From: a virus
Taxonomy: Duplodnaviria; Caudoviricetes
Strand: one strand, 5' to 3'
Virus record (IMG/VR): IMGVR_UViG_3300032332_001787
Coordinates: 1 to 64,000 of that record
DNA length: 64,000 nucleotides
Both the position numbers and the translations under genes were made by a program. Numbering within the stretch: position 1 is the stretch's first letter; the number at the start of each line of letters is the position of its first letter. The notes under the pieces are model-generated. The model did no database searches, was not told the origin of the DNA, and worked only from the letters and a program-made list of their open reading frames with translations. Below are positions 1 through 64,000 of the stretch, piece after piece.

Positions 1-1
1 C

Positions 2-1015
2 ATCAACGCCCTGAGTACCTTGAACTCCTTGAGCGCCGTTATATCCATCAACGCCCTGAGTACCTTGAACTCCTTGAGCGCCGTTATATCCATCAACGCC
101 CTGAGTTCCTTGAACTCCTTGAGCGCCGTTATATCCATCAACGCCCTGAGTTCCTTGAACTCCTTGAACGCCTGTGCTTCCGATAATGCCTTGACTTCCC
201 GCGGCGCCCTGACTACCAACTGCACCTTGAACTCCTTGAGCGCCGTTATATCCATCAACGCCCTGAGTTCCTTGACTGCCATTACTACCCGAACTACCAA
301 TAACGCCTTGAATCCCTCGACTACCTTGACTACCAATAATACCCTGTGAACCTTGACCGCCAGATGATCCCTGAACACCTCTAGTTCCTTGACTACCAAT
401 ACTGCCTTGATTTCCTGCTATACCCTGACTCCCAATAATGCCCTGAGTCCCTTGAGATCCTTGACTCCCTATAAATCCCTGAGCACCAAAAGTGCCTTGA
501 ATTCCAACAGCGCCCTGATTGCCAATAACTCCTTGAATACCCTGAGTTCCTTGGGAACCCTGACTACCAACAAATCCCTGACTGCCAACAAATCCCTGGC
601 TTCCCATTATTCCCTGACTGCCAATATCTCCTTTAACTCCTTGAATTCCTTGAGCAGAGGTGACCGCATTGATAATTTCATTTTTTACAAATGCTGTACT
701 TGCAATTTGTGTAGAAAATGTTCCAATATTCGCCGTCGGAACAGTAGGAATACCAATAAAATTTGGACTATTTAATAATGCATAAATGCTTAATGCAGAA
801 TCGAAGTTGGTAATATTAGATGTTGTGTGAGTATGATTAACGTTAGCAAATAAACCACTACCATAATAACTTAAGTTTGACCAGCGTGCGGTTCCGTTGC
901 CTATCTTTAGATAGTTGTTTGTAAAATCAAATCCTGGTTCTCCTGTTGCTAGTACAGGATTAATCTGGGACCATTGAGAAGCTGATCCTCTTCTAAAAGT
1001 AATTAAAGTTCCCAT
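2..1015 (-). CDS. Collagen-like (G-X-Q repeat) tail fibre/adhesin, runs off the window edge
   Basis: Manually translated from ATG at 1015: MGTLITFRRGSASQWSQINPVLATGEPGFDFTNNYLKIGNG (Mtd-N-like fibre N-terminal motif), then LNSPNFIGIPTVPT..TQIASTAFVK, then QGxQG repeats with 45-bp DNA tandem repeats at about 14-150. Missing from the ORF track because it is incomplete. Confidence 0.8.
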   Translation of the reverse strand, partial: MGTLITFRRGSASQWSQINPVLATGEPGFDFTNNYLKIGNGTARWSNLSYYGSGLFANVNHTHTTSNITNFDSALSIYALLNSPNFIGIPTVPTANIGTFSTQIASTAFVKNEIINAVTSAQGIQGVKGDIGSQGIMGSQGFVGSQGFVGSQGSQGTQGIQGVIGNQGAVGIQGTFGAQGFIGSQGSQGTQGIIGSQGIAGNQGSIGSQGTRGVQGSSGGQGSQGIIGSQGSRGIQGVIGSSGSNGSQGTQGVDGYNGAQGVQGAVGSQGAAGSQGIIGSTGVQGVQGTQGVDGYNGAQGVQGTQGVDGYNGAQGVQGTQGVDGYNGAQGVQGTQGVD

Positions 1016-1268
1016 TAATAAACCTATTGTGTCAAATTTGTGGTATTATATTTAAATACACCCACAATATAGATCTTATAGTTTTGAGAGTTGATCTATT
1101 TAATCTGATATTAATTCCTAAAAGTCTAACTTTAGATACACCTTATGGCTGGGCTAAGGGTATGGATTTTAAATTAAGTGGCTAATAAATTTGAAATCAA
1201 CAACTATAGACATCTTGTTGTAATCTCCCTATAATAGCTCATGACCCAATTGTTCAGAGGAGACTAGA

Positions 1269-1805
1269 ATGTCGGAACTAAGTTTAAAACAAATTTGTTC
1301 AATTTATGCAACAGACAAGAATTGTCTTCATTGTTATGTCGATGAAGTTTATGAAGAATTATTTAAAGAGTTTAGATACTCAGCCAATAAAGTGTTAGAA
1401 ATTGGGGCTTATAATGGGGCAAGTATAATGATGTGGAAAGAGTATTTTTCTAATGCCCAGATTTTTACCATAGACAATGTATATTGTCCTCAGATTGCTG
1501 ACAGAGTAAATATTACTAGTTTACTGGGCGATGCTTATAGCTATGAAACCCTAAAAAATTTACCAAATGATTTTGATATTATAATTGAGGATGGATCTCA
1601 TAAGATTGAAGATATGAGCTTTGTGGTTGTTGAATACATTAAGAAACTCAAGCCAAATGGAGTATTGATTGTAGAAGATATTCCAGATTTTAACTGGACC
1701 AATATTTTAAAGAACCTAATACCAGACAACTACAAAGCTGAAATAAAAGATCTTAGAAGAGTTCGTGGTCGTTATGATGATATATTGATGATTATTAGGT
1801 CTTAG
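1269..1805 (+). CDS. Class I SAM-dependent methyltransferase
   Basis: VLEIGAYNGAS motif I and DIIIEDGSH and GVLIVEDI motifs; the only plus-strand gene in the late region. Confidence 0.8.
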   Translation: MSELSLKQICSIYATDKNCLHCYVDEVYEELFKEFRYSANKVLEIGAYNGASIMMWKEYFSNAQIFTIDNVYCPQIADRVNITSLLGDAYSYETLKNLPNDFDIIIEDGSHKIEDMSFVVVEYIKKLKPNGVLIVEDIPDFNWTNILKNLIPDNYKAEIKDLRRVRGRYDDILMIIRS

Positions 1806-2238
1806 GATACTTAGCTTTAACCGAAGCTATTTTAGCTTGCATGTCGAGAAAGGCTTGAGAGGCTGCCCCCTTCCACATAGCATCTAGTTGATCTCCTAAT
1901 GAAGGATACTCACTTCTTCGTAAGGCATAATAATCAGGAATAGATGGTTTCACTATTTCTTCTTTACTAATCGGAACTTCTGTTGCTTGTCCTGTCATTG
2001 GGTCATCAATAGTTCTTGTTTTGGGTTCTAGTTCTGTCCAAGCTAATTCTTTCTGATCTATGTCGCTCAGAATAGACTGTTGAGCAGATTGGAGGAACTG
2101 GTCGATATTTTCTACATTGGGTGGGATAAATATTTGCCAATTATAAATATTGTCGTTGTGTTGAACTTCGATATAGGCAAGAGCCCTATTTTCATCTTGT
2201 AAATTAGATGCTAATCCTATTAAATTAATATTAGACAT
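1795..2238 (-). CDS. Tail-fibre-associated hypothetical protein
   Basis: C-terminal YYALRRSEYPSLGDQLDAMWK...VKAKYPK motif, common in genes next to phage fibre genes. Confidence 0.55.
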   Translation of the reverse strand: MSNINLIGLASNLQDENRALAYIEVQHNDNIYNWQIFIPPNVENIDQFLQSAQQSILSDIDQKELAWTELEPKTRTIDDPMTGQATEVPISKEEIVKPSIPDYYALRRSEYPSLGDQLDAMWKGAASQAFLDMQAKIASVKAKYPKT

Positions 2239-3064
2239 TTTCTGTCTCCTTATGATTGGAACCCTTAGGTAGTCTTTCGTGCCATCTCTTGTCCAAATAT
2301 GAACGGTCAGCTTCTGTTAACACTCCATTAACTGGAATATTAGTATGATAGTTTGTGAGGTCAACGTCTGGGTGGGCTGTATATTTGCCACTAGCCAAGT
2401 CAATGTGTAGACATTGTACATCGGTATTAACTAGTATTGGAGTACCCCTCTTATGAATTCTATGCATAAAAAAATTATCTTCTCCAATAAAAGGAATATC
2501 TTCAGCAACCCCATTAGCGATACAACAGAATGGAAGCTCTGGCTCCTCCTCTTTCATCTGCTTCAAAATTTCAACAGGAATAAGCATAGCGTCCATACCA
2601 CACATATGAGCTTTTAGTAGTTGACCAGGATCAACATTTGGAACAACTATCCAGTTTTTTTCTTTAGTCATAATCATAGCATCACCAAGTTTGATATAAT
2701 AAACACCAACAACTATGCTACCAGGATTTTCTTCAGCGGTCTTGTGCAATGTTTTAAAAGCATGATATGGAACTACAGTATCTTCACCTATAAAAAACAT
2801 ATATTTAGCATTGCTCTCTAAAACTTGTTCTATAAGATAGTTTCGAGCAACGTCTACCTTTTCTCCATAAATATCACAAAACCCATGAGAAAATCCATGA
2901 AGATCAACATGTTCCTCTCCTAATCCTTGACGACCATTAAATTTTTGAGCTGGTTCTTCATTTTCGCATCGTCTTGGTTGAGCAATAACAACGTAGGGAG
3001 CGATATCTTTAGAAGTTTCCACAATATCTCTAAGAGTTTCCATTATTTTATCTTTACTATACAT
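2231..3064 (-). CDS. GT-A-fold glycosyltransferase-like protein
   Basis: VDVARNYLIEQVL..KYMFFIGEDTV, CGMDAMLIP, GEDNFF and VNTDVQCLHID resemble GT2 motifs. Confidence 0.6.
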   Translation of the reverse strand: MYSKDKIMETLRDIVETSKDIAPYVVIAQPRRCENEEPAQKFNGRQGLGEEHVDLHGFSHGFCDIYGEKVDVARNYLIEQVLESNAKYMFFIGEDTVVPYHAFKTLHKTAEENPGSIVVGVYYIKLGDAMIMTKEKNWIVVPNVDPGQLLKAHMCGMDAMLIPVEILKQMKEEEPELPFCCIANGVAEDIPFIGEDNFFMHRIHKRGTPILVNTDVQCLHIDLASGKYTAHPDVDLTNYHTNIPVNGVLTEADRSYLDKRWHERLPKGSNHKETENV

Positions 3065-3080
3065 AATACTATTTGTCCTC

Positions 3081-3491
3081 TTATAGTTTATTAAAAAATG
3101 AAATTAATGCTATATTTTTAAAATCAAATCCAGATAGTGTACTAATTTTTGTTCCATTAACTGCTGAATATGGGATAAACTGGATGTCTCCAGTAGAGGT
3201 CAATACTCCTCCATAATAAGCTCCAGTCGAACTAGTATATAATAGATTATATGTACTAACAATGCCAGAAGAGTTTATTTTTTGACCAACAGCAGCAGAA
3301 TATGGTATAAAATGTATATCTCCGTTTGGAGCTAAAACTCCGCCACAATATGCCCCGCTACTATTGGTATAAACTAAACTATATGTGCTAACAGTTCCTG
3401 TGCTGCTTATTTTCTGACCAACAGCTGCTGTAGAAGGCACAAAATGTGTGTCTCCGTTTGCAGATAAAACACCCCCAGAGTAAATACCCAT
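3081..3491 (-). CDS. C-terminal three repeats of a GGVLAPNGDIHF repeat protein (split-gene fragment)
   Basis: Starts mid-repeat (GIYSGGVLSANGD) and ends FFNKL, like the paralogue endings FLNKY and FLNKF. Confidence 0.7.
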   Translation of the reverse strand: MGIYSGGVLSANGDTHFVPSTAAVGQKISSTGTVSTYSLVYTNSSGAYCGGVLAPNGDIHFIPYSAAVGQKINSSGIVSTYNLLYTSSTGAYYGGVLTSTGDIQFIPYSAVNGTKISTLSGFDFKNIALISFFNKL

Positions 3492-3991
3492 TATCTAATC
3501 TCCTTATTTTTTAAACTTTCCCACAAGAGTATATCATCGGCATAAATTTTTTCAATTATAGCCTCTTGTTTTATTGTTAAAATTGGCTTATTAGATTCTG
3601 CTGATGCATCTATATGAGGAAGTGGAGTTGGTAGTCCTAGCCATTCCGCACATTTATCAAACTCGGTTTCAAATAAAAAGTATTGGAAATCTCCTTTTGG
3701 TAGTGGTCCATATATTGGTTGTATCAAGTGTTCTTCTATAGTTTTTTCTGGCTTATGGGCACACATGCTGCGAAATCTTTCAATGGGATTTCTGACGATA
3801 ATTGCAATATTTTGGTTGGTGCCGTCCCACCATTCCTCTGAGCCAAAGAATGTTGCCGGATGCGACTCGTCGGTTATCTCAATATCAGGCCAAAAAGTAC
3901 GCATGGCCGCAGTAGCTAAAGAATGGGAACCGCTACGAGGGATTAGAAGCACGGCATTGTTAGTGATAGGTGATCTTAAAATTTCACTCAT
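3491..3991 (-). CDS. Sulfotransferase-like protein
   Basis: LLIPRSGSHSL (5'-PSB-like) and IIVRNPIERFRS (3'-PB-like) motifs. Confidence 0.6.
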   Translation of the reverse strand: MSEILRSPITNNAVLLIPRSGSHSLATAAMRTFWPDIEITDESHPATFFGSEEWWDGTNQNIAIIVRNPIERFRSMCAHKPEKTIEEHLIQPIYGPLPKGDFQYFLFETEFDKCAEWLGLPTPLPHIDASAESNKPILTIKQEAIIEKIYADDILLWESLKNKEIR

Positions 3992-5358
3992 GTAAAATAC
4001 AGGACTACCGCCCCGCCTCCTGCCGCCGCGTTGGCGTAGCCTGTCGCAAATCCCCCACCAAGTCCAGCATTTTTATTTGTAAACTTATCATTATATCCAC
4101 CCGAACCAAATGCTCCAATTGTGCCGCAGTCCTCGGTCGCCTTACCTCCAGCGAGGGCGACTGCTGATAGTAATCCGCTAACATCGGTAGCAATAAAACG
4201 ACCGCATGACTGTCTTGTTCCGTTTCCACCTACGGCTCCAGCTGCGGAGCCTTGTCCGGCTACATTTCCACCTCCGAACAAGACACCACTGCCTCCATTT
4301 GCTCCACCGTCTCCACCAGAATAACCTCCTCCGGTTCCTGTCCGTCCGCCACCATTACCGGTGATAGTCGCGCCGTCAAACGTAACAGTGGATGATCCTC
4401 CCGTACCGGCTGCGATGTTTACAACTCCACAAGTATACGTCACCGACTGTCCGTTAGAAACCGTCCATGTCTTATACGCACATCCACCAGCACCAGCAAC
4501 CAATGACCCATAATAATATGAGTTTCCTCCTGCGCCAACCGCCCACGCCTTCATACTTGTCGCCCCCGATGGGACTGTGTAGGATGTGCCAGAAGTAAGC
4601 AATACTGCGGTCGGGGTGTAGGAAGAAACTGCTGGTCCGGTATAAATCAGACTGTAGGTACTCACCACACCAGCACTACTAATTTTCTGTCCCACTGTCG
4701 CATTAAAAGGAATAAAATTAATATCTCCATTAGGAGCAAGAACTCCTCCAATATAAGCCCCAGAAGCCGTATAAACTAAACTATAAGTACTAACAACACC
4801 AGCACTGCTTATTTTTTGTCCTCTAGCAGCATTATATGGTATGAAATGTGTTTCTCCACTAGTAGATAGAACCCCACCAGAATAAGCTCCAGAAGTAGTA
4901 TAAACGAGACTATAGGTGCTAACTACACTTGAACTATTTAACTTTTGGCCCACAACAGCATTAACGGGAATAAAATTAACATCGCCATTGGGAGCTAAAA
5001 CTCCACCAGCATAAGCTGATGTTACAGTAGAATAAACCAAGCTATATGTACTGACTGTTCCAGCACTATTTATCTTTTGACCTCTATTACCATTATAAGG
5101 AATAAAGTTTATGTCTCCATTTGGACTCAACACACCACCGATATAAGCCGAGGATGTTGTGTAGACCAGACTGTATGTGCTAACGATAGCATTTGTAAAA
5201 ACAGCAGAACCCGTTGTTGACTCATCCAATATGGTTTTCAGTTTATTCCACACCACAAGACCAGTATCAATACTACTATTGTCGCTAGATGGAACTGTTC
5301 CATTAACAAGACTTTGAACTTCGCTTACAAATTTTGGTGAATTTAAATGTGTGCTCAT
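3988..5358 (-). CDS. Repeat (probable beta-propeller) protein fused to a glycine-rich C-terminal domain
   Basis: Four roughly 44-aa STYSLVYT..GGVL.PNGD..FIP..GQKI repeats, then an abrupt switch to a Gly-rich domain (YTVPSGATSMKAWAVGAGG). Confidence 0.7.
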   Translation of the reverse strand: MSTHLNSPKFVSEVQSLVNGTVPSSDNSSIDTGLVVWNKLKTILDESTTGSAVFTNAIVSTYSLVYTTSSAYIGGVLSPNGDINFIPYNGNRGQKINSAGTVSTYSLVYSTVTSAYAGGVLAPNGDVNFIPVNAVVGQKLNSSSVVSTYSLVYTTSGAYSGGVLSTSGETHFIPYNAARGQKISSAGVVSTYSLVYTASGAYIGGVLAPNGDINFIPFNATVGQKISSAGVVSTYSLIYTGPAVSSYTPTAVLLTSGTSYTVPSGATSMKAWAVGAGGNSYYYGSLVAGAGGCAYKTWTVSNGQSVTYTCGVVNIAAGTGGSSTVTFDGATITGNGGGRTGTGGGYSGGDGGANGGSGVLFGGGNVAGQGSAAGAVGGNGTRQSCGRFIATDVSGLLSAVALAGGKATEDCGTIGAFGSGGYNDKFTNKNAGLGGGFATGYANAAAGGGAVVLYFT

Positions 5359-5359
5359 A

Positions 5360-6499
5360 TTAATATTTATTTAGGAATGGAGAACAACAAACTCCAATAT
5401 TTAGTGGCTTAGCTGGAAGAGTGGAAATTTTTTGACCAACAGTAGCTCCATATGGAATAAAATGTATATCTCCATTTGGTGCCAAAACTCCACCATTATA
5501 AGCTCCTCCGTTTGTTGTTGTTGTATAAAGTAAGCTGTAGGTGCTGACTAGGCCAGCAGTGCTAACTTTTTGACCTACAGGAGCAGTAGTAGGAACAAAA
5601 TGAACATCTCCATTTGGAGATAGTACCCCTCCACAGTAAGCATCTGATGTATTAGTATAAATTAAGCTATATGTGCTGACAGTTCCATTAATACTCCATT
5701 TTTGTCCCCGAGAGTTTCCCGATGGTCCAAAATGTATATCTCCATTTGGATTAATTACTCCTCCATTGTATGGAGATTGCATACTTGATTCCCAATATGT
5801 GCTTACAACTCCGCTACTATTAATTTTTTGAAGAGTACTATATCCATAAGGAACAAAATAAACATCTCCATTAGGGGCTAATACTCCGCCATTGTAATAA
5901 TATGCCCCAGTTAAAATTAAACTATAAGTACTAACTACTCCAGCGCTACTCACTTTCTGTCCCACAGAAGCACTCATCGGAACAAAATGAATATCACCAT
6001 TTGGTGCCAATACTCCACCAGCATAAGCGTTGGCGGTGGTGTAAACCAGACTATATGTACTAACAACACCATTGATATTTATCTTTTGACCCCTGTTGGA
6101 ATTATATGGAGCAAAATGGATATCTCCGTTTGTGGACATTACTCCTCCTCGATAACCTCCAGCAACAGAATACACTAAACTATATGTACTAACAATTCCG
6201 CTACTACTAACTTTTTGTCCAACAGTTGCAAAGAATGGAATAAATTGAATATCTCCATTTGGAGATAAAATTCCACCATTATAAGCATATGATTGTATTG
6301 TATTAACTAAACTATAAGTGCTTACTATAGGATTGGTAAAAGCAGTTCCATTGTTAGCTGATTTCTCTAATAGTGTTTTGATTTTATTCCAAGCAACTAG
6401 ATCGCCACTTATACTACTATTATCACAAGTGGGAATTCCTCCCCTTGCTTTGTTTTTGACTTCAGTCTGCCATGTTGGTGATATGTCGTATATTGCCAT
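5360..6499 (-). CDS. Seven-repeat probable beta-propeller virion/adhesin protein
   Basis: Seven roughly 44-aa STYSL..GGVLAPNGDIHF.P..GQK repeats counted in the translation. Confidence 0.7.
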   Translation of the reverse strand: MAIYDISPTWQTEVKNKARGGIPTCDNSSISGDLVAWNKIKTLLEKSANNGTAFTNPIVSTYSLVNTIQSYAYNGGILSPNGDIQFIPFFATVGQKVSSSGIVSTYSLVYSVAGGYRGGVMSTNGDIHFAPYNSNRGQKININGVVSTYSLVYTTANAYAGGVLAPNGDIHFVPMSASVGQKVSSAGVVSTYSLILTGAYYYNGGVLAPNGDVYFVPYGYSTLQKINSSGVVSTYWESSMQSPYNGGVINPNGDIHFGPSGNSRGQKWSINGTVSTYSLIYTNTSDAYCGGVLSPNGDVHFVPTTAPVGQKVSTAGLVSTYSLLYTTTTNGGAYNGGVLAPNGDIHFIPYGATVGQKISTLPAKPLNIGVCCSPFLNKY

Positions 6500-6502
6500 A
6501 GT

Positions 6503-7651
6503 TTAAAATTTGTTTAAGAAGGATGAACAACAAGTTCCAATTTCAAAAGGTAAGGCTGCTGTGGTGGAGATTTTTTGACCCCTATCTGCTGCAAACGGAA
6601 CAAAATGAATTTCTCCTCCTTCATTTAGAGTACCAGCAACATAAGCATAAGCAACTGTATAGACTAAACTGTATGTACTTACTATTCCATTTTTATCTAT
6701 TTTTTGTCCTCTATTAGCAAAAAGTGGAACAAAATGGATGTCCCCATTAGGAGCCAAAACACCTCCGTGGTAAGCACCAGAACTATTAGTGTAAACTAAA
6801 CTATAAGTGCTTACTGTTCCATTAATGTTTATTTTTTGTCCCACAGCGGCTGCAAAAGGTACAAAATGAATGTCTCCATTTGGTGCCAAGACTCCTCCAA
6901 TGTATGCCCCGTTACTATTGGTATAGATTAAACTATATGTGCTAACCACACCCGAACTGCTAATTTTTTGTCCTCTATTGCTAAACGCAGGCACAAAATG
7001 AATATCTCCATTTGGAGCTAACACTGCGCCAAAAAAAGCTCCTGAGCCAGTAGTGGTGCTATATATCAAGCTATAAGTGCTCACCACGCCAGAGCTACTA
7101 ATCTTTTGTCCAACAGGCGTGAGCTTTGGAGTAAAATGCACATTTCCATTTGTATCTAAAACCCCTCCATCATAAGCCCCAGCAGTATTAGTATAAATTA
7201 AACTGTATGTACTTACAACTCCGCTACTACTAATCTTTTGTCCAACCGCAGCGCTCGATGGGCAGAAATGAACATCTCCATTAGAAGCAAGGACTCCTCC
7301 GCTATAAGCGGATCCAGCGGTGTATGCTAAGCTATATGTGCTAACTAAACCAGTTTTACTTATTTTTTGTCCTCTATTAGCATTCCAAGGCACAAAATGA
7401 ATATCTCCATTCAGAGTAATAATACCTCCTCTATAAGCAAGACTATTAGTATAAACCAAACTATAAGTACTAACTATAGGATTACTAAAAATGCTTCCGG
7501 CAGTAACGTTCTTATTTAAAAGATTTTTGAAATCTCTCCAAGCCAATAAGAAAGAATCAATGCTATTGTTGTCTCCAGCTGGTAAAGCTCCATTAGCAGC
7601 TATTTGAACGTTATCATCCCATTTTGGAGATATAACATTAATGTCTGGCAT
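6503..7651 (-). CDS. Seven-repeat probable beta-propeller virion/adhesin protein (paralogue)
   Basis: Seven repeats; N-terminus and CCxxFLNK C-terminus shared with 5360..6499. Confidence 0.7.
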   Translation of the reverse strand: MPDINVISPKWDDNVQIAANGALPAGDNNSIDSFLLAWRDFKNLLNKNVTAGSIFSNPIVSTYSLVYTNSLAYRGGIITLNGDIHFVPWNANRGQKISKTGLVSTYSLAYTAGSAYSGGVLASNGDVHFCPSSAAVGQKISSSGVVSTYSLIYTNTAGAYDGGVLDTNGNVHFTPKLTPVGQKISSSGVVSTYSLIYSTTTGSGAFFGAVLAPNGDIHFVPAFSNRGQKISSSGVVSTYSLIYTNSNGAYIGGVLAPNGDIHFVPFAAAVGQKININGTVSTYSLVYTNSSGAYHGGVLAPNGDIHFVPLFANRGQKIDKNGIVSTYSLVYTVAYAYVAGTLNEGGEIHFVPFAADRGQKISTTAALPFEIGTCCSSFLNKF

Positions 7652-7652
7652 G

Positions 7653-8501
7653 TTATACTCCTATCACTGTTACTCGGTACTGACTGGTTGTTGGAGCAGA
7701 TACAAAAATAACTTGGATACTATTATTATTTACATAAACTATATCTGGATATACATAATAATTAGTGGTTGTGTCTCTAACAATAACGAATGAGTCACTA
7801 CTCACTCCCAAACTATGGGTGACTGTGTAGGTGGTATTGGTTCCATCTCCTATTAAAACTGAGTATGTAGAAGATATACCTTTGATTCCTTGAGTTCCTT
7901 GAGATCCAGAACCAGTTGTTCCTTGTAAACCTTGAGTTCCCTGACTACCCGTGGTGCCTTGAACACCTTGTAAGCCTTGAACTCCTTGACTGCCGGTACT
8001 GCCGATGGTGCCTTGACTTCCCACAGTACCTTGAACTCCTTGACTACCTTGACTGCCGGTACTGCCGATGGTGCCTTGACTTCCCACGGTACCCTGACTA
8101 CCAAAGGTACCTTGAACACCTTGAGTACCTTGTCTGCCTTGAACACCCTGTGGACCTTGAACGCCTTGGCTACCTTGACTGCCGATAGTGCCTTGACTAC
8201 CTTGGAGCAATATATTACTTATCAATGATCTATTAATTAAACCACTAGTTTGAATCAGTAAATAATCACTATTCTGAGGATTAGCTATAGTACCAAGAGA
8301 AGGTAAAGATAAATTATTAAATTGTCCACTATTTGCTACAATTAATCCACTAATATTAGTATTGCCAATAATATCTAGTTGACCACTTGGCGTATTAGTA
8401 TTAATGCCTACTTTATTATCTGTAGAAATAAATATGGTCTCTTTAGTGCCAGACGCGCTAATAGATTGACCTAATTGAGCATTGTTATAATTGATTGTCA
8501 T
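7653..8501 (-). CDS. Collagen-like fibre protein
   Basis: VGINTNTP repeat, about 35 G-X-Q triplets, C-terminal GDG..TYTVTHSLG domain. Confidence 0.7.
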   Translation of the reverse strand: MTINYNNAQLGQSISASGTKETIFISTDNKVGINTNTPSGQLDIIGNTNISGLIVANSGQFNNLSLPSLGTIANPQNSDYLLIQTSGLINRSLISNILLQGSQGTIGSQGSQGVQGPQGVQGRQGTQGVQGTFGSQGTVGSQGTIGSTGSQGSQGVQGTVGSQGTIGSTGSQGVQGLQGVQGTTGSQGTQGLQGTTGSGSQGTQGIKGISSTYSVLIGDGTNTTYTVTHSLGVSSDSFVIVRDTTTNYYVYPDIVYVNNNSIQVIFVSAPTTSQYRVTVIGV

Positions 8502-8612
8502 AGGTATATTAATAATCCTAGGTAAATATTATGACTATCAAAATATACACCGTGCTGGATCTTAGTGCTAAAAGAGTAAATTATGAAATTTTTCTGATGT
8601 TTGAATATTGAA

Positions 8613-9872
8613 TTAGCTAAAGCTGTTGGATTCCTTTTTTTTTAAGAACATTACATCTTTGATGATATTAATATCTTGAGCGGGATATGCTTTGAATTTG
8701 TTAAGCACATCTGCATCTATGAGGTCTTTATGAACCCACCAATCTTCAAATGTACAATCGCTATGGGGAGATATATCATTAAACAAAAGAGTATAGCCAA
8801 CACTTTCTAAATATCTTCTAGATTTTTCTCGATATATTTTACTCATATCTACATAATGATCATGCTCGTAAGTAATAACTCTAAATTTGTATTTATTAAA
8901 TGGTATTAATAATAGTGCTTCAAATGTATTTTTAGATGGTTCTATATCTAGTTGTAGGTAGTCGATAATATTAGAAGAGAAAGTTTCAGACAATAGTTTA
9001 TCGTAATCTACTGCTAAAGCATCTCCATTTATAACTCTATTTTTTCTCTCATTGATATGTTGTGAGGCTAACTCTACGTTAAGTTCTATTCCAACTCCTG
9101 TCCAGTTAAAATTTTGTTCAAGCAGTGCGGTATTACTATTATGCAAAGAGTGCGCGGATCCTATTTCAAGGTAGGTTCCATTAGTTTTTCCTTGTAAAGC
9201 AGCTAATACAAATAAATCCTGACATACCTGAGAAAAGTTCTTTTCTATATTTTCTGAGCCTGGAAATTTAAATCTTAATAGATCATGCTGGGATTTGTCG
9301 TATCTGGTAATAGCTTCAGACTCTGGACCTGATCCTAGTGTAGATAAGTTTTGTTGAATTAGATGCTTATAAATGTCGTTAAGTTTATCCTTATAATCAT
9401 TCATTAAAACTCGCAATAGTTTTCTAGCTTCTCTGGGTTTACCGCACCACCATGAAGCTACTGCTTTTTGAAAAACCAAAAAATATTCGCCCTCATAGCC
9501 CACATCAAGATTGTCTGATGGCTCTTCTAATGCTAGTCCTATACAAGCATAAGTATAAGAATCCATCCATTGTAGTCTATGTTCATGTAATTGACTCAAA
9601 AAGAAATATGCTTCTCTTCTTGAAGGATATATAGCAATTGCTTGTTTTAATAGATTTTCACAAGTATGGTCTCTATTGCCAATTTGTTTGTAACATAAAA
9701 AGGTGTGTAAAATGCATTTATATCTTAGTAATTGATTATTTGTAAATTCTGCACATTTAATATAGAATCCTGATGCTGGAGCATAATGTTTCTGATCCTC
9801 ATACCATTTTGCTAGCTCAAAAATTGCTATATCATTAGTGTGATCATTAATATAATTATCTAGTAATTTCAT
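8613..9872 (-). CDS. TPR-repeat plus FkbM-like methyltransferase fusion
   Basis: Helical N-terminus (LLKQAIAIYPSRREAYFFL); C-terminal SQVCQDLFV, YLEIGS, IDYLQLDIEP and VITYEHD motifs. Confidence 0.65.
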   Translation of the reverse strand: MKLLDNYINDHTNDIAIFELAKWYEDQKHYAPASGFYIKCAEFTNNQLLRYKCILHTFLCYKQIGNRDHTCENLLKQAIAIYPSRREAYFFLSQLHEHRLQWMDSYTYACIGLALEEPSDNLDVGYEGEYFLVFQKAVASWWCGKPREARKLLRVLMNDYKDKLNDIYKHLIQQNLSTLGSGPESEAITRYDKSQHDLLRFKFPGSENIEKNFSQVCQDLFVLAALQGKTNGTYLEIGSAHSLHNSNTALLEQNFNWTGVGIELNVELASQHINERKNRVINGDALAVDYDKLLSETFSSNIIDYLQLDIEPSKNTFEALLLIPFNKYKFRVITYEHDHYVDMSKIYREKSRRYLESVGYTLLFNDISPHSDCTFEDWWVHKDLIDADVLNKFKAYPAQDINIIKDVMFLKKKESNSFS

Positions 9873-10846
9873 ATATTCAACATCTTCTTAATTATATGTT
9901 TTGGAGCTTCTAATAAATATGCTGCATTATCTTGTACTCCAAAAGTCATCAATAAACTATCATTATAGTCACATAAGCCACAACAAAATTCAACCTCACA
10001 TCCTGTAAAGCTAAATGGTTCTGAAATTTTAACTATATGAAAATCTTGATTCCATAATACCAATCTATGTTTGTATGATACATTCTTTCTTCCTGCTTCA
10101 CTCTTAAATAAATAAGTTTCATGAGTTAATGCTAAGTAATGATCTTCAAAAGGAATAACCTGAGATCCACCTCTTAAATCAGCAGCTTTTAGATCTTGGT
10201 ATTCTGTTAGTATTACAGTTTCGCAAATGCCTGTAACCGGATCAAATTTAGCTACTTCTGTAGGGTTTGTCCATTTTATATAATGATATGGCTTGTCCAG
10301 AATGGGCATCCAGTTTTTCTCACAGTAACTACTATTATTTCCTGGCGCTGGAATTCTTTGTCTTTTAATTTCAACACTTTTATTATTTTTGATTAAAATT
10401 TCTGATAATTCCATTCGTCCTTCGCCATTAGTAGTCGTGTCTCTTCGTACTCCAGAAAGAAAAAATTTATTATTCCATTCTACTATTCTACAATCTTCTA
10501 ATCCTACAAATTCCCACAATGGTTTTTCGTCTAATAAAGAAGTATCTACAATATTATTAGATACTATTTCAAATTTTTCATTTAATGTACACAGTATATT
10601 ATATGTTGTAAGTGAAATATCATTCTCCGGGTGCAAATAGCATAAAGGCCCCCATATGTGCTCATTAACCCCATTCTCTGCATGATATAGAACATAATTA
10701 ATATTGCGTAAATTAACTATTAATTGATTATTTTTATTCCTAAAAATAGAAGGATTAGTTAAAGAAGTTCCTATCATAGACGAAGAAGGAACTAATAAAG
10801 GATGGATCGATCCACCTTGTTCTAGTATGGATTTGGATATATTCAT
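9869..10846 (-). CDS. Glycoside hydrolase/phosphorylase-like beta-propeller protein
   Basis: NPSIF, GLEDCRIV, EKNWMP, LRGGSQ and VEFCCGL motifs, typical of five-bladed GH-like phage proteins found beside TPR glycosyl genes. Confidence 0.55.
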   Translation of the reverse strand: MNISKSILEQGGSIHPLLVPSSSMIGTSLTNPSIFRNKNNQLIVNLRNINYVLYHAENGVNEHIWGPLCYLHPENDISLTTYNILCTLNEKFEIVSNNIVDTSLLDEKPLWEFVGLEDCRIVEWNNKFFLSGVRRDTTTNGEGRMELSEILIKNNKSVEIKRQRIPAPGNNSSYCEKNWMPILDKPYHYIKWTNPTEVAKFDPVTGICETVILTEYQDLKAADLRGGSQVIPFEDHYLALTHETYLFKSEAGRKNVSYKHRLVLWNQDFHIVKISEPFSFTGCEVEFCCGLCDYNDSLLMTFGVQDNAAYLLEAPKHIIKKMLNI

Positions 10847-10919
10847 TTTGTCCTATTATATTGCCTAAGATGCTTCTATTTATAATTATAGACAATATTT
10901 TTATTCAAGTCAAGGGATT

Positions 10920-11228
10920 TTAAATTACCCATAACCCAGTAGCTTCATCTAAAACATACTCTTTTCCAGGACAAGGTGGAACAAAAGCTCCTTCTGGAAT
11001 ATTTATGTCCTCTCTAAAAACATAGCCTATCCCAGCATAATTTAATCTAAAAGGAACTCCACCATTATTATGAACTCCGCCAATTGTATTGTATGAAGTT
11101 CGTTTACAAATTTGTCCTCTAAATTCACCGTAATATTTTTCCCAGTCAATACCTTCTTCATTTTCATTCTTGCCAACTATAACTTCAGTAACAATATTAT
11201 TTTCATCTAAAAATGCATAATGTGCCAT
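10920..11228 (-). CDS. Conserved phage hypothetical protein (MAHYAFLDENN... family)
   Basis: MAHYAFLDENNIVTEVIVG...RTSYN...PFRLNYAGIGY; in my recollection often found next to Gly-rich virion genes. Confidence 0.55.
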   Translation of the reverse strand: MAHYAFLDENNIVTEVIVGKNENEEGIDWEKYYGEFRGQICKRTSYNTIGGVHNNGGVPFRLNYAGIGYVFREDINIPEGAFVPPCPGKEYVLDEATGLWVI

Positions 11229-11377
11229 ATATTATATCTTTAATTAAAGTAATGATATCTATTTTTCCTGAAAGTATTATTAGATCCACTAATGCTAACA
11301 TTTTGAGCTAATATTGAATTGTTATATGATAGTGACATGTTATTTTATTCTTATAGGTAATATATTTATATTAGGTA

Positions 11378-12457
11378 TTAAAATGTAATACTTCCAGATG
11401 TTGTAAATGTGTAGATAGTATCACTACCAACAATAGAGGATGTTGGAGAGCCTGTTGTTGTTGCAGATACACCTGAGCTGATACGAACAATTACTACTCC
11501 ATATCCACCTGATCCTGCTGTGTAAGAATCATCACCGCGCATACCACCTCCACCGCCGCCAGTATTGGCAGTGCCGCTCTGAGGGCTATTATTGAGTCTT
11601 GCTCCATTTCCACCGCCTCCGGTTCCACCCGTTCCAGTATAATTATCGCCTCCACCGCCACCGCCACCTCCATAAAAAACTGCACTTCCGGTTATTGAAT
11701 TAGAAATACCAATCCCTCCGTTTGGTGCTGTGCCTACACCGCCAGCACCCGATCCCCCATATGAAGGATTGGATGAAGTGTTTGTGTTGGAAATTGATTG
11801 GGGAGATCCTGAGTCGCCGCCAATACCGGAGCGAGGAGTGTTAGCCCCACCTCCCTGACCACCTCCTGCAGTAACACCAAATGCGCTGCTGCTCAAGCCA
11901 TTAGCGCTAGTGCTAACGCTGCTAGACCCTGCGCCACCAGAACCAACAACAATCTGATATTGTTGGCCTGTAGAAATAGTGATAGTGCCAGATTGAACAC
12001 CTCCACCACCGCCACCACCACCATAACACACGCCGGGTGTGCCTTTGGCACCAGAGCCACCACCACCAACAATAAGATATTGCAGTGTCACTGTTGAACC
12101 AGGAACAGCAGAATTTGATGAAGATGAGTAGTTTCCGGTACCAGCCCCATTTGTTGCCGAAACACGGAAAATATATGTTGTTCCGTTGGTCAATCCTGTA
12201 ATAGTAGCATTTGTTGCAGTCGAGGCGAGTCTACTAAAAGTTGTCCATGTTGAGCCAGAGTTGCTTGAGTATTGAACCGTATAGTCTGTGATTGGCGTCT
12301 GTGATAAAACTGTTGGTGCTGTCCAAGAAACTGTAACTTGAGTATTTCCAGAAGCTGCAGAAACTCCCGTGGGCGCAGGAGGCGCTAATAGCGTTCGCAA
12401 AACAGAATCTGATGTATTTCCAGAAAATAAAGTTGTTTGTATTCTTGAAAGAGGCAT
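11378..12457 (-). CDS. Fibronectin type III plus glycine-rich domain virion protein
   Basis: PAPTGVSA..VTVSWTAP..ITDYTVQY..GLTNGTTYIFRVSATN (FN3), then LIVGGGGSG...GGYGVVIVR. Confidence 0.75.
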   Translation of the reverse strand: MPLSRIQTTLFSGNTSDSVLRTLLAPPAPTGVSAASGNTQVTVSWTAPTVLSQTPITDYTVQYSSNSGSTWTTFSRLASTATNATITGLTNGTTYIFRVSATNGAGTGNYSSSSNSAVPGSTVTLQYLIVGGGGSGAKGTPGVCYGGGGGGGGVQSGTITISTGQQYQIVVGSGGAGSSSVSTSANGLSSSAFGVTAGGGQGGGANTPRSGIGGDSGSPQSISNTNTSSNPSYGGSGAGGVGTAPNGGIGISNSITGSAVFYGGGGGGGGDNYTGTGGTGGGGNGARLNNSPQSGTANTGGGGGGMRGDDSYTAGSGGYGVVIVRISSGVSATTTGSPTSSIVGSDTIYTFTTSGSITF

Positions 12458-12466
12458 ATTAATTCC

Positions 12467-14332
12467 TTAAGTATTATAGTCTGGAAAGGCTGCTGTTGGA
12501 ACTAAAAATGTTGTTCCGTTCGGATATCTACAGACCGTAGTAATACGTAGTTCATCGATATATCCATTATAATCACGACCAGAGAGTGCTCCATCCATGC
12601 CAATTCTGATTATTGAATCGGAATTATTACTATAAGACTGTGTAAGATTATATATCATTGAAGCTCGCTGAACGCCATCGATGTACATACGCAGGACGTT
12701 GCCTGAGTCACGGCACACAGCCAGATGATGCCAGTTGTTGTCGTTGAGTCCGCCGATTGATGAACCAAGCGGTGAGCCGAGGTTCATCGAATATAAGTAA
12801 ATATCTCCAGCCGATGCAGTTGCGTTGTTTATGTTCAGCACAAAGTCATATGCCGCCGACACTCCTTGCCTGCCGCGATAAAACAAACAGGTGTATTGCT
12901 GCGTCGATCCAGTGCGAAACCAGAACTCTACTGTGTGAAGTTGATCGCTGAACTGAAGCGCAGATATATTATATGTAGGAGTCTGTATATAGTCTCCGCT
13001 GCCATCAAAATATGCAGATTTGCCACCAAATTTACTTTGAGTGGCAGACTGCGTAGCGTCGCCATTCGCCGTGACCGTCTTTGGCGTTGCCGAAGAATCG
13101 ACAAATGTAGCACCTGTACCATCCATATGCAATAGCAAAGAAATGTAACTAAAATAAGGATCACTACTCCAAGCACTTATTGGAGTTCTTGTCCAATTAT
13201 TAGTACTAGTACAAACATAAATATAACTACTATCCCAACAAATGTCTCCCGTGTTACCAGTATCAGTGGCCGAAGATGGTGTCTTACTATTTCTTAATCG
13301 GAATTTATCATTATTGATATCTAACAAAGTTGTTGGAACACTTGTTCCTATACCAATATTGCCCGAAGATGTTATTCTTAATCTTTCTGAATTTCCAACA
13401 TTAAAAGATGTAAAAGCAGCAAGATCGGTTTCATTATTATTAATACCAAATTGACCATTCTTATATTTAACCAAATCAACACTAGTATTGCTAGTACCAG
13501 AAGTATTAATTGTAATTAATCGTAGAATACTACCAGCGCTTGATGAATTATTACCATTATTAATATCTACATATCTTAAACTATTAATATTTTGTCCACC
13601 AATAAGAATATCTCCTTTATAATCAATCTTAAATCTATCATATCCAGAACTTGCTATGTTGATTGAACCACTAGATGGGAAATAAAATCCTGTTGAGAGG
13701 TCATTCGATGAACTAATAGCCGGGCTTGATACTGAACCGGGGACTATTCCATTTAATGTAGCTACCGCTGTTGTTCCATAACCAACTCCCCAGAAAGTTA
13801 AACCACTAGCTGGGGCTTCAGTAAACACTATATTAGATCCACTAACACTATATGATGAAATTGGTTCTTGAGCAACGCCGCCCACATAGATCCCCAAAGT
13901 ATTTGCACTAACTGGATAATATGCTGTTCCGCTAACTGCTAATCCGAATGATGTGGACGAACCGTTAAAAGATGAACTGATACTATCTAGTTTAGTATAA
14001 AGATTATTATTAATTGAGGGCAATAAAGTTATATATTCTATTGTTGTTCCTGATGGAGCACTATTAGCTAAAGTTACTGATGTTCCATCGGTTGCAGTAT
14101 AGTCGCTACCACTTAATAATTTCACTCCATTCTGGAATAGATCTAAATATCCTGGAACATATCCTCCTGTTATTGACAAAGTTGATGTTCCGCTGGTGGT
14201 AGTTAAGCTTGATCGTGCTGAATTTACATTTTGAGTTATAAACTCCCAAGCATAGCCACTCCATGTGTAAGTACGACCATTTTGAGTGGTTGTTTGACCT
14301 GTAGTTGGATTAGAGGGAAAATTTAGTGACAT
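12467..14332 (-). CDS. Tail fibre/adhesin with C-terminal LamG/ConA-like domain
   Basis: MSLNFPSNPTTGQ start, IGIGTSVPT repeat, SLLLHMDG...TVEFWFR...WHHLAVCR...GYIDELRIT. Confidence 0.75.
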   Translation of the reverse strand: MSLNFPSNPTTGQTTTQNGRTYTWSGYAWEFITQNVNSARSSLTTTSGTSTLSITGGYVPGYLDLFQNGVKLLSGSDYTATDGTSVTLANSAPSGTTIEYITLLPSINNNLYTKLDSISSSFNGSSTSFGLAVSGTAYYPVSANTLGIYVGGVAQEPISSYSVSGSNIVFTEAPASGLTFWGVGYGTTAVATLNGIVPGSVSSPAISSSNDLSTGFYFPSSGSINIASSGYDRFKIDYKGDILIGGQNINSLRYVDINNGNNSSSAGSILRLITINTSGTSNTSVDLVKYKNGQFGINNNETDLAAFTSFNVGNSERLRITSSGNIGIGTSVPTTLLDINNDKFRLRNSKTPSSATDTGNTGDICWDSSYIYVCTSTNNWTRTPISAWSSDPYFSYISLLLHMDGTGATFVDSSATPKTVTANGDATQSATQSKFGGKSAYFDGSGDYIQTPTYNISALQFSDQLHTVEFWFRTGSTQQYTCLFYRGRQGVSAAYDFVLNINNATASAGDIYLYSMNLGSPLGSSIGGLNDNNWHHLAVCRDSGNVLRMYIDGVQRASMIYNLTQSYSNNSDSIIRIGMDGALSGRDYNGYIDELRITTVCRYPNGTTFLVPTAAFPDYNT

Positions 14333-14382
14333 GTTATTTTATCTCATAAATTGTAACATAATATTGATGGTTTTGTGGTTGA

Positions 14383-15798
14383 TCATGAGTCTGGGAATGC
14401 TGATGTTGGTACTGTGATAGTTGAGGTTGTGTAGCCGCGACCAGATCCCTTTGTAATCCGCAGGTCATCAATGTATCCCGACATTTGGTTTGTTGAGCCA
14501 CCCCGCACACCAATGTAAAGCGGAAGTGACGACGAACTGCAATTACCTATTAGAGTGCCTCGGAGCGCACCGTCCATATAGCAGCGAATCACTCCACTAG
14601 TGCGAGCAACTGCAATATAATGCCATGTATTTACAGTTGGTCCAACGGAAAACGCCACTGCAGACGATCCCGTATACAACTCAAACGTGTTGTCGGCTTT
14701 TTTATAAAACGTCCACCCAGGGCCAGCAGTTGGGGTAAACTGTTCGATGATGTTTTGTTCTCCGCTGAGTGATGTATAATAAACCCAACATTCTATCGTC
14801 CAATCAACACCGGCTAAATCAAATGCAGAGCTGTTTGCGATGCTCAGATAGCTACTACCGTCAAGATAAAGCGATTTACCACCCCACTTGGATTGCGTAG
14901 CAGACTGCGTCGCTCCACTGCTTGCCGTGATCGTTCTCGCCGCACTTGATGAATCGACGAATGTCGAACCAATGCCATCCGCATGTAGTAGCAGGCTGAC
15001 ACTACTATAGTATGGATCTCCGCCAGCTATTATAGAATTGCTGACTGTCGAATACGCACCAGTACCGACCGCATTTGTCGCCGACACACGAAACACATAG
15101 GCCGTTCCATTGGTCAGACCGGTTACCGTTGCACTTGTGGCGGACGATGCCGACTGAGTGAACGTCGTCCATGAAGAGCCACTATTGCTACTGAACTGAA
15201 CTGTATAATCTGTAATTGGTGTTTGAGTTGATACGGTTGGGGCATTCCATGATAACGTGACTTGCGCATTTCCTGCGCTAGCCGTTATTCCCGTTGGTGC
15301 CGGGGCTAAAAATAAATTCCATCTACTATCACTACCAACTGGAGCATAGCTTACTGGACCTAATTCTTGATAAACAGTACTGGCCCATCTATATATTCTT
15401 CCAGTATCTGTACTAATATAAATAGTGCTACTAACTCCACTAGCTGGAAAATTTGAAACTGTACTATATTCTATAACACTAGTTGAAGAACTTCCTCCAA
15501 CCCCACTTGCTGTACTATTAATAGTATAAGTTCCACTAGACGAACTAATAGTAATATTAGATCCAGCCACAATATTCTTAACAGGAAGGATTCCACTAGT
15601 AGCCGTTCCAAAATCAGTAATATTAGATGAGTTTAAATTTATACTACCTAAACTAGACCAATTTGATATTCCATCTCCAATTTTTAAAATATTATTAGAT
15701 AGATCATATCCTGGCTCACCACTAGCTAATACTGGATTGGCCGAAGTCCATGCTGAAGCTGTTCCTTTGCGTATTTGTATAAGGTCATTTACGGCCAT
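14383..15798 (-). CDS. Tail fibre/adhesin: Mtd-N-like motif, FN3 and LamG-like domain
   Basis: IQIRKGTASAWTSANPVLASGEPG N-terminus; FN3 module similar to 11378..12457; LamG module similar to 12467..14332. Confidence 0.75.
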   Translation of the reverse strand: MAVNDLIQIRKGTASAWTSANPVLASGEPGYDLSNNILKIGDGISNWSSLGSINLNSSNITDFGTATSGILPVKNIVAGSNITISSSSGTYTINSTASGVGGSSSTSVIEYSTVSNFPASGVSSTIYISTDTGRIYRWASTVYQELGPVSYAPVGSDSRWNLFLAPAPTGITASAGNAQVTLSWNAPTVSTQTPITDYTVQFSSNSGSSWTTFTQSASSATSATVTGLTNGTAYVFRVSATNAVGTGAYSTVSNSIIAGGDPYYSSVSLLLHADGIGSTFVDSSSAARTITASSGATQSATQSKWGGKSLYLDGSSYLSIANSSAFDLAGVDWTIECWVYYTSLSGEQNIIEQFTPTAGPGWTFYKKADNTFELYTGSSAVAFSVGPTVNTWHYIAVARTSGVIRCYMDGALRGTLIGNCSSSSLPLYIGVRGGSTNQMSGYIDDLRITKGSGRGYTTSTITVPTSAFPDS

Positions 15799-15881
15799 CT
15801 TAAGATATAGTCCTATTTTTATTAATACTATAGGGTATGATAATAGTTAATACACCCATGAGCAAGATAGTATTGCTCTAT

Positions 15882-16742
15882 TTAGCTATTAAAGATCTTA
15901 TTTTTAGCTCTTTCTAATATATTATCCAAACTGTCTTGAGAAACCCGACCCTTAAAATGATTATAAGTATCAATTATCATATGATGGTTAGGGTCTCTAG
16001 TTATTTCCAACCATCCTACAAAATAATTCCATATTCTATCTTCTAATATTAACGGATACTTAACTCCGTTGGGACGACCAAATCGGTGAATCCACTTTAG
16101 TTGAGGAATACAAATATTCTTCCCTCCGTTTCTCCTAAACTTTTCTGCTAGATATCCTTCTTCGGCCCCAAAACCCTTAAAATGTTGACATATTTCGGGC
16201 CAATTTTTTTTCTCAAACGAACATAATCCCATGCCCTGCATCTTTATTTCAAAAGGTTCTCCTTTGGATACTCCTTCATTATTATTCCACCATATACCAT
16301 ACATATCCCCTCTCCACTCATCCTTGAACTCTGATGAACAATTTTTTAAATCATCATAGAGTAATGGTCCCTGAACTAAATCTTTACAGTCTGGATGATC
16401 TTTATAGTAGTTTAATAAGGACTCTATAGCATTATTTACTAATAATACATGACAATCTAAAATTAATACATACTGACCATTAGCATGATCTACTATCTTA
16501 TATTTGTTAAAAGAACTTGGTTTATCTTTGAGTGGAACATACTTAGCAACATCCGAAGCCCAGCCATTTATAAACTTGGCTGTTTCTTGACCATGAACAC
16601 TATCTGGATTATTATCTAACACTATTATTTCTATGTCATTATTTTTTAAGACTGAATGATGCGCTCTTAAGCTTTGAACAGTAAAATAAACTCCATCAAA
16701 GTCATCATAACAAGCTGTGCCTATTGTTAATAATTTATTCAT
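15882..16742 (-). CDS. Glycosyltransferase family 2-like protein
   Basis: LTIGTACYDD, EIIVLDN, YVLILDCH, FKGFGAEEGY and WIHRF motifs. Confidence 0.7.
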   Translation of the reverse strand: MNKLLTIGTACYDDFDGVYFTVQSLRAHHSVLKNNDIEIIVLDNNPDSVHGQETAKFINGWASDVAKYVPLKDKPSSFNKYKIVDHANGQYVLILDCHVLLVNNAIESLLNYYKDHPDCKDLVQGPLLYDDLKNCSSEFKDEWRGDMYGIWWNNNEGVSKGEPFEIKMQGMGLCSFEKKNWPEICQHFKGFGAEEGYLAEKFRRNGGKNICIPQLKWIHRFGRPNGVKYPLILEDRIWNYFVGWLEITRDPNHHMIIDTYNHFKGRVSQDSLDNILERAKNKIFNS

Positions 16743-16763
16743 ATATATTTTTAATTATTGCTT

Positions 16764-17057
16764 TTATGAGTCTCCATAAGGAATAAAATGTTTTCGTACA
16801 AAAACCATATTGATGAAGAAGCCACAAAAACCACTTAATAAATAACTAACTATACTGCTAGTATAATTTTCTAATGGATTGATAAAGAATGAGAGCCCCA
16901 GACTAATCCAAAAGCTTACACACTCATGACAGAGCAGGGGCTTACGAATGTATGGAACTCGTGCCACCAAATTTCTTAGTGGCCGAGTAACCTCAGTATC
17001 ACTCCAAGCGTACGATAATGCTAAAGAGCAAAATAAATAAATAATAAAATTGCTCAT
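16764..17057 (-). CDS. Small membrane protein with CxxC motif
   Basis: Three hydrophobic segments; LLCHECVSFW. Confidence 0.5.
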   Translation of the reverse strand: MSNFIIYLFCSLALSYAWSDTEVTRPLRNLVARVPYIRKPLLCHECVSFWISLGLSFFINPLENYTSSIVSYLLSGFCGFFINMVFVRKHFIPYGDS

Positions 17058-17458
17058 AAAAAATATACTATAACTTTATCGTCTCTTTCCGCTATGCTAA
17101 ACATCCGAAACATTTTATTCGGTAAAGTTGCCGCAAAAGCTGCCCATGCTTCCTCACCTCCATCAATAATGAAGATTTTTCCTGTATAATTATTATTAGC
17201 TCGTTCTTCAGCTAAAGATTGTAGTTTAACATTAATTTCATTAGTATTCTTAATATATTGGTTTAAAGATTCTGGATTTTTTTCTAAATGCTCGCCGAAA
17301 AACTTAAATACTCGTCCTCGACAAGAGCAATTAGGATTATCTTTAAAGGTAACAAGATCCGCTAGTATGGATGGAAAATCATTCTTAAATTGGCTAAAAA
17401 TTTCTTCATCCTTAATCAGAATGGGCAGAATATCGATCATATTATTTTTATTAATCAT
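17054..17458 (-). CDS. Hypothetical protein
   Basis: Overlaps the downstream gene by 4 bp; contains NPNCSC. Confidence 0.5.
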   Translation of the reverse strand: MINKNNMIDILPILIKDEEIFSQFKNDFPSILADLVTFKDNPNCSCRGRVFKFFGEHLEKNPESLNQYIKNTNEINVKLQSLAEERANNNYTGKIFIIDGGEEAWAAFAATLPNKMFRMFSIAERDDKVIVYFL

Positions 17459-17519
17459 AGTTTGGTCTCCTTTAGCTTATAATAGAGACCATTCAGATAT
17501 TGGCAAGATTATAAGAGTA

Positions 17520-19046
17520 TTATTGACACATCCAAGTATTGTAATCTGTTTTTACCAATGTTCCGTAGCAGCATTCACCAGGATTTTCAGCTGGATATCC
17601 GTCTATGGATCCTGGAATAACTTTGGCATTTGGACAACAAGTACTAGAACCTTGATTAGCAACCGATGTACATGTATACCCGACGCCACAAACTCCAGCA
17701 TATTCACAACAAGTTTCGCCCGTGCCGTAGCATTGATTATACGAGTCACCACATGGAGTTTTCCCTTGTGGACAACTACAATTGGCATTACATTCAGATA
17801 GAGTTGCGTAAATAGGTCCATAAGGAGTTGAATAACCATAGCCGTAACAATCAGAGCAAGGGGAGCAACCCCCATCTACGCCATTGCAAGCATATCCATT
17901 AGTACTTGGCTCACCAGTTGTTGTTGTCGTTGTTGTTGGCTCTGGAGTTGTTGTTGGGGCGTCTGTTGTTGTTGTGGTTGGAGCGTCTGTTGTTGTTGTG
18001 GTTGGAGCGTCTGTTGTTGTTGTGGTTGGAGCGTCTGTTGTTGTTGTGGTTGGAGCGTCTGTTGTTGTTGTGGTTGGAGCATCCGTAGTTGTTGTGGTTG
18101 GAGCATCCGTAGTTGTTGTGGTTGGAGCATCCGTAGTTGTTGTGGTTGGAGCATCCGTAGTTGTTGTGGTTGGAGCGTCTGTTGTTGTAGTCGAACCAAC
18201 TGTTTGATCTACAACTCCCTCTATTCCAACAGAATTCGAAAGAACAGGTAAAATTTCAGTATGAGTAGGATCCCAATCTTCGATAGGTGCATTATCTCCT
18301 TCTCCGTTTTCTCCAAGATTTTGTAAATTGTCAAAAATGCTACCATTTTGAGTGAAGTTTTCTGCTGCTGTTGCTATAAAATTTGCTTCATCTGATGATA
18401 ATATCAAATCTTCTTGTGAGCTTTGGATTCCAATGCCTGTCTCAAAACTACTTCTAGTCAAACCATAAGGAGCTAATGCTTTACCAAAACCATCCCAAGT
18501 TGCTCCATCTCCACCGTTCCATAAAACCCCATTATTATCAGCCACTCTTTTAAGAATAGGAACAATAGCACCACCTAGTTTAACTACATTATTAATACTG
18601 GACCAACTCATTTCAAAAGAAAGATAAGCACTTGCCCCAGTTCCATTTTTCAAGATATTTAGAGTTACTGGACCAAGAGTTAATTTGGTTGTAGAGTTAT
18701 ATGTTGTAGAAACAGTATTATAATTTACTCTTATATTATCAATAACCTTGGCATTGCCATAAGCCTTGTTTGTATAATAAATTTTTATACTATGTGTTGA
18801 TGTTTGTAAATCTAATAATTGAAGTTCATTATTACCTGATATTCCTGGTTTATTATCTCCCCACTGAGCTATAGTTTTAGTACTTACTCTATTTTTAGAA
18901 TCTACAGAACTAGTAGTAATATAAAAGTGCGGATCTCCCCAAGCTCCTACTGTCATAGCTGTTAGCGTTGATAATGGAGGAGATGGTGGTTTGGGAGGAT
19001 TTATCTTAGCCCGCCCATTTACCATAAAGATTTTGCTGCTTTTCAT
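17520..19046 (-). CDS. Mucin-like protein: WGDPH (VWD-like) domain, Thr-rich stalk and Cys-rich tip
   Basis: GAWGDPHF motif, ten (T)TTTTDAP repeats, Cys-rich C-terminus. Confidence 0.65.
   Translation of the reverse strand: MKSSKIFMVNGRAKINPPKPPSPPLSTLTAMTVGAWGDPHFYITTSSVDSKNRVSTKTIAQWGDNKPGISGNNELQLLDLQTSTHSIKIYYTNKAYGNAKVIDNIRVNYNTVSTTYNSTTKLTLGPVTLNILKNGTGASAYLSFEMSWSSINNVVKLGGAIVPILKRVADNNGVLWNGGDGATWDGFGKALAPYGLTRSSFETGIGIQSSQEDLILSSDEANFIATAAENFTQNGSIFDNLQNLGENGEGDNAPIEDWDPTHTEILPVLSNSVGIEGVVDQTVGSTTTTDAPTTTTTDAPTTTTTDAPTTTTTDAPTTTTTDAPTTTTTDAPTTTTTDAPTTTTTDAPTTTTTDAPTTTTTDAPTTTPEPTTTTTTTGEPSTNGYACNGVDGGCSPCSDCYGYGYSTPYGPIYATLSECNANCSCPQGKTPCGDSYNQCYGTGETCCEYAGVCGVGYTCTSVANQGSSTCCPNAKVIPGSIDGYPAENPGECCYGTLVKTDYNTWMCQ
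17955..18192. repeat. 24-bp coding tandem repeat, about 10 copies
   Basis: GTTGGAGCRTCYGTWGTTGTTGTG units encode TTTTTDAP on the minus strand. Confidence 0.95.
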
Positions 19047-19116
19047 ATTATATTTCTCAAGTATAAAGGATTAAATTATTAACGTGTATTTTAAACAAAA
19101 TTTAAAGAAAATCTTA

Positions 19117-21861
19117 TTATGGTGTTCCGCCATCAATAATAAAGTATTTCAGGGCTGTTGCTGGTGTTGTATTCGACGAGCCTAATAGCTGATTATTAGA
19201 AGCGTCAAATTTTAGATTATTATTAACACTAGGTTTAAGATTGCCATCCGTACCATTAACAAAAACAAGATTATTTACATTACTTGTGCTAAGATCAACC
19301 TCAATATTATTAGCATTAGTTGCTGTGCCACTAAGACTACCAACAAATGATGTGCTACTAATACTACTTAGTCCTGATACAGAAGTGATGCTTCCTCCAA
19401 GACTAACTGATGTTGAACCAATAGTTACAGAGCTGTTAGCTAATTGAGAATTATCGATACCACTAGCTTTGATACTTACGACGCCAGAAGAAACACTAAA
19501 ATCTCCACTATCAAAACTAGCAATACCCTTGTATTCTGTTGAAGCATTAAGTATGTAACCATCATTAATTCCTATTACTCGGCCATAAGCATCTGTACTT
19601 ACACTAGAAACTATGCTGCTAGCGAGAGTTGCTCCAGCTGGTATATTATTAACAGCACGAGTGAGAGTCACAGTATCTAAATCAATATTATCGGCATTAA
19701 CAACTATACGACCAGCTGTACCAACAGCATCTATAGTATTTCCATTCTTTGTTAAACCAGCACCGGCGGTTATCTGACCTGCCCCGGAGAATTGAGCAAA
19801 TGCTAGGCTAGTTGTGCCGAGAGTGATGGTGTCGTTTGTTGTCAATACCCACCCACTATCAGCATTAACAGTACCTTCAGACACGAAAGTAAATAGTCCA
19901 GTAGTAACTTCAGCATCAGAATCAGCGTCGGATGCTCTACTCCAAGAACCAGCAGCTACCGTATAGATACCATTTTGACTACCAGTATTCTGATTCTTTA
20001 CTAATACTCTATCGCCAGCTATAACGGTAACTCCGTCAACAGTTTGGGTTCCAGATAGTGTTATATTGGCTGTTGTAGCAACTCTAACACTTGCTTTAAC
20101 ATCAAGACCCATTCGGGCAGCATCTACGTATGCTTTTGTGGCAGCATCTTGAGCACTAACAGGATCTGCTAAACTAGTAATCTTAACACTATTGAAGGAT
20201 ACGTCACTTGTAGGAACACTCATTTGATCCAAACGATTGGTTCTTACAGCAGTATTGAAGTCATTAATATTACTAGCAACTAAACCACTACCACCAACAG
20301 TAAGATTTCCGTTAACAGTAACTCCACTCATTATGGGGTTATTTGCAAATACTAAAGATCCTGTTCCTGTTTCATCACTAATAACTCCAGCTAGTTCAGA
20401 ACTAGTTGTAGATGATAGTGCACTTATTTTATTACTTGTATAGATTACTGTTCCACCACCGCCGAAAGAAACAGAACTAGAATCTGTACCAGTAAATGTC
20501 AAAGTATTACTAGCAGTTAGGGTTTTTCCATCAGCAACAGTTAATGTAGATCCATTTGCTGGAGCTGTAATTGTGACTTTATTTACTGAAGTAGCAGTTG
20601 CTGCTCCTAAAGTTGGACTAATTAATGTTGGACTATTATTGAAAACAAGTAGTCCGCTACCAGTTTCGTCGCTAATAACTCCAGCTAGCTGCGAAGATGT
20701 TGTTGACGCAAATTGAGCTAAAGTTCCTGCTACAGCAGCACGACTAGTATCTGTTGGATGAACGTGGTCAGCGCGAGCTGCTGTTGTTGCGGTGCCTACC
20801 GCAGCAGTGCTATCCATTAATGGAGTTGAACTGCTTAAACCAGTAATACTATTAAAAGATGTACCTGTTGCTGCTCCGATATTTGGAGTAACAAATGTGG
20901 GGCTATTAGAGAATACTAAGCTACCTGAACCTGTTTCATCGGTAACAAGAGTAGCAAGATTATTGCTACTTGGTGTTAGTAAAAAGGTTCTAGCATTAGC
21001 AGATAGGTCGGTGATCTCTGATAGCTCAATAGTAGGATTACTTAAACTAACAACATAATTACCACTATTATGAACTAAAGATATTCCACTACCAGCTGTT
21101 AGAGAACTACTAATAGTAAGAGTATTTGTTCCGCTATTGTATACAAGATCAACACCGCTACCACCAACAATACTTGCACTAACAGCATTATCAATAAGAG
21201 CATTAACGCCACTAGCAAAGTTAGTAATTAAAGAGGTTGGTATTCCAGTAACACTAATAGTCTGGTTTCCTCCGACATTTGAAATACCTATACCGGTACC
21301 TTGAATAAGGCTTTTAACACCTAATAGTCCACTAACTGCGGTATTAAAATCTCCAATATATGAACTGTTTAATCCTGTAACTGAAAGAGTTTCTATTCTT
21401 CCAATACTATCGTAACTTGCTCTAATTCCGCTAACTCCAGTAATAGTTGCTCCGATAATATCTTTAACAGTGTTCTCATTTACTGGAGAACTAATAACAA
21501 ATCCTTTATCTCCTGTTGGAGTTACAGTAATGTTATTTCCAGCAATAACACTTTTTACTGGAAGCAAGCCGCTAACTGCACTATTAAAATCGCTTAAATA
21601 ACTAGAGCTTAAACCAGTAACTGATACTGTAGCAATGCCGCTGGTACCAGCATAAGATATGTTAATGCCGCTAGTACCTACCAAATCACTTCCTATAATA
21701 GTAGCCCACGGTAAACTACTCCATAAACTAGTACCATCACCAACCTTAAACTTTTTCAGACTTAGATCGTAACCTAACTCTCCTTGAGATAGAGGATCCA
21801 GCGAAGCTAGCCATTCTGCTGTTGTTCCACGACGAATCTGAATTTTTGTTAGTGCTGGCAT
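19117..21861 (-). CDS. Long tail/head fibre protein
   Basis: IQIRRGTTAEW...GELGYD..KVGDG N-terminus; internal DETGSG repeats; DAATKAYVD..GLDVKASVRVATTANITLSG...GDRVLVKNQ domain; ends IIDGGTP. Confidence 0.75.
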   Translation of the reverse strand: MPALTKIQIRRGTTAEWLASLDPLSQGELGYDLSLKKFKVGDGTSLWSSLPWATIIGSDLVGTSGINISYAGTSGIATVSVTGLSSSYLSDFNSAVSGLLPVKSVIAGNNITVTPTGDKGFVISSPVNENTVKDIIGATITGVSGIRASYDSIGRIETLSVTGLNSSYIGDFNTAVSGLLGVKSLIQGTGIGISNVGGNQTISVTGIPTSLITNFASGVNALIDNAVSASIVGGSGVDLVYNSGTNTLTISSSLTAGSGISLVHNSGNYVVSLSNPTIELSEITDLSANARTFLLTPSSNNLATLVTDETGSGSLVFSNSPTFVTPNIGAATGTSFNSITGLSSSTPLMDSTAAVGTATTAARADHVHPTDTSRAAVAGTLAQFASTTSSQLAGVISDETGSGLLVFNNSPTLISPTLGAATATSVNKVTITAPANGSTLTVADGKTLTASNTLTFTGTDSSSVSFGGGGTVIYTSNKISALSSTTSSELAGVISDETGTGSLVFANNPIMSGVTVNGNLTVGGSGLVASNINDFNTAVRTNRLDQMSVPTSDVSFNSVKITSLADPVSAQDAATKAYVDAARMGLDVKASVRVATTANITLSGTQTVDGVTVIAGDRVLVKNQNTGSQNGIYTVAAGSWSRASDADSDAEVTTGLFTFVSEGTVNADSGWVLTTNDTITLGTTSLAFAQFSGAGQITAGAGLTKNGNTIDAVGTAGRIVVNADNIDLDTVTLTRAVNNIPAGATLASSIVSSVSTDAYGRVIGINDGYILNASTEYKGIASFDSGDFSVSSGVVSIKASGIDNSQLANSSVTIGSTSVSLGGSITSVSGLSSISSTSFVGSLSGTATNANNIEVDLSTSNVNNLVFVNGTDGNLKPSVNNNLKFDASNNQLLGSSNTTPATALKYFIIDGGTP

Positions 21862-21889
21862 TTCATAGTCTCCGGTATATTAAAAAGTT

Positions 21890-22153
21890 TTATGGGGTAC
21901 CACAGTCGAAGCTGTAATGGTCTAAGTAATCATCTAGTCCGCCAATTCTTCCAACGTCTAAATTTCCAAATGTATTTTCTAAAAATATATCAGGCAAATC
22001 GCTAAATAGTATTCTTTCTGTATTAACAATTTCCAAATTAAATGTTTGATAATTTTCTATCTCAATATTATTTACATTATTAACAAAACTAGTTTCAATA
22101 TCTAATATATAAGTATTTGGTTCTATTTCTATGATAAATGATTCGTCACTCAT
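21890..22153 (-). CDS. Hypothetical protein ending FDCGTP
   Basis: Co-oriented ORF; C-terminus resembles the IDGGTP ending of the neighbouring fibre gene. Confidence 0.5.
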   Translation of the reverse strand: MSDESFIIEIEPNTYILDIETSFVNNVNNIEIENYQTFNLEIVNTERILFSDLPDIFLENTFGNLDVGRIGGLDDYLDHYSFDCGTP

Positions 22154-22554
22154 GTGTTACAGCTCAAAGATTCATGGGATTGGCTATTTCGTTTTATGAT
22201 TGTGACTGTTCCAAAAAGAATTCTTGTTGTATACTTGCCTCCTCCAGTATATAAATCATCAGGAGATTGTAGCTCCAAATCATACTTAGCGTAGTTGAAA
22301 TCAAAGTTATTAGTACTTAATGCTGGTATTAATAATGTAATTTTACCATTGTTCTCATCAATATTAAACTTATATACACTAGGATCAAGGTTCTCTGTTG
22401 TAAAGATCTGTGTTTGATTTAAATTAGTTTTCCATATGAGTCTTCCGCAATATCCTTGTAGTGGTACGATATTTCTATTTTGGTCTTTATATATCAATGC
22501 TAATTTAAAAGATGTTCCTTGCTCTATAGCGAAATCATATTTGCCTGCTGCCAT
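22150..22554 (-). CDS. Conserved phage structural-region protein
   Basis: Likely start MAAGKYDFAIEQGTSF (ATG 22554); YDLELQ..RILFGTVTI motif. Confidence 0.55.
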   Translation of the reverse strand: MAAGKYDFAIEQGTSFKLALIYKDQNRNIVPLQGYCGRLIWKTNLNQTQIFTTENLDPSVYKFNIDENNGKITLLIPALSTNNFDFNYAKYDLELQSPDDLYTGGGKYTTRILFGTVTIIKRNSQSHESLSCNT

Positions 22555-22650
22555 TTTTGAGTTCCGATATAAATTGGCTGAGTTGATTGTAACTATATTA
22601 TGAAATACACCTAACACCATTATATGTTAATGGTCTCTTGTTAAGATATG

Positions 22651-22685
22651 AAAAGAAAAAAGGACTGGCATTGCTGCCAGCCCTT
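22651..22685 (-). terminator. Rho-independent terminator after the capsid gene
   Basis: Minus strand: AAGGGCTGGCA-GCAA-TGCCAGTCCTT followed by a T-run. Confidence 0.8.
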
Positions 22686-22715
22686 AATTCATAACATTGC
22701 TTTTTAAAGCTCAAA

Positions 22716-23726
22716 TTATAGTGAGCCAAGTAGTACTCTACGGTTGTCAAGAACAGCAAAGCCTTGCTCTGCCCATCCATAGAAACCAGCTCTCTTCTGA
22801 CGATGTAGTGTCTCGTCCTCGAAGATTTGAACTTGTTCACGAACTGGCATAATGAAACTGTCTCTCTTGCGTAGATCAAGACCGACAACCATTTCACTCT
22901 TACTACCAGGAAGAGTTCCATTAAGAACATTGCTATAAAATAGCTGATACTCTTGGCCTTCTCCAAGTTCATCGAGATCATGAAGATTAACGCCAAAGAC
23001 ACGGTTAAGAGTGCCGTCAGCTGCTGTGTAGATTTCTCTACGAGTCACTTCATCAACTTGATCGATACCCCAGTTGCGGATATCTTCCATGCTTTCTGGT
23101 GAAACATAAAGATCAGTTAGTAAACCACGGTTATTAGAAGCTGAGTTACCACCGCCATTGCGACGCATAACTGTCTTCATAAGACTTACTAGACGCTTGG
23201 TAAATAAACCAGCAGAGGCATCACTATCGTATACAACGATATTGCGATCAACACCAGCTGCTAGAAGAGTATGCCAGCCGTCGTCATTCATCTTCTTTAC
23301 GAATGATGACTCTAGAACTTCCATAGCACGACCAACTACGTCCCAACGAGCATCACGAGCATACTTCAAGAGATAGTCAATTGAGGCGCCGATGTCATAG
23401 GTTGGAACCATGACGTAATCGCCTTCAACATGACGCTCTGGAATCTGTCCGTGGTTAGGAATAGTATAAGCAACGAAATCTTTTTCGGTGCCAGGAGCTA
23501 GGAAATCAAGTGGAAACTCTGGTGTGGCGCTTTGAGCAAGTTGAATTGGCTCAAAAATACCGTCCAAAATATCTCCACTTAAGAGAGCTTGTCTTAGTGG
23601 TAGCTCTAGAGCTTTTGCAAACTCTGAGTTGGCAGCTAAGGCTACTTCTCTATTTGGCGAACCAGAGCGAACAAGAAGATCTGTTAGTTCTGGTGTTGGT
23701 TGAAATGCTTTTGTATTACCTGACAT
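22716..23726 (-). CDS. Putative major capsid protein
   Basis: 336 aa, downstream of the portal, protease/scaffold and decoration genes and followed by a strong terminator; sequence features compatible with an HK97 fold. Confidence 0.75.
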   Translation of the reverse strand: MSGNTKAFQPTPELTDLLVRSGSPNREVALAANSEFAKALELPLRQALLSGDILDGIFEPIQLAQSATPEFPLDFLAPGTEKDFVAYTIPNHGQIPERHVEGDYVMVPTYDIGASIDYLLKYARDARWDVVGRAMEVLESSFVKKMNDDGWHTLLAAGVDRNIVVYDSDASAGLFTKRLVSLMKTVMRRNGGGNSASNNRGLLTDLYVSPESMEDIRNWGIDQVDEVTRREIYTAADGTLNRVFGVNLHDLDELGEGQEYQLFYSNVLNGTLPGSKSEMVVGLDLRKRDSFIMPVREQVQIFEDETLHRQKRAGFYGWAEQGFAVLDNRRVLLGSL

Positions 23727-23747
23727 TTTTTTCTCCCTTGTTAAAGC

Positions 23748-24203
23748 TTAAGCAATGTTAACTGATAATTTTACATAACCATCAGAATCTTTTGACCCCA
23801 AGAAAGAGCCAATTTTTACACTATTAGTGCTTGATGTGCCAATGAGACCATTAGCTCCAACATAGGCATCAACACCAGCAGCAGGAGTAACACCAGCAAC
23901 TAACATGTTGGTTGTAACCTGCCCTTGACGAAGTAGAGCAACCTTGCCGCCAAGTTGCACTTCATCTTTATGCCAGTTGATGTGCTGTCTTGTTAGGTCA
24001 TAATTTACAACGTCATTTAACAATACGCCTAGTGGCTTAGCTCCACTGACAGCGGCGGCATATGCAACGACAGCGTTGGCGTCGTCCATTGATACACCTG
24101 AACCACTGGTAACAGCAGATACCACGCCGCCTCTTTCAGCGACTGTGTTCATGAAAAAAGAAATATCTGTTAATGCTTCAATACGATCTGCTTTAAGAGC
24201 CAT
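23748..24203 (-). CDS. Putative capsid decoration/cement protein
   Basis: 151 aa, Gly/Ala/Val-rich, lies between scaffold and capsid; PLGVLLNDV..GGKVALLRQGQVTT..YVGANG. Confidence 0.6.
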   Translation of the reverse strand: MALKADRIEALTDISFFMNTVAERGGVVSAVTSGSGVSMDDANAVVAYAAAVSGAKPLGVLLNDVVNYDLTRQHINWHKDEVQLGGKVALLRQGQVTTNMLVAGVTPAAGVDAYVGANGLIGTSSTNSVKIGSFLGSKDSDGYVKLSVNIA

Positions 24204-24204
24204 G

Positions 24205-25821
24205 TTATTCTCCCTTGTTAAGTTTTTTACCTAGTCTAGCACAAACGAATTCAATTAGTTCTGCACGAGTTGTGTCAACAGATGACTGGGTGTCATTGCC
24301 GACTCCAAGATTTACAGCTTCTTCTACTTCGACGTTTTCGAGAACAGATGAGTCTACTGTTTCTTCAATAGATGCTTTCTTTTTGTCATCTTTGTTTTTA
24401 TCAGTTTTTTCATCATCTCCCTTTTTGAACTTTTCTAACCATGGTGGCATTTTGCCAGCCAAAAGATTTGTCATTGCGTCGAAAGCATCGTCAGTTAGTG
24501 ATTCAAACTTTTCTAGAGTAGCTTCAGATGTTTCATCATCAAAGCCACAACCTAAAAGAGAAGCTTTTCTTTTCATTTTCTTTTCTTTCTTAGCCATTTC
24601 TTCTTGATCTTTCATGTATCCAGCAATGGCTTCTAGAGCAGCTGATAGTTCGCTCTTGGTTTTCTTTAGTTCTTCATCTTTAGCATCCATCTCTGCTTTC
24701 ATTTTCTTTTTAGCTGCTTCTGTCTCTTCTTCTTTTTCTTCTTCTTTTTTGCTTTCTTTTTTATCTTCTACTTCATTTTTTTCTTCTTCTTCTTTTAGCT
24801 TCTTAGCTAATACTTCATATTGAGCTTTTAGATTTTCTAGTTCAGCACCAAGTGTAGCGATGGATTCATCTTTAGCTTGGATAGCTATTTCTAATTCACT
24901 TGTTTTGTCTACAACTTCGGTAGCGACGTTTGTTTCAGTTACTGATGTAACTTCAGTTTCGGGTTTAACTTCAACTACTTCTTGTTCTGAACTCATAATA
25001 TGATTCTCCACTTTAGAGGTTAACTGATTATTAGATACACCTGCTATTAATAAATTATTGTTTTTTTGATCAAATAATTTATCGATAGTGTCTTTTGTAA
25101 AAATTATACTATCTGGATTTGCGGGTTTTTCCACAAATCCTTTACCAGAAAATGTGATATTTCTTAGTACTCTACCAATCTTGTAATTATCGTGTTCTCC
25201 AAGACCGCCATATGCTCTTAAGTATTTGGTTAAATAAGCTGTATTCTCATTTCTTGCTAAAGTTTTATATGATCCATTGGTCTTATCTAATAAACCATAA
25301 TCAAACCCTTTAAAAAAACATTCCATACTTACAAACATAGAACCGGCTTCAATATCTGCTATTAATTTTTCAGCTCTATCTTTCAGTTCGGGACTAGTAA
25401 AAGCTCTATAAATAACAGATCCTGTTAATATATGATATTTTTCTGGAAGATCAGCAATAGCTATTGTTTCATCTATTAGATCTCCATTCTCTGTGATCGG
25501 CCAATTGTTGGTAATATGACCTATAATTAGGTTTTCATCGTGCTCAAGATTAGTTGGTTTATCTTCTGGGGTTTTTCGAGCTAGCCACACTTCTGATTTA
25601 TCAAAAATGTCGTCATTTTTATTCCAAGAAGAAGTAACTAAAATAGATTGAACATAATATAGATCAGAGTCATCTAGAGCAGCTAGTGACTTATTTACTG
25701 AATTGATTTTAGCCACATCTGAAACCACACATGGCTCAGCAATGGAAGCATAAGAAAATGATGCAGATGATGAGATCTTGGTTTCTAGACCATCTTCTTT
25801 TTCATATGTAAATATTTGCAT
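24205..25821 (-). CDS. Putative prohead protease fused to a coiled-coil scaffold
   Basis: N-terminal domain with PTNLEHD, VSMEC and FSGKGFVEKPANP; C-terminal half is E/K-rich coiled coil; lies between portal and capsid. Confidence 0.65.
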   Translation of the reverse strand: MQIFTYEKEDGLETKISSSASFSYASIAEPCVVSDVAKINSVNKSLAALDDSDLYYVQSILVTSSWNKNDDIFDKSEVWLARKTPEDKPTNLEHDENLIIGHITNNWPITENGDLIDETIAIADLPEKYHILTGSVIYRAFTSPELKDRAEKLIADIEAGSMFVSMECFFKGFDYGLLDKTNGSYKTLARNENTAYLTKYLRAYGGLGEHDNYKIGRVLRNITFSGKGFVEKPANPDSIIFTKDTIDKLFDQKNNNLLIAGVSNNQLTSKVENHIMSSEQEVVEVKPETEVTSVTETNVATEVVDKTSELEIAIQAKDESIATLGAELENLKAQYEVLAKKLKEEEEKNEVEDKKESKKEEEKEEETEAAKKKMKAEMDAKDEELKKTKSELSAALEAIAGYMKDQEEMAKKEKKMKRKASLLGCGFDDETSEATLEKFESLTDDAFDAMTNLLAGKMPPWLEKFKKGDDEKTDKNKDDKKKASIEETVDSSVLENVEVEEAVNLGVGNDTQSSVDTTRAELIEFVCARLGKKLNKGE

Positions 25822-25822
25822 T

Positions 25823-28027
25823 TTAAACCTCTTTTTCTATAGAAGAGTACACCATAGAATAAAATGAAGCCTTGGCCTGTTTTTGTTCGTCTACTGTGAG
25901 ATCTTTATTTAGATCTGATTTTAGTTCTTTTAACCAAATGCTATATGCTGATATTTTATCATGCTTATTAAATTTGTCTAAATTAGCTAGTATTTGTATT
26001 GTATCATTTTCATTGATAGCAGAGAGGGGGTCTAGGGTGAGTAGTATTTTTGTTTTGATTAAATCTAGCTCTTTAGTTTCTTCGTTTGATAAGCTTCTTA
26101 GATTTTTCTTATTATAAAATTCTAACAATATTGGATTAACAATTTGACTGATTTTATCCTGAGCATCAGAAGCCCATAGTAATAACTTGGCTCCGGTTTG
26201 TGGTTTGAAAACTTTGGTTTTTCTCTTCTCAGAATCCTTAGAATTATTAGGTCTACCTTGTCCGGGTACTCCAGGCAAAGATTCTGGCGAATCTTTTGCC
26301 AACTTCGTTGAGGGTGCAGGCACAGAGGGTTGCTTCATATCAAGTGCGGATTTTTCTCCACTTTTTTTCTTATCGAGTTCTAAGCCCACTTGACTTGGAG
26401 CTACAACACCAGTTTGTAAAGCTATTTTCTTTAGTGAATTTTCTGGCACTGGATCATACCAAGGACCGGCTTTATTAACCATTCTTTCTGTTTTTCTATC
26501 TCTATTTTCTTTGTTAAGTCTTGATTTTTCCATATCTGGATCAAAACCAAAACGAGTTTGTAATAGTTCATCGCTAATAAGATTTCTATCTGCTAGTTGT
26601 ACTAGTAAAGATTTTTCAACATCTTCATTACTTAAGTCCATTCTATCAAATTCTATTTTAGCTGCGTATTTGAAACCCATTGCTTTTTGTACTAATTCAA
26701 TTTCTCTATCCCAAAATTCTACTAGAACATCTCGTCCATACTGTAATCTTTGAGTTAGTGTTTTGAGTGAAATAAAATTATTAGTGGTTCCAGCAGCACC
26801 GAAAGTTCCTGTTAGGGTAGGAGGAATACCTAATCCTGCATAAACACTGTTCATGTGAGGAATATATTTACCTTCTCCTAGAAATTGATGTACATTAGTA
26901 TTACTTTCCAATAGTTCTATATCAGGACCCCAAACAAGATCCATTGTTCCTCCACCAACATTGTTACCTAAAATGCTAGCTAGTTTTGCTGTAGCTGCTT
27001 TTGTTGGAGCAATTTTATGTTCTAAACTACCTAATTTAAAAATTCTAATGTTGGATATGGCTCCGTCTAGTGCTGCCATATCTGCTAGTTTTAGTTTTTC
27101 TATTACATTAATATCATCCATGATAGAATAAATCATTGGATATGCCCAAGCTTGCCAATCATCTTTTTTATAGTGAAAGACAAGAGTCTTGTTGGGATCT
27201 AAAGGATATGGAAGTCTGCTTTTTGCTGCTTCTAAAATTTGTGATGGAAGAGCTGCTACAACTGATTTTTCAGCATCTGTTTTTGGAGCATTTACTAGTT
27301 TGCGAAGTTGAGCTGGTAAAATTAACTGATAGGATTTATCTTGAACAAATGAAGATAGTGGACCAGCAGCTACTTCTACAAAAAAAGGATCAACGAATGT
27401 GTATTTCCAAGGAATTTCTCTTTTTTCGATTGGAATATTTATAGTTTCATTTATCTGTAGGTCAGGAGCAGCTACGGCTTGATATAGTTTATCAGCTACT
27501 TTAACGCTTAGTTTTCCTGTTTGTCTATTAATAACTATATTGCCAGTTTTATATAGATTATTTAAGAATCTTTCACTTCTATCTTTGCCCTTAACTTTCT
27601 TGAACCATTGTCTGTAGAATCTTTCTATTCTTTTATTTTTATGTACTAATCTTATTCCTTGGGATGCAAAGTCTCCCATAAGATCAATAACATTTTTTAC
27701 TAGACCAACTCTTTGATAAATGTCTTCTGCTTTACGAATAACTAGTTTTATTTCACGAGGTATAGCTTCATCTGGACGAAAGTAGTCGTAATCGCTTCTG
27801 GTTAGTCCTGGACGACCAGAGGTATTTTTATCAAGATTTGAATAATCCATTCCATATCGTCTCATAGCGCTGGCTTTTTGAACCAGAGTATATTCTGACA
27901 TGGATTCTGAAGATTGCTTGAGAGCGTCCTGTTTACTGGCTAAATCGTCACCCCAAGTTACATAAGCTTGTTCATCTATAGCTTTAGCGTTCTGTATAGC
28001 GTCGCTCTTTGGAGTTTTTTTAGCCAT
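25823..28027 (-). CDS. Putative portal protein
   Basis: 734 aa, immediately downstream of the terminase; GLVKNVIDLMGDF and HYKKDDWQAWAYP motifs. Confidence 0.7.
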   Translation of the reverse strand: MAKKTPKSDAIQNAKAIDEQAYVTWGDDLASKQDALKQSSESMSEYTLVQKASAMRRYGMDYSNLDKNTSGRPGLTRSDYDYFRPDEAIPREIKLVIRKAEDIYQRVGLVKNVIDLMGDFASQGIRLVHKNKRIERFYRQWFKKVKGKDRSERFLNNLYKTGNIVINRQTGKLSVKVADKLYQAVAAPDLQINETINIPIEKREIPWKYTFVDPFFVEVAAGPLSSFVQDKSYQLILPAQLRKLVNAPKTDAEKSVVAALPSQILEAAKSRLPYPLDPNKTLVFHYKKDDWQAWAYPMIYSIMDDINVIEKLKLADMAALDGAISNIRIFKLGSLEHKIAPTKAATAKLASILGNNVGGGTMDLVWGPDIELLESNTNVHQFLGEGKYIPHMNSVYAGLGIPPTLTGTFGAAGTTNNFISLKTLTQRLQYGRDVLVEFWDREIELVQKAMGFKYAAKIEFDRMDLSNEDVEKSLLVQLADRNLISDELLQTRFGFDPDMEKSRLNKENRDRKTERMVNKAGPWYDPVPENSLKKIALQTGVVAPSQVGLELDKKKSGEKSALDMKQPSVPAPSTKLAKDSPESLPGVPGQGRPNNSKDSEKRKTKVFKPQTGAKLLLWASDAQDKISQIVNPILLEFYNKKNLRSLSNEETKELDLIKTKILLTLDPLSAINENDTIQILANLDKFNKHDKISAYSIWLKELKSDLNKDLTVDEQKQAKASFYSMVYSSIEKEV

Positions 28028-28085
28028 AATTATTTCTAATTGAATTCTAATTAAAATGTAATTGCATTAACTGAATTATACACTT

Positions 28086-30116
28086 TTATTTATAAATGCC
28101 CGTATAAATATCATCGTCATTAGCGGAAGAAGTGAACCATTCTGGTCCTCTATACATGTTGCCTTGTTGTTTGACAACATTCTTCGCATTGTCTCCTATG
28201 ATATCATACTCAACAGACTGCAAAGTCCTATTGATTTGTCTTGCTAACATATTAGCAATAACTAATGCGCTATATCGGTCTTTTCTTAATCGTCCCTTTT
28301 TACCATTTTGAAGTTTAACTTCGGGGGTATCCCAGCGGTCTCTGCCTCCGGATCCGGTACTAGTTTGTGTCATAACTATTGTGGTCAATTCATTTTTGAG
28401 TTCTTCAATTTCTAAAATACATTCGCTCAAGCTATCATAAATTGGATTAAGATCAGCTGATAATATGTCTTTATTTTCTTTGTCTAGCGCCAATCCAAGA
28501 GTTAAGCTGTCGAATCGTGGGAATAATAATACTTTATCTTCAAAGTCTTTTCTTAATCCGTGATTAGCCTGTGCTGTCCAATCAGCCTTAGCAAATTGGA
28601 CTAATTCTATAAGATGTAAGCCGGGTTGAGAGTCTGTTTCTTTAGGTTTATTGTAATCTATTATGGGCCACATGAGATTTTCGCCATCTTCTAGTTTGGA
28701 AGGATCATGTAAAGCTTCTTCGATGGCAACACCTCCGCCCTGAGCATCCATGCCAAGTTTATCGCATGGAAAAGTTTTCATAAGATTTCTGATTTTACGA
28801 GCACAGAATCCATAGAAGTCATATTCTTTAACTAGTCCAGTTTTTTGTCTTTCTTTGAAATTGCTTCTGTTAGTAGTCCAAACATAAACTATTCTTGAGT
28901 GATCAGGATGAACTTCTAAAACCACTATGCTAAAATTATCTTGTTCACTAGCTGGGTCGATTCCGTATACATAATGATGAGATGTATTACCAGTAACAAC
29001 AGCATCAAATATAATGGGTCTTGCATTAATTACCACCGGACTACTATCATTAACCACACAGCTTTCTATTAAACTGCGACGAAAAAATCCATCACTATCA
29101 GCAGTAAAACAAGCTGCGTATTCCATATTATATATTCCACTATGAATCGTTGCTTTGGCACGAGATACTTGTTTATCATCCATGAAGCCTTTTGGAATTA
29201 GTTCATAAGGAATACGAATAATACTATAGTCTTTCCAATTAAAGTTATCAGGTACCTCTCCCTTAAATAGATCTTCTAGCTTTCTAATATCCCCCTTGCT
29301 TTCTATAATGCCTTTATATCTTTTCCAATATCTAGCAAAATGTTTAAAGTCATAGTCTGCTGTTCCTGAAATTATAGCTTGGTTACCCATTTTACTATTA
29401 ATGGCTTCAAGTTCTTCGCTCCATAATCCAACTTCTGACATGGCTTTTCTTTTAGCTTGTTCCTTTACGTTCTGAATAGGACTAGCAGATACCGCAGCGA
29501 ACCCTGATACTACCGTTTCATAAATATCAGGAGATATGGATGCAAATTCATCCGCAATAATAATATGTGCTCTTAAACCTCTAATCTTGCTGCCGTCACC
29601 CATAGGAACAGCAATGGTCCAGCTGTCTCCTAATCTGATAGTACATCGGTCAACATCTCTTCTTGGTCCATCTTCATTTCCATTAAAAATGCTGCGTAAA
29701 ATAGCGCTATTTCTCCATATGGTTTCCATATATTCGAAAATAATTTTACTTTGTCTAAAAGCTGCACCTACAATAACTATCTTGGTTCCAGGATAAAATG
29801 TACATCTTAATACAGAATATAAAGCGAGCAGGAAAGACTTACCCCATCCGCGACTAGCTATATACATAGGAAATGGCCTGTACCAAAACTCTTGTAAAAT
29901 AGCTACTTGCATAGGATGAAGCTCAATATTGAATAATAATTTGCATGTTGATCCTAAATATTTAGGATTTCTTAATAATCTAATTAGATGCAAATCAGGA
30001 TTTTCTATATCCGCTTTGATTCTATGGATCATCTGATTGGTTGGTATAATAACTTGAGATAAGTCACCCAATCCTAACCAAGCATCTTCAAATATTTGTT
30101 TTTGTTGGTCCTTCAA
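28086..30116 (-). CDS. terL: Terminase large subunit
   Basis: Walker A ASRGWGKS, Walker B IIIADEF, RNase H-like YGIDPASEQD and C-terminal KDRYSAL. Confidence 0.9.
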   Translation of the reverse strand: MKDQQKQIFEDAWLGLGDLSQVIIPTNQMIHRIKADIENPDLHLIRLLRNPKYLGSTCKLLFNIELHPMQVAILQEFWYRPFPMYIASRGWGKSFLLALYSVLRCTFYPGTKIVIVGAAFRQSKIIFEYMETIWRNSAILRSIFNGNEDGPRRDVDRCTIRLGDSWTIAVPMGDGSKIRGLRAHIIIADEFASISPDIYETVVSGFAAVSASPIQNVKEQAKRKAMSEVGLWSEELEAINSKMGNQAIISGTADYDFKHFARYWKRYKGIIESKGDIRKLEDLFKGEVPDNFNWKDYSIIRIPYELIPKGFMDDKQVSRAKATIHSGIYNMEYAACFTADSDGFFRRSLIESCVVNDSSPVVINARPIIFDAVVTGNTSHHYVYGIDPASEQDNFSIVVLEVHPDHSRIVYVWTTNRSNFKERQKTGLVKEYDFYGFCARKIRNLMKTFPCDKLGMDAQGGGVAIEEALHDPSKLEDGENLMWPIIDYNKPKETDSQPGLHLIELVQFAKADWTAQANHGLRKDFEDKVLLFPRFDSLTLGLALDKENKDILSADLNPIYDSLSECILEIEELKNELTTIVMTQTSTGSGGRDRWDTPEVKLQNGKKGRLRKDRYSALVIANMLARQINRTLQSVEYDIIGDNAKNVVKQQGNMYRGPEWFTSSANDDDIYTGIYK

Positions 30117-30570
30117 TTTCGTAAACCTTTTTCATAATGGATAATGCCATTCTTTCAGCATTGGATGGAGAACCGCAAAAGAGCACTTTAATATTAAAGT
30201 AGATTTGCAGCTCTACTAAATGTTTAATAATGAAGTTGGGAGAAATTTTAATTTTGTCCCATAGTCTCTTGGGAACATTTGAACCAACAGGATAAATAAG
30301 AATATCTTCTAAATCAAATTCAAGTAATAAAAATGAATATTTATATTGAGCCATGCGCCCCACCACATCTTTGAATCTTTTCTCTGTGATATTGTTCGCA
30401 ATTTCGCTCACGCTCTTTTTTCGCTCTATGCACAACTGATCTTCTAATCCCTTTATGGAATAGTCGCCCGTATCCAACTTGAGATTAGATACTAAGTGAT
30501 GATCAAAAGCCCAAGGCTGTTGTTCTCTTGTATCTATAATAATTTCAAAATGATTATGATAGTCTGTCAT
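30088..30570 (-). CDS. ERCC4/XPF-family nuclease
   Basis: IDTREQ, LDTGDYSI and CIERKK motifs. Confidence 0.85.
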   Translation of the reverse strand: MTDYHNHFEIIIDTREQQPWAFDHHLVSNLKLDTGDYSIKGLEDQLCIERKKSVSEIANNITEKRFKDVVGRMAQYKYSFLLLEFDLEDILIYPVGSNVPKRLWDKIKISPNFIIKHLVELQIYFNIKVLFCGSPSNAERMALSIMKKVYEIEGPTKTNI

Positions 30571-30823
30571 TTAATAATATCTTTAAAAAAGTGGATTCAT
30601 AAATAGCTTCCATGCCTTTAATAAGATCATGATGATATTTACACAATGTTATGCCATTATTAACGTCAAATCTTAAACCAGGAAACTGGGCCCATGTTCT
30701 TATATGATGAGCATTAAGTTTTTTCTTTAAATTACAATTAGGCCACCTACAACAATATTGGTCTCTTTTGTAAACGTCTTTTCTCCATTTTTTATATTGT
30801 GGATCGTTAAAATTTCTAAACAT
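30554..30823 (-). CDS. Small HNH endonuclease
   Basis: CCRWPNC..LNAHHI...NNGITLCKYHH. Confidence 0.85.
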   Translation of the reverse strand: MFRNFNDPQYKKWRKDVYKRDQYCCRWPNCNLKKKLNAHHIRTWAQFPGLRFDVNNGITLCKYHHDLIKGMEAIYESTFLKILLNDRLS

Positions 30824-31793
30824 GAGCTATATCATTCTGTATCATATCGGTAACTAAATCTTTAAAAGAAATATCGTTGTTCCATCCTAGTTCACTTCTG
30901 GCTTTAGAAGAATCTCCTTTAAGGTAATCTACTTCGGCCGGTCGGAAAAGATCAGGATTAATATTTACATAGTTGCTAGGATCAAGATTTACACATCCAA
31001 AAGCTAATTTGAGAAAATCTCTAACGCTATGTGTTGATCCTGTTGATATAACATAATCTTGTGGAGTTTCTCTTTGTAACATTAGCCACATTGCCCGAAC
31101 ATAATCCTTAGCATGACCCCAGTCTCTAAAAGAGTCTAAGTTGCCTAGAGATAATCTTTCGTTAGTTTCTCCTCTAACAACCTTTCCGATATATTTGGTT
31201 ATTTTTCGCGTTACAAAATTTTCGCCACGACGCGGACTTTCATGATTAAATAGTATGCCCGAGCAACAAAACAAATTATAAGCCGAACGGTATATTTGAA
31301 CCATATGATGAGATGCTAATTTGGCCACCCCGTATGGACTTTGTGGTAGCATGGGAGTATTTTCATCTTGAACCTTTTCGTCATCTTTTACCGTGTAATT
31401 TCGGCCAAACATTTCGCTAGTGCTAGCTTGATAAAATTTAGTATGTGGAGATAAATTCCGTATGCTTTCTAACACATTAACAACACCTACTGTATTAATC
31501 TCTATGGTGGTAGATGGCTGTTTAAAACTGGTTCCAACATGACTTTGAGCTCCTAGATTGTAAAATTCATGTGGTTTATATTGGGCTATTATTCTATTGC
31601 ACCCTGATGGATCAGTAAGGTCAAATTCCTCTAGGATAAAATTGGGATTGTGCAGTAAATGAGAAATACGCTGGGTATTGTTGGTGGAAGATCGGCGATG
31701 TAGTCCAATTACCTTATAGTCTTTCTCTAGTAGAAGATCTGATAGATAAGAGCCATCTTGGCCAGTTATTCCTGTTACTAGGGCAATTTTCAT
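30816..31793 (-). CDS. gmd: GDP-mannose 4,6-dehydratase
   Basis: ALVTGITGQDGSYL, YNLGAQSHV, FYQASTSEMFG, SPYGVAK, LFNHESPRRGENFVTRKIT and RDWGHAKDYV. Confidence 0.95.
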   Translation of the reverse strand: MKIALVTGITGQDGSYLSDLLLEKDYKVIGLHRRSSTNNTQRISHLLHNPNFILEEFDLTDPSGCNRIIAQYKPHEFYNLGAQSHVGTSFKQPSTTIEINTVGVVNVLESIRNLSPHTKFYQASTSEMFGRNYTVKDDEKVQDENTPMLPQSPYGVAKLASHHMVQIYRSAYNLFCCSGILFNHESPRRGENFVTRKITKYIGKVVRGETNERLSLGNLDSFRDWGHAKDYVRAMWLMLQRETPQDYVISTGSTHSVRDFLKLAFGCVNLDPSNYVNINPDLFRPAEVDYLKGDSSKARSELGWNNDISFKDLVTDMIQNDIAHV

Positions 31794-32635
31794 GGGGATT
31801 TTTCCATATCTTTAAGAAGAACACTGTCGGGGGTTAAGAAGGGCATATCTAATGTATTGTCGGCATATTGATGATAATCATTAAGAACGGTTTTAACTTT
31901 GTCTGTGGCCATGGATATAATTTCCATTTCGCGACCTTCTCTTTCGCGTATTTGTTCGTCCTCTAACATGCGAATAAGGCCAACCCAGGAGCTTTTACCA
32001 TCTTCTATTCTTTTGATTCTTTGTTCACGGGTAGCCTTTAGATCTTTACTGATTTTTTGTTGTTCGTTTAATAGTTTGGTATATTCGTTAGTATAGTTGG
32101 CGATACTATTACGGGCAAAACTTAATTGGGTCTCTAAATTAACTAGTCGTGGAACATCTCGATCAATTTCTAATTTGGAGTATTCTTTATCTACTTCTTT
32201 TTGTAGTTTTTCAGTTTCGCTAATGTGGCGCTTTCGTTCTTTCATGCTTCTGTTAATCAGAATGTCTATGGTGATAAATTGTTTGATCTGAAGTTCTTCT
32301 GCAGGTAAAACATCTTCTCTAAACTGTTTGATAAGATTGACCCATAAGCTTTCAAAGTATTCTAGTTCACCACTATCTTCGTCAAACTGTCTTTTGATTT
32401 CTGTCCAGAAATTTTTACTATGTAGTTTGTGTCTTAGTACCTTAGCGTCGTTGTATTCGTTGGGATCTAAACCTAACTTATTTTCTTCAATATATCTTTC
32501 AACAGGGGCGGGATTTCTGTTGAGCTGTTCCGCAATTTGTTCTATGGTTAATGAGAGCACATTGTCTCTGATATATTTTTCTTCATCTAGTGCGAGCTGG
32601 CCTCTTTTTTTAGGTCCTTTAGTACTCATAACCAT
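31790..32635 (-). CDS. Hypothetical helical protein (small-terminase candidate)
   Basis: N-terminal HTH-like segment plus coiled coil; lies upstream of the packaging genes. The function is a positional guess. Confidence 0.4.
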   Translation of the reverse strand: MVMSTKGPKKRGQLALDEEKYIRDNVLSLTIEQIAEQLNRNPAPVERYIEENKLGLDPNEYNDAKVLRHKLHSKNFWTEIKRQFDEDSGELEYFESLWVNLIKQFREDVLPAEELQIKQFITIDILINRSMKERKRHISETEKLQKEVDKEYSKLEIDRDVPRLVNLETQLSFARNSIANYTNEYTKLLNEQQKISKDLKATREQRIKRIEDGKSSWVGLIRMLEDEQIREREGREMEIISMATDKVKTVLNDYHQYADNTLDMPFLTPDSVLLKDMEKSP

Positions 32636-33299
32636 GTTCTTTCAAAATATCTTGAATAACAGAATATAGTTTGGTCATGTCGGTTTTATAAATTTTTTCA
32701 CCATATTTGAGTCTTAGGTAAGTTTCACGACATGATGATGGAATATGTTGGTCTAGCAGGTCGATAATTTGTTGATTAAATACTATATCAGAAACATCGG
32801 GGCTTTTTGAGGATGGAGAATGAGAATAATCATTAACGTCTTCCATTCCTACGGGTTTCATGATATTCTTTTTGCTATTGTTACGGGTTTCCCATGCTGC
32901 ATAGAGGGTACAGTCATTTTTATTGGAAAATTCCAAACATTGATTGGTGCTCTTTTTGCAGTGGGCGTCGTATAGTGGACAAGTAAAACAAGGTTTGTCG
33001 GGTCTTTGGTAATTATCTCTTTTATAATTGAAAAGACGATTACGAACGTGGGTCCATAAGAAATTTTCTAATGGTCGTTTATTGTCATATTTTTGAAGTC
33101 CTTCAAGTGCAAATATAGCAGCTTGTTGCTTCATATCATCAAAACTGTGATATCCAAATTTAAACTTGTGGCCTAGTCTTTTGCTTATATTATCTAAAAC
33201 AACTAAAAATTGTTCTTCTGTAACACCGTGGGGCAAATTGCTAGGATTTTGAGTTTTCTTCTTTGAGATTTTGGGGGTCTTGGAAATTTTCTTGGTCAT
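32619..33299 (-). CDS. Phage sigma70-family-like factor
   Basis: Region-2-like FDDMKQQAAIFALEGLQKYDNKRPLENFLWTHVRNRLFNYKRD; Cys-rich insert; C-terminal RETYLRLKYGE. Confidence 0.65.
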   Translation of the reverse strand: MTKKISKTPKISKKKTQNPSNLPHGVTEEQFLVVLDNISKRLGHKFKFGYHSFDDMKQQAAIFALEGLQKYDNKRPLENFLWTHVRNRLFNYKRDNYQRPDKPCFTCPLYDAHCKKSTNQCLEFSNKNDCTLYAAWETRNNSKKNIMKPVGMEDVNDYSHSPSSKSPDVSDIVFNQQIIDLLDQHIPSSCRETYLRLKYGEKIYKTDMTKLYSVIQDILKEHGYEY

Positions 33300-33429
33300 A
33301 TAATAATTGAGCTATACTCTTTCCTTGTGGTAACAACAAATCCATAGTGGCTTCATCATCTAGTGAACCAGAGGCTTTGATTGTTAAGGTGGAATTGACC
33401 AAATTAAAATCAATTTTAGGATTAGTCAT
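33241..33429 (-). CDS. Hypothetical protein
   Basis: 62-aa ORF with a GGAG RBS; overlaps the 5' end of the sigma gene. Confidence 0.4.
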   Translation of the reverse strand: MTNPKIDFNLVNSTLTIKASGSLDDEATMDLLLPQGKSIAQLLYDQENFQDPQNLKEENSKS

Positions 33430-33513
33430 TTATTCTCCTTGCGCGAAACTTGCCAACTACTAGTATAATAGTGTTCTTACACTTTTAGTCAACTTTATCC
33501 AAGAAAGTAAAAA

Positions 33514-33747
33514 ATGGCAACATATAAAAAGTGGTCATCTAGTGAAACAGAATTTATTCAGCAGAATCATACTTTGTTGTGTGATGAAGTTTTGGCCGTA
33601 AAACTAAGTCAAATTACTGGTCAAAATATAACAACAGCAATGGTTCGTCGTCAAAGACGCAAGCTAACTTTAAAGAAGGCTAGGGGGCGACCAAAGAAAA
33701 ATAAGGTGGTTGATAATAGCAATAATGATAGTGTGATTTCTAGCTGA
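33514..33747 (+). CDS. Small putative DNA-binding protein (Myb/HTH-like plus AT-hook-like motif)
   Basis: KWSSSETEFIQQN...AMVRRQRRKL..ARGRPKK. Confidence 0.5.
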   Translation: MATYKKWSSSETEFIQQNHTLLCDEVLAVKLSQITGQNITTAMVRRQRRKLTLKKARGRPKKNKVVDNSNNDSVISS

Positions 33748-33772
33748 GTATTATAATGTTTCTTTTTAAGAG

Positions 33773-33815
33773 AATAGTTCCAGGTGGCATTGGTGTCATC
33801 TGGAATTATTTTTTT
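33773..33815 (+). terminator. Rho-independent terminator
   Basis: AATAGTTCCAGGTGGCA-TTGG-TGTCATCTGGAATTATT followed by a T-run. Confidence 0.75.
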
Positions 33816-33891
33816 CAAGGCTATGAAGGATGAGTGTCGATGTTAAACTTGTGGAAATCGGTCAATTTACTTTATTAACGAGGGATTTTTT

Positions 33892-34185
33892 ATGAAAAAG
33901 ACTTTATTATTAGCGACATTAGGTTTGAGTTTTTGTGCAGGAAAGACTTGCGTGGGGAGTGATTGGGTGCCGATGGCTCCAGTAGTCCAAAAGGTGGAAT
34001 ATGTTCCATACTACTATTATGTTCCGGCTGTAACTATGGTTCCATTGGTTACTCAGTATGCTCCGGTGGTAAAGTATGAGAATGTGATGGTGGAAAGTCA
34101 GAGCTGGTGTCTTTTAAAGAAATATCAGGTAGTGGCAGTGCCAAAAGTAGTTTATGTTCCGATGACTCAGACTATTAAGTATTAG
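33892..34185 (+). CDS. Secreted Val/Pro/Tyr-rich small protein
   Basis: Signal-peptide-like N-terminus MKKTLLLATLGL. Confidence 0.55.
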   Translation: MKKTLLLATLGLSFCAGKTCVGSDWVPMAPVVQKVEYVPYYYYVPAVTMVPLVTQYAPVVKYENVMVESQSWCLLKKYQVVAVPKVVYVPMTQTIKY

Positions 34186-34195
34186 GAGTATTTTT

Positions 34196-35335
34196 ATGAG
34201 AATAAAAGGAACCAAAGATAAAAAGAAAAGAAAAATTAAAACTATTTTGGATGGAAACCAAGAAAGAAATTTAATTGAGGATTATGAGCAAGGAGTAGCC
34301 ACTTCTGAATTAAGAAAAAAGTATAATGTGACAAAATCTTATGTTAGTAATATGTTTAAGCGCAGAAATATTAAGAAAAGAATAGATTGGTCAGTAATTG
34401 ACCAGTGGTCGGAGGTTGATGATATAGAAGCAATTGAAGAGGGGGCTCATGGGATTTATGCATTATTTTTTGTAAATATCTTAGATAGTAATAATATAAA
34501 AGTATATATTGGTAGTAGTACAAATATTAAAACTAGATTAAAGTGTCATACCAAAGATTTAAAGATAGATCAACATAAATCTACAAATTTATCAAGAATA
34601 TATAAAGACAATAATTATACTATGAGATATGCTATTATAGAAATTTGTTCTGATAAAGAAATTTTGCAGAAAGAGAGTGAATATCTGAGAAGATGGTCAG
34701 ATAGTTGTTTATTAAACAGATCGAAGCCTACCAATGAGGAAGACATGGGGCCTTGGTTGAAGGCTGTATTAAAAAATAAAGCATATAGAGAAGGATATGT
34801 AATTAATAATCAAACAGGATGTAAGGAGAGCGTTAGCGTATCTAAGAGCGGATATGGTAAAGCGAAAGTAACTCTTGGGGGATCTAATATTGGGGGCAGG
34901 GGTGTTACAAAGTATTTGCTTAAGCACCGTGTAGCTTTTTGGGAAAAAAACGGAAGTTATCCAGAATTAGTGAGACATACGTGTGGAAATAGAAAATGTT
35001 ATAATCCTGATCATTTAGAGCCTGGAAATCATAGAGACAATAATTTAGATAAACGAGGGGATTTTCCAGAAATTTTTGAGAAAGCGTGGTTGGAATTAAA
35101 TGGGGATTTGGAAAAATTAACGGAGCATTTTTCTGACCGATGGACAGCTTGTCAGATGTGGAAAGGAAAAACTGTTTCATATGCTATATATAGCTGGGAA
35201 AAGAAACTGGGTCTAAGGAAAAAGTATCCAGAGATATTAGATGCTAATAGCGACAGAAGATTCAGCTTGTCTTATCAGAAACTAAGAAGAAATAAGAAGA
35301 AGAAACAAAAAGGGCTACCGACAAAGTTTAGCTAG
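34196..35335 (+). CDS. Homing-endonuclease-like protein with GIY-YIG and HNH/His-Cys domains
   Basis: GIYALF..KVYIGSS..RLKCH and HRVAF..VRHTCGNRKCYNPDHL..GNHRDNNLD. Confidence 0.75.
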   Translation: MRIKGTKDKKKRKIKTILDGNQERNLIEDYEQGVATSELRKKYNVTKSYVSNMFKRRNIKKRIDWSVIDQWSEVDDIEAIEEGAHGIYALFFVNILDSNNIKVYIGSSTNIKTRLKCHTKDLKIDQHKSTNLSRIYKDNNYTMRYAIIEICSDKEILQKESEYLRRWSDSCLLNRSKPTNEEDMGPWLKAVLKNKAYREGYVINNQTGCKESVSVSKSGYGKAKVTLGGSNIGGRGVTKYLLKHRVAFWEKNGSYPELVRHTCGNRKCYNPDHLEPGNHRDNNLDKRGDFPEIFEKAWLELNGDLEKLTEHFSDRWTACQMWKGKTVSYAIYSWEKKLGLRKKYPEILDANSDRRFSLSYQKLRRNKKKKQKGLPTKFS

Positions 35336-35627
35336 TACATTTGCTTTAAAGTCTCCTTACTATTTCTAAACCTCCCGGCATTTTTTGAAACTCTCAGAAA
35401 ATTGACCTATAAAACAGAAAAACACCCTAACTCTATATAGGGTAATAACTTAGGGTGAGTATGAGACGCCCGGCTTGACGTAAGTACCTGCTATATATAG
35501 ACTTACGACAAATTCTAAAAAATATTTTGTTTGGCATGAAATTATATTTAAAAATCCAAAGATTTCTCTTGAAAGCGTCGATAAATACTGTATAATAGGA
35601 TCAACACAAGAGAAAAGGAAAAGAATC

Positions 35628-35777
35628 ATGGAAAACGTCGTTACCGTCTACTTCACTTCTGACTGCTGCGGTTGCAACATGACTTTCGCTCAGACCGATT
35701 ACGGTATCTGCCCTAGCTGTGGAGAACACTGCGAGGTTATCGGAGAGGAAGTGATCGAAGATAATGGGGAGTATTGA
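35628..35777 (+). CDS. Small zinc-ribbon-like protein
   Basis: Manual translation MENVVTVYFTSDCCGC...CPSCGEHC; follows a promoter and purine-rich leader. Confidence 0.55.
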   Translation: MENVVTVYFTSDCCGCNMTFAQTDYGICPSCGEHCEVIGEEVIEDNGEY

Positions 35778-36739
35778 CAAGCAGATAGCCGATAGGATAT
35801 AGTGAAATCAACACAAGGGAAAAGAAATGACCATTCAAGTACAAAACACGATTCGCCGCCTAGTTGCTCGACACGGATATTCGGCTACATTTGTTCAGCA
35901 CTTGGGAGAAGGTATTCTTTTGTACAGTATCGGGGGTATCATGTATCGAATTCGTGGAGATGGTACGATTCTCTAAAAGCTTGACCTAAAGCCTTACCCC
36001 ATAAGCACTTAGGGCTAGGCGGACGGGCCGGGCTTGACGTAAGTACTTGCCCCATAAGACTTTACGACAACTTAGCAAATGGTATGCCAATATGTAGAAA
36101 AATGATGAAAAGTTTTGTCAAATTCTCTTGACAATAAAATTTGCAAATTTCTCTTGCAATCTCAAGTATGGGATGGTATAATGTCGATATAAGAAGTAAG
36201 AGAGAAAGAGAGAAAGAGAAAATGAGAAAGCCTCCAAAAAGTTCGACTGTCAAGGGTAAAATCAACGCCTATGCCTACAAGTGTGGGTTTACGTTTCACC
36301 CGAAAGAGGATGGTTCGTTTGCCCTGTTCGACATTCACATGGGATACTACGTCTGCCGTGGTTCCCATGATCGTGTTGTCCAGTTCGTGATTGATGAACT
36401 GTGGGCAAAGTATTATCGGTCACAGCCGACCCCCGTATGAGGGGGTTGATTAGACATTCGTTTTAGGCTAAAATACAAACACAAGAAAGAGAGACTCTAA
36501 TGCTGACGATGATTGATTATATTCAACTGTTTGCTCTGATTGCTGGTTGTGCTTTCATCACCTATACTGTGCATGAAGTGGGTAACGCTATCCATTCTAT
36601 GCTACATGAAAACGACTGAGGAGAATATGTCTAGGTATCTGCCCGATGGGTATGTAGATTATGCTACATACAATATTAAAGAGATTTTACAGTTTCTTCA
36701 ACAATTATTAGGGATGATCAGCGAAAGCTGGTAAACAAA

Positions 36740-37057
36740 ATGACACATTTTGAAGCAGTGAAGATGGTTCGTGGTAAGACTAATAAGAATACTCGCAAGG
36801 TTGGTAATAATACCTATGCGGAAATTCTTCCCGATGGTAGCGTAGGGATCATGCTGCATAGTACCTATGTGGTAAAGATTCATCCCGATAATAGTGCTAC
36901 CCTTAATAGTGGGGGTTGGCGTACTAGTACCACTAAGGATAGAATTAACCAGTATTCGCCCGTGCGTGTATATCAACGCAAGGGAGAATGGTATCTGGAA
37001 AGTGGTTTAGAGTATGAAGATGGTATGGTTGTGGCTGATATGAATCTTATCTACTAA
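36740..37057 (+). CDS. Conserved phage hypothetical protein
   Basis: GNNTY..LHST..LNSGGWRTSTTKDRINQY; stop codon ends 2 nt before repeat A3. Confidence 0.55.
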   Translation: MTHFEAVKMVRGKTNKNTRKVGNNTYAEILPDGSVGIMLHSTYVVKIHPDNSATLNSGGWRTSTTKDRINQYSPVRVYQRKGEWYLESGLEYEDGMVVADMNLIY

Positions 37058-38262
37058 ACGTAAGTCCTTGACCCTAAAGCACTTAGGGCAAGGCGGGCCG
37101 GCCCCGCTCGACGTAAGTGCTTATACAGTAAGGGTTTGCGACGAATACCTATAGCAAATGCTGTGCCAATGCAACCTTACGACATTGTAAGGAAACTTTT
37201 CTCTTGCAAGCTCAAGATGGGCATGGTATAATGTCGATATAAGGATAAGGGAGAAAAGAGATGAAGAACAAGATCAATGTGGGTGATGTGGTCGAAATGT
37301 CGTGTGGGTATGGTACGGTTCAGCAGATCATCGGGAAAAACTATCGGATTCTGCTCTCTGGCCAGTATGGGTATGGTGAGTGGTATACCCTGAGTGATAT
37401 GATATCCCACGCTACCCTGTACCCCAAATGAGGGGTTGACAAAAGATAAAAAATTGTCTAGAATAACAACACAAGAAAGAGAGAAAAGAATGTACGAAAT
37501 TGGTGATAGTGTGGTACTCAAAGGATTTGAGAAAAGGATCGTGGGAAAGATTGTTTCCTATCATTACGATGAGGGTAATGTGTGGGTCGTGCGAACTGAA
37601 GGCGGAAATCTTTGGGATTGTTGCGACAACGAATTGGATATCCTTACGGTATTGTAAGGTTGACACAGTAAAATCCGTTTGGTATAATGCACACACAAGA
37701 GAACGATAGACCTAAGAGAGAAAAGAAAATGAAAACCAAGTATCCAATCATCGAAAATGCCAAGCGTCAAGCCCGTATGATCTTCAAGGGTATCGCAGTG
37801 CCGATGCTCGTGGAAATTCCCGATGATCGAATCACGGAAGATACCGATTACGTCTACGGCGTGACCGACCATAAGCGTTATGTTGTGAGCGAGAAGGTAA
37901 TCAAGTTCAATCGTACCGCACTGAAGAACATTGGCAAGGTTCGCAAGGAAAAAGCCGATCCCCGCTATGTGGGGGGTGAGGATACTATGATCGTTGCGGT
38001 TGGCAAGCCGGGAAGTCGTGAGCGTGTTGAGGAACTGACCAAGCAATACGGTGCGGTTGCTCATCTGGAAATCAGCCCGTTCAGCTTCAAGGGTGATGAA
38101 TAAACGATCACTACTGCACAAAAGCATAGCAGTTGACCTAAAGCGTTACCCTGTAAGTACTTAGGGCGAACGCGGCCCGCCCCGCGAAGCGTAAGTACTT
38201 GTGAGATAACGACTTATGACAACCTTACGATATTGCAAGGAAACTTTTCCTACTCTACCCTA

Positions 38263-38291
38263 TTGACAAATGACGATAATACTTGTATAAT
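38263..38291 (+). promoter_or_regulatory. Representative sigma70-type early promoter
   Basis: TTGACA-17 bp containing GACGATAAT-TATAAT; equivalents at 39307, 42900, 43980, 46868 and 53490, among others. Confidence 0.85.
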
Positions 38292-39592
38292 GGTGACAGA
38301 AAGAAAGAGAGAGTTGAAGATGGAAAAGGTTACGAGTGTGAATGGTTTTATTGGTTCGCTTCCCAGGATTCGGAGGCGTAGGATTTGGAGTGTGACGATT
38401 GACGGAAAGGTTGTTCAAGGCGTGAGTGCCGATGACAACCGAAAGGAAACTGCTGAAGCGTATATTGCTAGCAAGTACCCCGGTCAAGCTTTCACTCTCA
38501 AGTTTGTTGAGTGGAGAATCTGAACCTTACGGTATTGTAAGGTGTTGCAGGCTAAAGGTTGATGTGGTAGAATGTCGATAATAGGTATAGAGAAGATGAC
38601 CAGTAACCAAGAGGAAAAGATGAGTAACATTGTGTTGCCCCAGCGGTATGATTGGGTGGAGTTTGACTATAAGGGTGAGAACTTCCGTGGTGAGGTTCGT
38701 AGGGTTGAAGATAAGCCCAAGGGTAAGTTGATGATTGTGAAGATTGGACATACTGAGTATCGGTCGTGCTACCTTGACCAGTGTGAGAATCTGACCACCA
38801 CCCCTGCTGAAACGGAGGCTTGAGCATGAGAATGATCGAATATCCTTTTGTGTGGGTTATGGGGGCTTTCCTTAAAGTGATGGAAACTCTCTGTGAAGTT
38901 TGGCAGAGGATCAACGAATATGAGAATATGAAGTCTAGGGGTTATACTCTTATGAAAAGTGATAAGGGTGATGATTTCTGGGTAGGTTATGGGGATTGAC
39001 CACTTAAACAAAATGGAGATACAGGGATGTATCAATTTGATTTTATTAGTGTCGCTTTCGGCTATGTTTGTGGTATTATTCTGTATGCTAGTATGTCAAA
39101 TATCATGTATATGGAGGAAAGTGATGAAAGTGAGTGACTACATATTGTGGGGGGTGTGTTTTGTTATTGGCTGCACTATGACGTATCTCCTTCATCTGTA
39201 AGGACTTACGTCAAGTTCGGCCCGCCCCGCGAAGCGTAAGTGCTTATGCTGCAACACTTTACGACAACCTTACAGCATTATAAGGAAACTTTTCTGTTGA
39301 AAGGTATTGACAGTTGACGATAATAGATGTATAATCCTAGCATCTTAACCCCAACTGAGGAATGTCTAATGTCGAATACTTTCTACTGTCTGGAATGTGA
39401 TGCTGACTGTGGGTCTTTTGAGCATTGCTGTGCTTGCGAGGACAATCCCGCGATGGAGAATCGTGAGCATCCCGGTTTCATCTCAAGTGCAGAGATTGAG
39501 AGTGAAATTCAGACTGAAAATTTCTGGTATGAATACGATCAGCGTTGACAGAGTTGATTAGACTTGGTAGAATAAGCCCATAACCCTTACCT

Positions 39593-39805
39593 TTGGAGAG
39601 TTTATCTATGAACGAAGATTCCTTTCTCGACTCCTACATGGAATCCTATATCGGTGGTTGGACAGGCGATGAGGATGCCTATTACGCCGAAGATGAGGCG
39701 GAGGATGGGTATCTCAAAGAACCTGAAGATTACGATATCTGGGATGATGAGGACGATGGTGGAGATGGGTTCATGACCTGTCCAGAGGACATCGGAGACT
39801 ATTGA
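39593..39805 (+). CDS. Highly acidic small protein
   Basis: D/E/Y-rich; TGA ends at 39805, directly before repeat A6. Confidence 0.55.
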   Translation: MESLSMNEDSFLDSYMESYIGGWTGDEDAYYAEDEAEDGYLKEPEDYDIWDDEDDGGDGFMTCPEDIGDY

Positions 39806-40229
39806 CGTAACCCCCGGCCCTATAAGGACTTAGGGCAAACCGGGGCGGCCCCGCGTAGCGTAAGTCTTTATCCGTCAAGAGTTTACAACAACCTTACGAA
39901 ATTGCAAGGAAAAACTTTTATGGTAGGGCTTGCAATGGGTCGATAATAAGTGTAGAATACCAACATCACGAACGGAAACCACAGGAACCAGAATCATGCT
40001 GAACTTTGACGAGATCAACGATATTCTGAACGATATGGCTGAAGCCGGTATTCTTGAGCCGATGGTCGAGCCGATTGACGATCCTAGTGTGGAAGTCAAC
40101 TTTTGGGATTGGGCAGATGTGGTGGGTGCTGTTGACGAATTCGTTCCCGAGGAGTATACTCATGCTTAGTGCGATTGCTTTCGTTGTGGGCTATATTGGC
40201 TTGTTTTACATTACTACCATCGTGAGGGA

Positions 40230-40511
40230 TTGACCATGAGCTACGAATATGACGATCTTGAAGATTTTTATGGTATCGACGCTGATGATCGTACTAATGA
40301 TTATTGGGCTGGAAATGATGACCTGGAGAATGATTCTGATGATTCATTTGATGATAGTATGGATGGTGATGCTGAATCTGCGTTGGCTTCCGCTGGATGG
40401 GGAACCGACGAAGACTATGGTTACTATGGTGACGATGGAGTAGAAGATTTCCACGCCGATGAGGCTATCGGATTCGTTGATTACAACGACGATGGCCCAT
40501 ACGATGACTGA
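40230..40511 (+). CDS. Highly acidic small protein
   Basis: Very Asp-rich with only one basic residue; contains ALASAGWGTDEDYG. Confidence 0.6.
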   Translation: MTMSYEYDDLEDFYGIDADDRTNDYWAGNDDLENDSDDSFDDSMDGDAESALASAGWGTDEDYGYYGDDGVEDFHADEAIGFVDYNDDGPYDD

Positions 40512-41595
40512 ATTACTCGCCGTAAACCCTTTGTGCCTAAGCACTTAGGGTTGGCGGGGCGGGCCGGATTTGTCGTAAGTCTTTATCCTGCAACACTTTG
40601 CGAGAACCTTACGAAATTGTAAGAAAACTTTCTAGTTGACAACTAAAGTTTCATGTGCTAAAATGTCGATATAAGAGATAGAGAAAGAGAGAGTGAAGAA
40701 TGAGTTGGAATGGGTATCAGATGAGTAGGGATATGTGGGGTAACATGAAGCATGAGCATATCCATGTTGGTTGGACTGTGACGTTTGATATGGATGGTAA
40801 GCGTTACTCGTGGAATCTTAATGCAAAGTATAGAACTAAGATTGACGTTGAACGTAGGGTTTTTGAGAAGTATCCTACTGCTACTAATGTTCGTTGCAAC
40901 AAGAATATTTGTGAAGTTTGAAGGGAATAAAATGAGACAGTTAACCAAAAACGAAATAGCCGATCTAGAATTTGACGCTGAACTTATGGGCTTTCGGGTA
41001 GTGTATCTTCCCAAACCTCTTGACTGGAATCATTTTGTGTTGTATTATCTCAAGCCAGAATTGACTTATGTTGGTCACTATCGTGGTTTGAATGAGGTCA
41101 AGCTAGGTATGCAGAAGCACTACAAGCCGGAGTATAGTGAAAAATGAACGATCTACATTATGAATTTTTGTTGAAAGCGATGTATCAAAAACCTAAAAAG
41201 AAAAAGGTTCAACACGGGTCTGCTGGTCGTAACTACTACGGTGAGTTGAAAAGATTTAAAGGCTATCGTGGCCCATTAAAGAAAGATGAAGAGCAGAAAT
41301 GACTAATGAAGAAAAATGGATTGAATATCGTAAGTCTGTAGGCTTGACTGAAAAGTCTCCAGAAATTGAAGCTGGTTGGAATAAGGAATATAATTGTTCT
41401 AACCGAGTTGGTCGATTAATTTACATGAACGATTCTGATACTTACGGAGACTGAAATGAAAACGAAAAAGAAGGTATTGACAGCACACGAAAAAGCTGTT
41501 ATACTCATGAATCGTGAAGCTGGTCGTGCAGTGAATCGTGTGAAGATGTTGGAACGGTTGTATCTTGAAACTATGAAAGCAAAGGAACTTGTTAA

Positions 41596-41826
41596 ATGAA
41601 GTGCGTTGTTACCCATACCGATACTTATGGTGGTGAAGCTAACTATGGTTGGGTGAATCGTTATGAATTCATCCCCAAGAAGAATGCTAGCCAGCGTAGC
41701 GTTATTCGTAAGGCTAAGGCTCTGGCCGGTATGACAGCAGTCAAGGCTGAGACCTATGACTATGGCGACGGCTATACCGTTAAGCCTCGCGGCTATGCTC
41801 AGATCATCTTTGTTGATTTTGAGTAA
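41596..41826 (+). CDS. Conserved phage hypothetical protein
   Basis: TDTYGGEANYGWVNR motif. Confidence 0.5.
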   Translation: MKCVVTHTDTYGGEANYGWVNRYEFIPKKNASQRSVIRKAKALAGMTAVKAETYDYGDGYTVKPRGYAQIIFVDFE

Positions 41827-42016
41827 ACTCTCCCTCGTCGTAAACCCTTTGTGTTCAAGCACTTAGGGCCGACGGGGCGGGCCGGGCTTGCTGTAAGTCC
41901 TTATCTACCAACACTTTACGAGAATCCTTACAATCTATTAAGATTCAAGTTACCCCCTTGCAATAGACGATAATAGATAGTAGAATACGATATAGAAGAA
42001 AGGCAAGGGTGAAGAC

Positions 42017-42280
42017 ATGAGTCCTGACGGAAGCTATAACGGTTATGTAAACTACCAGACATGGAATGTTTGCTTGTGGATTAGTAATGATGAAAATCTG
42101 TATAGTCTGGCAAAACAGTGTGGTTCTTACGAACATTTCAGGATTTTGATTCGTGAGATTTTTACCACAGCCCCTATCCGATTCGAAACGCCCGATTGTG
42201 TGGCTTGGAATGATAGTGGTATCAACATGGCCGAAATGGTAGAGTATTGGGAAGAAAATTTTTCTAAAGTTTGTGCTTGA
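42017..42280 (+). CDS. Conserved phage hypothetical protein
   Basis: YNGYVNYQTWNVCLWISNDE motif; follows the promoter after repeat A8. Confidence 0.55.
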   Translation: MSPDGSYNGYVNYQTWNVCLWISNDENLYSLAKQCGSYEHFRILIREIFTTAPIRFETPDCVAWNDSGINMAEMVEYWEENFSKVCA

Positions 42281-43677
42281 CAAATGACGATATATAGTGT
42301 AGACTTGGCGTATGGATGTTGTGATCGATTTTCAATTTGAAAGGGTTTCTATGAACGATGTGATTTTGTTTGGTTCGATTCTGTCGGCTGTTGCCGCTGC
42401 TGTTGTGGGCTTTGTCTTCTATTCCGTTTACGGTGGAAGTAAGGCCAGTTTGGCGAATGCTCAAGAGGGTCAGGTTTTCAACTTTGTCTACGAACAGCCA
42501 TTGCATGGAACGCATGAGCGTTTTCTTGCCAAGGTGATCGGAAAGCAGACGCTGACTGCTGACCAGATTAAGAGACTGAATCGTAAGAGTCGGTATCGTA
42601 TCAATGATCCTGAGTTTGTGCGTACTACCAATCTGGTAACGTGTCGAACTGCGGATGGTAAGGTGCGTAATTTCTATGCAGAACGAGTAACCAAGTGCCG
42701 AAAGCCGTTGCTGGCCGGTGCTTTGTTCAAGAGCGGGTTTGCTAACCTGTTCTAAAAACTAGCAGTCTCTGCCTACTAACTGACCAACCCCTAACCCTTT
42801 GACACCAAAGGACTTAGGGCGAGGTCGGCCGGCCCGCTTCGTCGTAAGTCTTTACGTATCAACGCTTTACGACAATCTTTTTTGTTCAAGTTTTTCCTCT
42901 TGACAGGCCGATAATAGTAGTGTAGAATACAAGGAATCAAAAGGAGAAAAACAGATGTTTATGTTCAATAAGCCGTATGCTTTGACCGATGCTGTGACTC
43001 GTGAGGTTAGTGACGAGGATATGGTAACTTTTAGTGGCCTTAGTGTTGGAGGTCGTGAGTTTAGGATAGTCACGCGACTTGACGATGCCCAGCGTTGGAT
43101 TAATGGAGAGTTGATTCAAGTTGCTTTTCCGTATCTGTCTGCTGATGATCGTGAGATTCTCAAGACGGGAATCGATGCTCAGGATTGGGAAACCATGTTT
43201 GCAGGAACAAGAGAGGAGGATGAGTGATGAATACTGATACTTATATGGTGATGAAAGGCAATAAAGTTGTAGGTTATGTTCAAGCGTACAGTACCTATCA
43301 TGCCTTGTGTCAGGCGGAAAAGTTGTATGGGAAGAATTTGCTACTTGAGCGAATTTCCAATAGTTGTCCTGCCTAATCCTTCGGATTTGGGCTGGATGGG
43401 TATAGTCAGCCAGTAGTCGGGGCTTGACAAAGAGTCTTTAATAGAGTATACTTGGAGTAAGGAGAAAATTATGCTGACAAGTGAAGAAAAGGGTTTGATT
43501 GCTGGTCGTGTGGCTAGTTTTGCTATGAAGATGGTTATACAGGCTAATGATTATAATCCTGAGGTTATGACCGCAGAACTGGATAAGTTTCAGGCTTTTA
43601 TCTGTAGCGCTCTTGAGGCTGCTATTCGTGATGGTAGGCGTGAAGCACTCGTTACAACTCTTAACTAAGGAAGTATC

Positions 43678-43857
43678 ATGAGAATTTGTCCGTGTGGGTC
43701 TGGCAAGAAAAGTTGGTGGGAAAGTGATGCTAGGGGAATTCCACTGGGTAGGGTTTGTTTGGATTGTTTGGATAAAAAGTTGAGTAAGTATAGGCCAGAA
43801 GTGTTGACCAACTCCAACTACTATGCTGACGAGCCTATTGAGGCCGAGGACTACTGA
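43678..43857 (+). CDS. Small Cys-motif protein
   Basis: Manual translation MRICPCGSG...DARGIPLGRVCLDC; TGA ends 2 nt before repeat A10. Confidence 0.6.
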   Translation: MRICPCGSGKKSWWESDARGIPLGRVCLDCLDKKLSKYRPEVLTNSNYYADEPIEAEDY

Positions 43858-44016
43858 TCGTAAGTCCTTATCCTTAAAGAACTTAGGGTAAGGCGGGCCG
43901 GCCGACTTTGACGTAAGTGCTTGTGTATCATAGGGTTACATCAACTCTAAAAAATTTTTGGAATTCCTATAGAAGCCTCTTGACAAGTGACGATAATAGA
44001 TGTATACTTAGCACAT

Positions 44017-44716
44017 AAGCAGATGAGGGCCGCTGGCAGAATGATATCAAAGTAGCCACGGTTAAATGGCTGTCGAGTATGGCTCAACCCTATCTGCTTT
44101 ACAATACAAAACTCGTGGGTCCATGCCTTGGACTAGGTTGGGTAACTCATTACGATAAGCATCGCATGTCGCGGCAGCGATGATGCTGACAGTGCCGGTT
44201 ACGCACTGGATAGTAGTGCTAATCTATGGGGGATCGCGTCCTCACCACGTTATAATACAATCCGGTATTATCCCTCATCGGGTAATAGAGTGAATTAACA
44301 CTGCAACAATGCGCTTGCATTTTATCCTTCATCGGGTAGAATCACTGAAACAACAGCCGGATACCGAACAATCAGTAACCGTTCCCAAGAGCCAGACCAG
44401 AGCGATCTGTTGCTAGCAGACAATCGCTTTGCAGGGAGGATTTCCGTGGACGGTTTCCACCAGTTTTTACCTTGCTCCAAGGGTTCATAATATCGGAGTA
44501 TTGGTGGGTTATAGAATCGGGGCGTAAACGATTCGCTGGTTACAAACAGGGGTCGGATAGAAACCACCAAATGACGGTCTGTGGTTGGTTAATGCGTGAT
44601 ACCGGACATTATCTGTAAAACTATCGTGGTGATAAAACAAGCACGCTCTAGCAGCGTATGGGTGCGATTCCCATATCATCATAAGTCGATCCATTAACAG
44701 CCGGTATACAATACAA
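44017..44716 (+). ncRNA. Putative large structured ncRNA or ncRNA array
   Basis: Follows the TTGACA/TATACT promoter at 43980-44008; no convincing plus-strand ORF; more than 12 hairpins; TAYAATACAA at 44100, 44251 and 44707. Confidence 0.75.
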
Positions 44717-46320
44717 AGGAGAAGAGATGACTAAAGAAGAATCAGACAGAAACGCAGCAATAGTTTATGTTCTTAGGGTTCTAAAAAGCCCAATGATGAT
44801 CAGGAGTCCTGCTAAAAAAGACGCATTGACTTTAGCAGAGAGGTATGGTATAACGGTGACTGATTTGATTAATGAGTATGATGAGATAACAAAGAGAATA
44901 TAATGAACTGGCATTATGGTGATCCGATTTTGAATGGTCAATATCTGTGTTGTGTTAAGGATTATTCTTTCCCCTTTCCGTTGTTCTGGAGTGTGGAGAA
45001 TGGTGGTTGGGGAGATTGGTGGCATGGTTCTCTTGGAGATGAGCTTGAGTCGTGGAATCAGTTTGACAATTCGTTAGTGGTGTGCTATACTAGCTTTCAA
45101 GAAATTCCTATGCCGGAGGGTTGGTAATGATCTACTTAAATATTAATGAGATTGAACGATTGGCCGAAATTGTGGCCGAACTGGTTAAACTGAACATGTG
45201 TGTGGTTGCTGAGTTGAAGGGAACTAAGTGGAGTATTGAGGTAACTAAATAATGGAATGGATTAGTTTTTTTGAACGACAGCCAGAAGATGGTCAGGGTA
45301 TTTGGTATTATGGTGAGCATATTGGTGTGTGGGCTGGAGAGTATTCTTATTCTCCAAATGACCCTTTTAGTCCTCATCTTATATTTTGTCATGAATCTCC
45401 CGGTCTGGTTGACCGAATGGACGCTCCGTGGTGGATGGTTGATGATGGGGTAATGAACAGGCCAATCAAACCAGCAAAAGATTATCCAGCCGATTATCCT
45501 AGTTGACATAAGTCCTTGCTGCTAAAGCACTTAGCTCAAGGGCGGGCGGGCGGTTTCGTCGTAAGTCCTTGCTACTAAAGACTTTATGATTAGCAATATT
45601 TTTTCAAGATTTTCTCTTGACTTGTCGATAATAGTAGTGTAAGATACTAGCAACACGAAAGGGAAAATGATGACTGTATATGAGCTTATCAAAAAGTTAG
45701 AAGATTATCCATTGGACATGAGGGTTTTGACCCTTGGGTATGAGGGTGGGTTCAATGATGTCTCGTTGCAGACCGACGAGATTGTTTTCAATGTGAATGA
45801 TAAGGACAGGTGGTACTATGGTCCTCATGAGTCTGTGAGACATATGGATGGGGATAAGGGTGAGAAGTGCTTGATTATTGGGAGAGGAAAATGAAAACGG
45901 TAGAAAAACACGCCGAAGTACGATTTCATTTGCTCAACGGTAAAAATTTCCGAAAATGGCAAGTAAATATTATGCAAGGTAAGAAAAGGGTTGATCAATT
46001 TTATGTAGACCCGGCCGAGTACCAGTTGGAGATGAGGGGTTGCAAGCTGGTAAATAAGGTAGCTAGGGCGAAATGGGTCAATAAGAAACAGAAAAAGAAT
46101 GTTAGTGGTTGGGTGCAGTGTGAAGAGGTTATGCTTCGCAAAGATTTTTATCCCTCTTTGCCTATTGACAATCTTGAGAAGTTGTATTATAATCCCATTC
46201 GTGATGTTCACTGGCGACGAGAGAGTGATGGTGGTGAGTTTGTTTGGGATAACAGTGAGTATGACACCTTAGTTACCGATGGGCGACAGGTTCATATTCT
46301 AGAAGAACGTAACGGAAATT

Positions 46321-46746
46321 TTGACGGTATTTACGAGATCGACCCTAAGTATACAGAAAGTTTTGGAATTTATGATCAAAATCGAACTGAGCGTCCGTGA
46401 GTCGTTGAACATGATTGCCAACGGTTGCAGTCTTGATATGTTCGACAAGATTGTGTGTGCATTGGAAGTGGCACTGGGTGTGAACCAGCGTCGTATGGTG
46501 ACGATTACCGGAGGTCTGACTCTGGACAATCGTATCCATTCCATCAAGGCTATTCGACTCCACACCGGATGGGGTCTCAAAGAGGCCAAGGATTGGAGTG
46601 ATTATCTGGTTGGTGGCTGGCATTACGACAAGTTCGTTCCTGCCAAGTCCGGGGCCAAACAGAGCATCACTCTGAAAACGCCCGAAGCGGCAGAGGCACT
46701 GCTGCGTGATTTGGTTGGGCTGGGTTGTGAGGGTTATCTCTCATGA
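46321..46746 (+). CDS. Protein with ribosomal bL12 (L7/L12) C-terminal-like domain
   Basis: RIHSIKAIRLHTGWGLKEAKD resembles the L7/L12 motif KI.VIK.VR..TGLGLKEAKD; real start is probably downstream (MIKIEL). Confidence 0.7.
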   Translation: MTVFTRSTLSIQKVLEFMIKIELSVRESLNMIANGCSLDMFDKIVCALEVALGVNQRRMVTITGGLTLDNRIHSIKAIRLHTGWGLKEAKDWSDYLVGGWHYDKFVPAKSGAKQSITLKTPEAAEALLRDLVGLGCEGYLS

Positions 46747-47358
46747 CCTAAAGCCTTGTCCCTAAAGAACTTAGGGCGAGGCGGGCCGGCCGAATTTGAC
46801 GTAAGTCCTTATCAGCAAACAACTTAGGACAAAATAAAAAATCTTTGAGGCTCACTCAAGTTCCCCCTTGACAATGACGATACTATACTGTAGAATGAGA
46901 GTATCACGAGACAAGACTCCGCAATGATGCCAACAACAGAAACCATCACGACGGACTTGACAAGTGGGTATCAGTAACGTATACTGGTACTAGAACGATT
47001 GGTAACTGTAACATTTTTGGAGAAATGACATGAAGAAGTTTAGTTTTGTGGTTGATGTTGTGGCTGATGAGCTTGATCGTGATTCGGTTGTGGATTCGAT
47101 TCGTGACTGTCTGAGCGGTAGCCTTCCTGGCGATGTTCATGCGAATGTCAAGGCCGGTGAGGTCAAGGCTTTCAGCGAGCAGGGTTATAAGGTGTGGCGA
47201 GCGAGGGTTACGGGTGTGACAGCCGAGCAGGCTGGCGATGCCCATGATGGTAAGGTAGAAAAGGAAACTGCCGAAGCGGTTGCATGATCGACCGCAGGGA
47301 GTTATAATGGCTGCGAGCCTCCACGGGACGCCGTGGGGGCTTGCGGTATTGACGAGAC

Positions 47359-47432
47359 GACTCCGTAGCTCAATTGGATAGAGCGAGCGGCTTCTATCCG
47401 CTAGGTTGGGGGTTCGAGTCCCTCCGGGGTTA
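47359..47432 (+). tRNA. trnR: tRNA-Arg(TCT)
   Basis: Cloverleaf: GACTCCG/CGGGGTT, anticodon loop CTTCTAT, T-loop TTCGAGT. Confidence 0.92.
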
Positions 47433-47437
47433 TTGTT

Positions 47438-47512
47438 GGGGGTGTAGCTTAATCAGGTTAGAGCGTCGGCTTGTCAAGCCGAAGGTTGCGGGTTCAAGTC
47501 CCGCCACTCTCG
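47438..47512 (+). tRNA. trnD: tRNA-Asp(GTC)
   Basis: GGGGGTG/CACTCTC, anticodon loop TTGTCAA, T-loop TTCAAGT. Confidence 0.92.
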
Positions 47513-47528
47513 TTTATTATCTGAGTCG

Positions 47529-48116
47529 CTATTGATAGAAATGTTCTTCTCTGTGACAATTACTGCATAAGATAATACATTTATCTATTTCAGTCTTAAT
47601 ATCTTCTAGAGAAGCATTTTTATCTCTGAGCATAGCACCTATTCCATCTGTCTTATTGTTTTCTGTATGATGGAAATCTAAACATTCTGGTGACGACAAT
47701 CCGCATTTATGACATGAAGATTTTTGCTTTAGTTCTAATACATACCTAGCTTTTTTAGTAAGATATTTATATGTATTAGTATGTTCTTTTCTATGGCAGT
47801 TAGAGCAAATAACGTCGCATTTATTTATTTCTGCTAAAACTATTTCGGTTGAATATCCATGACGAATAAGATTGCATACTGTATCTTTTTTTGTATCTGG
47901 ATTTCTATGGTGAAAATCTAGACAATAGAATCTAGTCTCTCCACAGATTTTGCATGGGTTATTTTCTTTGAGGTTTTGAACTAGAGTTCTGTTATGATCT
48001 TTAGTTTTGTTCTTATATCTCTGTTTATATACTCTAACTCTGTCAATATTTTTATTAGCCCATTTAGTATTATTGGTTATTTTAGCTTTGCTTGTTTTAT
48101 TCTTTTTCATGGGCAT
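47529..48116 (-). CDS. Endonuclease with two tandem HNH domains
   Basis: CKICG..LDFHH..CDVICSNCHRKEH and CHKCG..LDFHH..CIILCSNCHREEH. Confidence 0.8.
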   Translation of the reverse strand: MPMKKNKTSKAKITNNTKWANKNIDRVRVYKQRYKNKTKDHNRTLVQNLKENNPCKICGETRFYCLDFHHRNPDTKKDTVCNLIRHGYSTEIVLAEINKCDVICSNCHRKEHTNTYKYLTKKARYVLELKQKSSCHKCGLSSPECLDFHHTENNKTDGIGAMLRDKNASLEDIKTEIDKCIILCSNCHREEHFYQ

Positions 48117-48303
48117 CTCCTGTATAAATTAATACACCAAATCTTAGCAATACGAGGGGATTTGTCGTAAGCCTATACCATCAAAGAACTTAGGAGAAAT
48201 GCGGCGAGCCGGGTTTGACGTAAGTCGTTCTCGCATAAGGACTTAGAGCAAAATATTTTTCACTAAAGAATATCTCTTGACTTAGCCGATTATTAGGTTA
48301 TAC

Positions 48304-49032
48304 TTGATAGACACGAAAGGGAAAAGTATGAAATACGCTATTGGTAATGACAAGTTGGGTAAGAATTGCTTGGTCGTGAGTCGTCCGGTTGGCGATACTT
48401 GCCCGCCCGATTGCGACTATCTTGGGAATGGATGCTATGCCGAAGCTACTGAAAATCAGTATAAAAATGCTCGCACTGCTGGATTCTCCAATATCATTAC
48501 GGAAAAGAATAAAATCCGTGCGATGATTCTGGAAGCAAAGCGTACCCAAAAAAGTATTCGCTGGCAAGAACGTGGCGATTGGTTTCTTAATGGACAACTT
48601 GACCTAGAATATGTTGCAAACGTAACATGGGCTTGTGAGAGTATTCTGGCCGATGGCGATACTTTGCCCGATATGTGGTTTTATACTCATATCTACGATT
48701 CTCGGCTTGTGAGTCTGGAAAAGTATATGAATGTGTACGCTAGTGTGCATGACGATAATGATATGGGTGAAGCACTATCGCAAGGTTTCAAGCTGTTCGC
48801 ATGGTGTGATAGCGATATGAAAATTGCACCCAAGCGACCCAAGAGCAAAGCAAAAGCCGAAGCATGGCGAAAAGCACTGCCGAAGCTGGTGGTTCTCAAT
48901 GCTACAAAGTTTGTGGTATGTCCAGAAATCCGTCGTGGTCGGTCAGAAATCACTTGCACCGGCACTAAAGATAGTATATCATGTGACTTGTGTGTTCGTG
49001 GTTTGGCTAATGTCTTGTTTCCAGCCCATTGA
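48304..49032 (+). CDS. Gp88-like Cys-rich phage protein
   Basis: TCPPDC..CYA, IRWQERGDW, WFYTH and C..C.LC motifs, as I recall for the GP88 family. Confidence 0.55.
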   Translation: MIDTKGKSMKYAIGNDKLGKNCLVVSRPVGDTCPPDCDYLGNGCYAEATENQYKNARTAGFSNIITEKNKIRAMILEAKRTQKSIRWQERGDWFLNGQLDLEYVANVTWACESILADGDTLPDMWFYTHIYDSRLVSLEKYMNVYASVHDDNDMGEALSQGFKLFAWCDSDMKIAPKRPKSKAKAEAWRKALPKLVVLNATKFVVCPEIRRGRSEITCTGTKDSISCDLCVRGLANVLFPAH

Positions 49033-49613
49033 AAGGAATAAAAATGAGCTACGTTGGATTGTATGATGATGCAGGAAGTAAAAATGCTTTCTATATTATC
49101 AAAGACAAAAAGATTGACCGTAAACGTGTGGGCTTCAAAGAGTTTGAGAGTGAGAAAGAGGCTAAGTTTGCCCATCGGGTTCAAAAGCATCTGGCACAGT
49201 TTGATTTGGCCCCTATGGTATATGGGGATGTTGGTTTTATTCGTAGGAATGATGGACAATTTACCTACTATGGTTATTTGACCGAAGTTGCTCGACCTAT
49301 GCCAACGTGCCATGATGATGATTGTGATGGCGAATGTTTTCAGAGTGAATGTAGTAATGGCACTACTATCAGTGAAGTAGTTTATGATTTGGGTGAACAT
49401 GGACTAGAATATAACGATGTCCACAAGGGTAATTTTGGTTATGTTCGACGCAAAGGATCATGGGTTCCGGTTGCTATCGACCTTGGGGTTGAGAGTTTTA
49501 CTGATTGGGATGAAGATATTTATGGGAAGTTTGATTATGATGCCGATGAAGATGTTGACAGCTATGGTGCGTGTAATTGTGCTCACTGCAAACAATTTAG
49601 AGACAGGGGATAA
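49029..49613 (+). CDS. Protein kinase-like (APH/ePK fold) protein
   Basis: VGFKEF (VAIK-like), DVHKGN (catalytic loop) and IDLG (DFG-like). Confidence 0.6.
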   Translation: MKGIKMSYVGLYDDAGSKNAFYIIKDKKIDRKRVGFKEFESEKEAKFAHRVQKHLAQFDLAPMVYGDVGFIRRNDGQFTYYGYLTEVARPMPTCHDDDCDGECFQSECSNGTTISEVVYDLGEHGLEYNDVHKGNFGYVRRKGSWVPVAIDLGVESFTDWDEDIYGKFDYDADEDVDSYGACNCAHCKQFRDRG

Positions 49614-50599
49614 TCATGGCAAAGTATTATATCAAATGTGGAACACTAGAACTAATTTACTCTTGCAATAAATGTCCAAGGGATGCTGCAATGGATGCTA
49701 TATGGGAAACGAATGAAAATGATACACTAGATGAACACTTCTATATAGATGAGCGTGGGTATAGAGACTATGTTACTGCTGATGGACATACTTGTGTATT
49801 AAATACTGGTCATATTCTCATAGACGCAGGATGGAGTATTGAATAATGTGGACAAAAATAGACGATAAAAAAGTAAGACACTTATGGGAATGTGCTGATT
49901 GTGATAATCTAGTTTATGTAGAGCCTTGGTTTTATTCAGAAAACGGCGAACCTTTTTGTACAACGTGCGAGAAGGATATGGAGTATATTCGAACAGAAGT
50001 AGATATGTAGCCTTTTCCGCAAACCCTTACTGCATAAGCACTTAGGGCGAGCGGGGGCGGCCGAATTTGACGTAAGTCCTTAGCCCGCAACACTTTAGAG
50101 CAAATTCAAAAATCTTCTAAAGTTTCCCTACTGGATTAGTCGATAATATTGGTATGGAAACGAAGCAAGAAACCAAAAGGAATGGACAGATGATCCAGTG
50201 GGTAGGGATTCTGATTACTCTGGTGGGTTTGGCCTATACGGGAATCAAAGATTATCAAAAAGGTGATATAAAATTCCCTCCCATGCCTCAGAAACCGGCC
50301 TTGACAAAGGTAGTTTATCCGGTACAATACTGTCTGATGGCTTACGATCCTAATGTTGACAAAGTTTTTTATCTACACGAAAACGGACAATGGCATGATT
50401 ACGCTCCACAACAACGACGATATGAGACCACGCCGCAACCATATCAAACTCAAGGTGCGACCGCAGTGGCAGGTTCCTACGGGTCACAAGGAACACCGAC
50501 ATACCGTTATGGACAATCGCCCCAAGCGTCAACGAACCCGATCCGCTGAAAACCGCAGGGCTTGCGAGAACGGAGACTATTGACTATAATAGTAGGATT

Positions 50600-50672
50600 G
50601 CCGATGTAACTCAGTTGGTAGAGTAGCAGTTTTGTAAACTGCCTGTCATCAGTTCGATTCTGATCATCGGCT
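50600..50672 (+). tRNA. trnT: tRNA-Thr(TGT)
   Basis: GCCGATG/CATCGGC, anticodon loop TTTGTAA. Confidence 0.92.
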
Positions 50673-50673
50673 C

Positions 50674-50939
50674 TCGGGAATGGTGTAACGGTAGCACAAG
50701 TGACTTTAATAAACTGGAGTGCGTCAAGAGAAATTTTGATGTAGAACCTCTCAAATTCGGGGAACGCTTAACTGCCAATCCCGAGCCAAGCCGGAAACGG
50801 AAGGTGTAACGACTTGACGGGAGGCACCTAAAACTTTTAGTCATGGTGATGGTAAAGTCTAGACTACAAACCGTAAGGGTAGCGAAAGCTATAGTAGTAA
50901 GTGGATCACTTTGTCTAGGTTCAAATCCTAGTTCCCGAA
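50674..50939 (+). tRNA. trnQ: tRNA-Gln(TTG) interrupted by a group I intron
   Basis: Exons 50674-50706 and 50902-50939 join to give TCGGGAA/TTCCCGA, anticodon loop CTT^TGGA and T-arm CTAGG-TTCAAAT-CCTAG. Confidence 0.88.
50707..50901 (+). mobile_element. Group I self-splicing intron, 195 nt, IC3-like, no internal ORF
   Basis: P/Q/R/S-like elements CTCAAATTCGGGGAA, AATCCCGAGCCAA, GGTGTAACGACTTGACGG and GGTAAAGTCT; 5' exon ends in U and the intron ends in G. Confidence 0.88.
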
Positions 50940-51631
50940 TTTAGTTTTTGCCAATAGCCTCTGCGATTAGTTAATTGGATTCCATATGCTTTAGCCCATT
51001 TACGAACAGAGTTATCTGTTACGTTATATTTTTTAGCTATAATACTCATAGGTATAGTAGCAATTAATTTTTCTAATTCCTCTTTAGATGGTCTTTCTAC
51101 TTTTCTGAGCCATGGTTTAGAAGTTTGTTTGATTTTAATCGGTTTTATCTTTTTGAATCTTTTACCAGCATAGGTATCTGTTTGGCTATGACAATTAGGA
51201 CACAAAAAACATAAATTAGATAATCTATTATCATTAGGAATTCCATTTTTGTGTTCTAGTTGCAAAGATATTTTTTTATTATTCCAGACATCTTTTAATC
51301 CGCATGACTCACACTGATATGGTATTAATTTATTTTGTATAATTCTTTTTTTTATACCACCCCTATTTGTTGTTCCGTTCTCGCAAAAAAATTGATCATC
51401 AGTTTTCTTTGGTGAAAATCTTTTACCTTTATTAGAGCCTCTACCAAGCGAAATGTGAGACATATCTATATTCTCATCTTTAGCTCGTCTTTTTACAGTA
51501 TGGTGGTTTCCTCCTTTATTATTTAAACCAAAATGACGTAGTATATCTGCTATTGTGTTTGATCTACAAACTAGAGTTTGGAATTCTTCTGTAGAAATTG
51601 ACCATATAATACTTCTTTTTTTTCTATTCAT
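50921..51631 (-). CDS. Free-standing HNH homing endonuclease
   Basis: CESCG...LQLEHKNGIPNDNRLSNLCFLCPNCHSQT; N- and C-terminal HTH-like segments; stop overlaps the tRNA-Gln 3' end. Confidence 0.85.
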   Translation of the reverse strand: MNRKKRSIIWSISTEEFQTLVCRSNTIADILRHFGLNNKGGNHHTVKRRAKDENIDMSHISLGRGSNKGKRFSPKKTDDQFFCENGTTNRGGIKKRIIQNKLIPYQCESCGLKDVWNNKKISLQLEHKNGIPNDNRLSNLCFLCPNCHSQTDTYAGKRFKKIKPIKIKQTSKPWLRKVERPSKEELEKLIATIPMSIIAKKYNVTDNSVRKWAKAYGIQLTNRRGYWQKLNSGTRI

Positions 51632-51720
51632 GTTTAACTCCTTATTGGTACCATATATTATACACCATTCTGGTGTCTTGACAAGTTGCTTTATTCTGTT
51701 ATAATAGCATAAATCGACGG

Positions 51721-51792
51721 TGTCCGATAGCTCAACGGTAGAGTAGGCGGCTGTTAACCGCTTGGTTCTAGGTTCGAATCCTAGTCGGACAG
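51721..51792 (+). tRNA. trnN: tRNA-Asn(GTT)
   Basis: TGTCCGA/TCGGACA, anticodon loop CTGTTAA. Confidence 0.92.
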
Positions 51793-51797
51793 CTTAG

Positions 51798-51887
51798 GGA
51801 AGAGTGGCAGAGTGGTCATAATGCACTGGTTTACTAAACCAGCGATCTCTTAACCGGGGTCCGTGGGTTCGAATCCCACCTCTTCCG
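51798..51887 (+). tRNA. trnS: tRNA-Ser(ACT) with long variable arm
   Basis: GGAAGAG/CTCTTCC, discriminator G, stem CTGGT-TTACTAA-ACCAG. Confidence 0.85.
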
Positions 51888-51890
51888 TTT

Positions 51891-51973
51891 GGTAGATTAC
51901 TCAAGTGGACAACGAGGGCAGACTGTAAATCTGCTGGCTATCGCCTTCGGGAGTTCGAATCTCTCATCTACCA
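51891..51973 (+). tRNA. trnY: tRNA-Tyr(GTA)
   Basis: GGTAGAT/ATCTACC, anticodon loop CTGTAAA, long variable arm. Confidence 0.92.
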
Positions 51974-52136
51974 CTAAGTTGTTGATATGAAAGAACTTAG
52001 GACAAATCCGGCGGACCGGGTTCGACGTAAGTCCTTGCAACATAACGACTTAGGATTTTCTAAAGTTTGTTCTTGACAACTGCCGATAACTAGTGTATGA
52101 TTGCTAATCGGAGGCTGGCGACTGAGTTACGAGAGT

Positions 52137-52208
52137 GGCCCTATAGTCTAACGGCTAGGACGACAGCCTTTCACGCTGTAGATTGGAGTTCGATTCTCCA
52201 TAGGGTCA
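52137..52208 (+). tRNA. trnE: tRNA-Glu(TTC)
   Basis: GGCCCTA/TAGGGTC, anticodon loop CTTTCAC. Confidence 0.9.
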
Positions 52209-52512
52209 TTTGTTTCTGCTAATCCTACGGATTTGGTGGTCTTGGCGATAGTCAGCACGAATCCTAAAGTTTTGGCTCTTGACAGACCGATATTGGTATG
52301 GTAGACTATTGGAACAAGAAAGGAAAATGATGAAGAACCTTCGCATCTATGATATTCTGACTGAGGATGGTAAAACTCTGGCCGAAATTACTCTGTCTAT
52401 GCAAGAGGATTTTGATTGGGCTGATGTTTTCGACAAGCTGTATGATATGACTACAGAAAATGTAGAGAGTTATTCTTATGAGGAAATTGCCGTAAACGCC
52501 GAATAAGCTGAT

Positions 52513-52586
52513 GCGCCTCTAACTCAATTGGTCAGAGTAGCGGTCTTTTAAACCGTAAGTTCCGGGTTCGAGTCCCGGGGGGCGCA
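52513..52586 (+). tRNA. trnK: tRNA-Lys(TTT)
   Basis: GCGCCTC/GGGGCGC, anticodon loop CTTTTAA. Confidence 0.9.
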
Positions 52587-52639
52587 CTTGACAGTGACGA
52601 TTGTTGGTGTAGAATAGAGGTAAGAAAGGGAGTAAAAAT

Positions 52640-52813
52640 ATGAGATATGAAGATCATTATGACGGATACGATTATGACTATGATGAATTGGTAGAAAATA
52701 CCGAGGATCTTGGTCTGGACGAAGAACCTTGGATGCAAGATGCAGAAGAGGATGATGAAGTTCCGTCCTATGGTAAGAATTATTATCCTAGTATTGAAGA
52801 TGAAGATGACTGA
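52640..52813 (+). CDS. Highly acidic small protein
   Basis: Manual translation MRYEDHYDGYDYDYDELVENTEDLGLDEEPW...EDEDD. Confidence 0.55.
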   Translation: MRYEDHYDGYDYDYDELVENTEDLGLDEEPWMQDAEEDDEVPSYGKNYYPSIEDEDD

Positions 52814-52818
52814 TCTTT

Positions 52819-52901
52819 GTGTGTGCTTCTAGGTGGGACTAGACCCTAATATATTTATCCTTTCTTGTAACGGGATGTTGGTTCAAATCCAACCACACAC
52901 T
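52819..52901 (+). ncRNA. tRNA-like RNA with aberrant anticodon region
   Basis: Perfect acceptor GTGTGTG/CACACAC, T-arm GTTGG-TTCAAAT-CCAAC and D-like stem TCTAG/CTAGA; no canonical anticodon arm. Confidence 0.6.
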
Positions 52902-52903
52902 TT

Positions 52904-53407
52904 ATGAACGCTTTCCAGCAAGAGCTTGATGACTTTCGGCGTACCCCAGATGGTAAAATCATTCAAGGGGCTGCTCATACTAGCAGAGTATTAAATCACA
53001 AATATCGAAATGATGTGATTATCAAGGCTGTTTGTTCTCTGCGTAAGATTGAGAATGATTTTGACAGTATTGCTTGTTGTGGTGTGAGTGGTTTGATGGT
53101 AGTACCACAGATTGCGGAGATTCTCAATAAGAATATTATAGTTATTCGTAAGGATGAGCGGCGATATAGTGAATTCTTTATCGAAGGTGTTACTCCATCT
53201 AATTATGTTATTGTAGATGATTTAATTTGTTCTGGTAATACGGTTAAACGTATAACAAATAATATTCGTGCTGATGTTCCACGAGCAAAATGTATCGGTG
53301 CATATTTCTACATGGGTGAGGAGTGTGCCTATAATGCTTCCAATTCTAAACTTTTTGAGAAGCAGTTTGGGACGATCATCCTAAACCCTTACCGGCCAAA
53401 GACTTAG
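52904..53407 (+). CDS. Type I phosphoribosyltransferase-like protein
   Basis: PRPP-binding loop YVIVDDLICSGNT; IACCGVSG; VIRKD. Confidence 0.8.
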   Translation: MNAFQQELDDFRRTPDGKIIQGAAHTSRVLNHKYRNDVIIKAVCSLRKIENDFDSIACCGVSGLMVVPQIAEILNKNIIVIRKDERRYSEFFIEGVTPSNYVIVDDLICSGNTVKRITNNIRADVPRAKCIGAYFYMGEECAYNASNSKLFEKQFGTIILNPYRPKT

Positions 53408-53534
53408 GACAAGGTGGGGCGGCCCCGGTCGCCGTAAGTCCTTATCTGTCAACCACTTACGACCTGCGTAATTTTTCCAAAGTTTTCGCTTGACAGTGAC
53501 GATAACATAGTGTAGAATCAGTGAAGTAGAACGA

Positions 53535-54515
53535 TTGAACAGAAACACGAAAGGGATGATTATGGCTCATGCAGTTGAACAGATGATGTTTGTTGGTGCG
53601 ACCCCGTGGCACGGTCTGGGTAACCAGTTGGACGAGGCTCCCACAATTTCGGAGGCGATTACGGCCGCTGGTCTGGATTGGGAAGTGGGTCTGAAAGACC
53701 TGTTCACTCAAGAGGGCAGACCAGTTCCCGCCCGTGCTACCTATCGTAAGACCGACGACCATTCCATTCTCGGAGTTGTCGGCCCGCGATACACCCCGCT
53801 GCAAAACAGCGAGGCGTTCGATTGGTTCCAGCCGTTTCTGGATGCTGGTGAGTGCAATCTGCACACTGCCGGTTCTCTCCACAGCGGTGCGAAGGTTTGG
53901 GTTCTTGCCCAACTGAACCGCGACAATAGTGAGATCGTCAAGGGTGATGATGTTTGCAAGTTTATCCTGCTGTCCAACAGCCATGATGGTACGACCGCGA
54001 TTCGTGTCGGATATACTCCGATCCGCGTTGTGTGTGCGAACACGATGGCTATGGCTCACAGCAAGGGTAGTGGTTCCAAGCTGATTCGGATTCGTCATAC
54101 CCGTTCCAGCAAGAACAATCTGGAACAGGTTCGGGATATCATGGACAATATCAACGCAGAGTTTGAGGCGACTGCGGAGCAGTTCCGATTCCTCGCGTCG
54201 AAGAACTTCAACCAGAATGATGTTCGTCGATATGTTAAGGTGATGCTCGGCATCGAAGGTACTGCGGATGCGGATATTAAGACTCGCACCCGTAATATCA
54301 TGGATGAGATTCTCACCTTGGTGGAAGGCCCGAAGCAGAGTGCGACGGGGGTTCGCGGAACTTGGTGGGCCGCGTACAACGGCTACAACGAGTACCTGAA
54401 TTACAACAAGGGTCGCACGACCGATAATCGGCTCGATTCTCTCTGGTTCGGTCAGAACGCAAACGACAACGTGAAAGCGTTGGAGAAAGCTATGGAGTTC
54501 GCTCAGGCACTCTAA
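53535..54515 (+). CDS. DUF932 family (phage/plasmid TIGR03299-like) protein
   Basis: MAHAVEQM..TPWHGLG, YTPLQN, TAGSL..GAKVWVLA, LLSNSHDGT, TPIRVVCANT, IRHT and GTWWAAYNGYNEY; likely start 53562. Confidence 0.9.
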   Translation: MNRNTKGMIMAHAVEQMMFVGATPWHGLGNQLDEAPTISEAITAAGLDWEVGLKDLFTQEGRPVPARATYRKTDDHSILGVVGPRYTPLQNSEAFDWFQPFLDAGECNLHTAGSLHSGAKVWVLAQLNRDNSEIVKGDDVCKFILLSNSHDGTTAIRVGYTPIRVVCANTMAMAHSKGSGSKLIRIRHTRSSKNNLEQVRDIMDNINAEFEATAEQFRFLASKNFNQNDVRRYVKVMLGIEGTADADIKTRTRNIMDEILTLVEGPKQSATGVRGTWWAAYNGYNEYLNYNKGRTTDNRLDSLWFGQNANDNVKALEKAMEFAQAL

Positions 54516-54540
54516 TCCCTCGCAATGAGGGTTGACACGG

Positions 54541-54576
54541 GAGCCGCCACTCAGCAATGGGTGGCGGTTCTTTTTT
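54541..54576 (+). terminator. Rho-independent terminator
   Basis: GAGCCGCCAC...GTGGCGGTTC followed by TTTTTT. Confidence 0.85.
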
Positions 54577-57517
54577 GTGCCTAGGGCATTTCGTATAAAC
54601 CCTTATCAGCAAAGGACTTAGGGCGAGCGGGGCCGCGAAATCTTGTCCTAAGTTCAATGACACCAAGCACTTGCGTCAATTTAGTAAAAGAATCTCGTAA
54701 GCCCCCTATTCCCAAAGGGTTGGAATGACGATATACTGTATGTGGACGTAAGGTGTGTAGTGGCAAGGGTTTAGGTTAAAATAGTAATAGAATTATAATA
54801 ATGAGTTGTATATTTTTCAAATCCGTATTTGTCTCGCCTAATCCTGCGGAATTGCTGACGTTGCTGATAGTCAGCCAGAATAGTGGCTATAATAACAAGC
54901 CTCTCTGTTCCTAAGTTCTTATGTTTTAACCACTTGCGTCAAGTGTTAGAGTGTGGTATACTAGAAGGAGTAACAACGATAGTAATAAGCTGATCAATAG
55001 TTGAGACTAATTCTCAATAGATAAAGATGGTTAGATTAGTAGTCTGATAATGTAGTCAGGCTAAATCACAGACCCCTTGAGAATGATGCAGGAAAGAAAT
55101 GAAAATTGTATTAGAAATAAATAGCTCTGAGGATTTTGACTACGAGTATTTTATTGACTGGCTCAATGACCAGTTGTTTGATAGTTCTATGTGTGGAACT
55201 GATGTTGATGCTGGTATTATTAGTGTGAATGGGGAGAATAAATACTAATGAAAGTTACTGATGAAAATAGACAAGAGATTATGAGTACCTATTGTAGCCG
55301 TCTCTTGGACGATATGGACTTTAATACTCTGTACAATTTTGCTTATGATATGTTGAGAGATAATAAAGAGGGATTGACCAATAAAATGTTGGAAGAACAG
55401 ATTACTGACTATTACCCTGACCTTTTGGAGACTGCATAATGCAAAAACTTTGGGATGAATCTGGTCAACCTCTTTTCTATAAAGAAAACGGAGAAAGAGA
55501 TTATCTTCAGGAAGCTCGTTATAGATACGTTTCTCCATCATGGATGAGCATGGCAGCATACTCTTGTTGTCCTGAGGAATTACAGGCCAGATTGAATAAC
55601 ATGGAGTGGGATGGAAAAACTCAATATATAATCAACAAGGAGAATAACTAATGGAAGTAGAACTTAGTAAACAAGAAGCTTGGAAGATTCTAGATGCTCT
55701 TGTTGCTTATAAGAAAGATTATACCTTAACGGGGCCAGTTAATAAGATTTTTGACAACATTACTAAAAAGCTCAAAGAGATTGTAAAGGATTAGTGGTGT
55801 AATAATTAGTAGGTTTGGGCCACCTTATTGTGGGGGCTTTATGTTGATATTGTGGAGAATATTACGAGCGATCTTTTGCGGATGTTTATTCGCCTGGATC
55901 GGAGTCTCTATGATGGAAACGGAACTAGAGATTCTTACTAATAGTTCTTATAAGGAATATATGGCTCTTGATCTGTTTTATGGATATTTGAGCATACGGA
56001 AGTTTTATGAGAATATTGTTTATGTTGCAGGAATAAACTTTATTCTAGGATTGTTAATAGGACTAATCTGGAAACCTGGTAGTATTAAAATCTAACAAGA
56101 GCGGTGAGTTGTTCTTGTAAGTTGTTTGGTTTCAAGGATTTGCGTCGAATGTGACGATATGGTATGATAGTGTTGTGGCGGTTGTGGTCAACATCCCTTT
56201 TCTTGTGAGGCACCATGTTCTATTTTGCTTTTATTATTTGTATTGGTCTTGGTGTTGCTAATGGCCTTCAAAATAGTTAAATGAATAGTATAAAAATCCT
56301 TGTTGAGTTTACTATGGCACAGACAAAGAATTCCATGAATGAAACTCTAGACAAGGCTCTATTAGATTCTTAGTATCTATTACTTATATCTTATGTGCTA
56401 TCAGAAGACTTGTAAATATTATCAATCAACCCCTGCATAATACATACTCTTTTCTCAAAACCCTGTCAAGGTAAAAAATTTCTTATGTCAACTTATTATT
56501 TATCGAGCAATGTAGATAGTCAGCCAAAGTGGTGGGTCAGTTAAAAAAGAGATAAGAAGTATAATTTGGTTCCTCAACCCTTCAGGGTATAATACAGTAG
56601 TCAACGGAGCCAATAGTCAAGCGTCATGGTGAGATGATGCGGGGCTTACGGAATCATGGGCAAAAGAGTTGTTTTTAAACTTTTACCATGAGGTGATTTA
56701 TGAAAAGTCGATTTATAGGTTCGGATAATAGGGTTGAGATTCAAAGAAAGTATATTGATCAGATCTTGGGTGAATTAGATTTCATGCAGATCAAAGATCG
56801 TTTAAGAGATTATCTGAGCAAGGAAAAAGATAAAGAATCTAATTATGCTTTGGAAGCTGAGATACGAAAAGAAGCTCCAGAAGTATTAGTAGATAATTGG
56901 GAAAGTTTTGATGGGCCAACTACCTTAATAGAGGAAGAAGGATATCATCATGCTTAAAACTTTCCATAGAATAATTTCTTTTGAAGTAGAGGGTGAGATA
57001 TATGATAACTCTACCTCTCCTGAAGATATTTTAAAAAGCTATGATTGGAGATTCAAAGGATTCCATGACAACCATGAGGATAAATGTTTTTTAGAATCAT
57101 CTCATGATAATAGTCGTGGACGTATTACTAAAATTATTCGAAAGAATAAAATTGGTAAAACGGACAGAGCAGATACAGAAACTTTTACAATCAAGAACTG
57201 AGGTGCTTTATGAATTATACATTAGTTTATTGGAGCGTTGGAGCTTTAGTAACATTGTTAGCATTAGTATCACTATACTATTACTCATGCCATTGTTCTC
57301 CTCCAGCTATTAAATAGTAAGTAAATAATAAATACCAATTACTAAGTCCGGTGGAATTAGTCCCAGCTAATCCGCCGGATTTGGTTTTATTGGTAGTAGT
57401 CAGCCAGATTGGGTGGTCAGTAAGAATCAGCAACTTGTCTAAAGCACGGATTAGCCTATTATAGTCTAAACGACAGTCGCACGGACGCGACATATTTTTC
57501 ACCAGGAGACTATTTTT

Positions 57518-57733
57518 ATGATGAAGTTTGTTCTTGTGTTCGCTCTTATGGTTCTTGGTTCGTCAACTTATGCTGGCGAATGTTCTAATGGACATTGTAC
57601 TCTACGCAGTCGCGTTGTCAATGTTACCCAAGAAATTGTTGCTGTTCCAGTAGCAGTTACCCGTCGAACAGTTGAGGCTACTCGTAATGTTGGTCGAAGA
57701 ACTGTGGCCCGCGTTCGTAGTGTGGTTCGTTAA
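57518..57733 (+). CDS. Secreted small protein, planctomycete style
   Basis: Signal peptide followed by GECSNGHC and an Arg/Val-rich tail. Confidence 0.6.
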   Translation: MMKFVLVFALMVLGSSTYAGECSNGHCTLRSRVVNVTQEIVAVPVAVTRRTVEATRNVGRRTVARVRSVVR

Positions 57734-57852
57734 TATTTATGGTTGATAATCTAAAGGGTTAGGATAACTTGTTGGATTATAGATCAATAGAGAATTCCCC
57801 CGAAAAAACTCGGGGGTCTTTTCTTAAATTTACTTTATTCATGGAGGAACTT

Positions 57853-58197
57853 ATGAAAAATTTTATGATTGCAATTGCTCTAGTTTTTGTCACTACTTTT
57901 ACCGCAGAGGCGGCTCGACCAAGATATTATAGTCAGCCAACTGTAAAGGTAGAAAGTTATGCAAGAACATACGTTGGTAACAATGATCAGGAGCGTTGTC
58001 AAGCAGAAGCAGATCATATGGCAGCTAATAACATTACTGGTCATGTTTGGGGTGTTATTGGTAATTTTGAAGGAGTTGGTTATGGTTCTAGTCCTAATTG
58101 TAACACTTGTACTCCAAGCAACAATATGACTCTAACAGGAGATGCGTCAGCACAAGGTCGAAATGGAATGTGGTATCGCGTAAGATCGTGGAGGTAA
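57853..58197 (+). CDS. Secreted small protein, possibly CAP/SCP-like
   Basis: MKNFMIAIALVFVTTFTAEA signal; HMAANNITGH..EGVGYG..GDASAQGRNGMWYRVRSWR. Confidence 0.55.
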   Translation: MKNFMIAIALVFVTTFTAEAARPRYYSQPTVKVESYARTYVGNNDQERCQAEADHMAANNITGHVWGVIGNFEGVGYGSSPNCNTCTPSNNMTLTGDASAQGRNGMWYRVRSWR

Positions 58198-58207
58198 TCT
58201 CTACTAG

Positions 58208-58280
58208 GCAAGAGTAGCTCAATTGGCAGAGCGTTAGGTTTCCAACCTGAATGTTGAGGGTTCAAGTCCCTTCTCTTGCT
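58208..58280 (+). tRNA. trnG: tRNA-Gly(TCC)
   Basis: GCAAGAG/CTCTTGC, anticodon loop TTTCCAA. Confidence 0.92.
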
Positions 58281-58614
58281 TTTATAAAATGTCTTAGCTA
58301 ATAAACTAGGGACGATTTTAATGATACAGTCAGCGAGATTGTTATATGATATGTACTATTAAGATAACCCCAAACATGTCATGCGAATACATATGTCAAA
58401 GAGTGCAGGAGTTAGTAAACTATCATAACAAACATAATCAAGATCTAACAGATTCAATGATTACTATTGAGATTAAGAGACCTCAGTATGATGTTGATAT
58501 GATTCCTAAGCTAGAATTTAAAAATTGACATTTTCCCATAAGCCCCTATTATAATTTGATTAGTCCCACCTAATCCTGTGTATTCGAAATTATAGAAACA
58601 GTCAGCGTAATATT

Positions 58615-59037
58615 ATGAAAGTAGATTCATCTCAATTTCATATTCAACATAATGCACCACAAGATGGTGGGGACTATAAACTATATACTCAAAAAAGCGA
58701 GAGCTCTTTTGTTGATGATAGTAACTATCCCAGACTATCAGAAGATAGTGACAAAGTTTACGCAAAAGCTATAAGGGATAAGCCCTCCAAGAATTTCAGA
58801 GATAAAGATAGGGTAGGTTATAGTTATTACATTAAGTCAGCTCCCAATAAAATTCTTTTTAATCCCATAAGCTTACATACTATTGAACCCAAGTTAGCCA
58901 AGTCTTTTCTTAACAAGATTTGCAAATCAGAACTAATGTTTCTAGAAGTTAGTGAGTCAGTATTCAATATGTACTTAAATTTTCTAAAAACAGAAAACTC
59001 CCAATGGTTAGTAAAAGCCCAGAGAGAAATAAAGTAG
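58615..59037 (+). CDS. Hypothetical protein
   Basis: 140-aa ORF bracketed by two family-B elements. Confidence 0.5.
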   Translation: MKVDSSQFHIQHNAPQDGGDYKLYTQKSESSFVDDSNYPRLSEDSDKVYAKAIRDKPSKNFRDKDRVGYSYYIKSAPNKILFNPISLHTIEPKLAKSFLNKICKSELMFLEVSESVFNMYLNFLKTENSQWLVKAQREIK

Positions 59038-59925
59038 TCCCACCTAAACTGCCGGATTTGGCATTATGGAAACAGTCAGCGAGATTATACTATGGCAAAA
59101 AAGAAATGTAATTCCAAGAGTAAATCCTGTAATAAAAAATCTTGTGGTAAAAAATGTAACAGGGTCGAGTCTCAAGAAAAAAATATTGATAATGAAATTC
59201 CCCCTAAGACAAATCAGTTCTTGGGATTAATCAAGAGAGTGTTTGGGTATGAATGATTTATTTCGTACCTTAACTTTTTTTATGATAAGTTTGATTCTGG
59301 TAGAAGCAGCAGTATACTATGGAAGCTTAAGATTCATAGCTTATTTGTCTAGGAAAGATGACGATGATAGTTCAAATAATTTCCATAGTTAGAAAACCCA
59401 TCTGTCCTACTTTCATTCATGATGATCAAACCAGAATAATAGTATTACTAGTATCTCTACCCATCCTCATAGGAATACACTGGGGCATCTTGAGGTATTT
59501 TAATGTTAAATAATGATCCCCTTATTTTATATGGCCCACAGATAATTTTCTCCTGCACCATCTTCTGGTTGACTATGGTGGGAATTTTAGAAGAGTATTT
59601 ATATGAGGATGATAATTATGAGTAAATCAAAATTTGAAGAATTTCATGTTCCTTTTATCAAAAGTCTCGTATTTGTTGCTGTAATTACAGTAGTTTCTAT
59701 GGTTTCTGTTCATTTTTATCTCAATAAATCATTCTCTTCCTCTTCCTCATCAATCATTTATGCCTCTGAGAAATCCCAGATACAGTCCAAATAGGACTTT
59801 CTTTAGCTAATATCGCCTATTTAACGGCTAATTTGATTAAAATTCACTTATTATCTTGGCCCGTGGTGAAATGTGGTATAACAGGCTAAATTGTACAACA
59901 AAAGACTAAAGTTGTCAAGTCCCAA

Positions 59926-62900
59926 GTGCCGATGCTTGACAAAGACGAAGCTCTGTTGTATACTGTTGTTACTGATAGGGGTAAAAAACTTAATTTTAGG
60001 CTGAAAAAGATGTATAAAATGATTCAACTGACTGATAAGGAACTAGAACTCTTAGCCTCTATGATTCGGTATTATATTGACCAAAAGAGGAACAAACCTG
60101 ACTTTGAAATCAATAATGCTCACATTATGCTACGTCATATTAGTGGGAAACTGTCCCATAACAATAGAAATCAAATAGCCTTTTTGGGGAAATGAACCCA
60201 TCTCATTTATCAAATGAAAAAGAAATCAAAAAAAATGAAAATTAACGAGTATATGTCATCCGTTGCTACCTATATCGAAAACGAATATGGGCCAGACGAT
60301 GACTTTAAGGAATTAACTATGGATGAAAAATATGCCATCAAGATGATGCTGGCATTTCATTACCAAGAAAATAATAGCATCAATAATGCAGCTAGTGATG
60401 TTATTAGTTACATTCGTGATAATAGGAAATGGATGAGGGAGAATATTAAATGATTGATAATGAAACTCTACAAAATGTTGTTATTAAAGAATACGAAAAG
60501 TCCCAAAAGGATATTCAGCCAGTATGGGTGGGCGAAGGATGGTACAAGGGTACTCCTAATTCTTTTAACTATTTCTCTTCTGGATTTGAGGCGGGCATGG
60601 AGTTTTATAAACAGTTAAATATAGCTAAACAAGTAATGGTTGAGGATAGTGAGGCTCTTAGAAATTTAAGTAAATAGATTGGAAAATAATGAGTAGTATT
60701 GTAATCAAAGATAGTTATAAGGCTGATGTTTTCAATTTTGATGTTGAGCAGAATGGGGGTTTGTCAACTTTAACTATTAACAATGTTATTTCTTGGCAAT
60801 GGATTCAGATGAAATTGACCAAGGATGAAATTCGGGGATTAGCCAGTTTTCTTAACCAATTTGTAGAGGACAACCCATGAACGATAAACTGAAGAGTAAT
60901 ATCAGAAACTTTATTGTTGATTATGATAATACTGTGAGTGATTTTAATATGGCTGATTATGATTTGTGGCTTGAGACTGCTGTTAATCTTTTACAGGAAG
61001 TTTTGGATAATAAATAATGACTAAACCCCTTAATGTTGGAAAAGTATTGGTAGAAAGACTAAAAAGATTTACTGAAAATATGGAGACTAAACTAATGATT
61101 GATCAAAAAACTTGGACAGACCTTTTGGGAGAGCCTCAAGGTAATGAGAGTGTTGATGGGAAAGATATTGTGAGGGAAGTTAGTCTTCATAGATTTAAAA
61201 TATTGTGGTCATTTGATAGCAATAAAGAAGCTAATTGGATTTATACTTATTGGACAACTATGGAGAATAACTAATGTATACAGTTTGTTGGGAAGATACT
61301 TACGGGGAAAGGTTTTGGGAAGTAATTAGCGGCGAAGATGCTATGAATATTAGAGTTCATGAGTTATGTGAATCTGGTATTGTCGAAGAAGAAGATATTG
61401 TTGTGGGGCAAATTATCTAAAGTGGAGAATAACTAATGACTAGATTAAATTTGGATTTGACAACTAGACAAATTAATATTCTATTTAAGGCTTTGGAAAG
61501 TCTTGAGAGAGATAATAATGTGGCAAATTTTGATAGTGATCTTAGTGATGATATTATTAAATTGACTAGATATTTGGATAGTGTAGTATTTGTTGAGAAT
61601 AAATAATGACCTATCCAAAAGTAAGAGAATTAGTTGCCTCATACTGGTATAAAAACTCAAAGGCTATTCCTATAGAGTTTACTATTTATGGAGGCAGTAA
61701 TGATGTTAGTTCTACTGAGTATAGCTATTATGATGTTTATGATCGTGGTGGAATTCTTATTGGAATTAATTTAACTCCATATTCACCATTTGACCACTTT
61801 CCCTCATACGATGAAGTATATGATTTGATTAAAGACAATCTGGAGAACAACTAATGGCTGGACTTGTATTGTTTGGTATATTAGGATATATGGCTTGTAT
61901 ACGAATTTATGATTGGTGGAATGGATATGGGGAGTTATTTTAATGACTAATGAAGATAAAGAAGACTGTTTAAGTATTCTCAAAGATATCAAAGATATGT
62001 GTATCAAATGTGATTATCACGACGCTAAAACAGCAGAATTGATACATGACATAGATATGTCGGTTCGTGCGGTTATTGAGATTATCGAAAACAAACCAAT
62101 TCAAATTGAAAGAATGTTCTAATGATAGTTCATATTAAAGAAGAATTATCTAAGCTAGATCGTAATGATTTTATAGCAGTTAATGATCTTGTTGATAAAA
62201 TAATTTTTGATCTTAGTGATCTTCTAATTGATGTGGGCGATGAAATTATGCTTGATGCGGCGAAGGACTATATGATTGACCTTATTAATCCTGAGTTATT
62301 GGATTTTGATAATGACCAAAGCTGAATACAAGAAGTACCATTCTAAGGTAGTAGAGTATATTTATTCAGAATATAGGGATTTTCATTTTCATAGGATGAA
62401 GAACGGATCATTGTTAATTCAATTAAGTCCAATAGACAAGCATCTATTCCATTTGCTTATTAAAACTCTATCTAATCCAAAAGATAGTATCAATAATGTT
62501 GCTGCTCATGTAATTGAGGCGATGTATATAAACTTGTGGAATAGGTCTAAGTATGACACTTCTCAGAACTTTGATTCTTGAATATGACACTATTGAGATT
62601 CATTATAATGAACTTTTGAAGAACAAACCTTACTTGATCAGGGTTTTTAGCTATAATAGTAGTGACCCTACTGAACTCAGAGTGGATGAAAACCAAGTCA
62701 ACAATCTATATCAAACTCTTAAAGAATACTATCTATTATGATTAATCAAGAAGTTTTAAACAAAATGAAAGAACAATATGAAAAAGCTAAAGCTCTAGCT
62801 AAAGAAGTTTGGGATGATGGAGATCATGAGGGAGATGCTAATGAGAAATATTATTTTGAGACTGGATTTATTGCTGGGCTGGCTTGTGGACTAAAACAAA

Positions 62901-63550
62901 ATTTAGAAGAGAAATAGTATGAGAATCATTAATGAAAGACGATCTCAAATAGATGGTAATCCCCTAATATCTTGTATATTAGAATATAATGGTAAATTAT
63001 TTAAGATTTCTGATTGTCCAACTAAATTATTTATATGGTCAGAATTGAATGGATGGCTATTTATAGATTATGGAGACACAAAAGAAACTACACAAAAAAG
63101 TATAGAACAATTTTTGTGGATAATGAAAGCATACACAAATGAAAACATTTGATATATCAAAAGATAATGATATTTATCTACAATCCCCAACTTTAAAAGA
63201 AGTATTAAGAGCTGGTGAGGATTTGTGTCATCATTTAAAAGTTCCTTATGATCCTTATAAAATTAGAATAACTACTGATTATGGAACCAAGGTAGTAATT
63301 TACTACAAGGAAAATGACAAAGACTAAAGATTTTCAAAAACAATTACTCTACCTTATTGGCAAAATAGAAAAGATAGAAGATTTATGCAAAGAAGAGGTT
63401 GCTGAACCATTCGGGCCTCATCTTGATACTATAGACTTTATGAAGGTGCTTGAGGGTAGTAAAAAATTAACATATTCAGAAGGATTAGAGGCTGGAATAT
63501 CTCATATGGCAAGACAAATATTAAGGATTCTTTATGATGAACGAAACTAA
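59926..63550 (+). other. Dense run of small AT-rich hypothetical ORFs
   Basis: About 20 co-oriented ORFs of 40-100 aa with overlapping stop/start junctions and no recognisable domains. Confidence 0.7.
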
Positions 63551-63992
63551 TTTTGATATTAGACCAACAATAATAGTATTAGGAACAGTTATAGGGCTAT
63601 TATTCTCTATTTTTGTTCTTAATCCTATTCACAAAAAAAATATACAAAAACTATCAGAACCACCACTGATAACTTGTAATCAATGTAAAGGCTCTGGAGA
63701 ATATCCAACAGACATTAATAAACTTATGATGGATGCTAGTTTGGCATTATTCATAAATCATCATCTTATGGTTGACAAGTGTGAAAAGTGTGTTAAACTA
63801 CCCTACGGTGATGGTTACGATTATTGCGACATTGTTCAGAACAAATACAAGATTTTACTTCAAGAATATGGTGCTGCTGGGCCAAAAATAGATATGGCGG
63901 CTTGTGAAAAATGTATGGGAATGGGCCAATTTACCACAGTGAAAAAAGATGGGTCATATATGACTCAAGAAGAATATAATGAAACCAATTGA
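63534..63992 (+). CDS. Membrane-anchored protein with DnaJ-type CxxCxGxG zinc motifs
   Basis: N-terminal TM segment; CNQCKGSG and CEKCMGMG. Confidence 0.55.
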   Translation: MMNETNFDIRPTIIVLGTVIGLLFSIFVLNPIHKKNIQKLSEPPLITCNQCKGSGEYPTDINKLMMDASLALFINHHLMVDKCEKCVKLPYGDGYDYCDIVQNKYKILLQEYGAAGPKIDMAACEKCMGMGQFTTVKKDGSYMTQEEYNETN

Positions 63993-64000
63993 AGTTGGAT

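Follow-up and report, generated by a model that had tools for sequence, protein, structure and literature searches.

The 230,097-bp genome of an uncultured freshwater jumbo phage contains 17 double-palindrome elements, all of them within 35.4-54.7 kb of the window, the 64,000-nucleotide stretch of DNA that was analysed. With moderate confidence, we interpret these elements as DNA-level operators or upstream-activating sites that lie within portable promoter cassettes and recombine homologously, much as in the promoter-early stem-loop (PeSL) cassettes of T4-type phages (Arbiol et al. 2010, PMC2839356; Comeau et al. 2014, PMC4122927). The hallmarks of operators or upstream-activating sites are present: the half-sites are conserved and show no compensatory change, their spacing is fixed, and the element stands in register with a promoter. 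What the sequences show is the anatomy, the rigid spacing, the absence of covariation, the link to promoters with its helical phasing, the second type that replaces the first and the breakpoints in elements; protein binding, the direction of regulation and the early timing are what we infer. Beyond the PeSL papers (PMC2839356, PMC4122927), we found no description of these double-palindrome elements in the literature.

A re-scan returned the copy number and length of the original prediction: each of the 17 elements is exactly 82 bp long, with a 29-bp box, a 24-bp linker and a second 29-bp box (Table 1). The box pattern has 26 matches against 0.01 expected in shuffled sequence; element 6 escaped the initial pattern and was recovered with an inner-arm pattern. 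Start-to-start distances are 559-1955 bp, in line with the predicted recurrence every 0.56-1.96 kb, and a scan of the whole 230,097-bp genome found no element outside 35.4-54.7 kb, in agreement with the claim that the copies are confined to the early region and missing from the late one. The linker, described before as GC-rich, is 73% GC versus 43% for the region. The two 29-bp palindromes of each element are built from four related half-sites with the sequence C-N-TAA-N3-CTT or its complement. The earlier view of the box as an 11-7-11 inverted repeat holds for its geometry but not for its perfection: only 5-9 of 11 positions are complementary in the window copies, and the best inverted repeat is formed by the two inner arms across the linker (7-10 of 11). 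The element is also polar: in 15 of the 17 copies, the coding strand carries the inner arms as ...ACTTAGG and CGTAAGT....

Table 1. Elements and associated promoters in the window (gap, distance in nt from element to promoter).
Feature	Position	Strand	Gap	Remarks
Element 1	35426..35507	+		most divergent copy; follows HNH endonuclease gene 34196-35335
Sigma-70-type promoter after element 1	35569..35596	+	61	
Element 2	35985..36066	+		upstream stop codon TGA adjoins element
Promoter after element 2	36154..36182	+	87	second TTGACA hexamer 61 nt past element
Element 3	37059..37140	+		
Promoter after element 3	37204..37232	+	63	
Element 4	38137..38218	+		
Promoter after element 4	38263..38291	+	44	12/12 consensus; mini-palindrome CCTTAC-N6-GCAAGG intervenes
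Element 5	39182..39263	+		upstream ORF terminates within element
Promoter after element 5	39307..39335	+	43	12/12 consensus
Element 6	39806..39887	+		inner-arm pattern match
Element 7	40521..40602	+		
Promoter after element 7	40636..40664	+	33	
Element 8	41839..41920	+		extra cassette in relative L133, junction within element
Element 9	42790..42871	+		
Promoter after element 9	42900..42928	+	28	
Element 10	43859..43940	+		
Promoter after element 10	43980..44008	+	39	
Element 11	45507..45588	+		
Promoter after element 11	45617..45645	+	28	TTGACT-17-TAAGAT, read off sequence
Element 12	46747..46828	+		
Promoter after element 12	46868..46896	+	39	
Element 13	48166..48247	+		5' end of minus-strand HNH gene precedes; no plus-strand stop codon before
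Promoter after element 13	48277..48304	+	29	
Element 14	50018..50099	+		
Element 15	51973..52054	+		shares last 2 nt of tRNA-Tyr
Promoter after element 15	52073..52101	+	18	
Element 16	53380..53461	+		TAG within box 1 is stop codon of upstream ORF
Promoter after element 16	53490..53518	+	28	
Element 17	54594..54675	+		box 2 degenerate
Lone box-2-like palindrome	54910..54938	+		

The same architecture recurs in related uncultured lake phages, where we found more than 490 further copies. Of the 363 box pairs on which the search pattern had imposed no pre-selection, 345 (95%) show a box-to-box distance of precisely 53 bp and the remainder deviate by 1-5 bp, so the rigid length holds in relatives as well. 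The predicted dedicated cis-element system is supported. Across 498 unique copies, the TAA and CTT trinucleotides are near-invariant and the three bases between them vary freely. The phages that carry the elements form a clade with genomes of ~200-240 kb that turns up often in lake metagenomes and lacks a cultured representative; in IMG/VR, more than 250 of its genomes carry the marker gene. Their early regions consist of dozens of ORFan cassettes. The terminase is at most 25% identical to that of any cultured phage, and the phage is not T4-like. Sequencing runs that match the stretch are lake DNA metagenomes, none of them RNA. Nothing in the analysis points to Planctomycetota, whose chromosomes had been proposed for scanning.

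An A/T-rich tract adjoins every element on its promoter side, and the composite module of element, UP-like A/T tract and near-consensus sigma-70 promoter, in that order, heads the next early cassette. (The earlier description had missed this module.) A strict promoter, defined as TTGAC-N16-18-TAnnnT no more than 160 nt downstream on the same strand, follows 327 of 492 elements, against 2% in the upstream control and 1% in the opposite-strand control. The gap between element and promoter is quantised at ~18, 28.5, 39.5, 50.5 and 61 bp, a period of 10.5 bp (peaks at 17-19, 27-30, 38-41, 50-51 and 59-62 nt; Rayleigh R = 0.60 at 10.5 bp), and this periodicity persists when a single gap value is taken from each of 69 sequence clusters (R = 0.52, p~1e-8). 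Because the distance is quantised, we dropped the argument that a variable element-to-promoter distance speaks against action on RNA polymerase. Of the 14 window copies whose promoter is readable, five are off phase (gaps 33-44), and in each of these an additional mini-palindrome separates the element from the promoter. The region also contains ~15 strong promoters that have no element, so the element is dispensable for promoter function as such. Since the A/T tract abuts every element, the phasing could stem from the geometry of A-tracts or UP elements instead of from the palindromes. A sigma-54-like motif beside two elements is probably a TGGCA-type half-site and not a promoter.

Sister phages have a second kind of element, type B, in which the box CTGCCA-N3-TGGCAG is repeated after a 14-bp GC-rich linker (15+14+15 bp). 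Its box spacing is a rigid 29 bp, and its gap to the same type of promoter again varies with a ~10-bp period. In six complete genomes, type B never occurs together with the type A element described above, and 116 type-A loci (1.0 Mb) contain no type-B double elements. Types A and B are found at orthologous gene junctions, between the same flanking genes and before the same promoter. The sister phages have replaced their whole element set with a second palindrome type, and the presence of a different palindrome of like architecture at the same junctions suggests selection on function. The replacement, the helical register and the lack of covariation (below) all favour protein binding over classical strand exchange, as was originally predicted. 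The accompanying argument that both boxes lie on the same face of the helix agrees with the 53-bp spacing of type A but fails for type B, whose boxes, 29 bp or 2.8 helical turns apart, do not share a face.

Could the DNA act without a protein? A curvature or stiffness module, a supercoil barrier or a gyrase site that tunes very strong tandem promoters would be consistent with helical phasing combined with A/T tracts and with a GC-rich core in an AT-rich genome, and BIME-2 elements do bind gyrase. We regard such a structural role as very unlikely, given that shape alone can hardly explain near-invariant half-sites and two mutually exclusive sequence types.

The location of the elements relative to genes has implications at the RNA level. 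Of 487 copies, 129 begin 0-1 nt past the upstream stop codon and ~150 more overlap the end of the ORF, a placement that would suit a terminator, attenuator, 3'-end stabiliser or processing site at the cassette 3' end, modelled on the stem-loop of T4-type PeSLs or on the RNase III sites between T7 early genes. Some copies do fold as one long hairpin, ordinary intrinsic terminators are not in excess in the region (17 found versus 13 expected), and PeSL stem-loops of comparable placement have been shown to terminate (PMC2839356). Nevertheless, the absence of covariation and the weakness of the RNA folds make this reading, and any RNA hairpin or terminator role, unlikely. We applied two pairing models to the 17 window copies, and mutual information and per-pair observed/expected ratios to the 498 unique copies; compensatory change was found under no model, and observed pairing equalled the expectation from column composition for A:A', B:B', A:B', A':B and the linker. 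Folding, with z-scores computed for both strands, was weak and inconsistent (-3.5 to -5.5 kcal/mol and z about -1.1 to -1.4 for a single box; z -1.6 for the whole element). No U-run comes right after either box or the inner hairpin, in contrast to an intrinsic terminator, in which a GC-rich hairpin is immediately followed by one. Rfam searches at gathering and E-value thresholds (E up to 1) returned tRNAs and a sub-threshold group I intron and left the elements unmatched. In addition, a helical register with the next -35 hexamer would be pointless for a terminator, and what lies before element 13 is a minus-strand gene, at its 5' end, instead of the end of a plus-strand gene.

Comparison among relatives supports the idea that these phages acquire, lose and rearrange cassettes at breakpoints located in the elements. 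Element edges show a 4- to 6-fold enrichment of homology-block ends; among 44 close copies, 13 are chimeric, each combining two window copies; and in relative L133 an indel of an entire cassette has its junction within element 8. Recombination at the elements looks homologous, between repeats, and not site-specific; the proposed role as recombination sites is supported as regards the breakpoints and unsupported as regards site-specific exchange. Sites at which a dedicated recombinase moves cassettes in and out would also produce indels and reordering with junctions in elements, and the 11-7-11 box does resemble a tyrosine-recombinase core such as dif/pdif or lambda att, in which 11-bp arms flank a 6-8 bp centre. 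We give this explanation almost no credence. As noted before, the central 7-mers are nearly all different (33 of the 34 in the window, two per element), so partner sites would lack a common overlap region; the arms are unrelated to XerC/D sites; and the complete phage genome encodes no tyrosine recombinase (PF00589), serine recombinase (PF00239) or Y1 transposase, although a recombinase of the host might conceivably act instead. Integron attC sites conserve their fold while length and sequence vary, whereas here length is fixed, sequence is conserved and structural covariation is missing. The observed junctions are what homologous exchange between repeats would yield. Because ~17 near-identical modules are present in one orientation, they constitute patches of homology, and ordinary homologous recombination at these patches could insert, delete and reshuffle cassettes in a PeSL-like manner. 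In PeSL cassettes, exchange between neighbouring motifs also gives rise to mini-circles.

Repeats that exchange with one another may of course be selfish or passive, whether REP/BIME- or MITE-like and dispersed by a transposase of host or phage origin, or functionless duplicates of a promoter cassette maintained by gene conversion. BIMEs and REPs are elements of enterobacterial host chromosomes that form stable hairpins and are associated with a RAYT transposase; REPs, too, are typically conserved in sequence without covariation. The phage elements share with them two inverted palindromic units, a defined linker and a position just past stop codons at gene 3' ends, and the chimeric copies reveal exchange between copies. 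Unlike BIMEs, the phage elements fold weakly and are tied to promoters, and the phage genome has no Y1 transposase. A selfish or passive origin also accounts poorly for near-invariant trinucleotides and exact length in hundreds of copies from diverged phages, for the fixed helical register to the promoter, and for the differing type-B palindromes, alike in architecture, that occupy these junctions in sister phages; we consider it distinctly improbable. Furthermore, in a scan of 185,579 species' genomes, for which ~1 chance match is expected, the elements were absent except for two phage-like contigs, which sit in an Alphaproteobacteria MAG, and one probably chance match. The latter, a repeat from the MAG of a high-GC gammaproteobacterium, has the inner arms and the 24-nt loop in common with the elements; it looks like the hairpin of a true terminator and was judged coincidental.

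Returning to the operator or upstream-activating site, we predict that a putative oligomeric, sequence-specific DNA-binding protein would occupy the element, with one dimer per box. Since the element presents a constant helical face to the -35 hexamer, such a protein, once bound, would act on the host RNA polymerase there, possibly as an activator but more likely by switching off or insulating the entire early regulon at once. A more specific proposal, possible but doubtful, is a regulon-wide switch operated by one dimer-of-dimers protein that has no known DNA-binding domain and sits in helical register ahead of each early cassette promoter, with the A and B operator sets exchanged along with its specificity. 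If so, virulent jumbo phages would fall into separate 'regulatory types', a counterpart of the immunity types that temperate phages have, and cassette exchange at these sites would be limited to phages of one type.

The original prediction held that no cognate protein is identifiable in the window, and our searches agree. Pfam and PHROGs detect no Pfam DNA-binding domain among ~60 early ORFs; HTH_3, HTH_17, HU and ParB are absent genome-wide; and two conserved ORFs have no match in the ESM Atlas. The sole clear DNA binder is a 77-aa HTH and AT-hook protein (33514-33747), with a predicted three-helix HTH and no significant match in a fold search; type-A and type-B phages conserve it to the same degree, which excludes it as the specificity factor. 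Contrasting the gene content of three type-A and three type-B genomes, plus 208 loci, leaves only small ORFans that have no recognisable DNA-binding domain and do not segregate cleanly with element type. The contrast between types A and B is a natural experiment through which the trans-acting factor may be found. A phased operator of fixed geometry before each cassette promoter would offer a simple, testable handle on control of the whole early programme, and the array would also help account for accessory-gene exchange.

Several known regulatory systems resemble the one proposed here. The stoperators of cluster A mycobacteriophages and the C1 operators of P1 are single, asymmetric 13-17 bp sites in temperate phages with a known repressor. 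As in those systems, many intergenic copies of one (here putative) binding site share one orientation to transcription, and one (here putative) factor would control many transcription units; the elements described here, however, consist of paired palindromes that precede promoters, and the phage lacks an integrase. In phi29, a dimer of dimers of p4 switches early transcription. The p4 sites, and likewise the Fis sites and UP element of rrnB P1, are tandem inverted repeats upstream of strong sigma-70 promoters that act in a helical-phase-dependent manner, which is the arrangement seen here, but our motif resembles neither site, it occurs in 17 copies per genome, and no p4 homologue was detected. 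PeSL stem-loops have G-run/C-run cores, precede an AT-rich tract with its sigma-70 promoter and have been shown to terminate (PMC2839356). The likeness is extensive: a repeated intergenic motif in which a GC-cored palindrome is followed by an AT-rich tract and then by a near-consensus sigma-70 promoter, set in a plastic, ORFan-rich early region where the motifs delimit the indels and replacements that distinguish relatives. In contrast to the stable terminator stem-loop of a PeSL, the element here is an 82-bp fixed double palindrome with conserved half-sites, and the lack of covariation, the weak fold and the missing U-run indicate that it is not a simple terminator hairpin. These results extend the PeSL idea past T4-type phages and add two features that are new to it: coupling of element and promoter through the face of the helix, and mutually exclusive element types that are replaced in concert.

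The window has 26 matches to the box pattern (two 11-bp arms around a central 7-mer), where shuffles would give 0.01; compared side by side, they make up 16 complete elements, and a search with the inner arms only adds a 17th at 39806. The same inner-arm search of the whole 230,097-bp virus record found no copy outside 35.4-54.7 kb. All 17 elements are composed of 29 + 24 + 29 = 82 bp, confirming the number and fixed length first noted, and the central 7-mers are indeed nearly all different (distinct in 33 of 34 boxes) and the linker GC-rich (73% versus 43% for the region). The 11-7-11 geometry proposed for each box also holds, but its palindromy is weaker than implied: the arms within a box are complementary at just 5-9 of 11 positions. 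Inner arms are complementary across the linker at 7-10 of 11, and on the coding strand the element has the polarity ...ACTTAGG-N24-CGTAAGT....

This family of elements is genuine, occurs widely and is tightly constrained in its geometry. At least 116 IMG/VR stretches carry the exact pattern, many on 200-240-kb contigs. A position-weight scan of these listed loci identified 1273 boxes, with 576 neighbouring pairs exactly 53 bp apart; among unique pairs not matching the search pattern, again in loci among the matches listed, the spacing is exact in 345 of 363. Thus the rigid spacing extends to relatives, where linker length does not vary freely. The sequence occurs in metagenome runs from lakes and fresh water, and the terminase is at most 25% identical to the nearest cultured one. 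Two bacterial assemblies contain similar sequences. A Gammaproteobacteria MAG, CAVUSA01, has multiple chromosomal copies of a repeat, CGTAAATTCCGGA-N-AGATAAGGACTTAGG, with the phage element's inner arms and 24-nt spacing; in paired copies, a 24-nt hairpin loop, a complementary arm and a T-run come next. This repeat resembles a true terminator, and its likeness to the phage element is probably coincidence. Complete 82-bp modules on two short contigs of a Lake Lanier Alphaproteobacteria MAG (RFNS01000298.1, RFNS01000094.1) reflect an artefact of binning or else hint weakly at the host.

Examination of the surroundings places the elements in a distinct part of the genome. Terminase and structural genes occupy 1-33 kb on the minus strand; from 33.5 kb onward there are small plus-strand ORFs, nearly all without family assignment, with nine tRNA and three HNH endonuclease genes scattered among them. 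The kind of promoter and the genes present lead us to infer that the region is early. Each element starts at or inside the end of the preceding gene; next come an A/T-rich tract and a sigma-70-type promoter, and many of these promoters match 11-12 of 12 consensus positions. About 15 promoters of equal strength in the region stand without an element. Ordinary terminators show no enrichment there (17 versus 13.1 expected). Three local features were also observed. A phosphoribosyltransferase-like ORF (Pfam E ~1e-4, below cut-off) takes its TAG stop from element 16, within box 1. A match resembling a group I intron is flanked by tRNA-Thr (50600-50673) and by an HNH endonuclease gene on the minus strand (50921-51631). 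The interval 43941-44726, which includes a strong promoter (43980-44008), has no plus-strand ORF of at least 50 aa downstream of that promoter.

The coupling to the promoter is directional and phased. A strict TTGAC-N16-18-TAnnnT on the same strand lies within 160 nt downstream of 327 of 492 unique elements; the controls gave 10 of 487 for the upstream side and 5 of 492 for the other strand. The gap from element end to the -35 hexamer, filled by varied A/T-rich, UP-like tracts, is not continuous but peaks at 17-19, 27-30, 38-41, 50-51 and 59-62 nt, and the 10.5-bp periodicity is kept after collapse to 69 sequence clusters (R = 0.52, p about 1e-8). Nine window copies are on phase (gaps of 18, 28, 28, 28, 29, 39, 39, 61 and 63); five are off phase (gaps 33-44), all of them with an extra CCTTAC-N6-GTAAGG-like mini-palindrome, in which the box words GTAAG/CTTAC appear in reversed arrangement. 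The phased partner could be the A/T tract, which adjoins every element. Two further motifs occur nearby. The sigma-54 -24/-12 consensus is matched downstream of element 2, at 8 nt, and of element 3, at 13 nt, against a chance expectation of 0.13; because in relatives the motif recurs after 46 of 498 elements, in some cases as inverted pairs, it may serve as a protein site of the TGGCA type and not as a promoter. Many early promoters have a conserved GnCGATAA within their 17-bp spacer, and a subclass has it just past the -10 hexamer; it could be a second operator.

The main rival reading gives the element a terminator-like role as RNA, which we consider unlikely. Helical register between element and promoter can be understood only in terms of DNA. 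Neither a two-hairpin nor a one-long-hairpin model exceeded shuffled controls for the 17 copies; in a set of 498 unique copies there is little mutual information, and it is not of a Watson-Crick kind, and for every pairing considered the observed paired fraction is no higher than column composition predicts. Single boxes fold weakly, at -3.5 to -5.5 kcal/mol and with z of about -1.1 to -1.4, and Rfam returned no match to the element. In those 498 copies, arm positions 3-5 (TAA) are near-invariant (both A's 96-100%, T 83-99%); the two T's of CTT (positions 9-11) are well conserved, and positions 6-8 vary without compensation. Together, these features point to sequence-specific recognition of double-stranded DNA rather than a selected RNA fold. 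The conservation pattern and the register make protein binding upstream of early promoters the most likely function, at roughly even chances in our estimate; the original preference for protein binding over strand exchange stands to that extent, with the cognate protein not found.

The elements also mark sites of exchange. Homology blocks shared by the window and its relatives have their ends clustered at element edges: 21% of left ends are no more than 20 bp from an element start, and 13% of right ends are at the 3' edge, each zone being 3.5% of the region, which bears out the predicted breakpoint enrichment. Chimeric copies make up 13 of 44 close matches (in one, box 1 matches that of element 3 exactly and box 2 that of element 2, with flanks matching accordingly), and one relative (L133) has an extra unit of promoter, 175-aa gene and element inserted exactly inside element 8. 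The genome contains no tyrosine recombinase, serine recombinase or Y1 transposase. Given these observations and the differing 7-mers, cassette exchange appears to be homologous, between repeats. Of the proposed recombination sites, the role as evolutionary junctions is therefore well supported, and dedicated strand exchange is not.

Some phages have a conserved early gene in common with the element-bearing ones but not the 82-bp element (type A); at the same gene junctions they carry another double palindrome (type B): CTGCCA-N3-TGGCAG, a variable GC-rich 14-bp linker and the same box again, 44 bp in all. It occurs in 92 stretches, with boxes 29 bp apart in 214 of 239 pairs and a similarly, roughly 10-bp periodic gap to the same kind of promoter. 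Each of six complete genomes carries type A alone or type B alone, and co-occurrence is practically nil in ~1.8 Mb of loci. Upstream of the DUF932, DUF7227 and 47030-47287 homologues, promoter and flanking genes are orthologous and the palindrome type is swapped; upstream of the last, two genomes (G002 and G006) have a type-A-like single box after the type-B element. Marker-gene identity is 77% between a type-A and a type-B genome, and 79% and 50% between type-A genomes. Because junctions are orthologous and marker similarity is not split by type, whole element sets have been replaced in concert, as expected if sites need to match a trans-acting factor.

The search for such a factor did not find it. 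No early ORF has a DNA-binding Pfam domain, and the genome is without HTH_3, HTH_17, HU and ParB. A 202-aa ORF near 109.9 kb belongs to the sigma-70 family, with a region 4 domain (E 1.3e-13), and probably lets the phage redirect the polymerase of its host to later genes. The early plus-strand genes open with a 77-aa basic protein (pI 10.3) that has 324 homologues across the clade in both phage types, a confidently predicted three-helix HTH (pLDDT ~94 over residues 1-50) and an invariant C-terminal RGRP AT-hook; a fold search found small-terminase, Myb and homeodomain HTHs nearest, none significant. Phages of both types have the same recognition helix in this protein; it therefore cannot tell the two kinds of site apart and may instead bind a feature common to both types, such as GnCGATAA. 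Contrasting gene content by type yields a few small type-A-specific ORFans and no convincing type-B counterpart.

Coordinates of features in the window and in other sequences (L, locus; G, genome)
Feature	Coordinates	Sequence or score
Mini-palindrome between element and promoter	37175-37192, 38223-38240, 39268-39285, 39892-39909, 40607-40624	CCTTAC-N6-GTAAGG, then AAACTTTTC
GnCGATAA in promoter spacers, examples	38271-38279, 39315-39323, 43988-43996, 53498-53506	
Sigma-54-like motif	36074-36089, 37153-37168 (minus strand)	TGGCAY-N5-TTGCT
77-aa basic protein	33514-33747 (+)	
Type-A-specific small ORFans	38820-39201, 44727-44903, 49029-49613, 52279-52506, 55651-55794	
Phosphoribosyltransferase-like ORF	52904-53407 (+)	
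Group I intron-like match	50697-50882 (+)	44.9 bits, gathering score 50
Sigma-70 region 4 domain	G000:C1:109899-110033 (L135)	
Type-B stretch, example	L146:13315-19860 (IMGVR_UViG_3300036770_006893)	
Further type-B stretches	L216-L307	
CAVUSA01 repeat	G001; L125, L128-L131	
Type-A modules, Alphaproteobacteria MAG	L126, L127	

The element is best filed as akin to the PeSL kind of regulatory cassette in T4-type phages but outside that family, since PeSLs are defined by a terminator stem-loop, which the 82-bp element does not show. One likeness is homologous exchange between repeats, which has been shown for PeSLs (PMC2839356; PMC4122927) and which these elements appear to share.

Follow-up and report, generated by a model that had tools for sequence, protein, structure and literature searches.

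Family A repeats mark sites of cassette exchange in the compact early region of a 230-kb freshwater phage

In a phage of 230 kb known from freshwater metagenomes, seventeen co-oriented repeats of the early region mark where related phages have swapped gene cassettes, and genes tend to end right at the edge of these repeats. We think it probable that general compaction combined with stop triplets carried by the repeat, homologous recombination between repeat copies, and a function of the repeat as a DNA-binding array together explain this arrangement; the adjacency itself would be due chiefly to the absence of spare DNA in the early region and to the stops that the repeat brings.

A rigid repeat family in a gene-dense early region

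The window analyzed here is the first 64 kb of the phage genome. Its rightward early region (35.4 to 54.7 kb) is dense in small genes and tRNAs, which are transcribed from many near-consensus sigma70-type promoters, and carries the 17 family A copies, A1 to A17, each located by nhmmer and alignment (Table 1). No near match was found among cultured phages. The phage is not T4-like; its terminase is only ~23% identical to its best matches, those of Bacillus phages (siphophages). Five complete relatives have 15 to 25 copies each, similarly in one array of ~20 kb.

Family A is a module of 82 to 96 bp (~90 bp) with two half-units around a GC-rich core. The first half-unit reads TTGAC-CGTAAGtCCTT-N7-AAGgACTTAGGGC and the second, after the core, reads TTGAC-CGTAAGTcCTT-N7-AAcgACTTACGaC, with half-sites beginning at columns 12, 34, 65, and 87 and thus spaced by 22, 31, and 22 bp. 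Family-wide, 577 of 588 copies (98%) are free of indels. We know of no operator that fits the element motif, CGTAAGTCCTT / AAGGACTTACG. A second palindrome family (CCTTAC-N6-GTAAGG and then a T run) lies between element and promoter at A3 to A7 and shares TAAG/CTTA words with the element (repeat families D9 and D10); this small hairpin with its T run accompanies some copies only.

Table 1. Family A copies and associated features of the early region (positions in the 64-kb window)
Feature	Position	Strand	Junction or remark
A1	35419..35514	+	Weakest copy, opens the array; upstream HNH/GIY-YIG gene stops at 35335; 92-nt gap to TAA box
A2	35978..36073	+	TGA of TTGAC box is the stop of ORF 35802-35984
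A3	37052..37147	+	Stop TAA of ORF 36740-37057, 3 nt before TAA box
Second palindrome family (CCTTAC-N6-GTAAGG)	37175..37192	+	Between element and promoter
A4	38130..38225	+	Upstream ORF ends at 38103; 35-nt gap
A5	39175..39270	+	ORF 38989-39201 runs 18 nt past TAA-box position; stop is the element TAA at column 25
Element-less sigma70-like promoter	39545..39573	+	-35 TTGACA gives the TGA stop of ORF 39327-39548
A6	39799..39894	+	TGA of TTGACG is the stop of ORF 39593-39805
A7	40514..40609	+	Upstream ORF ends at 40511; 11-nt gap
A8	41832..41927	+	Upstream ORF ends at 41826; 14-nt gap; junction kept in relatives G001 and G004
A9	42783..42878	+	Upstream ORF ends at 42755; 36-nt gap; junction kept in four relatives
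A10	43852..43947	+	Stop TGA of ORF 43678-43857, 3 nt before TAA box
A11 (chimera)	45500..45595	+	TGA of TTGACA is the stop of ORF 45252-45506
A12	46740..46835	+	TGA of ATGACC is the stop of ORF 46321-46746; junction kept in 5/5 relatives
A13	48159..48254	+	TAA box itself would stop small ORF 47994-48170; upstream differs in all relatives
A14	50011..50106	+	ORF 49846-50010 (54 codons) ends 9 nt before TAA box
A15	51966..52061	+	tRNA-Tyr 51891-51974 (end 51973/51974, 1 nt before TAA box) takes the TTGAC-box positions; box starts at 51975; -35 lies 11 nt past the element
Element-less promoter	52588..52615	+	-35 begins one base after tRNA-Lys (end 52587); compaction example
A16	53373..53468	+	ORF 52904-53407 (PRTase-like) runs 26 nt in; stop is TAG of CTTAGG, column 33
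A17	54587..54682	+	Last copy; canonical intrinsic terminator 54539-54572 precedes; 80-nt upstream gap

Gene ends adjoin the element

An earlier note on this DNA had reported that elements begin at or within a few bases of the previous gene's end, and all of its junction coordinates (ORF ends and the tRNA-Tyr end) were reproduced. The adjacency exceeds chance: a gap of ≤3 nt from gene or tRNA end to the box is present at 7 of the 11 testable window copies, with 1.24 expected if the 11 elements are each given a random position in the interval from the upstream stop to the downstream -35 (P=2.8e-5). The median gap in the window is 3 nt upstream and 32 nt downstream, and six of the 17 copies (A1, A4, A7, A8, A9, and A17) are non-adjacent. 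In a family-wide set of 411 copies preceded by an ORF of 60 codons or more, from ~95 related viral contigs, stops peak at element offsets +3/+4 (112 copies), -3/-4 (41), +9 (16), +24 (18), and +32 (33), and 25% of elements have a stop within -3 to +5, versus 2% of random positions.

The element supplies many of the triplets in which stops can fall. Among 510 copies, TAA is present at column 10 in 84%, TAG at column 33 in 77%, and TAA at column 25 in 47%; these conserved triplets shut two frames in ~80% of copies, a weaker TGA at column 5 shuts the third in 27%, and in 30% every frame meets a stop within 43 nt, versus 6 to 9% in controls. ORFs entering the element would end at a few fixed positions because its conserved words contain these stop triplets (columns 10, 25, and 33, with the TGA in about one-quarter). 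The TGA flank, which the note took to be conserved and to double as the stop codon, does end four window ORFs, those upstream of A2, A6, A11, and A12, where it belongs to a TTGAC/ATGAC box and lies 2 nt ahead of the TAA box. It is, however, weakly conserved, and the equivalent non-coding column 58 of the second half-unit has TGA in 32% of copies, so that this is not a stop-selected flank.

Stops pile up equally at plain promoters, and general compaction, which the note had raised as a competing account of its junction distances, thus explains them. Among 282 element-less TTGACA promoters from these loci, 55 have the upstream stop on the TGA and 37 have it at a distance of 2 to 5 nt. Window promoters have their -35 at 4, 2, -4, and 7 nt from the preceding stop and at 0 nt from tRNA-Lys, and the stop shared with the promoter at 39545 (Table 1) shows that overlap of stop and signal is not element-specific. 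Eleven gene pairs in the window overlap by 1 to 7 nt or are 1 to 2 nt apart. The region would seem to tolerate essentially no spacer, such that a gene or tRNA end abuts whichever signal comes next, whether an element, a -35 box, or a start codon. We note, however, that where a TGA box is present it serves as a stop in about half of the cases, versus about one-third expected for a random frame, and that +3/+4 is the largest stop peak family-wide; gene ends are therefore set precisely at the element's 5' edge by some further pressure or mechanism, and this counts against the explanation that we favor.

Cassette exchange among related phages

The relatives differ in the order and content of their cassettes; their arrays are syntenic in the right half, where junctions are identical to the nucleotide, and shuffled in the left half. 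Of 85 junction comparisons, 27 are conserved and 11 have their flanks on different elements, with only one or no flank found for the rest. Breaks in homology cluster at elements, and homology-block ends are enriched 4- to 6-fold at element edges. There are 260 copy pairs that share the upstream flank only and 607 that share the downstream flank only, counts that overstate the independent events because the pairs are phylogenetically redundant. Across the element, co-inheritance goes from 0.8-1.0 down to 0.36 in upstream-sharing pairs and from 0.13 up to 0.5-0.7 in downstream-sharing pairs; change-points are scattered from column 0 to past column 96, and crossovers are also seen at promoters.

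Chimeric copies are illustrated by A11, the left third of which resembles element 16 of relative G004 (88%) and the right third of which, together with 60 nt downstream, resembles element 18 of the same relative (88% and 95%). Metagenome contigs contain element-element and promoter-promoter joints, with short sides that make them supportive only. The note's proposal of recombination at the element edge is thus sustained as to recombination, by the variable order and content, the blocks that break at elements, and the chimeras, but not as to place, as crossovers are not confined to the 5' edge. We infer that the exchange process is general homologous recombination, for which ~17 dispersed co-oriented copies and repeated promoter and 5'-UTR modules would be substrates; recombination between repeats would delete, insert, or swap cassettes and leave chimeric elements behind.

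One event is of a different kind. The ORF 49846-50010 is absent from relatives G002 and G004 and from metagenome contigs, in which the stop of the preceding gene adjoins the element, and this one-gene indel is bounded exactly by a stop codon on one side and the element edge on the other, with no second element involved. Recombination between two elements does not account for it, which counts against the favored explanation. Such an indel would fit the note's own reading, in which the element is an attC-like site, cassettes are inserted site-specifically at its 5' edge, and stops come to lie at a fixed junction. The sharp stop peak at +3/+4, the differing cassette content of relatives, and a double inverted-repeat anatomy as in recombination sites are also in keeping with this, and the phage array shares with integrons an imperfect inverted repeat right after the stop of a small gene and co-oriented tandem units.

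Integrons have an IntI-type tyrosine recombinase gene beside the array and recombine at one fixed point of the site; their cassettes mostly lack promoters and rely on a shared Pc promoter for expression, and attC is conserved in structure (R''/L''-L'/R' pairing) and variable in sequence and length (57 to 141 nt). The phage array departs from this on each count. The complete 230-kb genome encodes neither an integrase nor a resolvase and lacks tyrosine and serine recombinases and a Y1 transposase, with no match to PF00589 (tyrosine recombinase, IntI-type; controls positive in 14/14 genomes), PF00239, or PF01797 (RAYT/Y1 transposase; controls positive for both). Crossovers range from the 5' edge to past the 3' edge rather than using a single point, every cassette has a strong promoter of its own (a sigma70-like match follows 16/17 elements), and the element is conserved in sequence and fixed in length, the opposite of attC. 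With the nucleotide-exact synteny of the right half and the equal stop pile-up at plain promoters, we consider site-specific insertion very unlikely.

It is extremely improbable that the element is a mobile, non-autonomous unit of the MITE or REP type with a preference for insertion just after genes. The repeat is short, palindromic, and found only in intergenic DNA, it matches its own reverse complement by nhmmer, and its GC core occurs in both orientations, all as such an element might. Non-orthologous copies are, however, only ~56% identical, and there was therefore no recent burst; orthologous junctions retain the element among relatives with 70 to 95% flank identity, inspected junctions have no target duplications, the genome has no transposase, and the copies are restricted to one strand of a single ~20-kb array. 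The REP/BIME sequences of enterobacteria are likewise composite palindromic repeats at 3' intergenic positions, and BIME DNA is also bound by IHF and gyrase. The phage genome differs in having no RAYT, and its element is much more rigid, confined to a single array, and promoter-phased.

A putative DNA-binding array phased with early promoters

The unit of element, promoter, and genes described in the note is too simple, as strong sigma70-like promoters are about twice as numerous as elements. The promoters that follow 16 of the 17 elements (TTGACA-N17-TATAAT-like, 11 to 80 nt downstream) are joined by further internal promoters; family-wide, 395 of 510 copies have a downstream sigma70-like promoter. 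Counted from the end of the element, the -35 lies at quantized distances of 11, 21-22, 32, 43-44, and ~55 nt. This phasing has a Rayleigh P of ~4e-8 at a period of 10.5 to 11 for 60 junction clusters, the de-duplication being imperfect in that one single-linkage cluster took in 290 junctions; for 74 junctions pooled from six complete genomes, P is ~2e-7 at a period of 11 to 11.5 and 3e-6 at 10.5, and the preferred gaps repeat inside each genome.

With its near-absence of indels, its half-site spacing, its lack of covariation, and its quantized distance to the -35, the element looks like a double-stranded DNA array for binding of a putative oligomeric factor. The array lies upstream of a subset of early promoters, with the helical register between them maintained, and the bound protein would presumably influence transcription. 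Class I CRP sites and the four-half-site operators of OxyR/LysR are upstream arrays bound by tetrameric regulators, and the phage element is like them in having four half-sites in helical register and a -35 distance quantized by ~10.5 bp. It differs in its ~17 copies per phage genome, and the protein that binds it is putative.

It is also conceivable, although unlikely, that the element acts as RNA, as a 3'-UTR module of the upstream gene (a terminator, 3' stabilizer, nuclease processing site, or REP-like structure that influences translation termination when near the stop), and it would therefore have to sit directly after the stop. The upstream distance is indeed tight, all copies run in the direction of transcription, the left part of the element can be inherited with the upstream gene (as for A3 in G001), and single copies fold as stable hairpins (-22 to -37 kcal/mol). 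However, compensatory covariation is absent, with the observed Watson-Crick fraction equal to the independence expectation in every candidate stem and pairing at or below expectation at the variable stem pairs (65-93, 66-92, 70-88, and 72-86). The copies share no consensus RNA fold (alifold, -2.9 kcal/mol), MFE structures vary from copy to copy, and no U-tract follows the element hairpins. A canonical terminator stands directly ahead of A17, and its ortholog, the last copy in relative G005, also has one. Loop and core lengths are constant although their sequences vary, and phasing by helical turns relative to the promoter downstream is a property of DNA. The palindromic arms could still work as RNA or single-stranded DNA hairpins, being too conserved to show covariation.

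Relationship to PeSL cassettes

Rather than integrons, the cassette system matches the regulatory cassettes called PeSL (promoter-early stem-loop) in T4-type phages (Arbiol et al. 2010, PMC2839356; Comeau et al. 2014, PMC4122927). The genome that carries the repeats is not that of a T4-type myovirus, and its repeat is far larger (82 to 96 bp) and rigid, with a double palindrome and a GC core, whereas PeSLs are simple terminator stem-loops. In its predicted folds and flanking sequence the phage element shows no sign of a terminator role, and a helically phased spacer parts it from the promoter. In PeSLs, a transcription-terminating stem-loop sits just ahead of the promoter, and excised mini-circles form between tandem repeats; in the phage, the small hairpin with a T run is present at some copies only. 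Both systems nevertheless have short conserved repeats with near-consensus sigma70 promoters among small ORFans in a plastic early region (PMC2839356, PMC4122927). In both, indel and replacement breakpoints between related phages fall at the repeats, and recombination between tandem copies removes the intervening DNA.

Genomic setting and spread of the A element

The virus record is 230,097 bp long and estimated to be complete (CheckV), the window being its bases 1-64000. Late and structural genes occupy the minus strand up to ~33 kb, and from 34 kb the plus strand holds small ORFs, nine tRNAs, and many near-consensus sigma70-type promoters. The 17 window copies of the family-A repeat (the A element, A1 to A17) align gap-free (repeat search and MAFFT), and a genome-wide nhmmer search finds those 17 and no others, every one of them on the plus strand within 35.4-54.7 kb. 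The family extends well beyond this genome: a 15-base element pattern matches more than 116 IMG/VR stretches, and nhmmer reports at least 588 copies in 114 of the listed IMG/VR loci, on at least ~95 contigs. The family consensus is TtgaCGTAAAtCCTT-N7-AAGgACTTAGGGC, a GC-rich core of ~20 nt, and TtGaCGTAAGTcCTTA-N5-CAAcgACTTACGaCaA. We found no description of the element in the literature, including that on jumbo-phage intergenic repeats.

Cultured phages gave no nucleotide match in near or distant searches using 10 kb of the region or a single element as the query, the terminase is only ~23% identical to Bacillus phage terminases, and the DNA runs containing the stretch come from metagenomes of freshwater or lakes. 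An Rfam search of the window returned tRNAs and nothing else. No RNA run is present among the sequencing runs listed for a 9-kb stretch, and two metatranscriptome runs contain a small share of it, as contigs only. The promoter at 43980 is followed by a stretch free of ORFs, parts of which (44101-44247 and 44433-44522) are covered by contigs from two freshwater metatranscriptome runs; this is contig coverage alone and not proof of transcription. We note that two small early proteins have Pfam matches, 36740-37057 (+) to Kyano_Gp96 (E=4.7e-6) and 42017-42280 (+) to DUF7249 (E=2e-14); the first, from the cyanophage family Kyanoviridae, is a weak hint that the host may be cyanobacterial.

The GC core is found in either orientation with respect to the flanking palindromes (window 35419-54682 and loci L009-L124 from related contigs), with 93 occurrences of GGCGGGCCG and 37 of its reverse complement among the family copies listed. 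We considered an inversion switch and rejected it, because the orientation differs in 0 of 356 orthologous junction pairs.

The A element as a probable DNA site

The element is rigid, and 577 of 588 copies among the matches listed have no indel, despite the sequence-variable N7 spacers and GC core. Half-sites of the CGTAAGT/ACTTACG type start at alignment columns 12, 34, 65, and 87, with spacings of 22/31/22 bp that correspond to whole helical turns. Element ends lie at preferred distances of 11, 21-22, 32, 43-44, and ~55 nt from the next -35, quantised in steps of ~10.5 bp, and the periodicity is strong after partial de-duplication (Rayleigh P ~4e-8 at 10.5-11 bp, 60 clusters). The preferred gaps recur inside each complete genome (the window genome and the arrays of relatives G001 to G005, loci L125-L132). 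There is also a second series of 26 and 36-37 nt, represented in the window by copies A4-A8, several of which have a small hairpin.

A conserved RNA structure is the main alternative, and the pairings considered were local hairpins, a central hairpin in six registers, and long-range pairing. Mutual information and pair tables for 504 unique copies show no long-range Watson-Crick covariation, and in every candidate stem the observed Watson-Crick/GU fraction equals the independent-column expectation. Variable positions are not compensated (0.32 observed versus 0.41 expected for 72-86, and no C:G excess for 66-92), RNAalifold yields no consensus fold, and the minimum-free-energy folds vary from copy to copy. 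A strong canonical intrinsic terminator with a 15-bp stem and T run (54539-54572, +) follows the DUF932 gene and lies directly before A17, and one likewise directly precedes the orthologous last copy in G005, which argues that the element itself is not a terminator. Rigidity, half-site spacing, lack of compensation, and promoter phasing favour a site in double-stranded DNA over an RNA structure, and for these reasons we read the A element as an upstream operator/activator array for a putative factor.

A small palindrome, CCTTAC-N6-GTAAGG, has TAAG/CTTA words in common with the A element and is present at seven sites (see the table). Those at 37642 and 38525 are without an element and fit tightly into the space separating a stop codon from a -35.

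Stop codons at the element

The earlier note proposed that the elements abut the end of the previous gene, as integron-like cassettes inserted at the element edge, and all of its coordinates were reproduced (see the table). If each element (n=11 copies) is placed at random, with uniform probability, in the interval from the upstream stop to the downstream -35, a gap of ≤3 nt is expected in 1.24 copies and is observed in 7 of the 11 (P=2.8e-5). Among the matches listed, an open frame of ≥60 codons lies upstream of 411 copies, and the stops of these frames cluster at fixed element offsets (112 at +3/+4, 41 at -3/-4, 16 at +9, 18 at +24, and 33 at +32). On both counts, the adjacency of stop and element is real and general.

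Window coordinates of the small palindromes and distances from upstream gene ends to A elements. The gap (in nt) is measured to the TAA box, the conserved element word at alignment column 10, from the stop or tRNA end upstream of it.
Feature	Position	Gap (nt)	Remark
A1		92	first copy
A2		2	
A3		3	
A4		35	
A5		-18	
A6		2	
A7		11	
A8		14	
A9		36	
A10		3	
A11		2	
A12		2	
A13		-3	
A14		9	
A15		1	from tRNA-Tyr end
A16		-26	
A17		80	last copy
CCTTAC-N6-GTAAGG	37175-37192		
CCTTAC-N6-GTAAGG	37642-37659		
CCTTAC-N6-GTAAGG	38223-38240		
CCTTAC-N6-GTAAGG	38525-38542		
CCTTAC-N6-GTAAGG	39268-39285		
CCTTAC-N6-GTAAGG	39892-39909		
CCTTAC-N6-GTAAGG	40607-40624		

The stop offsets coincide with stop-containing words of the element itself. 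Among the matches listed (510 copies), these are the TGA of the TTGAC box at column 5 (27% of copies), the TAA box at column 10 (84%), a TAA at column 25 (47%), and the TAG of CTTAGG at column 33 (77%), and together they span all three frames. The suggestion that a conserved TGA flank doubles as the stop codon holds in part: roughly half of the TGA boxes that are present serve as stops, above the one third expected for a random frame, but the box is found in only the stated minority of copies and is not enriched through stop use, since the equivalent position of the second half-unit, which is unable to end a gene, has TGA in 32%.

Similar junctions are seen where there is no element. We examined 282 strong TTGACA promoters that lie in the same loci and lack an upstream element. 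Here 55 of the preceding stops fall on the TGA inside TTGACA and 37 are 2-5 nt ahead of it; the same two bins at elements (n=406) hold 116 and 57. Of random positions, 2% are within -3..+5 nt of a stop. In the window, ORF 39327-39548 shares its TGA stop with the -35 at 39545, the stops at 37431 and 37657 are 4 and 2 nt ahead of a -35, the end of tRNA-Lys directly adjoins the -35 at 52588, and 11 gene pairs either overlap by 1-7 nt or are 1-2 nt apart. General intergenic compaction, as seen at the element-less promoters and gene pairs, thus explains the junction distances, with the above-random use of the TGA boxes as the one residue, and the proposal of insertion at the element edge is not sustained. 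The contact between stop and repeat is a by-product of extreme compaction and of stop triplets within the repeat, and should not be taken for a recombination scar.

Cassette exchange among related phages

Five complete relatives (223-238 kb) each have 15-25 copies in a single array of ~20 kb. We mapped 200 nt upstream and 250 nt downstream of the 17 junctions onto these genomes, and the junctions at A9, A12, A16, and A17 are kept to the nucleotide in four or five of the five, with those at A8, A10, and A14 conserved in two relatives each. For A2, A3, A4, and A11 the two flanks are on different elements in several relatives, and in many of the remaining comparisons one flank only is found. Cassette order and content are therefore not fixed, in keeping with the earlier picture of exchangeable units: of 85 junction comparisons, 27 show conservation and 11 explicit shuffling, with one flank or neither located in the remainder.

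The ends of homology blocks (≥250 bp) are enriched 4- to 6-fold at element edges, and histograms of HSP ends do not localise crossovers, because generic element similarity carries alignments through the repeat. Among 510 distinct copies, 260 pairs share the upstream flank only and 607 the downstream flank only, these pairs being phylogenetically redundant. Normalised co-inheritance with the upstream flank is 0.8-1.0 over the left half of the element and declines to 0.36 by its right end, that with the downstream flank rises from 0.13 to 0.5-0.7 across the element, and maximum-likelihood change-points are scattered from the 5' edge to past the 3' edge. A11 is a clear chimera, in which the left third matches element 16 of relative G004, rare variants included, and the right third and the next 60 nt match G004 element 18 (88% and 95%); the window is therefore without two cassettes present between these two G004 elements. 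Metagenome contigs have joints from element to element (37124>38220 and 45534>39235) and from promoter to promoter (40631>37670 and 37243>38315), which are supportive only, because their sides are short.

Genes for a tyrosine recombinase, a serine recombinase, or a Y1 transposase are absent from the genome, and none of 20 early-region ORFs scanned against Pfam and PHROG yielded a recombination or DNA-binding candidate. Integron-type site-specific insertion does not fit the spread change-points, the chimera, and this lack of recombinase or transposase genes. Taken together, the evidence fits recombination of the type described for PeSL (promoter-early stem-loop) cassettes of T4-type phages, in which cassettes are similarly exchanged by recombination between dispersed regulatory repeats (PMC2839356, PMC4122927).

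A 54-codon ORF, 49846-50010 (+), is present in the window, G001, and G003, and is missing in G002, G004, and metagenome contigs, with the indel spanning the interval between the preceding stop codon and the stop ahead of A14. This single-gene indel, bounded by a stop codon and an element edge, is unexplained by element-to-element recombination. A15 at first seems to be polymorphic for presence/absence in G002 and G003, but this is really a different leader arrangement and no clean indel.

Layout of the region and a tentative model

The intergenic regions are fully occupied, in sequence, by a stop codon, the element, a phased A/T-rich spacer or small hairpin, and the -35/-10, followed by a short purine-rich leader and the start codon. 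The upstream junction is tight because there is no spare DNA and stop triplets are built into the element, and the downstream spacing is set by helical register. Repeats and promoter modules are the sites of cassette exchange between related phages. This exchange probably proceeds by homologous crossovers, both within the repeats and in their surroundings, with no dedicated recombinase needed.

It is possible, although we hold the idea only tentatively, that the A element is an operator array for a dedicated, putative oligomeric DNA-binding factor, either host-encoded or phage-delivered, and also a scaffold for cassette exchange. If so, the factor would control some of the early promoters, acting from positions in helical phase with them, the ~17 co-oriented copies would provide an exchange scaffold for host-takeover genes across the freshwater jumbo phage clade, and a single conserved 82-bp module would serve both regulation and cassette exchange. 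A rigid, promoter-phased repeat bounding mosaic gene cassettes is common to a large clade of uncultured ~230 kb freshwater phages, which extends the PeSL principle that regulatory repeats are recombination substrates past the T4-type phages. The motif, being a defined DNA sequence, could serve as bait for the factor controlling early transcription in these phages.

Other genes at the array

Directly 5' of the first element, a 379-aa protein (34196-35335, +) has both GIY-YIG and HNH_3 domains, and it is absent at the equivalent position in all five complete relatives. Two minus-strand ORFs interrupt the otherwise plus-strand array; the first (47529-48116, 195 aa) has no family match, and the second (50921-51631), which adjoins the tRNA cluster, has a weak HNH match (E=0.0096).

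Follow-up and report, generated by a model that had tools for sequence, protein, structure and literature searches.

This locus raises the question of what a phage makes from some 700 nt of DNA (44017–44716) that lie behind a strong promoter and hold no convincing gene. The window analysed here covers the initial 64 kb of an IMG/VR virus record of 230 kb from an uncultured freshwater jumbo phage, and the DNA runs in which the stretch is found are lake and freshwater metagenomes. An earlier interpretation made without database searches (the sequence-only reading) held that the stretch was either a new large non-coding RNA or a processed array of three RNAs. The stretch is modular and does not code for protein; its conservation involves compensatory changes on the plus strand, and it is present in RNA libraries. 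Its best explanation, to which we give a probability of roughly 0.7, is a stable-RNA operon that is transcribed from a sigma-70-type promoter and then processed in the manner of a tRNA cluster, comparable to rnaC and rnaD of phage T4.

No nucleotide matches to GenBank phages were obtained in near or distant search mode, and the terminase is only ≈24% identical to those of cultured phages. Related loci were taken from IMG/VR, where 50 could be recruited via the neighbouring 177-aa ORF (58–98% protein identity) and about 100 more with three conserved motifs, giving about 150 in all. The features identified in the stretch are collected in Table 1.

Table 1. Features of the RNA array and its borders (positions counted from the first base of the window).
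Feature	Position	Strand	Basis or remark
Promoter, sigma-70-type, TTGACA–17-nt spacer–TATACT	43980–44008	+	Consensus match 11/12
M1, 83-nt promoter-proximal RNA	44017–44099	+	nhmmer/covariation in relatives
M1 outer stem	44017–44029 with 44088–44099	+	
M1 inner hairpin, CCG.UGGC with GCCACGG	44030–44037 with 44055–44061	+	
M1 loop palindrome UGAUAUCA, 8 nt	44042–44049	+	
Spacer 1, UACAAUACAAAACU	44100–44113	+	
M2, 136-nt four-way-junction RNA with tRNA helix order and pseudoknot	44114–44249	+	Covariation
M2 closing stem, 5 bp	44114–18 with 44245–49	+	
M2 5′ hairpin	44119–33	+	
M2 long arm, base	44134–41 with 44219–26	+	Branches into hairpins 44158–87 and 44190–208
M2 pseudoknot	44142–46 with 44198–202	+	
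M2 3′ hairpin	44229–43	+	
Spacer 2, UUAUAAUACAA	44250–44260	+	UAU at the CCA position of many relatives
M3a, optional unit, UCCGG (44261–65) with CCGGA (44356–60)	44261–44360	+	Consensus fold
M3b1, multi-branch RNA	44370–44540	+	118 nhmmer matches
M3b1 P1, AUCAG with CUGGU	44370–74 with 44536–40	+	
M3b1 P2, AACCGUU/GACGGUU	44376–82 with 44449–55	+	
M3b1 conserved hairpin, GAAUC with GAUUC, CGGGGCGUAAA-type 11-nt loop	44514–18 with 44530–34	+	
M3b2, conserved leader with variable hairpin inside	44541–44625	+	Always abuts the tRNA slot
AUACCGG, M3b2 arm of putative enclosing helix	44599–44605	+	
tRNA-like gene remnant, 57 nt	44626–44682	+	tRNA-Sec model 16.2 bits, sub-threshold
Conserved trailer, with CCGGUAU (44701–07)	44683–44707	+	
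Spacer 3, UACAAUACAA, then Shine-Dalgarno AAGGAG (44717–22), then ATG	44707–44729	+	

Promoter, coding potential and spacers

The promoter that the sequence-only reading had placed upstream of the stretch is present, and relatives keep its hexamers and their spacing upstream of M1 even where the sequence of the spacer differs. The surrounding region (40516–48229) also holds GC-cored double-palindrome repeats of 62–91 nt, which lie between gene cassettes in seven copies in 10 kb. Each has a near-consensus TTGACA promoter on its 3′ side, and one of them ends about 60 nt upstream of the array promoter.

The longest plus-strand ORF within 44017–44716 measures at most 48 aa, which bears out the earlier claim that no convincing plus-strand ORF is found before 44728. 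TAA, TAG and TGA are each present in all six frames, so that reassignment of any single stop codon opens no frame, and coding under alternative codes is ruled out. The first convincing ORF is found at 44727–44903 with AAGGAG placed 5 nt 5′ of its ATG, and no terminator could be identified between the array and the downstream ORFs. The GC content of the stretch is 47%, against 38% for the window.

The units described below are separated by A-rich spacers with the consensus (Y)AATACAA. A longer motif, TAYAATACAA, had been reported to follow each of three modules, and it does occur at 44100, 44251 and 44707, with seven copies in the window against 0.83 expected from shuffles; the form shared with relatives is the shorter AATACAA. 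The motif is unlikely to be a target-site duplication of inserted mobile units or to combine a −10 hexamer with a start site (compare TAGAATACAA in the promoter at 42926), as the internal copies have no −35 element upstream and relatives have the shorter form, often after CCA.

Division of the stretch into independent units

Comparison with the related IMG/VR loci by blastn and nhmmer breaks the stretch at the spacers into M1, M2, M3a, M3b1 and M3b2, the last followed by a tRNA slot and a trailer. Among relatives each unit follows its own course of gain, loss, duplication and relocation. The arrangements include M1-M2-M3b1, M2-M2-M3a-M3b1-M3b2-tRNA, M1 alone, and M1-tRNA-Lys-tRNA-Thr-tRNA-Gln onward. 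Tandem duplication of M2 is seen in L023 and L142, for example, and M3b1 nearly always lies 3′ of M2, either directly or after 40–220 nt of other material. Each unit of the stretch is closed on itself with covarying stems, and no conserved helix was found between units.

The feature maps of all loci, with their gain, loss and relocation of units, thus exclude a single obligate 700-nt fold and replace the three-module picture. The partition into three modules was wrong, since "Module 3" consists of three independent units and a tRNA remnant. Of the two alternatives offered by the sequence-only reading, the array under one strong promoter and without a known family is retained, with at least five units in place of three, and the single GOLLD- or ROOL-like RNA is given up. 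We consider it very probable that the stretch is an array of independent structured RNAs with at least five units. Different units occupy the same positions in relatives, so the pool of units in this phage group must be larger than the five seen here. Other unit candidates at spacer-delimited positions were observed at L017:8545–8640 and in the 40–220-nt gaps between M2 and M3b1 in L021, L079, L118 and others.

Contigs from four freshwater RNA libraries, belonging to four studies, were compared with the window over 43000–46000. All seven contigs fall on array units and none on the flanking ORFs, a distribution to be read with the proviso that assembly would favour units shared by many co-occurring phages, from an RNA or a DNA template alike. 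M2 has contig coverage from four RNA libraries. In one contig, with a depth of 39, sequencing adapters flank 44126–44247, within M2. Three contigs end at 44247–48, one or two bases short of the end of the M2 stem at 44249, bearing in mind that these Logan contigs are assembled and unstranded, that their ends are approximate and that DNA carry-over into RNA libraries is possible. Another contig spans M1 and M2 and extends into a second M2-like unit, as would be expected of a precursor, and one covers M3b2 and the trailer, has 71 nt at the slot where the window has 53, and ends with an adapter at 44704. With M2 alone as query, much of the unit was found in the RNA libraries of three studies and a small share of it in those of a fourth.

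Large RNAs encoded near tRNAs, such as GOLLD and ROOL, are known from phages. The array resembles them in being phage-borne, close to tRNA genes and present in lake metagenomes, and one multidomain RNA of about 700 nt, folded as a single unit like GOLLD, ROOL or OLE, would fit the single promoter and the lack of an internal terminator or ORF. The minimum-free-energy fold of the whole stretch also shows some long-range pairs. Its folding energy is, however, no better than that of shuffles (z = −0.97 on the plus strand and −1.66 on the minus strand), and no Rfam match supports such an RNA. Units are independently missing, duplicated, replaced and relocated in relatives, most of which have M1 about 2 kb from M2, and the RNA libraries give an adapter-flanked fragment inside M2 and short contigs that stop at unit borders. 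The closest relatives lack the 5′ arm of the only long-range helix proposed (44261–68 with 44599–606). The pair TCCGGTAT/ATACCGGA, drawn by the sequence-only reading to close its third module, is not conserved; its 5′ arm is part of M3a, a unit missing from most relatives, and the self-closure of M3a (UCCGG/CCGGA) removes this long-range pair. What we see here is a chain of autonomous small units, unlike the one fold of GOLLD or ROOL, and a single large RNA is very improbable.

Another reading makes the stretch a long, structured 5′ leader through which the ORFs from 44727 would be controlled in cis, in a riboswitch-like manner, by attenuation or at the level of translation. Such a leader would agree with the constant promoter-proximal position of M1 and with the way the array continues, without a terminator, into a Shine-Dalgarno sequence and an ATG. 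Yet in relatives the same units precede tRNAs, other RNA units, another promoter or unrelated ORFs, M2 and M3b1 often stand before a new promoter and not before a gene, and no conserved expression platform covers the ribosome-binding site. With downstream neighbours as variable as these, the stretch does not group with riboswitches or other cis-acting leaders, and we regard this reading as improbable.

Structures of the units

A match to M1 was found in about a hundred loci, and in relatives the unit always directly follows a promoter. Where M1 is distant from the rest of the array, it stands alone or 5–7 nt before a tRNA-Lys-Thr-Gln-Asn-Ser-Glu operon. Six pairs of the outer stem have changed on both sides. 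The inner hairpin is 99% paired and shows no covariation, and the inner helices have no covariation support because the 60-nt core is nearly invariant. A third helix, as first drawn, fails with 21.6% of cells paired. A perfect 8-nt palindrome is present in the 17-nt loop of all 48 distinct copies, in three variants (UGAUAUCA in 45, UGACGUCA in two and UAACGUUA in one), and the two less common forms are self-complementary only through paired changes. The palindrome fits loop–loop pairing of two RNA copies and a dimeric protein site on DNA equally well.

The helices of M2 follow the order of a tRNA, and the long arm splits into two branches, one of which has a loop that folds back to pair with the arm itself. 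An alignment of 23 sequences made with MAFFT supports eight helices, including the pseudoknot. In this alignment 96.4% of cells pair, compared with 34–40% when the 3′ partners are slid, changes on both sides are seen in 19 of the 46 pairs (two of them in the pseudoknot), and the values for four of the five measures are reached by none of the shuffles. When 45 distinct sequences were fitted to the covariance model, 29 of 40 pairs had changed on both sides. The model itself, built from the MAFFT alignment, has a single match in the phage and 53 at other loci. In one of the RNA-library contigs an M2 helix has likewise changed on both sides, from GCAUC to GCCCC and from GAUGC to GGGGC. G-U pairs are frequent on the plus strand of M2 (for example columns 39/109 and 137/150). 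Read from the opposite strand they would become C-A mismatches, a sign that the plus strand is the RNA.

These pairing-preserving changes, together with G-U pairs frequent on the plus strand only, are the signature of selection on an RNA. They bear on the reading that the stretch is debris of a decaying tRNA cluster or an element acting as DNA (protein-binding palindromes, recombination or replication sites), with any RNA structure incidental. One element is indeed a decayed tRNA, the many palindromic repeats and repeated promoters nearby could drive recombination, and the M1 loop palindrome would suit a dimeric DNA-binding protein about 30 bp downstream of the promoter. But the units are conserved across loci whose neighbouring protein is as little as 58% and at most 98% identical, the RNA-library contigs are confined to units, and we rate debris or a DNA element as the least probable of the explanations considered.

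Directly 3′ of the M2 closing stem, N-CCA is found in 32 of 65 distinct homologues (ACCA in 24, GCCA in seven and TCCA in one), compared with one in 64 expected by chance, and ATACAA comes next in 41 of the 65. The M2 of the window has U-UAU at this position and thus no encoded CCA. Some of the CCA signal could come from the spacer, whose general consensus CAAUACAA shares the "CA"; a C at the first position, however, is strongly preferred only after M2. From the tRNA helix order and the N-CCA in half of the homologues, M2 would most likely be matured, and possibly CCA-tailed, in the way of a tRNA. The loop of its 3′ hairpin has 5 nt (7 in a T loop), the closing stem has 5 bp (7 in tRNA) and the tRNA model gives no score, so that recognition by RNase P or by the CCA enzyme is not assured.

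M3a is an optional unit, present in 12 loci only and absent from the closest relatives. The consensus fold has twin hairpins with YUCAUC loops, and the fold of the single sequence gave z = −3.28. M3b1 is far more widespread and varies from about 106 to 185 nt in homologues (171 nt here), with two arms that are variable in both length and sequence. Its three conserved helices have 99.8% of cells paired, compared with 16–51% when slid, and five pairs have changed on both sides. No consensus fold was obtained for the central part (44383–44448). The inverted repeats listed in the sequence-only reading can all be found in the sequence, although two of them gave way here: relatives conserve AUCAG/CUGGU as the closing stem and not GTAACC/GGTTAC, and GTGGA/TCCAC, likewise not conserved, competes with AACCGUU/GACGGUU.

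The tRNA slot next to M3b2 holds, in relatives, a tRNA-like gene of 72–77 nt with normal D and T arms and an odd anticodon arm that ends in a GAGA tetraloop or in 6- or 8-nt loops. These genes were called as tRNA-???(gaga), tRNA-???(aa), Ile(tat) or Phe(aaa) and score 33.9–45.7 bits, compared with 51–76 for the other tRNAs of the phages. The remnant in the window keeps the acceptor stem, a small hairpin and a near-canonical T arm (AUGGG-UGCGAUU-CCCAU) and has neither a D arm nor an anticodon arm. The T-loop-like hairpin that had been noted in module 3 is what remains of a tRNA-like gene, intact copies of which occur in relatives. The short 57-nt version is found in the window and in one relative (L017). 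Both leader and trailer are conserved. The two invariant sequences AUACCGG (44599–605) and CCGGUAU (44701–07) are predicted from their complementarity to enclose the slot.

Known RNA families, processing and possible roles

At gathering scores, Rfam 15 finds only nine tRNAs in the whole window, all of them outside the stretch. Within 43800–44900 and with E-values up to 10, there is a single match, to tRNA-Sec at 44626–44682 (16.2 bits against a threshold of 47). GOLLD, ROOL, HEARO, tmRNA, RNase P, SRP, 6S RNA, Y RNA, group I and II introns and self-cleaving ribozymes gave no Rfam 15 match; the Rfam result agrees with the sequence-only reading, which had failed to place the stretch by eye in GOLLD, ROOL, tmRNA, RNase P or SRP. 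ARAGORN called no tRNA and no tmRNA in 44017–44716, and M1, M2 and M3b1 give no tRNA match. M1, M2 and M3b1 are three well-supported new RNA families, their newness being judged against Rfam. In 2023 a survey of IMG/VR (PMC10690425) predicted 8,495 structured-RNA candidates, and the array motifs could be among them.

A few other RNAs were seen in this phage group. One related phage has a Pistol self-cleaving ribozyme (L023:11406–11468; RF02679, 53.7 bits) at a distance of about 200 nt on the 5′ side of a tRNA-Arg, and no Pistol ribozyme reaches the gathering score in the window. A borderline abiF RNA is found at another related locus (L017:20204–20240; 38.3 bits, gathering score 37). The window also carries a tRNA-Ser with anticodon ACT (51798–51887), which is conserved across related phages; its A at position 34 is unusual for AGY serine codons.

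The closest counterpart in kind is found in T4, where rnaD (species 2, 119 nt) and rnaC (species 1, 139 nt) directly follow tRNA-Arg with gaps of 1 and 6 nt, and where the roles of both RNAs are described as unknown (PMC3014915). In both phages small RNAs of similar size lie head to tail, separated by few bases and adjoining phage tRNA genes within a single transcription unit. The rnaC fold resembles that of M2 in its terminal stem, its long inserted arm and its hairpin at the T-arm position; the T arm of rnaC is canonical with a UUCGAAU loop, while the corresponding loop of M2 has 5 nt and M2 also forms a pseudoknot. The array described here differs further in having at least five units and a promoter-proximal RNA of its own. 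No homology in sequence or structure was found: run with filters off on the T4 tRNA region, the M2 covariance model matched neither rnaC nor rnaD, and its best score was 6.5 bits at an unrelated place. The relation of the array to rnaC and rnaD is one of kind, not of family.

Likenesses to other systems are more partial. M2 shares with tmRNA a tRNA-like terminal domain, a long helix and a pseudoknot (compare the tRNA-like domain, helix 2 and PK1), but its acceptor stem reads C-G, G-C, U-A, G-C, G-C where tmRNA has G3:U70, and its 136 nt leave no room for a tag reading frame and contain none. YrlA is an RNA with a tRNA-like module closed by a stem and is present in some phages. Here, there is no Rfam Y RNA match and the 230-kb phage record encodes no TROVE domain, the search having covered the phage only, so that a Ro protein encoded by the host is possible. 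The slot between the RNA array and the mRNA recalls tRNA punctuation and the t-elements of plant mitochondria, as its acceptor stem and T arm are retained and its anticodon loop can vary freely, for example to a GAGA tetraloop; unlike these, the remnant in the window fails the tRNA model, and cleavage at the slot by RNase P or RNase Z would be putative.

The preferred reading, a stable-RNA operon, could work as follows. Host RNA polymerase would start at the promoter and transcribe M1, M2, M3a, M3b1, M3b2 and the decayed tRNA-like element in series, running on into the small ORFs from 44727. Each unit would fold alone around its terminal stem, leaving the A-rich (Y)AAUACAA spacers single-stranded, and the precursor would presumably be cut in or next to these spacers by the host enzymes that process tRNA clusters. 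Candidates are RNase P at the 5′ ends of the tRNA-shaped units, RNase E or cuts of the RNase Z type, and exonucleases that would trim the 3′ ends, so that discrete and stable small RNAs would be released. M1 would be a single-copy RNA beginning at the transcription start, and the tRNA slot at the 3′ end may mark the place where processing divides the RNA array from the mRNA that follows. The chances that processing is of the tRNA type stand, in our judgement, about even.

Neither a CCA-adding enzyme nor RtcB nor a TROVE/Ro protein was found in the phage (the TROVE search covering the 230-kb record), and enzymes of the host would accordingly have to be used. The nine true tRNA genes of the window (47359–58281) encode no 3′ CCA in any case, and as there is no CCA-adding enzyme of its own the phage must rely on that of the host. 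A search of cellular genomes with M1 gave three exact 19-mer matches, one of them on a 20.9-kb contig (L153, the same as G001:C44) in a lake MAG labelled Methylococcaceae. This contig has both M1 and M2, and M2 was found in none of 120 other genomes of the family; it is probably a phage contig binned into the MAG, and the label is at best a weak hint of the host.

As for what the mature RNAs do, our leading guess is mimicry of tRNA, directed at host factors that bind or cleave tRNAs, although any specific function in trans is doubtful. In a fuller but rather unlikely version the array would be an RNA toolkit, with M2 as a CCA-ended tRNA mimic that might be charged, or might act as a decoy or sponge for host tRNA-directed factors such as the anticodon nucleases of defence systems, RNase P, the CCA enzyme or ribosome-associated factors, and with M1 pairing with itself through the palindromic loop to form homodimers or higher assemblies.

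Small stable RNAs in phage tRNA operons have been known since species 1 and 2 of T4, and their function is unexplained. The locus enriches this problem with several unrelated families, more than 100 natural variants, strong compensatory changes and a defined pseudoknot, and also offers natural gain, loss and duplication of units and presence in environmental RNA libraries. Several features are ready for experiment: the CCA-ended, tRNA-shaped M2, the M1 loop that stays self-complementary despite mutation, and the slot gene that has no normal anticodon loop but has an acceptor stem, D arm and T arm. The alignments of M1, M2 and M3b1 are suited for submission to Rfam and would improve the annotation of freshwater jumbo phages.

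Follow-up and report, generated by a model that had tools for sequence, protein, structure and literature searches.

The split tRNA-Gln gene and the convergent HNH gene

The locus lies in the first 64 kb (64,000 nucleotides, here called the window: the whole stretch of DNA that was analyzed) of a complete 230,097-bp IMG/VR record of a lake phage whose genome has a GC content of 34.7%. Within an array of tRNA genes, a tRNA-Gln(UUG) gene is split by what is almost certainly a group I intron, and a free-standing HNH endonuclease gene converges on it from the opposite strand (Table 1).

Once positions 50707 to 50901 (195 nt) are removed in silico, ARAGORN calls a 71-nt tRNA-Gln(ttg) with a canonical cloverleaf, a UUG anticodon, and a 7-nt anticodon loop (CUU-UGGA) that is split between U34 and U35. 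Pairing of the anticodon stem (AGUGA/UCACU) across the intron is possible, and the spliced tRNA has U1-A72, U35, and G36 but carries A73. We chose the cut between U34 and U35 because it alone leaves a 7-nt loop and has U and G, respectively, as the bases preceding the 5' and 3' splice sites; a "tRNA-Stop(tta)" with an intron at the canonical position 37/38, called by ARAGORN when introns were allowed, was rejected in its favor. The preliminary description had placed a 195-nt intron lacking an open reading frame (ORF) between U34 and U35 of tRNA-Gln(UUG), and the exon splice, ARAGORN, and covariation all agree with it. Because the split gene is the sole tRNA-Gln gene of the 230-kb genome, splicing would be needed for tRNA-Gln function.

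The HNH ORF lacks its own stop codon and continues for 19 nt along the strand complementary to the 3' end of tRNA-Gln, so that the protein terminates in NSGTRI; a free-standing, convergent HNH gene overlapping the tRNA 3' end had been reported from the first reading and was recovered here. The ORF matched PHROG 10822 ("HNH endonuclease") at an E value of 1.3e-41 and has 664 homologues at E ≤ 1e-30, while its Pfam HNH score (16.5 bits) was below the cutoff of 21.4 bits. An AlphaFold model (mean pLDDT, 86), for which 68 sequences were used, comprises three modules and a disordered tail. Residues C107, C110, H127, N139, C144, C147, and H148 are invariant in 68 HNH sequences, and the C-terminal module had weak HTH_23/BrkDBD matches. 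A sequence search of the PDB with the HNH protein gave no match, and the sole Foldseek matches in the PDB were weak ones to HNH cores such as those of McrA and Cap5. A foreign origin of the gene, considered on account of its low GC content, was rejected, since the genome itself has 34.7% GC and the contrast is due to the GC-rich tRNA genes.

The HNH gene has its own predicted promoter, one of a back-to-back pair. The minus-strand promoter facing the gene (TTGTCA-16-TATAAT) agrees with the consensus at 11 of 12 positions, and the plus-strand promoter directed toward tRNA-Asn and beyond (TTGACA-16-TATAAT, with a TG element) agrees at 12 of 12. In relatives without the HNH gene, the gap between tRNA-Gln and tRNA-Asn is about 3 to 14 nt.

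Table 1. Features of the tRNA-Gln(UUG) locus (positions in the window)
Feature	Position	Strand	Details
Stretch resembling relative L095	approx. 50576..51880		tRNA-Thr, split tRNA-Gln, HNH, tRNA-Asn, and part of tRNA-Ser; sliding identity
tRNA-Thr	50600-50673		Directly upstream of split tRNA-Gln
tRNA-Gln(UUG) exon 1	50674..50706	+	tRNA positions 1-34, last base U34; in silico splice and ARAGORN
tRNA-Gln(UUG) exon 2	50902..50939	+	U35, G36 to A73; in silico splice and ARAGORN
Group I intron, ORF-less, 195 nt	50707..50901	+	Terminal G 50901; RF00028, own model R1, covariation
Internal guide sequence GGAGU	50716..50720	+	Pairs with exon ACUU and intron U1 to form P1
Catalytic core P3-P8	50747..50860	+	Every helix 98-100% paired (31 relatives)
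P3	50747-52/50819-24	+
P4	50757-62/50779-84	+
P6	50785-87/50803-05	+
P7	50809,50811-15/50855-60	+	Bulged C50810
P8	50825-28/50845-48	+
P9 domain	50863..50898	+	Outer stem 50863-67/50894-98 around two hairpins, the second with GAAA loop 50884-87
Free-standing HNH endonuclease gene	50921..51631	-	236 aa; PHROG 10822, AlphaFold model
HNH N-terminal helical module	51452..51619	-	~aa 5-60; helices 8-52 with pLDDT >90; conserved W10, S24, L31, N42
HNH beta-beta-alpha-metal core	51176..51322	-	~aa 104-152; CxxC...CxxC zinc site
HNH C-terminal three-helix (HTH-like) module	50978..51124	-	~aa 170-218; helices 183-216
Back-to-back sigma-70-like promoters (predicted)	51657..51705	both	Overlapping -35 boxes

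Structure and ancestry of the intron

The Rfam group I intron model (RF00028) matched positions 50697 to 50882 with 44.9 bits (E value of 2.7e-10 in a local search and 2.9e-11 genome-wide), under its gathering score of 50. We do not take this to disqualify the match, because the Rfam seed contains no bacterial group I introns according to the text of a 2020 preprint by Williams (doi 10.1101/2020.01.27.920355). Our own intron model, R1, whose training sequences include the window copy, scored 209 bits at the intron and had no other match in the window. We did not accept G50882, at which the Rfam alignment ends, as the position of the 3' splice: the next 19 nt make a conserved, covarying P9 hairpin, and the exon resumes at 50902. 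The omega-G is G50901, a position set by the exons, and all 31 sequences end in UAAG.

More than 40 related introns were gathered from public viral and metagenomic contigs, and 31 of them were aligned to count pairs in a hand-drawn P1-P9 structure with a P3/P7 pseudoknot. Paired cells amounted to 97.1% across the 31 introns, compared with 29 to 43% when partners were slid by 1 to 3 columns, and compensatory changes occurred in 34 of 53 pairs, compared with 10 to 16 in the slid controls; none of 500 shuffles matched the observed pairing values. P1 is formed by exon bases A31-C32-U33-U34 and the first intron U (50703-50707) pairing with GGAGU. Its pairs are retained in 93% of cells, with C32-G changed to U32-A in three sequences, and the splice-site wobble between U34 (50706) and G50717 is retained as U.G in 29 of 30. 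An RNAalifold pairing of the exon GACU with the 3' strand of P7 was replaced by this covarying P1 and the P7 pseudoknot. Compensatory changes were seen in P3, P4, P5, P6, P7, and P8, including an A-U to G-C change in P7 (columns 147/201) in seven sequences, and the candidate G-binding pair in P7 (columns 149/200) is an invariant G-C beside the bulged base. In P9, the outer stem changes from ACUAC/GUAGU to ACCAC/GUGGU in nine sequences, and the inner hairpins covary too; both L2 and a P9 hairpin carry GAAA. Every helix is intact in the window copy. The intron contains no plausible ORF, and 195 nt leave no room for an endonuclease gene. The intron most likely splices itself from the pre-tRNA, which would keep the tRNA usable.

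The closest kin of the intron are in phage tRNA-Leu(UAA) genes. The nearest GenBank relative lies at the classic site between U34 and A35 of tRNA-Leu(UAA) in a 735-kb uncultured phage, and the intron is 75% identical to a phage tRNA-Leu(UAA) intron in LR756501. The same genome holds a second copy (202 nt, 86.5 kb) in a short-armed tRNA(UAA), and this tRNA-Leu(UAA) intron has no adjoining HNH gene. Of 44 viral contigs with the same intron 3' end, most carry it in tRNA-Leu(UAA), one in tRNA-Gln, one in a Ser(UGA)-like tRNA, and one in a Met(CAU)-like tRNA. In a tree of the introns, 20 of the 21 Gln introns cluster together (support, 84/97) within the Leu introns; the exception, L041, is separate and next to a Leu intron, and the Gln cluster in turn includes one Leu intron. 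On this topology, at least one move from Leu(UAA) to Gln(UUG) took place, and there may have been two or three; both hosts offer the same guide-pairing sequence, ACUU, at the insertion point. By this phylogeny the Gln intron descends from phage tRNA-Leu(UAA) introns, and the locus documents a change of host gene from Leu-UAA to Gln-UUG. A jump from Leu to Gln within the phage itself is not supported, as the window Gln intron is nearest to Gln introns of other phages (94% identity to L153). A search for bacterial examples with a narrow sequence pattern gave one match, in a bacterial metagenome-assembled genome (L133), which had no R1 match at E ≤ 0.001, so that this narrow pattern yielded no bacterial intron.

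The preprint cited above, which covers bacterial genomes only, raises the bacterial tRNA intron settings from 4 to 21 according to its text. "Gln" is absent from its text, seed alignment, and model file (the contents of its own Table 1 aside), and under its nomenclature the present intron would be named Gln.3Ug. Going by the same parts of the preprint, our intron shares with the Leu.3Ug introns of tRNA-Leu(UAA) an anticodon-loop position after U34 (following CUU), a length of ~200 nt, and a short P1, and it has the 3' end ...GAAAG...UAAG in common with the Leu.3Ug seed sequences. As in tRNA-Leu(UAA) introns, the anticodon stem is able to hold the exons together. Unlike the Leu.3Ug introns described there, the present one is hosted by tRNA-Gln(UUG), between CUU and UGGA, and in a phage. 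The preliminary description had called the intron IC3-like, a reasonable if tentative label that draws on the kinship to tRNA-Leu(UAA) introns and on the classification quoted in the preprint.

In the literature that we searched, no group I intron was described from a tRNA-Gln gene, in keeping with the earlier remark that the insertion site appears uncommon, and literature searches for a group I intron in a phage tRNA found none either. In a 2014 review, all phage group I introns then known were in protein-coding genes, despite the many tRNA genes of phages (PMC3984707). The locus places an established intron lineage in a host gene and a type of genome that are both new for it, within a partnership whose type is known and which is unusually amenable to testing here.

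Joint and separate occurrence of the intron and the HNH gene

Using an upstream ORF as the marker, we assembled 79 syntenic loci from related phages of ~200 to 240 kb. Between tRNA-Thr and tRNA-Asn, 76 of the 79 have an uninterrupted tRNA-Gln; the intron (83% nucleotide identity) and the convergent HNH gene (74% amino acid identity) are both present only in L095, a distant relative whose marker protein is 61% identical. The tRNA-Gln exons of the window and L095 are identical at 71 of 71 positions; each of the other 37 variants differs, even those found in the closest relatives of the window. Outside the stretch delimited in Table 1, the window follows a close relative, L049, at ~90% identity, and this relative lacks the HNH gene that the window has at the same locus; inside the stretch, the window and L095 are 83 to 96% identical in tRNA-Thr, tRNA-Gln, and the intron. 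The flanks of L095, in turn, are 95 to 100% identical to those of the intron-less L096. Because one of 79 relatives shares the intron and the HNH gene, with identical exons and mosaic flanks, we regard the two on this sequence evidence as a mobile cassette, and one cassette in two phage backgrounds with converted flanks is a signature of homing. The intron and the HNH gene have very probably spread among related phages by gene conversion. An exact search of viral contigs for an intron-less allele of the window's tRNA-Gln anticodon arm found none.

Starting from the intron, we found 27 further Gln-intron loci, some of them representing one contig present in two collections. A convergent orthologous HNH gene (60 to 97% identity) is present at 15, and six with enough flanking sequence have the intron without it (L138, L141, L139, L148, L152, and L155); a few show other arrangements. 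L129 and L141 are identical at 389 of 400 upstream positions and have 97%-identical introns, and they differ by a clean 732-bp segment comprising the HNH gene and the promoter pair, which shows that the HNH module and the intron can be separated. We withdrew a reading of L141 and L152 as remnants of HNH deletion: because the HNH ORF continues into any sequence placed after it, the 14 to 22 nt in common might just as well be original spacer.

A survey that starts from the HNH gene is less prone to bias. Of 82 loci of the HNH family in IMG/VR, 81 are within tRNA arrays, and the immediate neighbor is tRNA-Gln(UUG) in 29 of 66 nonidentical loci, ahead of tRNA-Trp (9) and tRNA-Gly (7). All four IMG/VR orthologues of at least 64% identity face a split tRNA-Gln, as do six of seven full-length orthologues (51 to 79% identity) from a large protein collection; the exception (L251) faces tRNA-Thr at a site that lacks tRNA-Gln. 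The preliminary description had pointed to co-occurrence among relatives as informative and to independent distribution as a counterargument. In total, 10 of the 11 full-length orthologues point toward a tRNA-Gln gene that the intron splits, including every one next to tRNA-Gln, so that, together with the occurrence of the cassette in two backgrounds, the two elements are not independently distributed, even though intron-only alleles exist too.

In contrast to the full-length genes, all seven short forms that lack the C-terminal module (162 to 172 aa; L253, L254, L255, L188, L206/207, L242, and L106) face an uninterrupted tRNA-Gln, which overlaps their 3' end. Convergent genes linked to tRNA-Gln fall into a single supported clade of the HNH tree, in which long genes with the intron and short genes without it are interspersed, and two more short forms occur in other clades. 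Phylogenetic replication of this correlation is limited, with at least two changes and basal branching that the tree leaves unresolved. Distant full-length members of the family (35 to 48% identity) lie co-directionally beside an uninterrupted tRNA-Gln, so the intron is no general requirement for such an HNH gene.

Collaborative homing and its alternatives

Several features of collaborative homing are present at this locus: an ORF-less intron, an adjoining free-standing endonuclease gene, and a nonindependent distribution of the two. We propose that the HNH protein cuts intron-less tRNA-Gln genes and that the intron shields its carrier, a reading to which we assign a probability of roughly 0.5. 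Under this proposal, the compact ribozyme between U34 and U35 would splice itself out and leave tRNA-Gln usable, while the HNH protein, whose clade lives in phage tRNA arrays with a preference for tRNA-Gln(UUG) as neighbor, would be expressed from its own promoter on the opposite strand directly downstream. During mixed infection, the HNH protein would most likely cleave the uninterrupted tRNA-Gln alleles of related phages, and repair off the carrier would copy the HNH gene, the intron, and flanking tRNA sequence into the recipient. The carrier would be immune, its recognition site being split by the intron. We infer the splicing and nuclease activities, the cut site, and the protective role from sequence and from structure prediction. 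The pairing of full-length HNH genes, with their DNA-binding module intact, with the intron favors collaborative homing without proving it; under that model, a nuclease active on an intact anticodon arm would need the site of its carrier to be split.

Two phage systems of collaborative homing have been reviewed (PMC3984707): the psbA intron of cyanophage S-PM2 with F-CphI (treated also in PMC6083498) and the DNA polymerase intron of the T7-like phage PhiI with a free-standing HNH endonuclease. Both pairs resemble the present one in their patchy joint distribution among relatives. They differ in that their introns interrupt protein-coding genes and a target at the insertion site was shown experimentally, whereas the host here is a tRNA gene and the target a presumed one; also unlike in those pairs, the HNH ORF physically overlaps the tRNA 3' end. 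In T4, the free-standing HNH gene mobE mobilizes the neighboring nrdB intron (I-TevIII) by co-conversion in trans-homing (PMC2790892). That intron carries a defunct endonuclease gene and sits in a protein-coding host, in contrast to the ORF-less intron in a tRNA gene described here.

A precedent for recognition of tRNA anticodon-region DNA at a group I insertion site is a cyanobacterial intron-encoded homing endonuclease. This enzyme belongs to the PD-(D/E)XK family. It is intron internal and from outside phages, while the present HNH protein is free-standing, encoded by a phage, and of another nuclease family. Among the free-standing homing endonucleases of phage tRNA clusters are SegB of T4 and F-TflI, F-TflII, and F-TflIV of T5, those of T5 being of the HNH type. 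No intron is known to be involved in these systems. Like them, the present HNH gene sits between phage tRNA genes (SegB is treated in PMC13096335). The label F-TflIV appeared among weak DNA matches, and sequence similarity to the window HNH is limited to the catalytic core.

The intron and the HNH gene could instead be two selfish elements that are merely linked, the nuclease cutting in or beside tRNA-Gln away from the intron site and being tolerated through target differences, with the intron a passenger in co-conversion. We consider this rather unlikely, but several observations speak for it. The distance from the intron to the HNH insertion point is 38 to 52 bp, and such tight linkage alone could account for much of the co-occurrence. 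In general, the tRNA array is prone to hosting endonuclease genes: a second HNH gene follows tRNA-Asp in the window, and unrelated zinc-finger/HNH ORFs occupy Gln-Asn gaps beside an uninterrupted tRNA-Gln, as the distant full-length family members also adjoin one. The presence or absence of the 732-bp HNH segment in a 97%-identical intron background and the genome's own tRNA-Leu(UAA) intron without an HNH gene alongside point the same way. Furthermore, the cassette exons are a distinct allele that differs from resident tRNA-Gln alleles at many positions, so immunity would be possible without the intron. What simple linkage leaves unexplained is that the C-terminally short forms, from several lineages, are exactly those found at an uninterrupted tRNA-Gln and that no full-length convergent orthologue faces an uninterrupted tRNA-Gln.

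The intron might also be mainly a defensive allele, spread by the immunity it gives against the HNH enzymes of competitors, with the carrier's own HNH gene irrelevant; tRNA-Gln(UUG) genes would then often be targeted by this HNH family. We hold this to be improbable, although tRNA-Gln(UUG) is the commonest neighbor of the HNH family and several intron-only alleles persist with the intron structure intact. That so few syntenic relatives carry the intron speaks against its being broadly and strongly advantageous, and immunity of this kind overlaps with the shielding in collaborative homing to a degree that makes the two inseparable here. Far less plausible still is a dead tRNA-Gln gene with a decaying, nonsplicing intron remnant: the Rfam score slightly under the gathering threshold would fit decay, but the core helices of the window copy are all intact and have evolved by compensation across relatives, the exons form a normal cloverleaf, and the gene is the phage's only tRNA-Gln, in a slot where 76 relatives keep a tRNA-Gln.

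Returning to collaborative homing, we tentatively entertain, with the odds somewhat against it, a joint reading in which this would be the first tRNA-targeted case: the HTH-like module would read anticodon-arm DNA, the intron would confer immunity, full-length genes with the intron and truncated genes without it would have toggled repeatedly, and the intron would have reached tRNA-Gln from tRNA-Leu by ectopic insertion at ACUU. If true, insertion at this shared sequence would amount to natural evidence that a group I intron had moved from one host gene to another. Uncultured lake phages offer a well-populated, polymorphic system for such questions, with alleles carrying the intron and the HNH gene, the intron only, a truncated HNH gene without the intron, or an empty site, and these natural variants make both intron shielding and the collaborative-homing route to mobile introns testable.

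The locus also bears on annotation: it was missed by standard ARAGORN and by Rfam at the gathering threshold, and standard tRNA finders overlook 2 of the 12 tRNA genes of this phage, among them the sole tRNA-Gln and the sole Leu-type tRNA that it has.

Nuclease genes in the tRNA array

Besides the HNH gene that overlaps the 3' end of tRNA-Gln, the window contains a second free-standing ORF that is convergent with a tRNA gene, lying immediately after tRNA-Asp. Because a CxxC...FHH...CSNCHRxEH motif occurs in it twice in tandem, this ORF looks like a duplicated HNH-type endonuclease and would be the second such free-standing nuclease in the window. In relatives, several small and mutually unrelated ORFs with zinc-ribbon or HTH motifs occupy the inter-tRNA gaps, either between tRNA-Gln and tRNA-Asn or in neighboring gaps (contigs L058, L066, L074, L077, L080, L097, L098, and L115). 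Free-standing endonuclease genes seem to use the tRNA array as a general landing zone.

The HNH module is mobile together with a promoter pair, and the tRNAs downstream of this pair stand directly after tRNA-Gln in the HNH-less relatives. Through the outward-facing promoter, transcription of these tRNAs would be restored.

Two public contigs show other arrangements. In L248, split tRNA-Leu(UAA) and split tRNA-Gln(UUG) stand in tandem, each with an intron, and are followed by the convergent HNH gene. In L251, a full-length HNH relative (55% identical) is convergent with tRNA-Thr and overlaps it, and the array has no tRNA-Gln at this site.

Features of the tRNA array and related loci
Feature	Location	Strand	Detail
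tRNA-Asp	window 47437-47513		
Putative duplicated HNH-type endonuclease ORF	window 47529-48116	-	195 aa; two tandem motifs
Back-to-back near-consensus promoters	window 51657-51705		-35 boxes overlapping
tRNA-Ser	window 51798-51887		anticodon ACU (A34)
Intron-split tRNA	G000 C1 (phage genome) about 86473-86747 (= L003 1478-1752)		anticodon UAA
Group I introns, capsid locus	L002 (KT997847) 1446-1626 and 2155-2335		78 and 77 bits
Tandem split tRNAs, HNH	L248 2046-2523		
HNH relative	L251 1301-2103		

Possible other hosts of the intron family

In L025 and L037, introns belonging to the family of the tRNA-Gln intron seem to interrupt a putative tRNA-Ser(UGA) after U34 and a putative tRNA-Met(CAU) after U33. 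In three further loci (L013, L018, and L031), exon 2 begins CAAAACC, and the candidate host is possibly Leu-CAA. Two introns whose core is similar to that of the tRNA-Gln intron lie in a marine podovirus, an uncultured deep-sea Autographiviridae phage, whose capsid gene is annotated in two pieces; of these introns, one falls between the pieces and one overlaps the second piece at its end.

The tRNA(UAA) and tRNA-Ser genes

The sole Leu-type tRNA of the phage has a short variable arm, a D stem of 3 bp, and a predicted length of 73 nt after splicing. It is split by the 202-nt sister intron, near which there is no HNH gene. Short-armed UAA tRNAs of the same type were found again in many related contigs. 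In relatives, the tRNA-Ser slot carries anticodon ACU or GCU.
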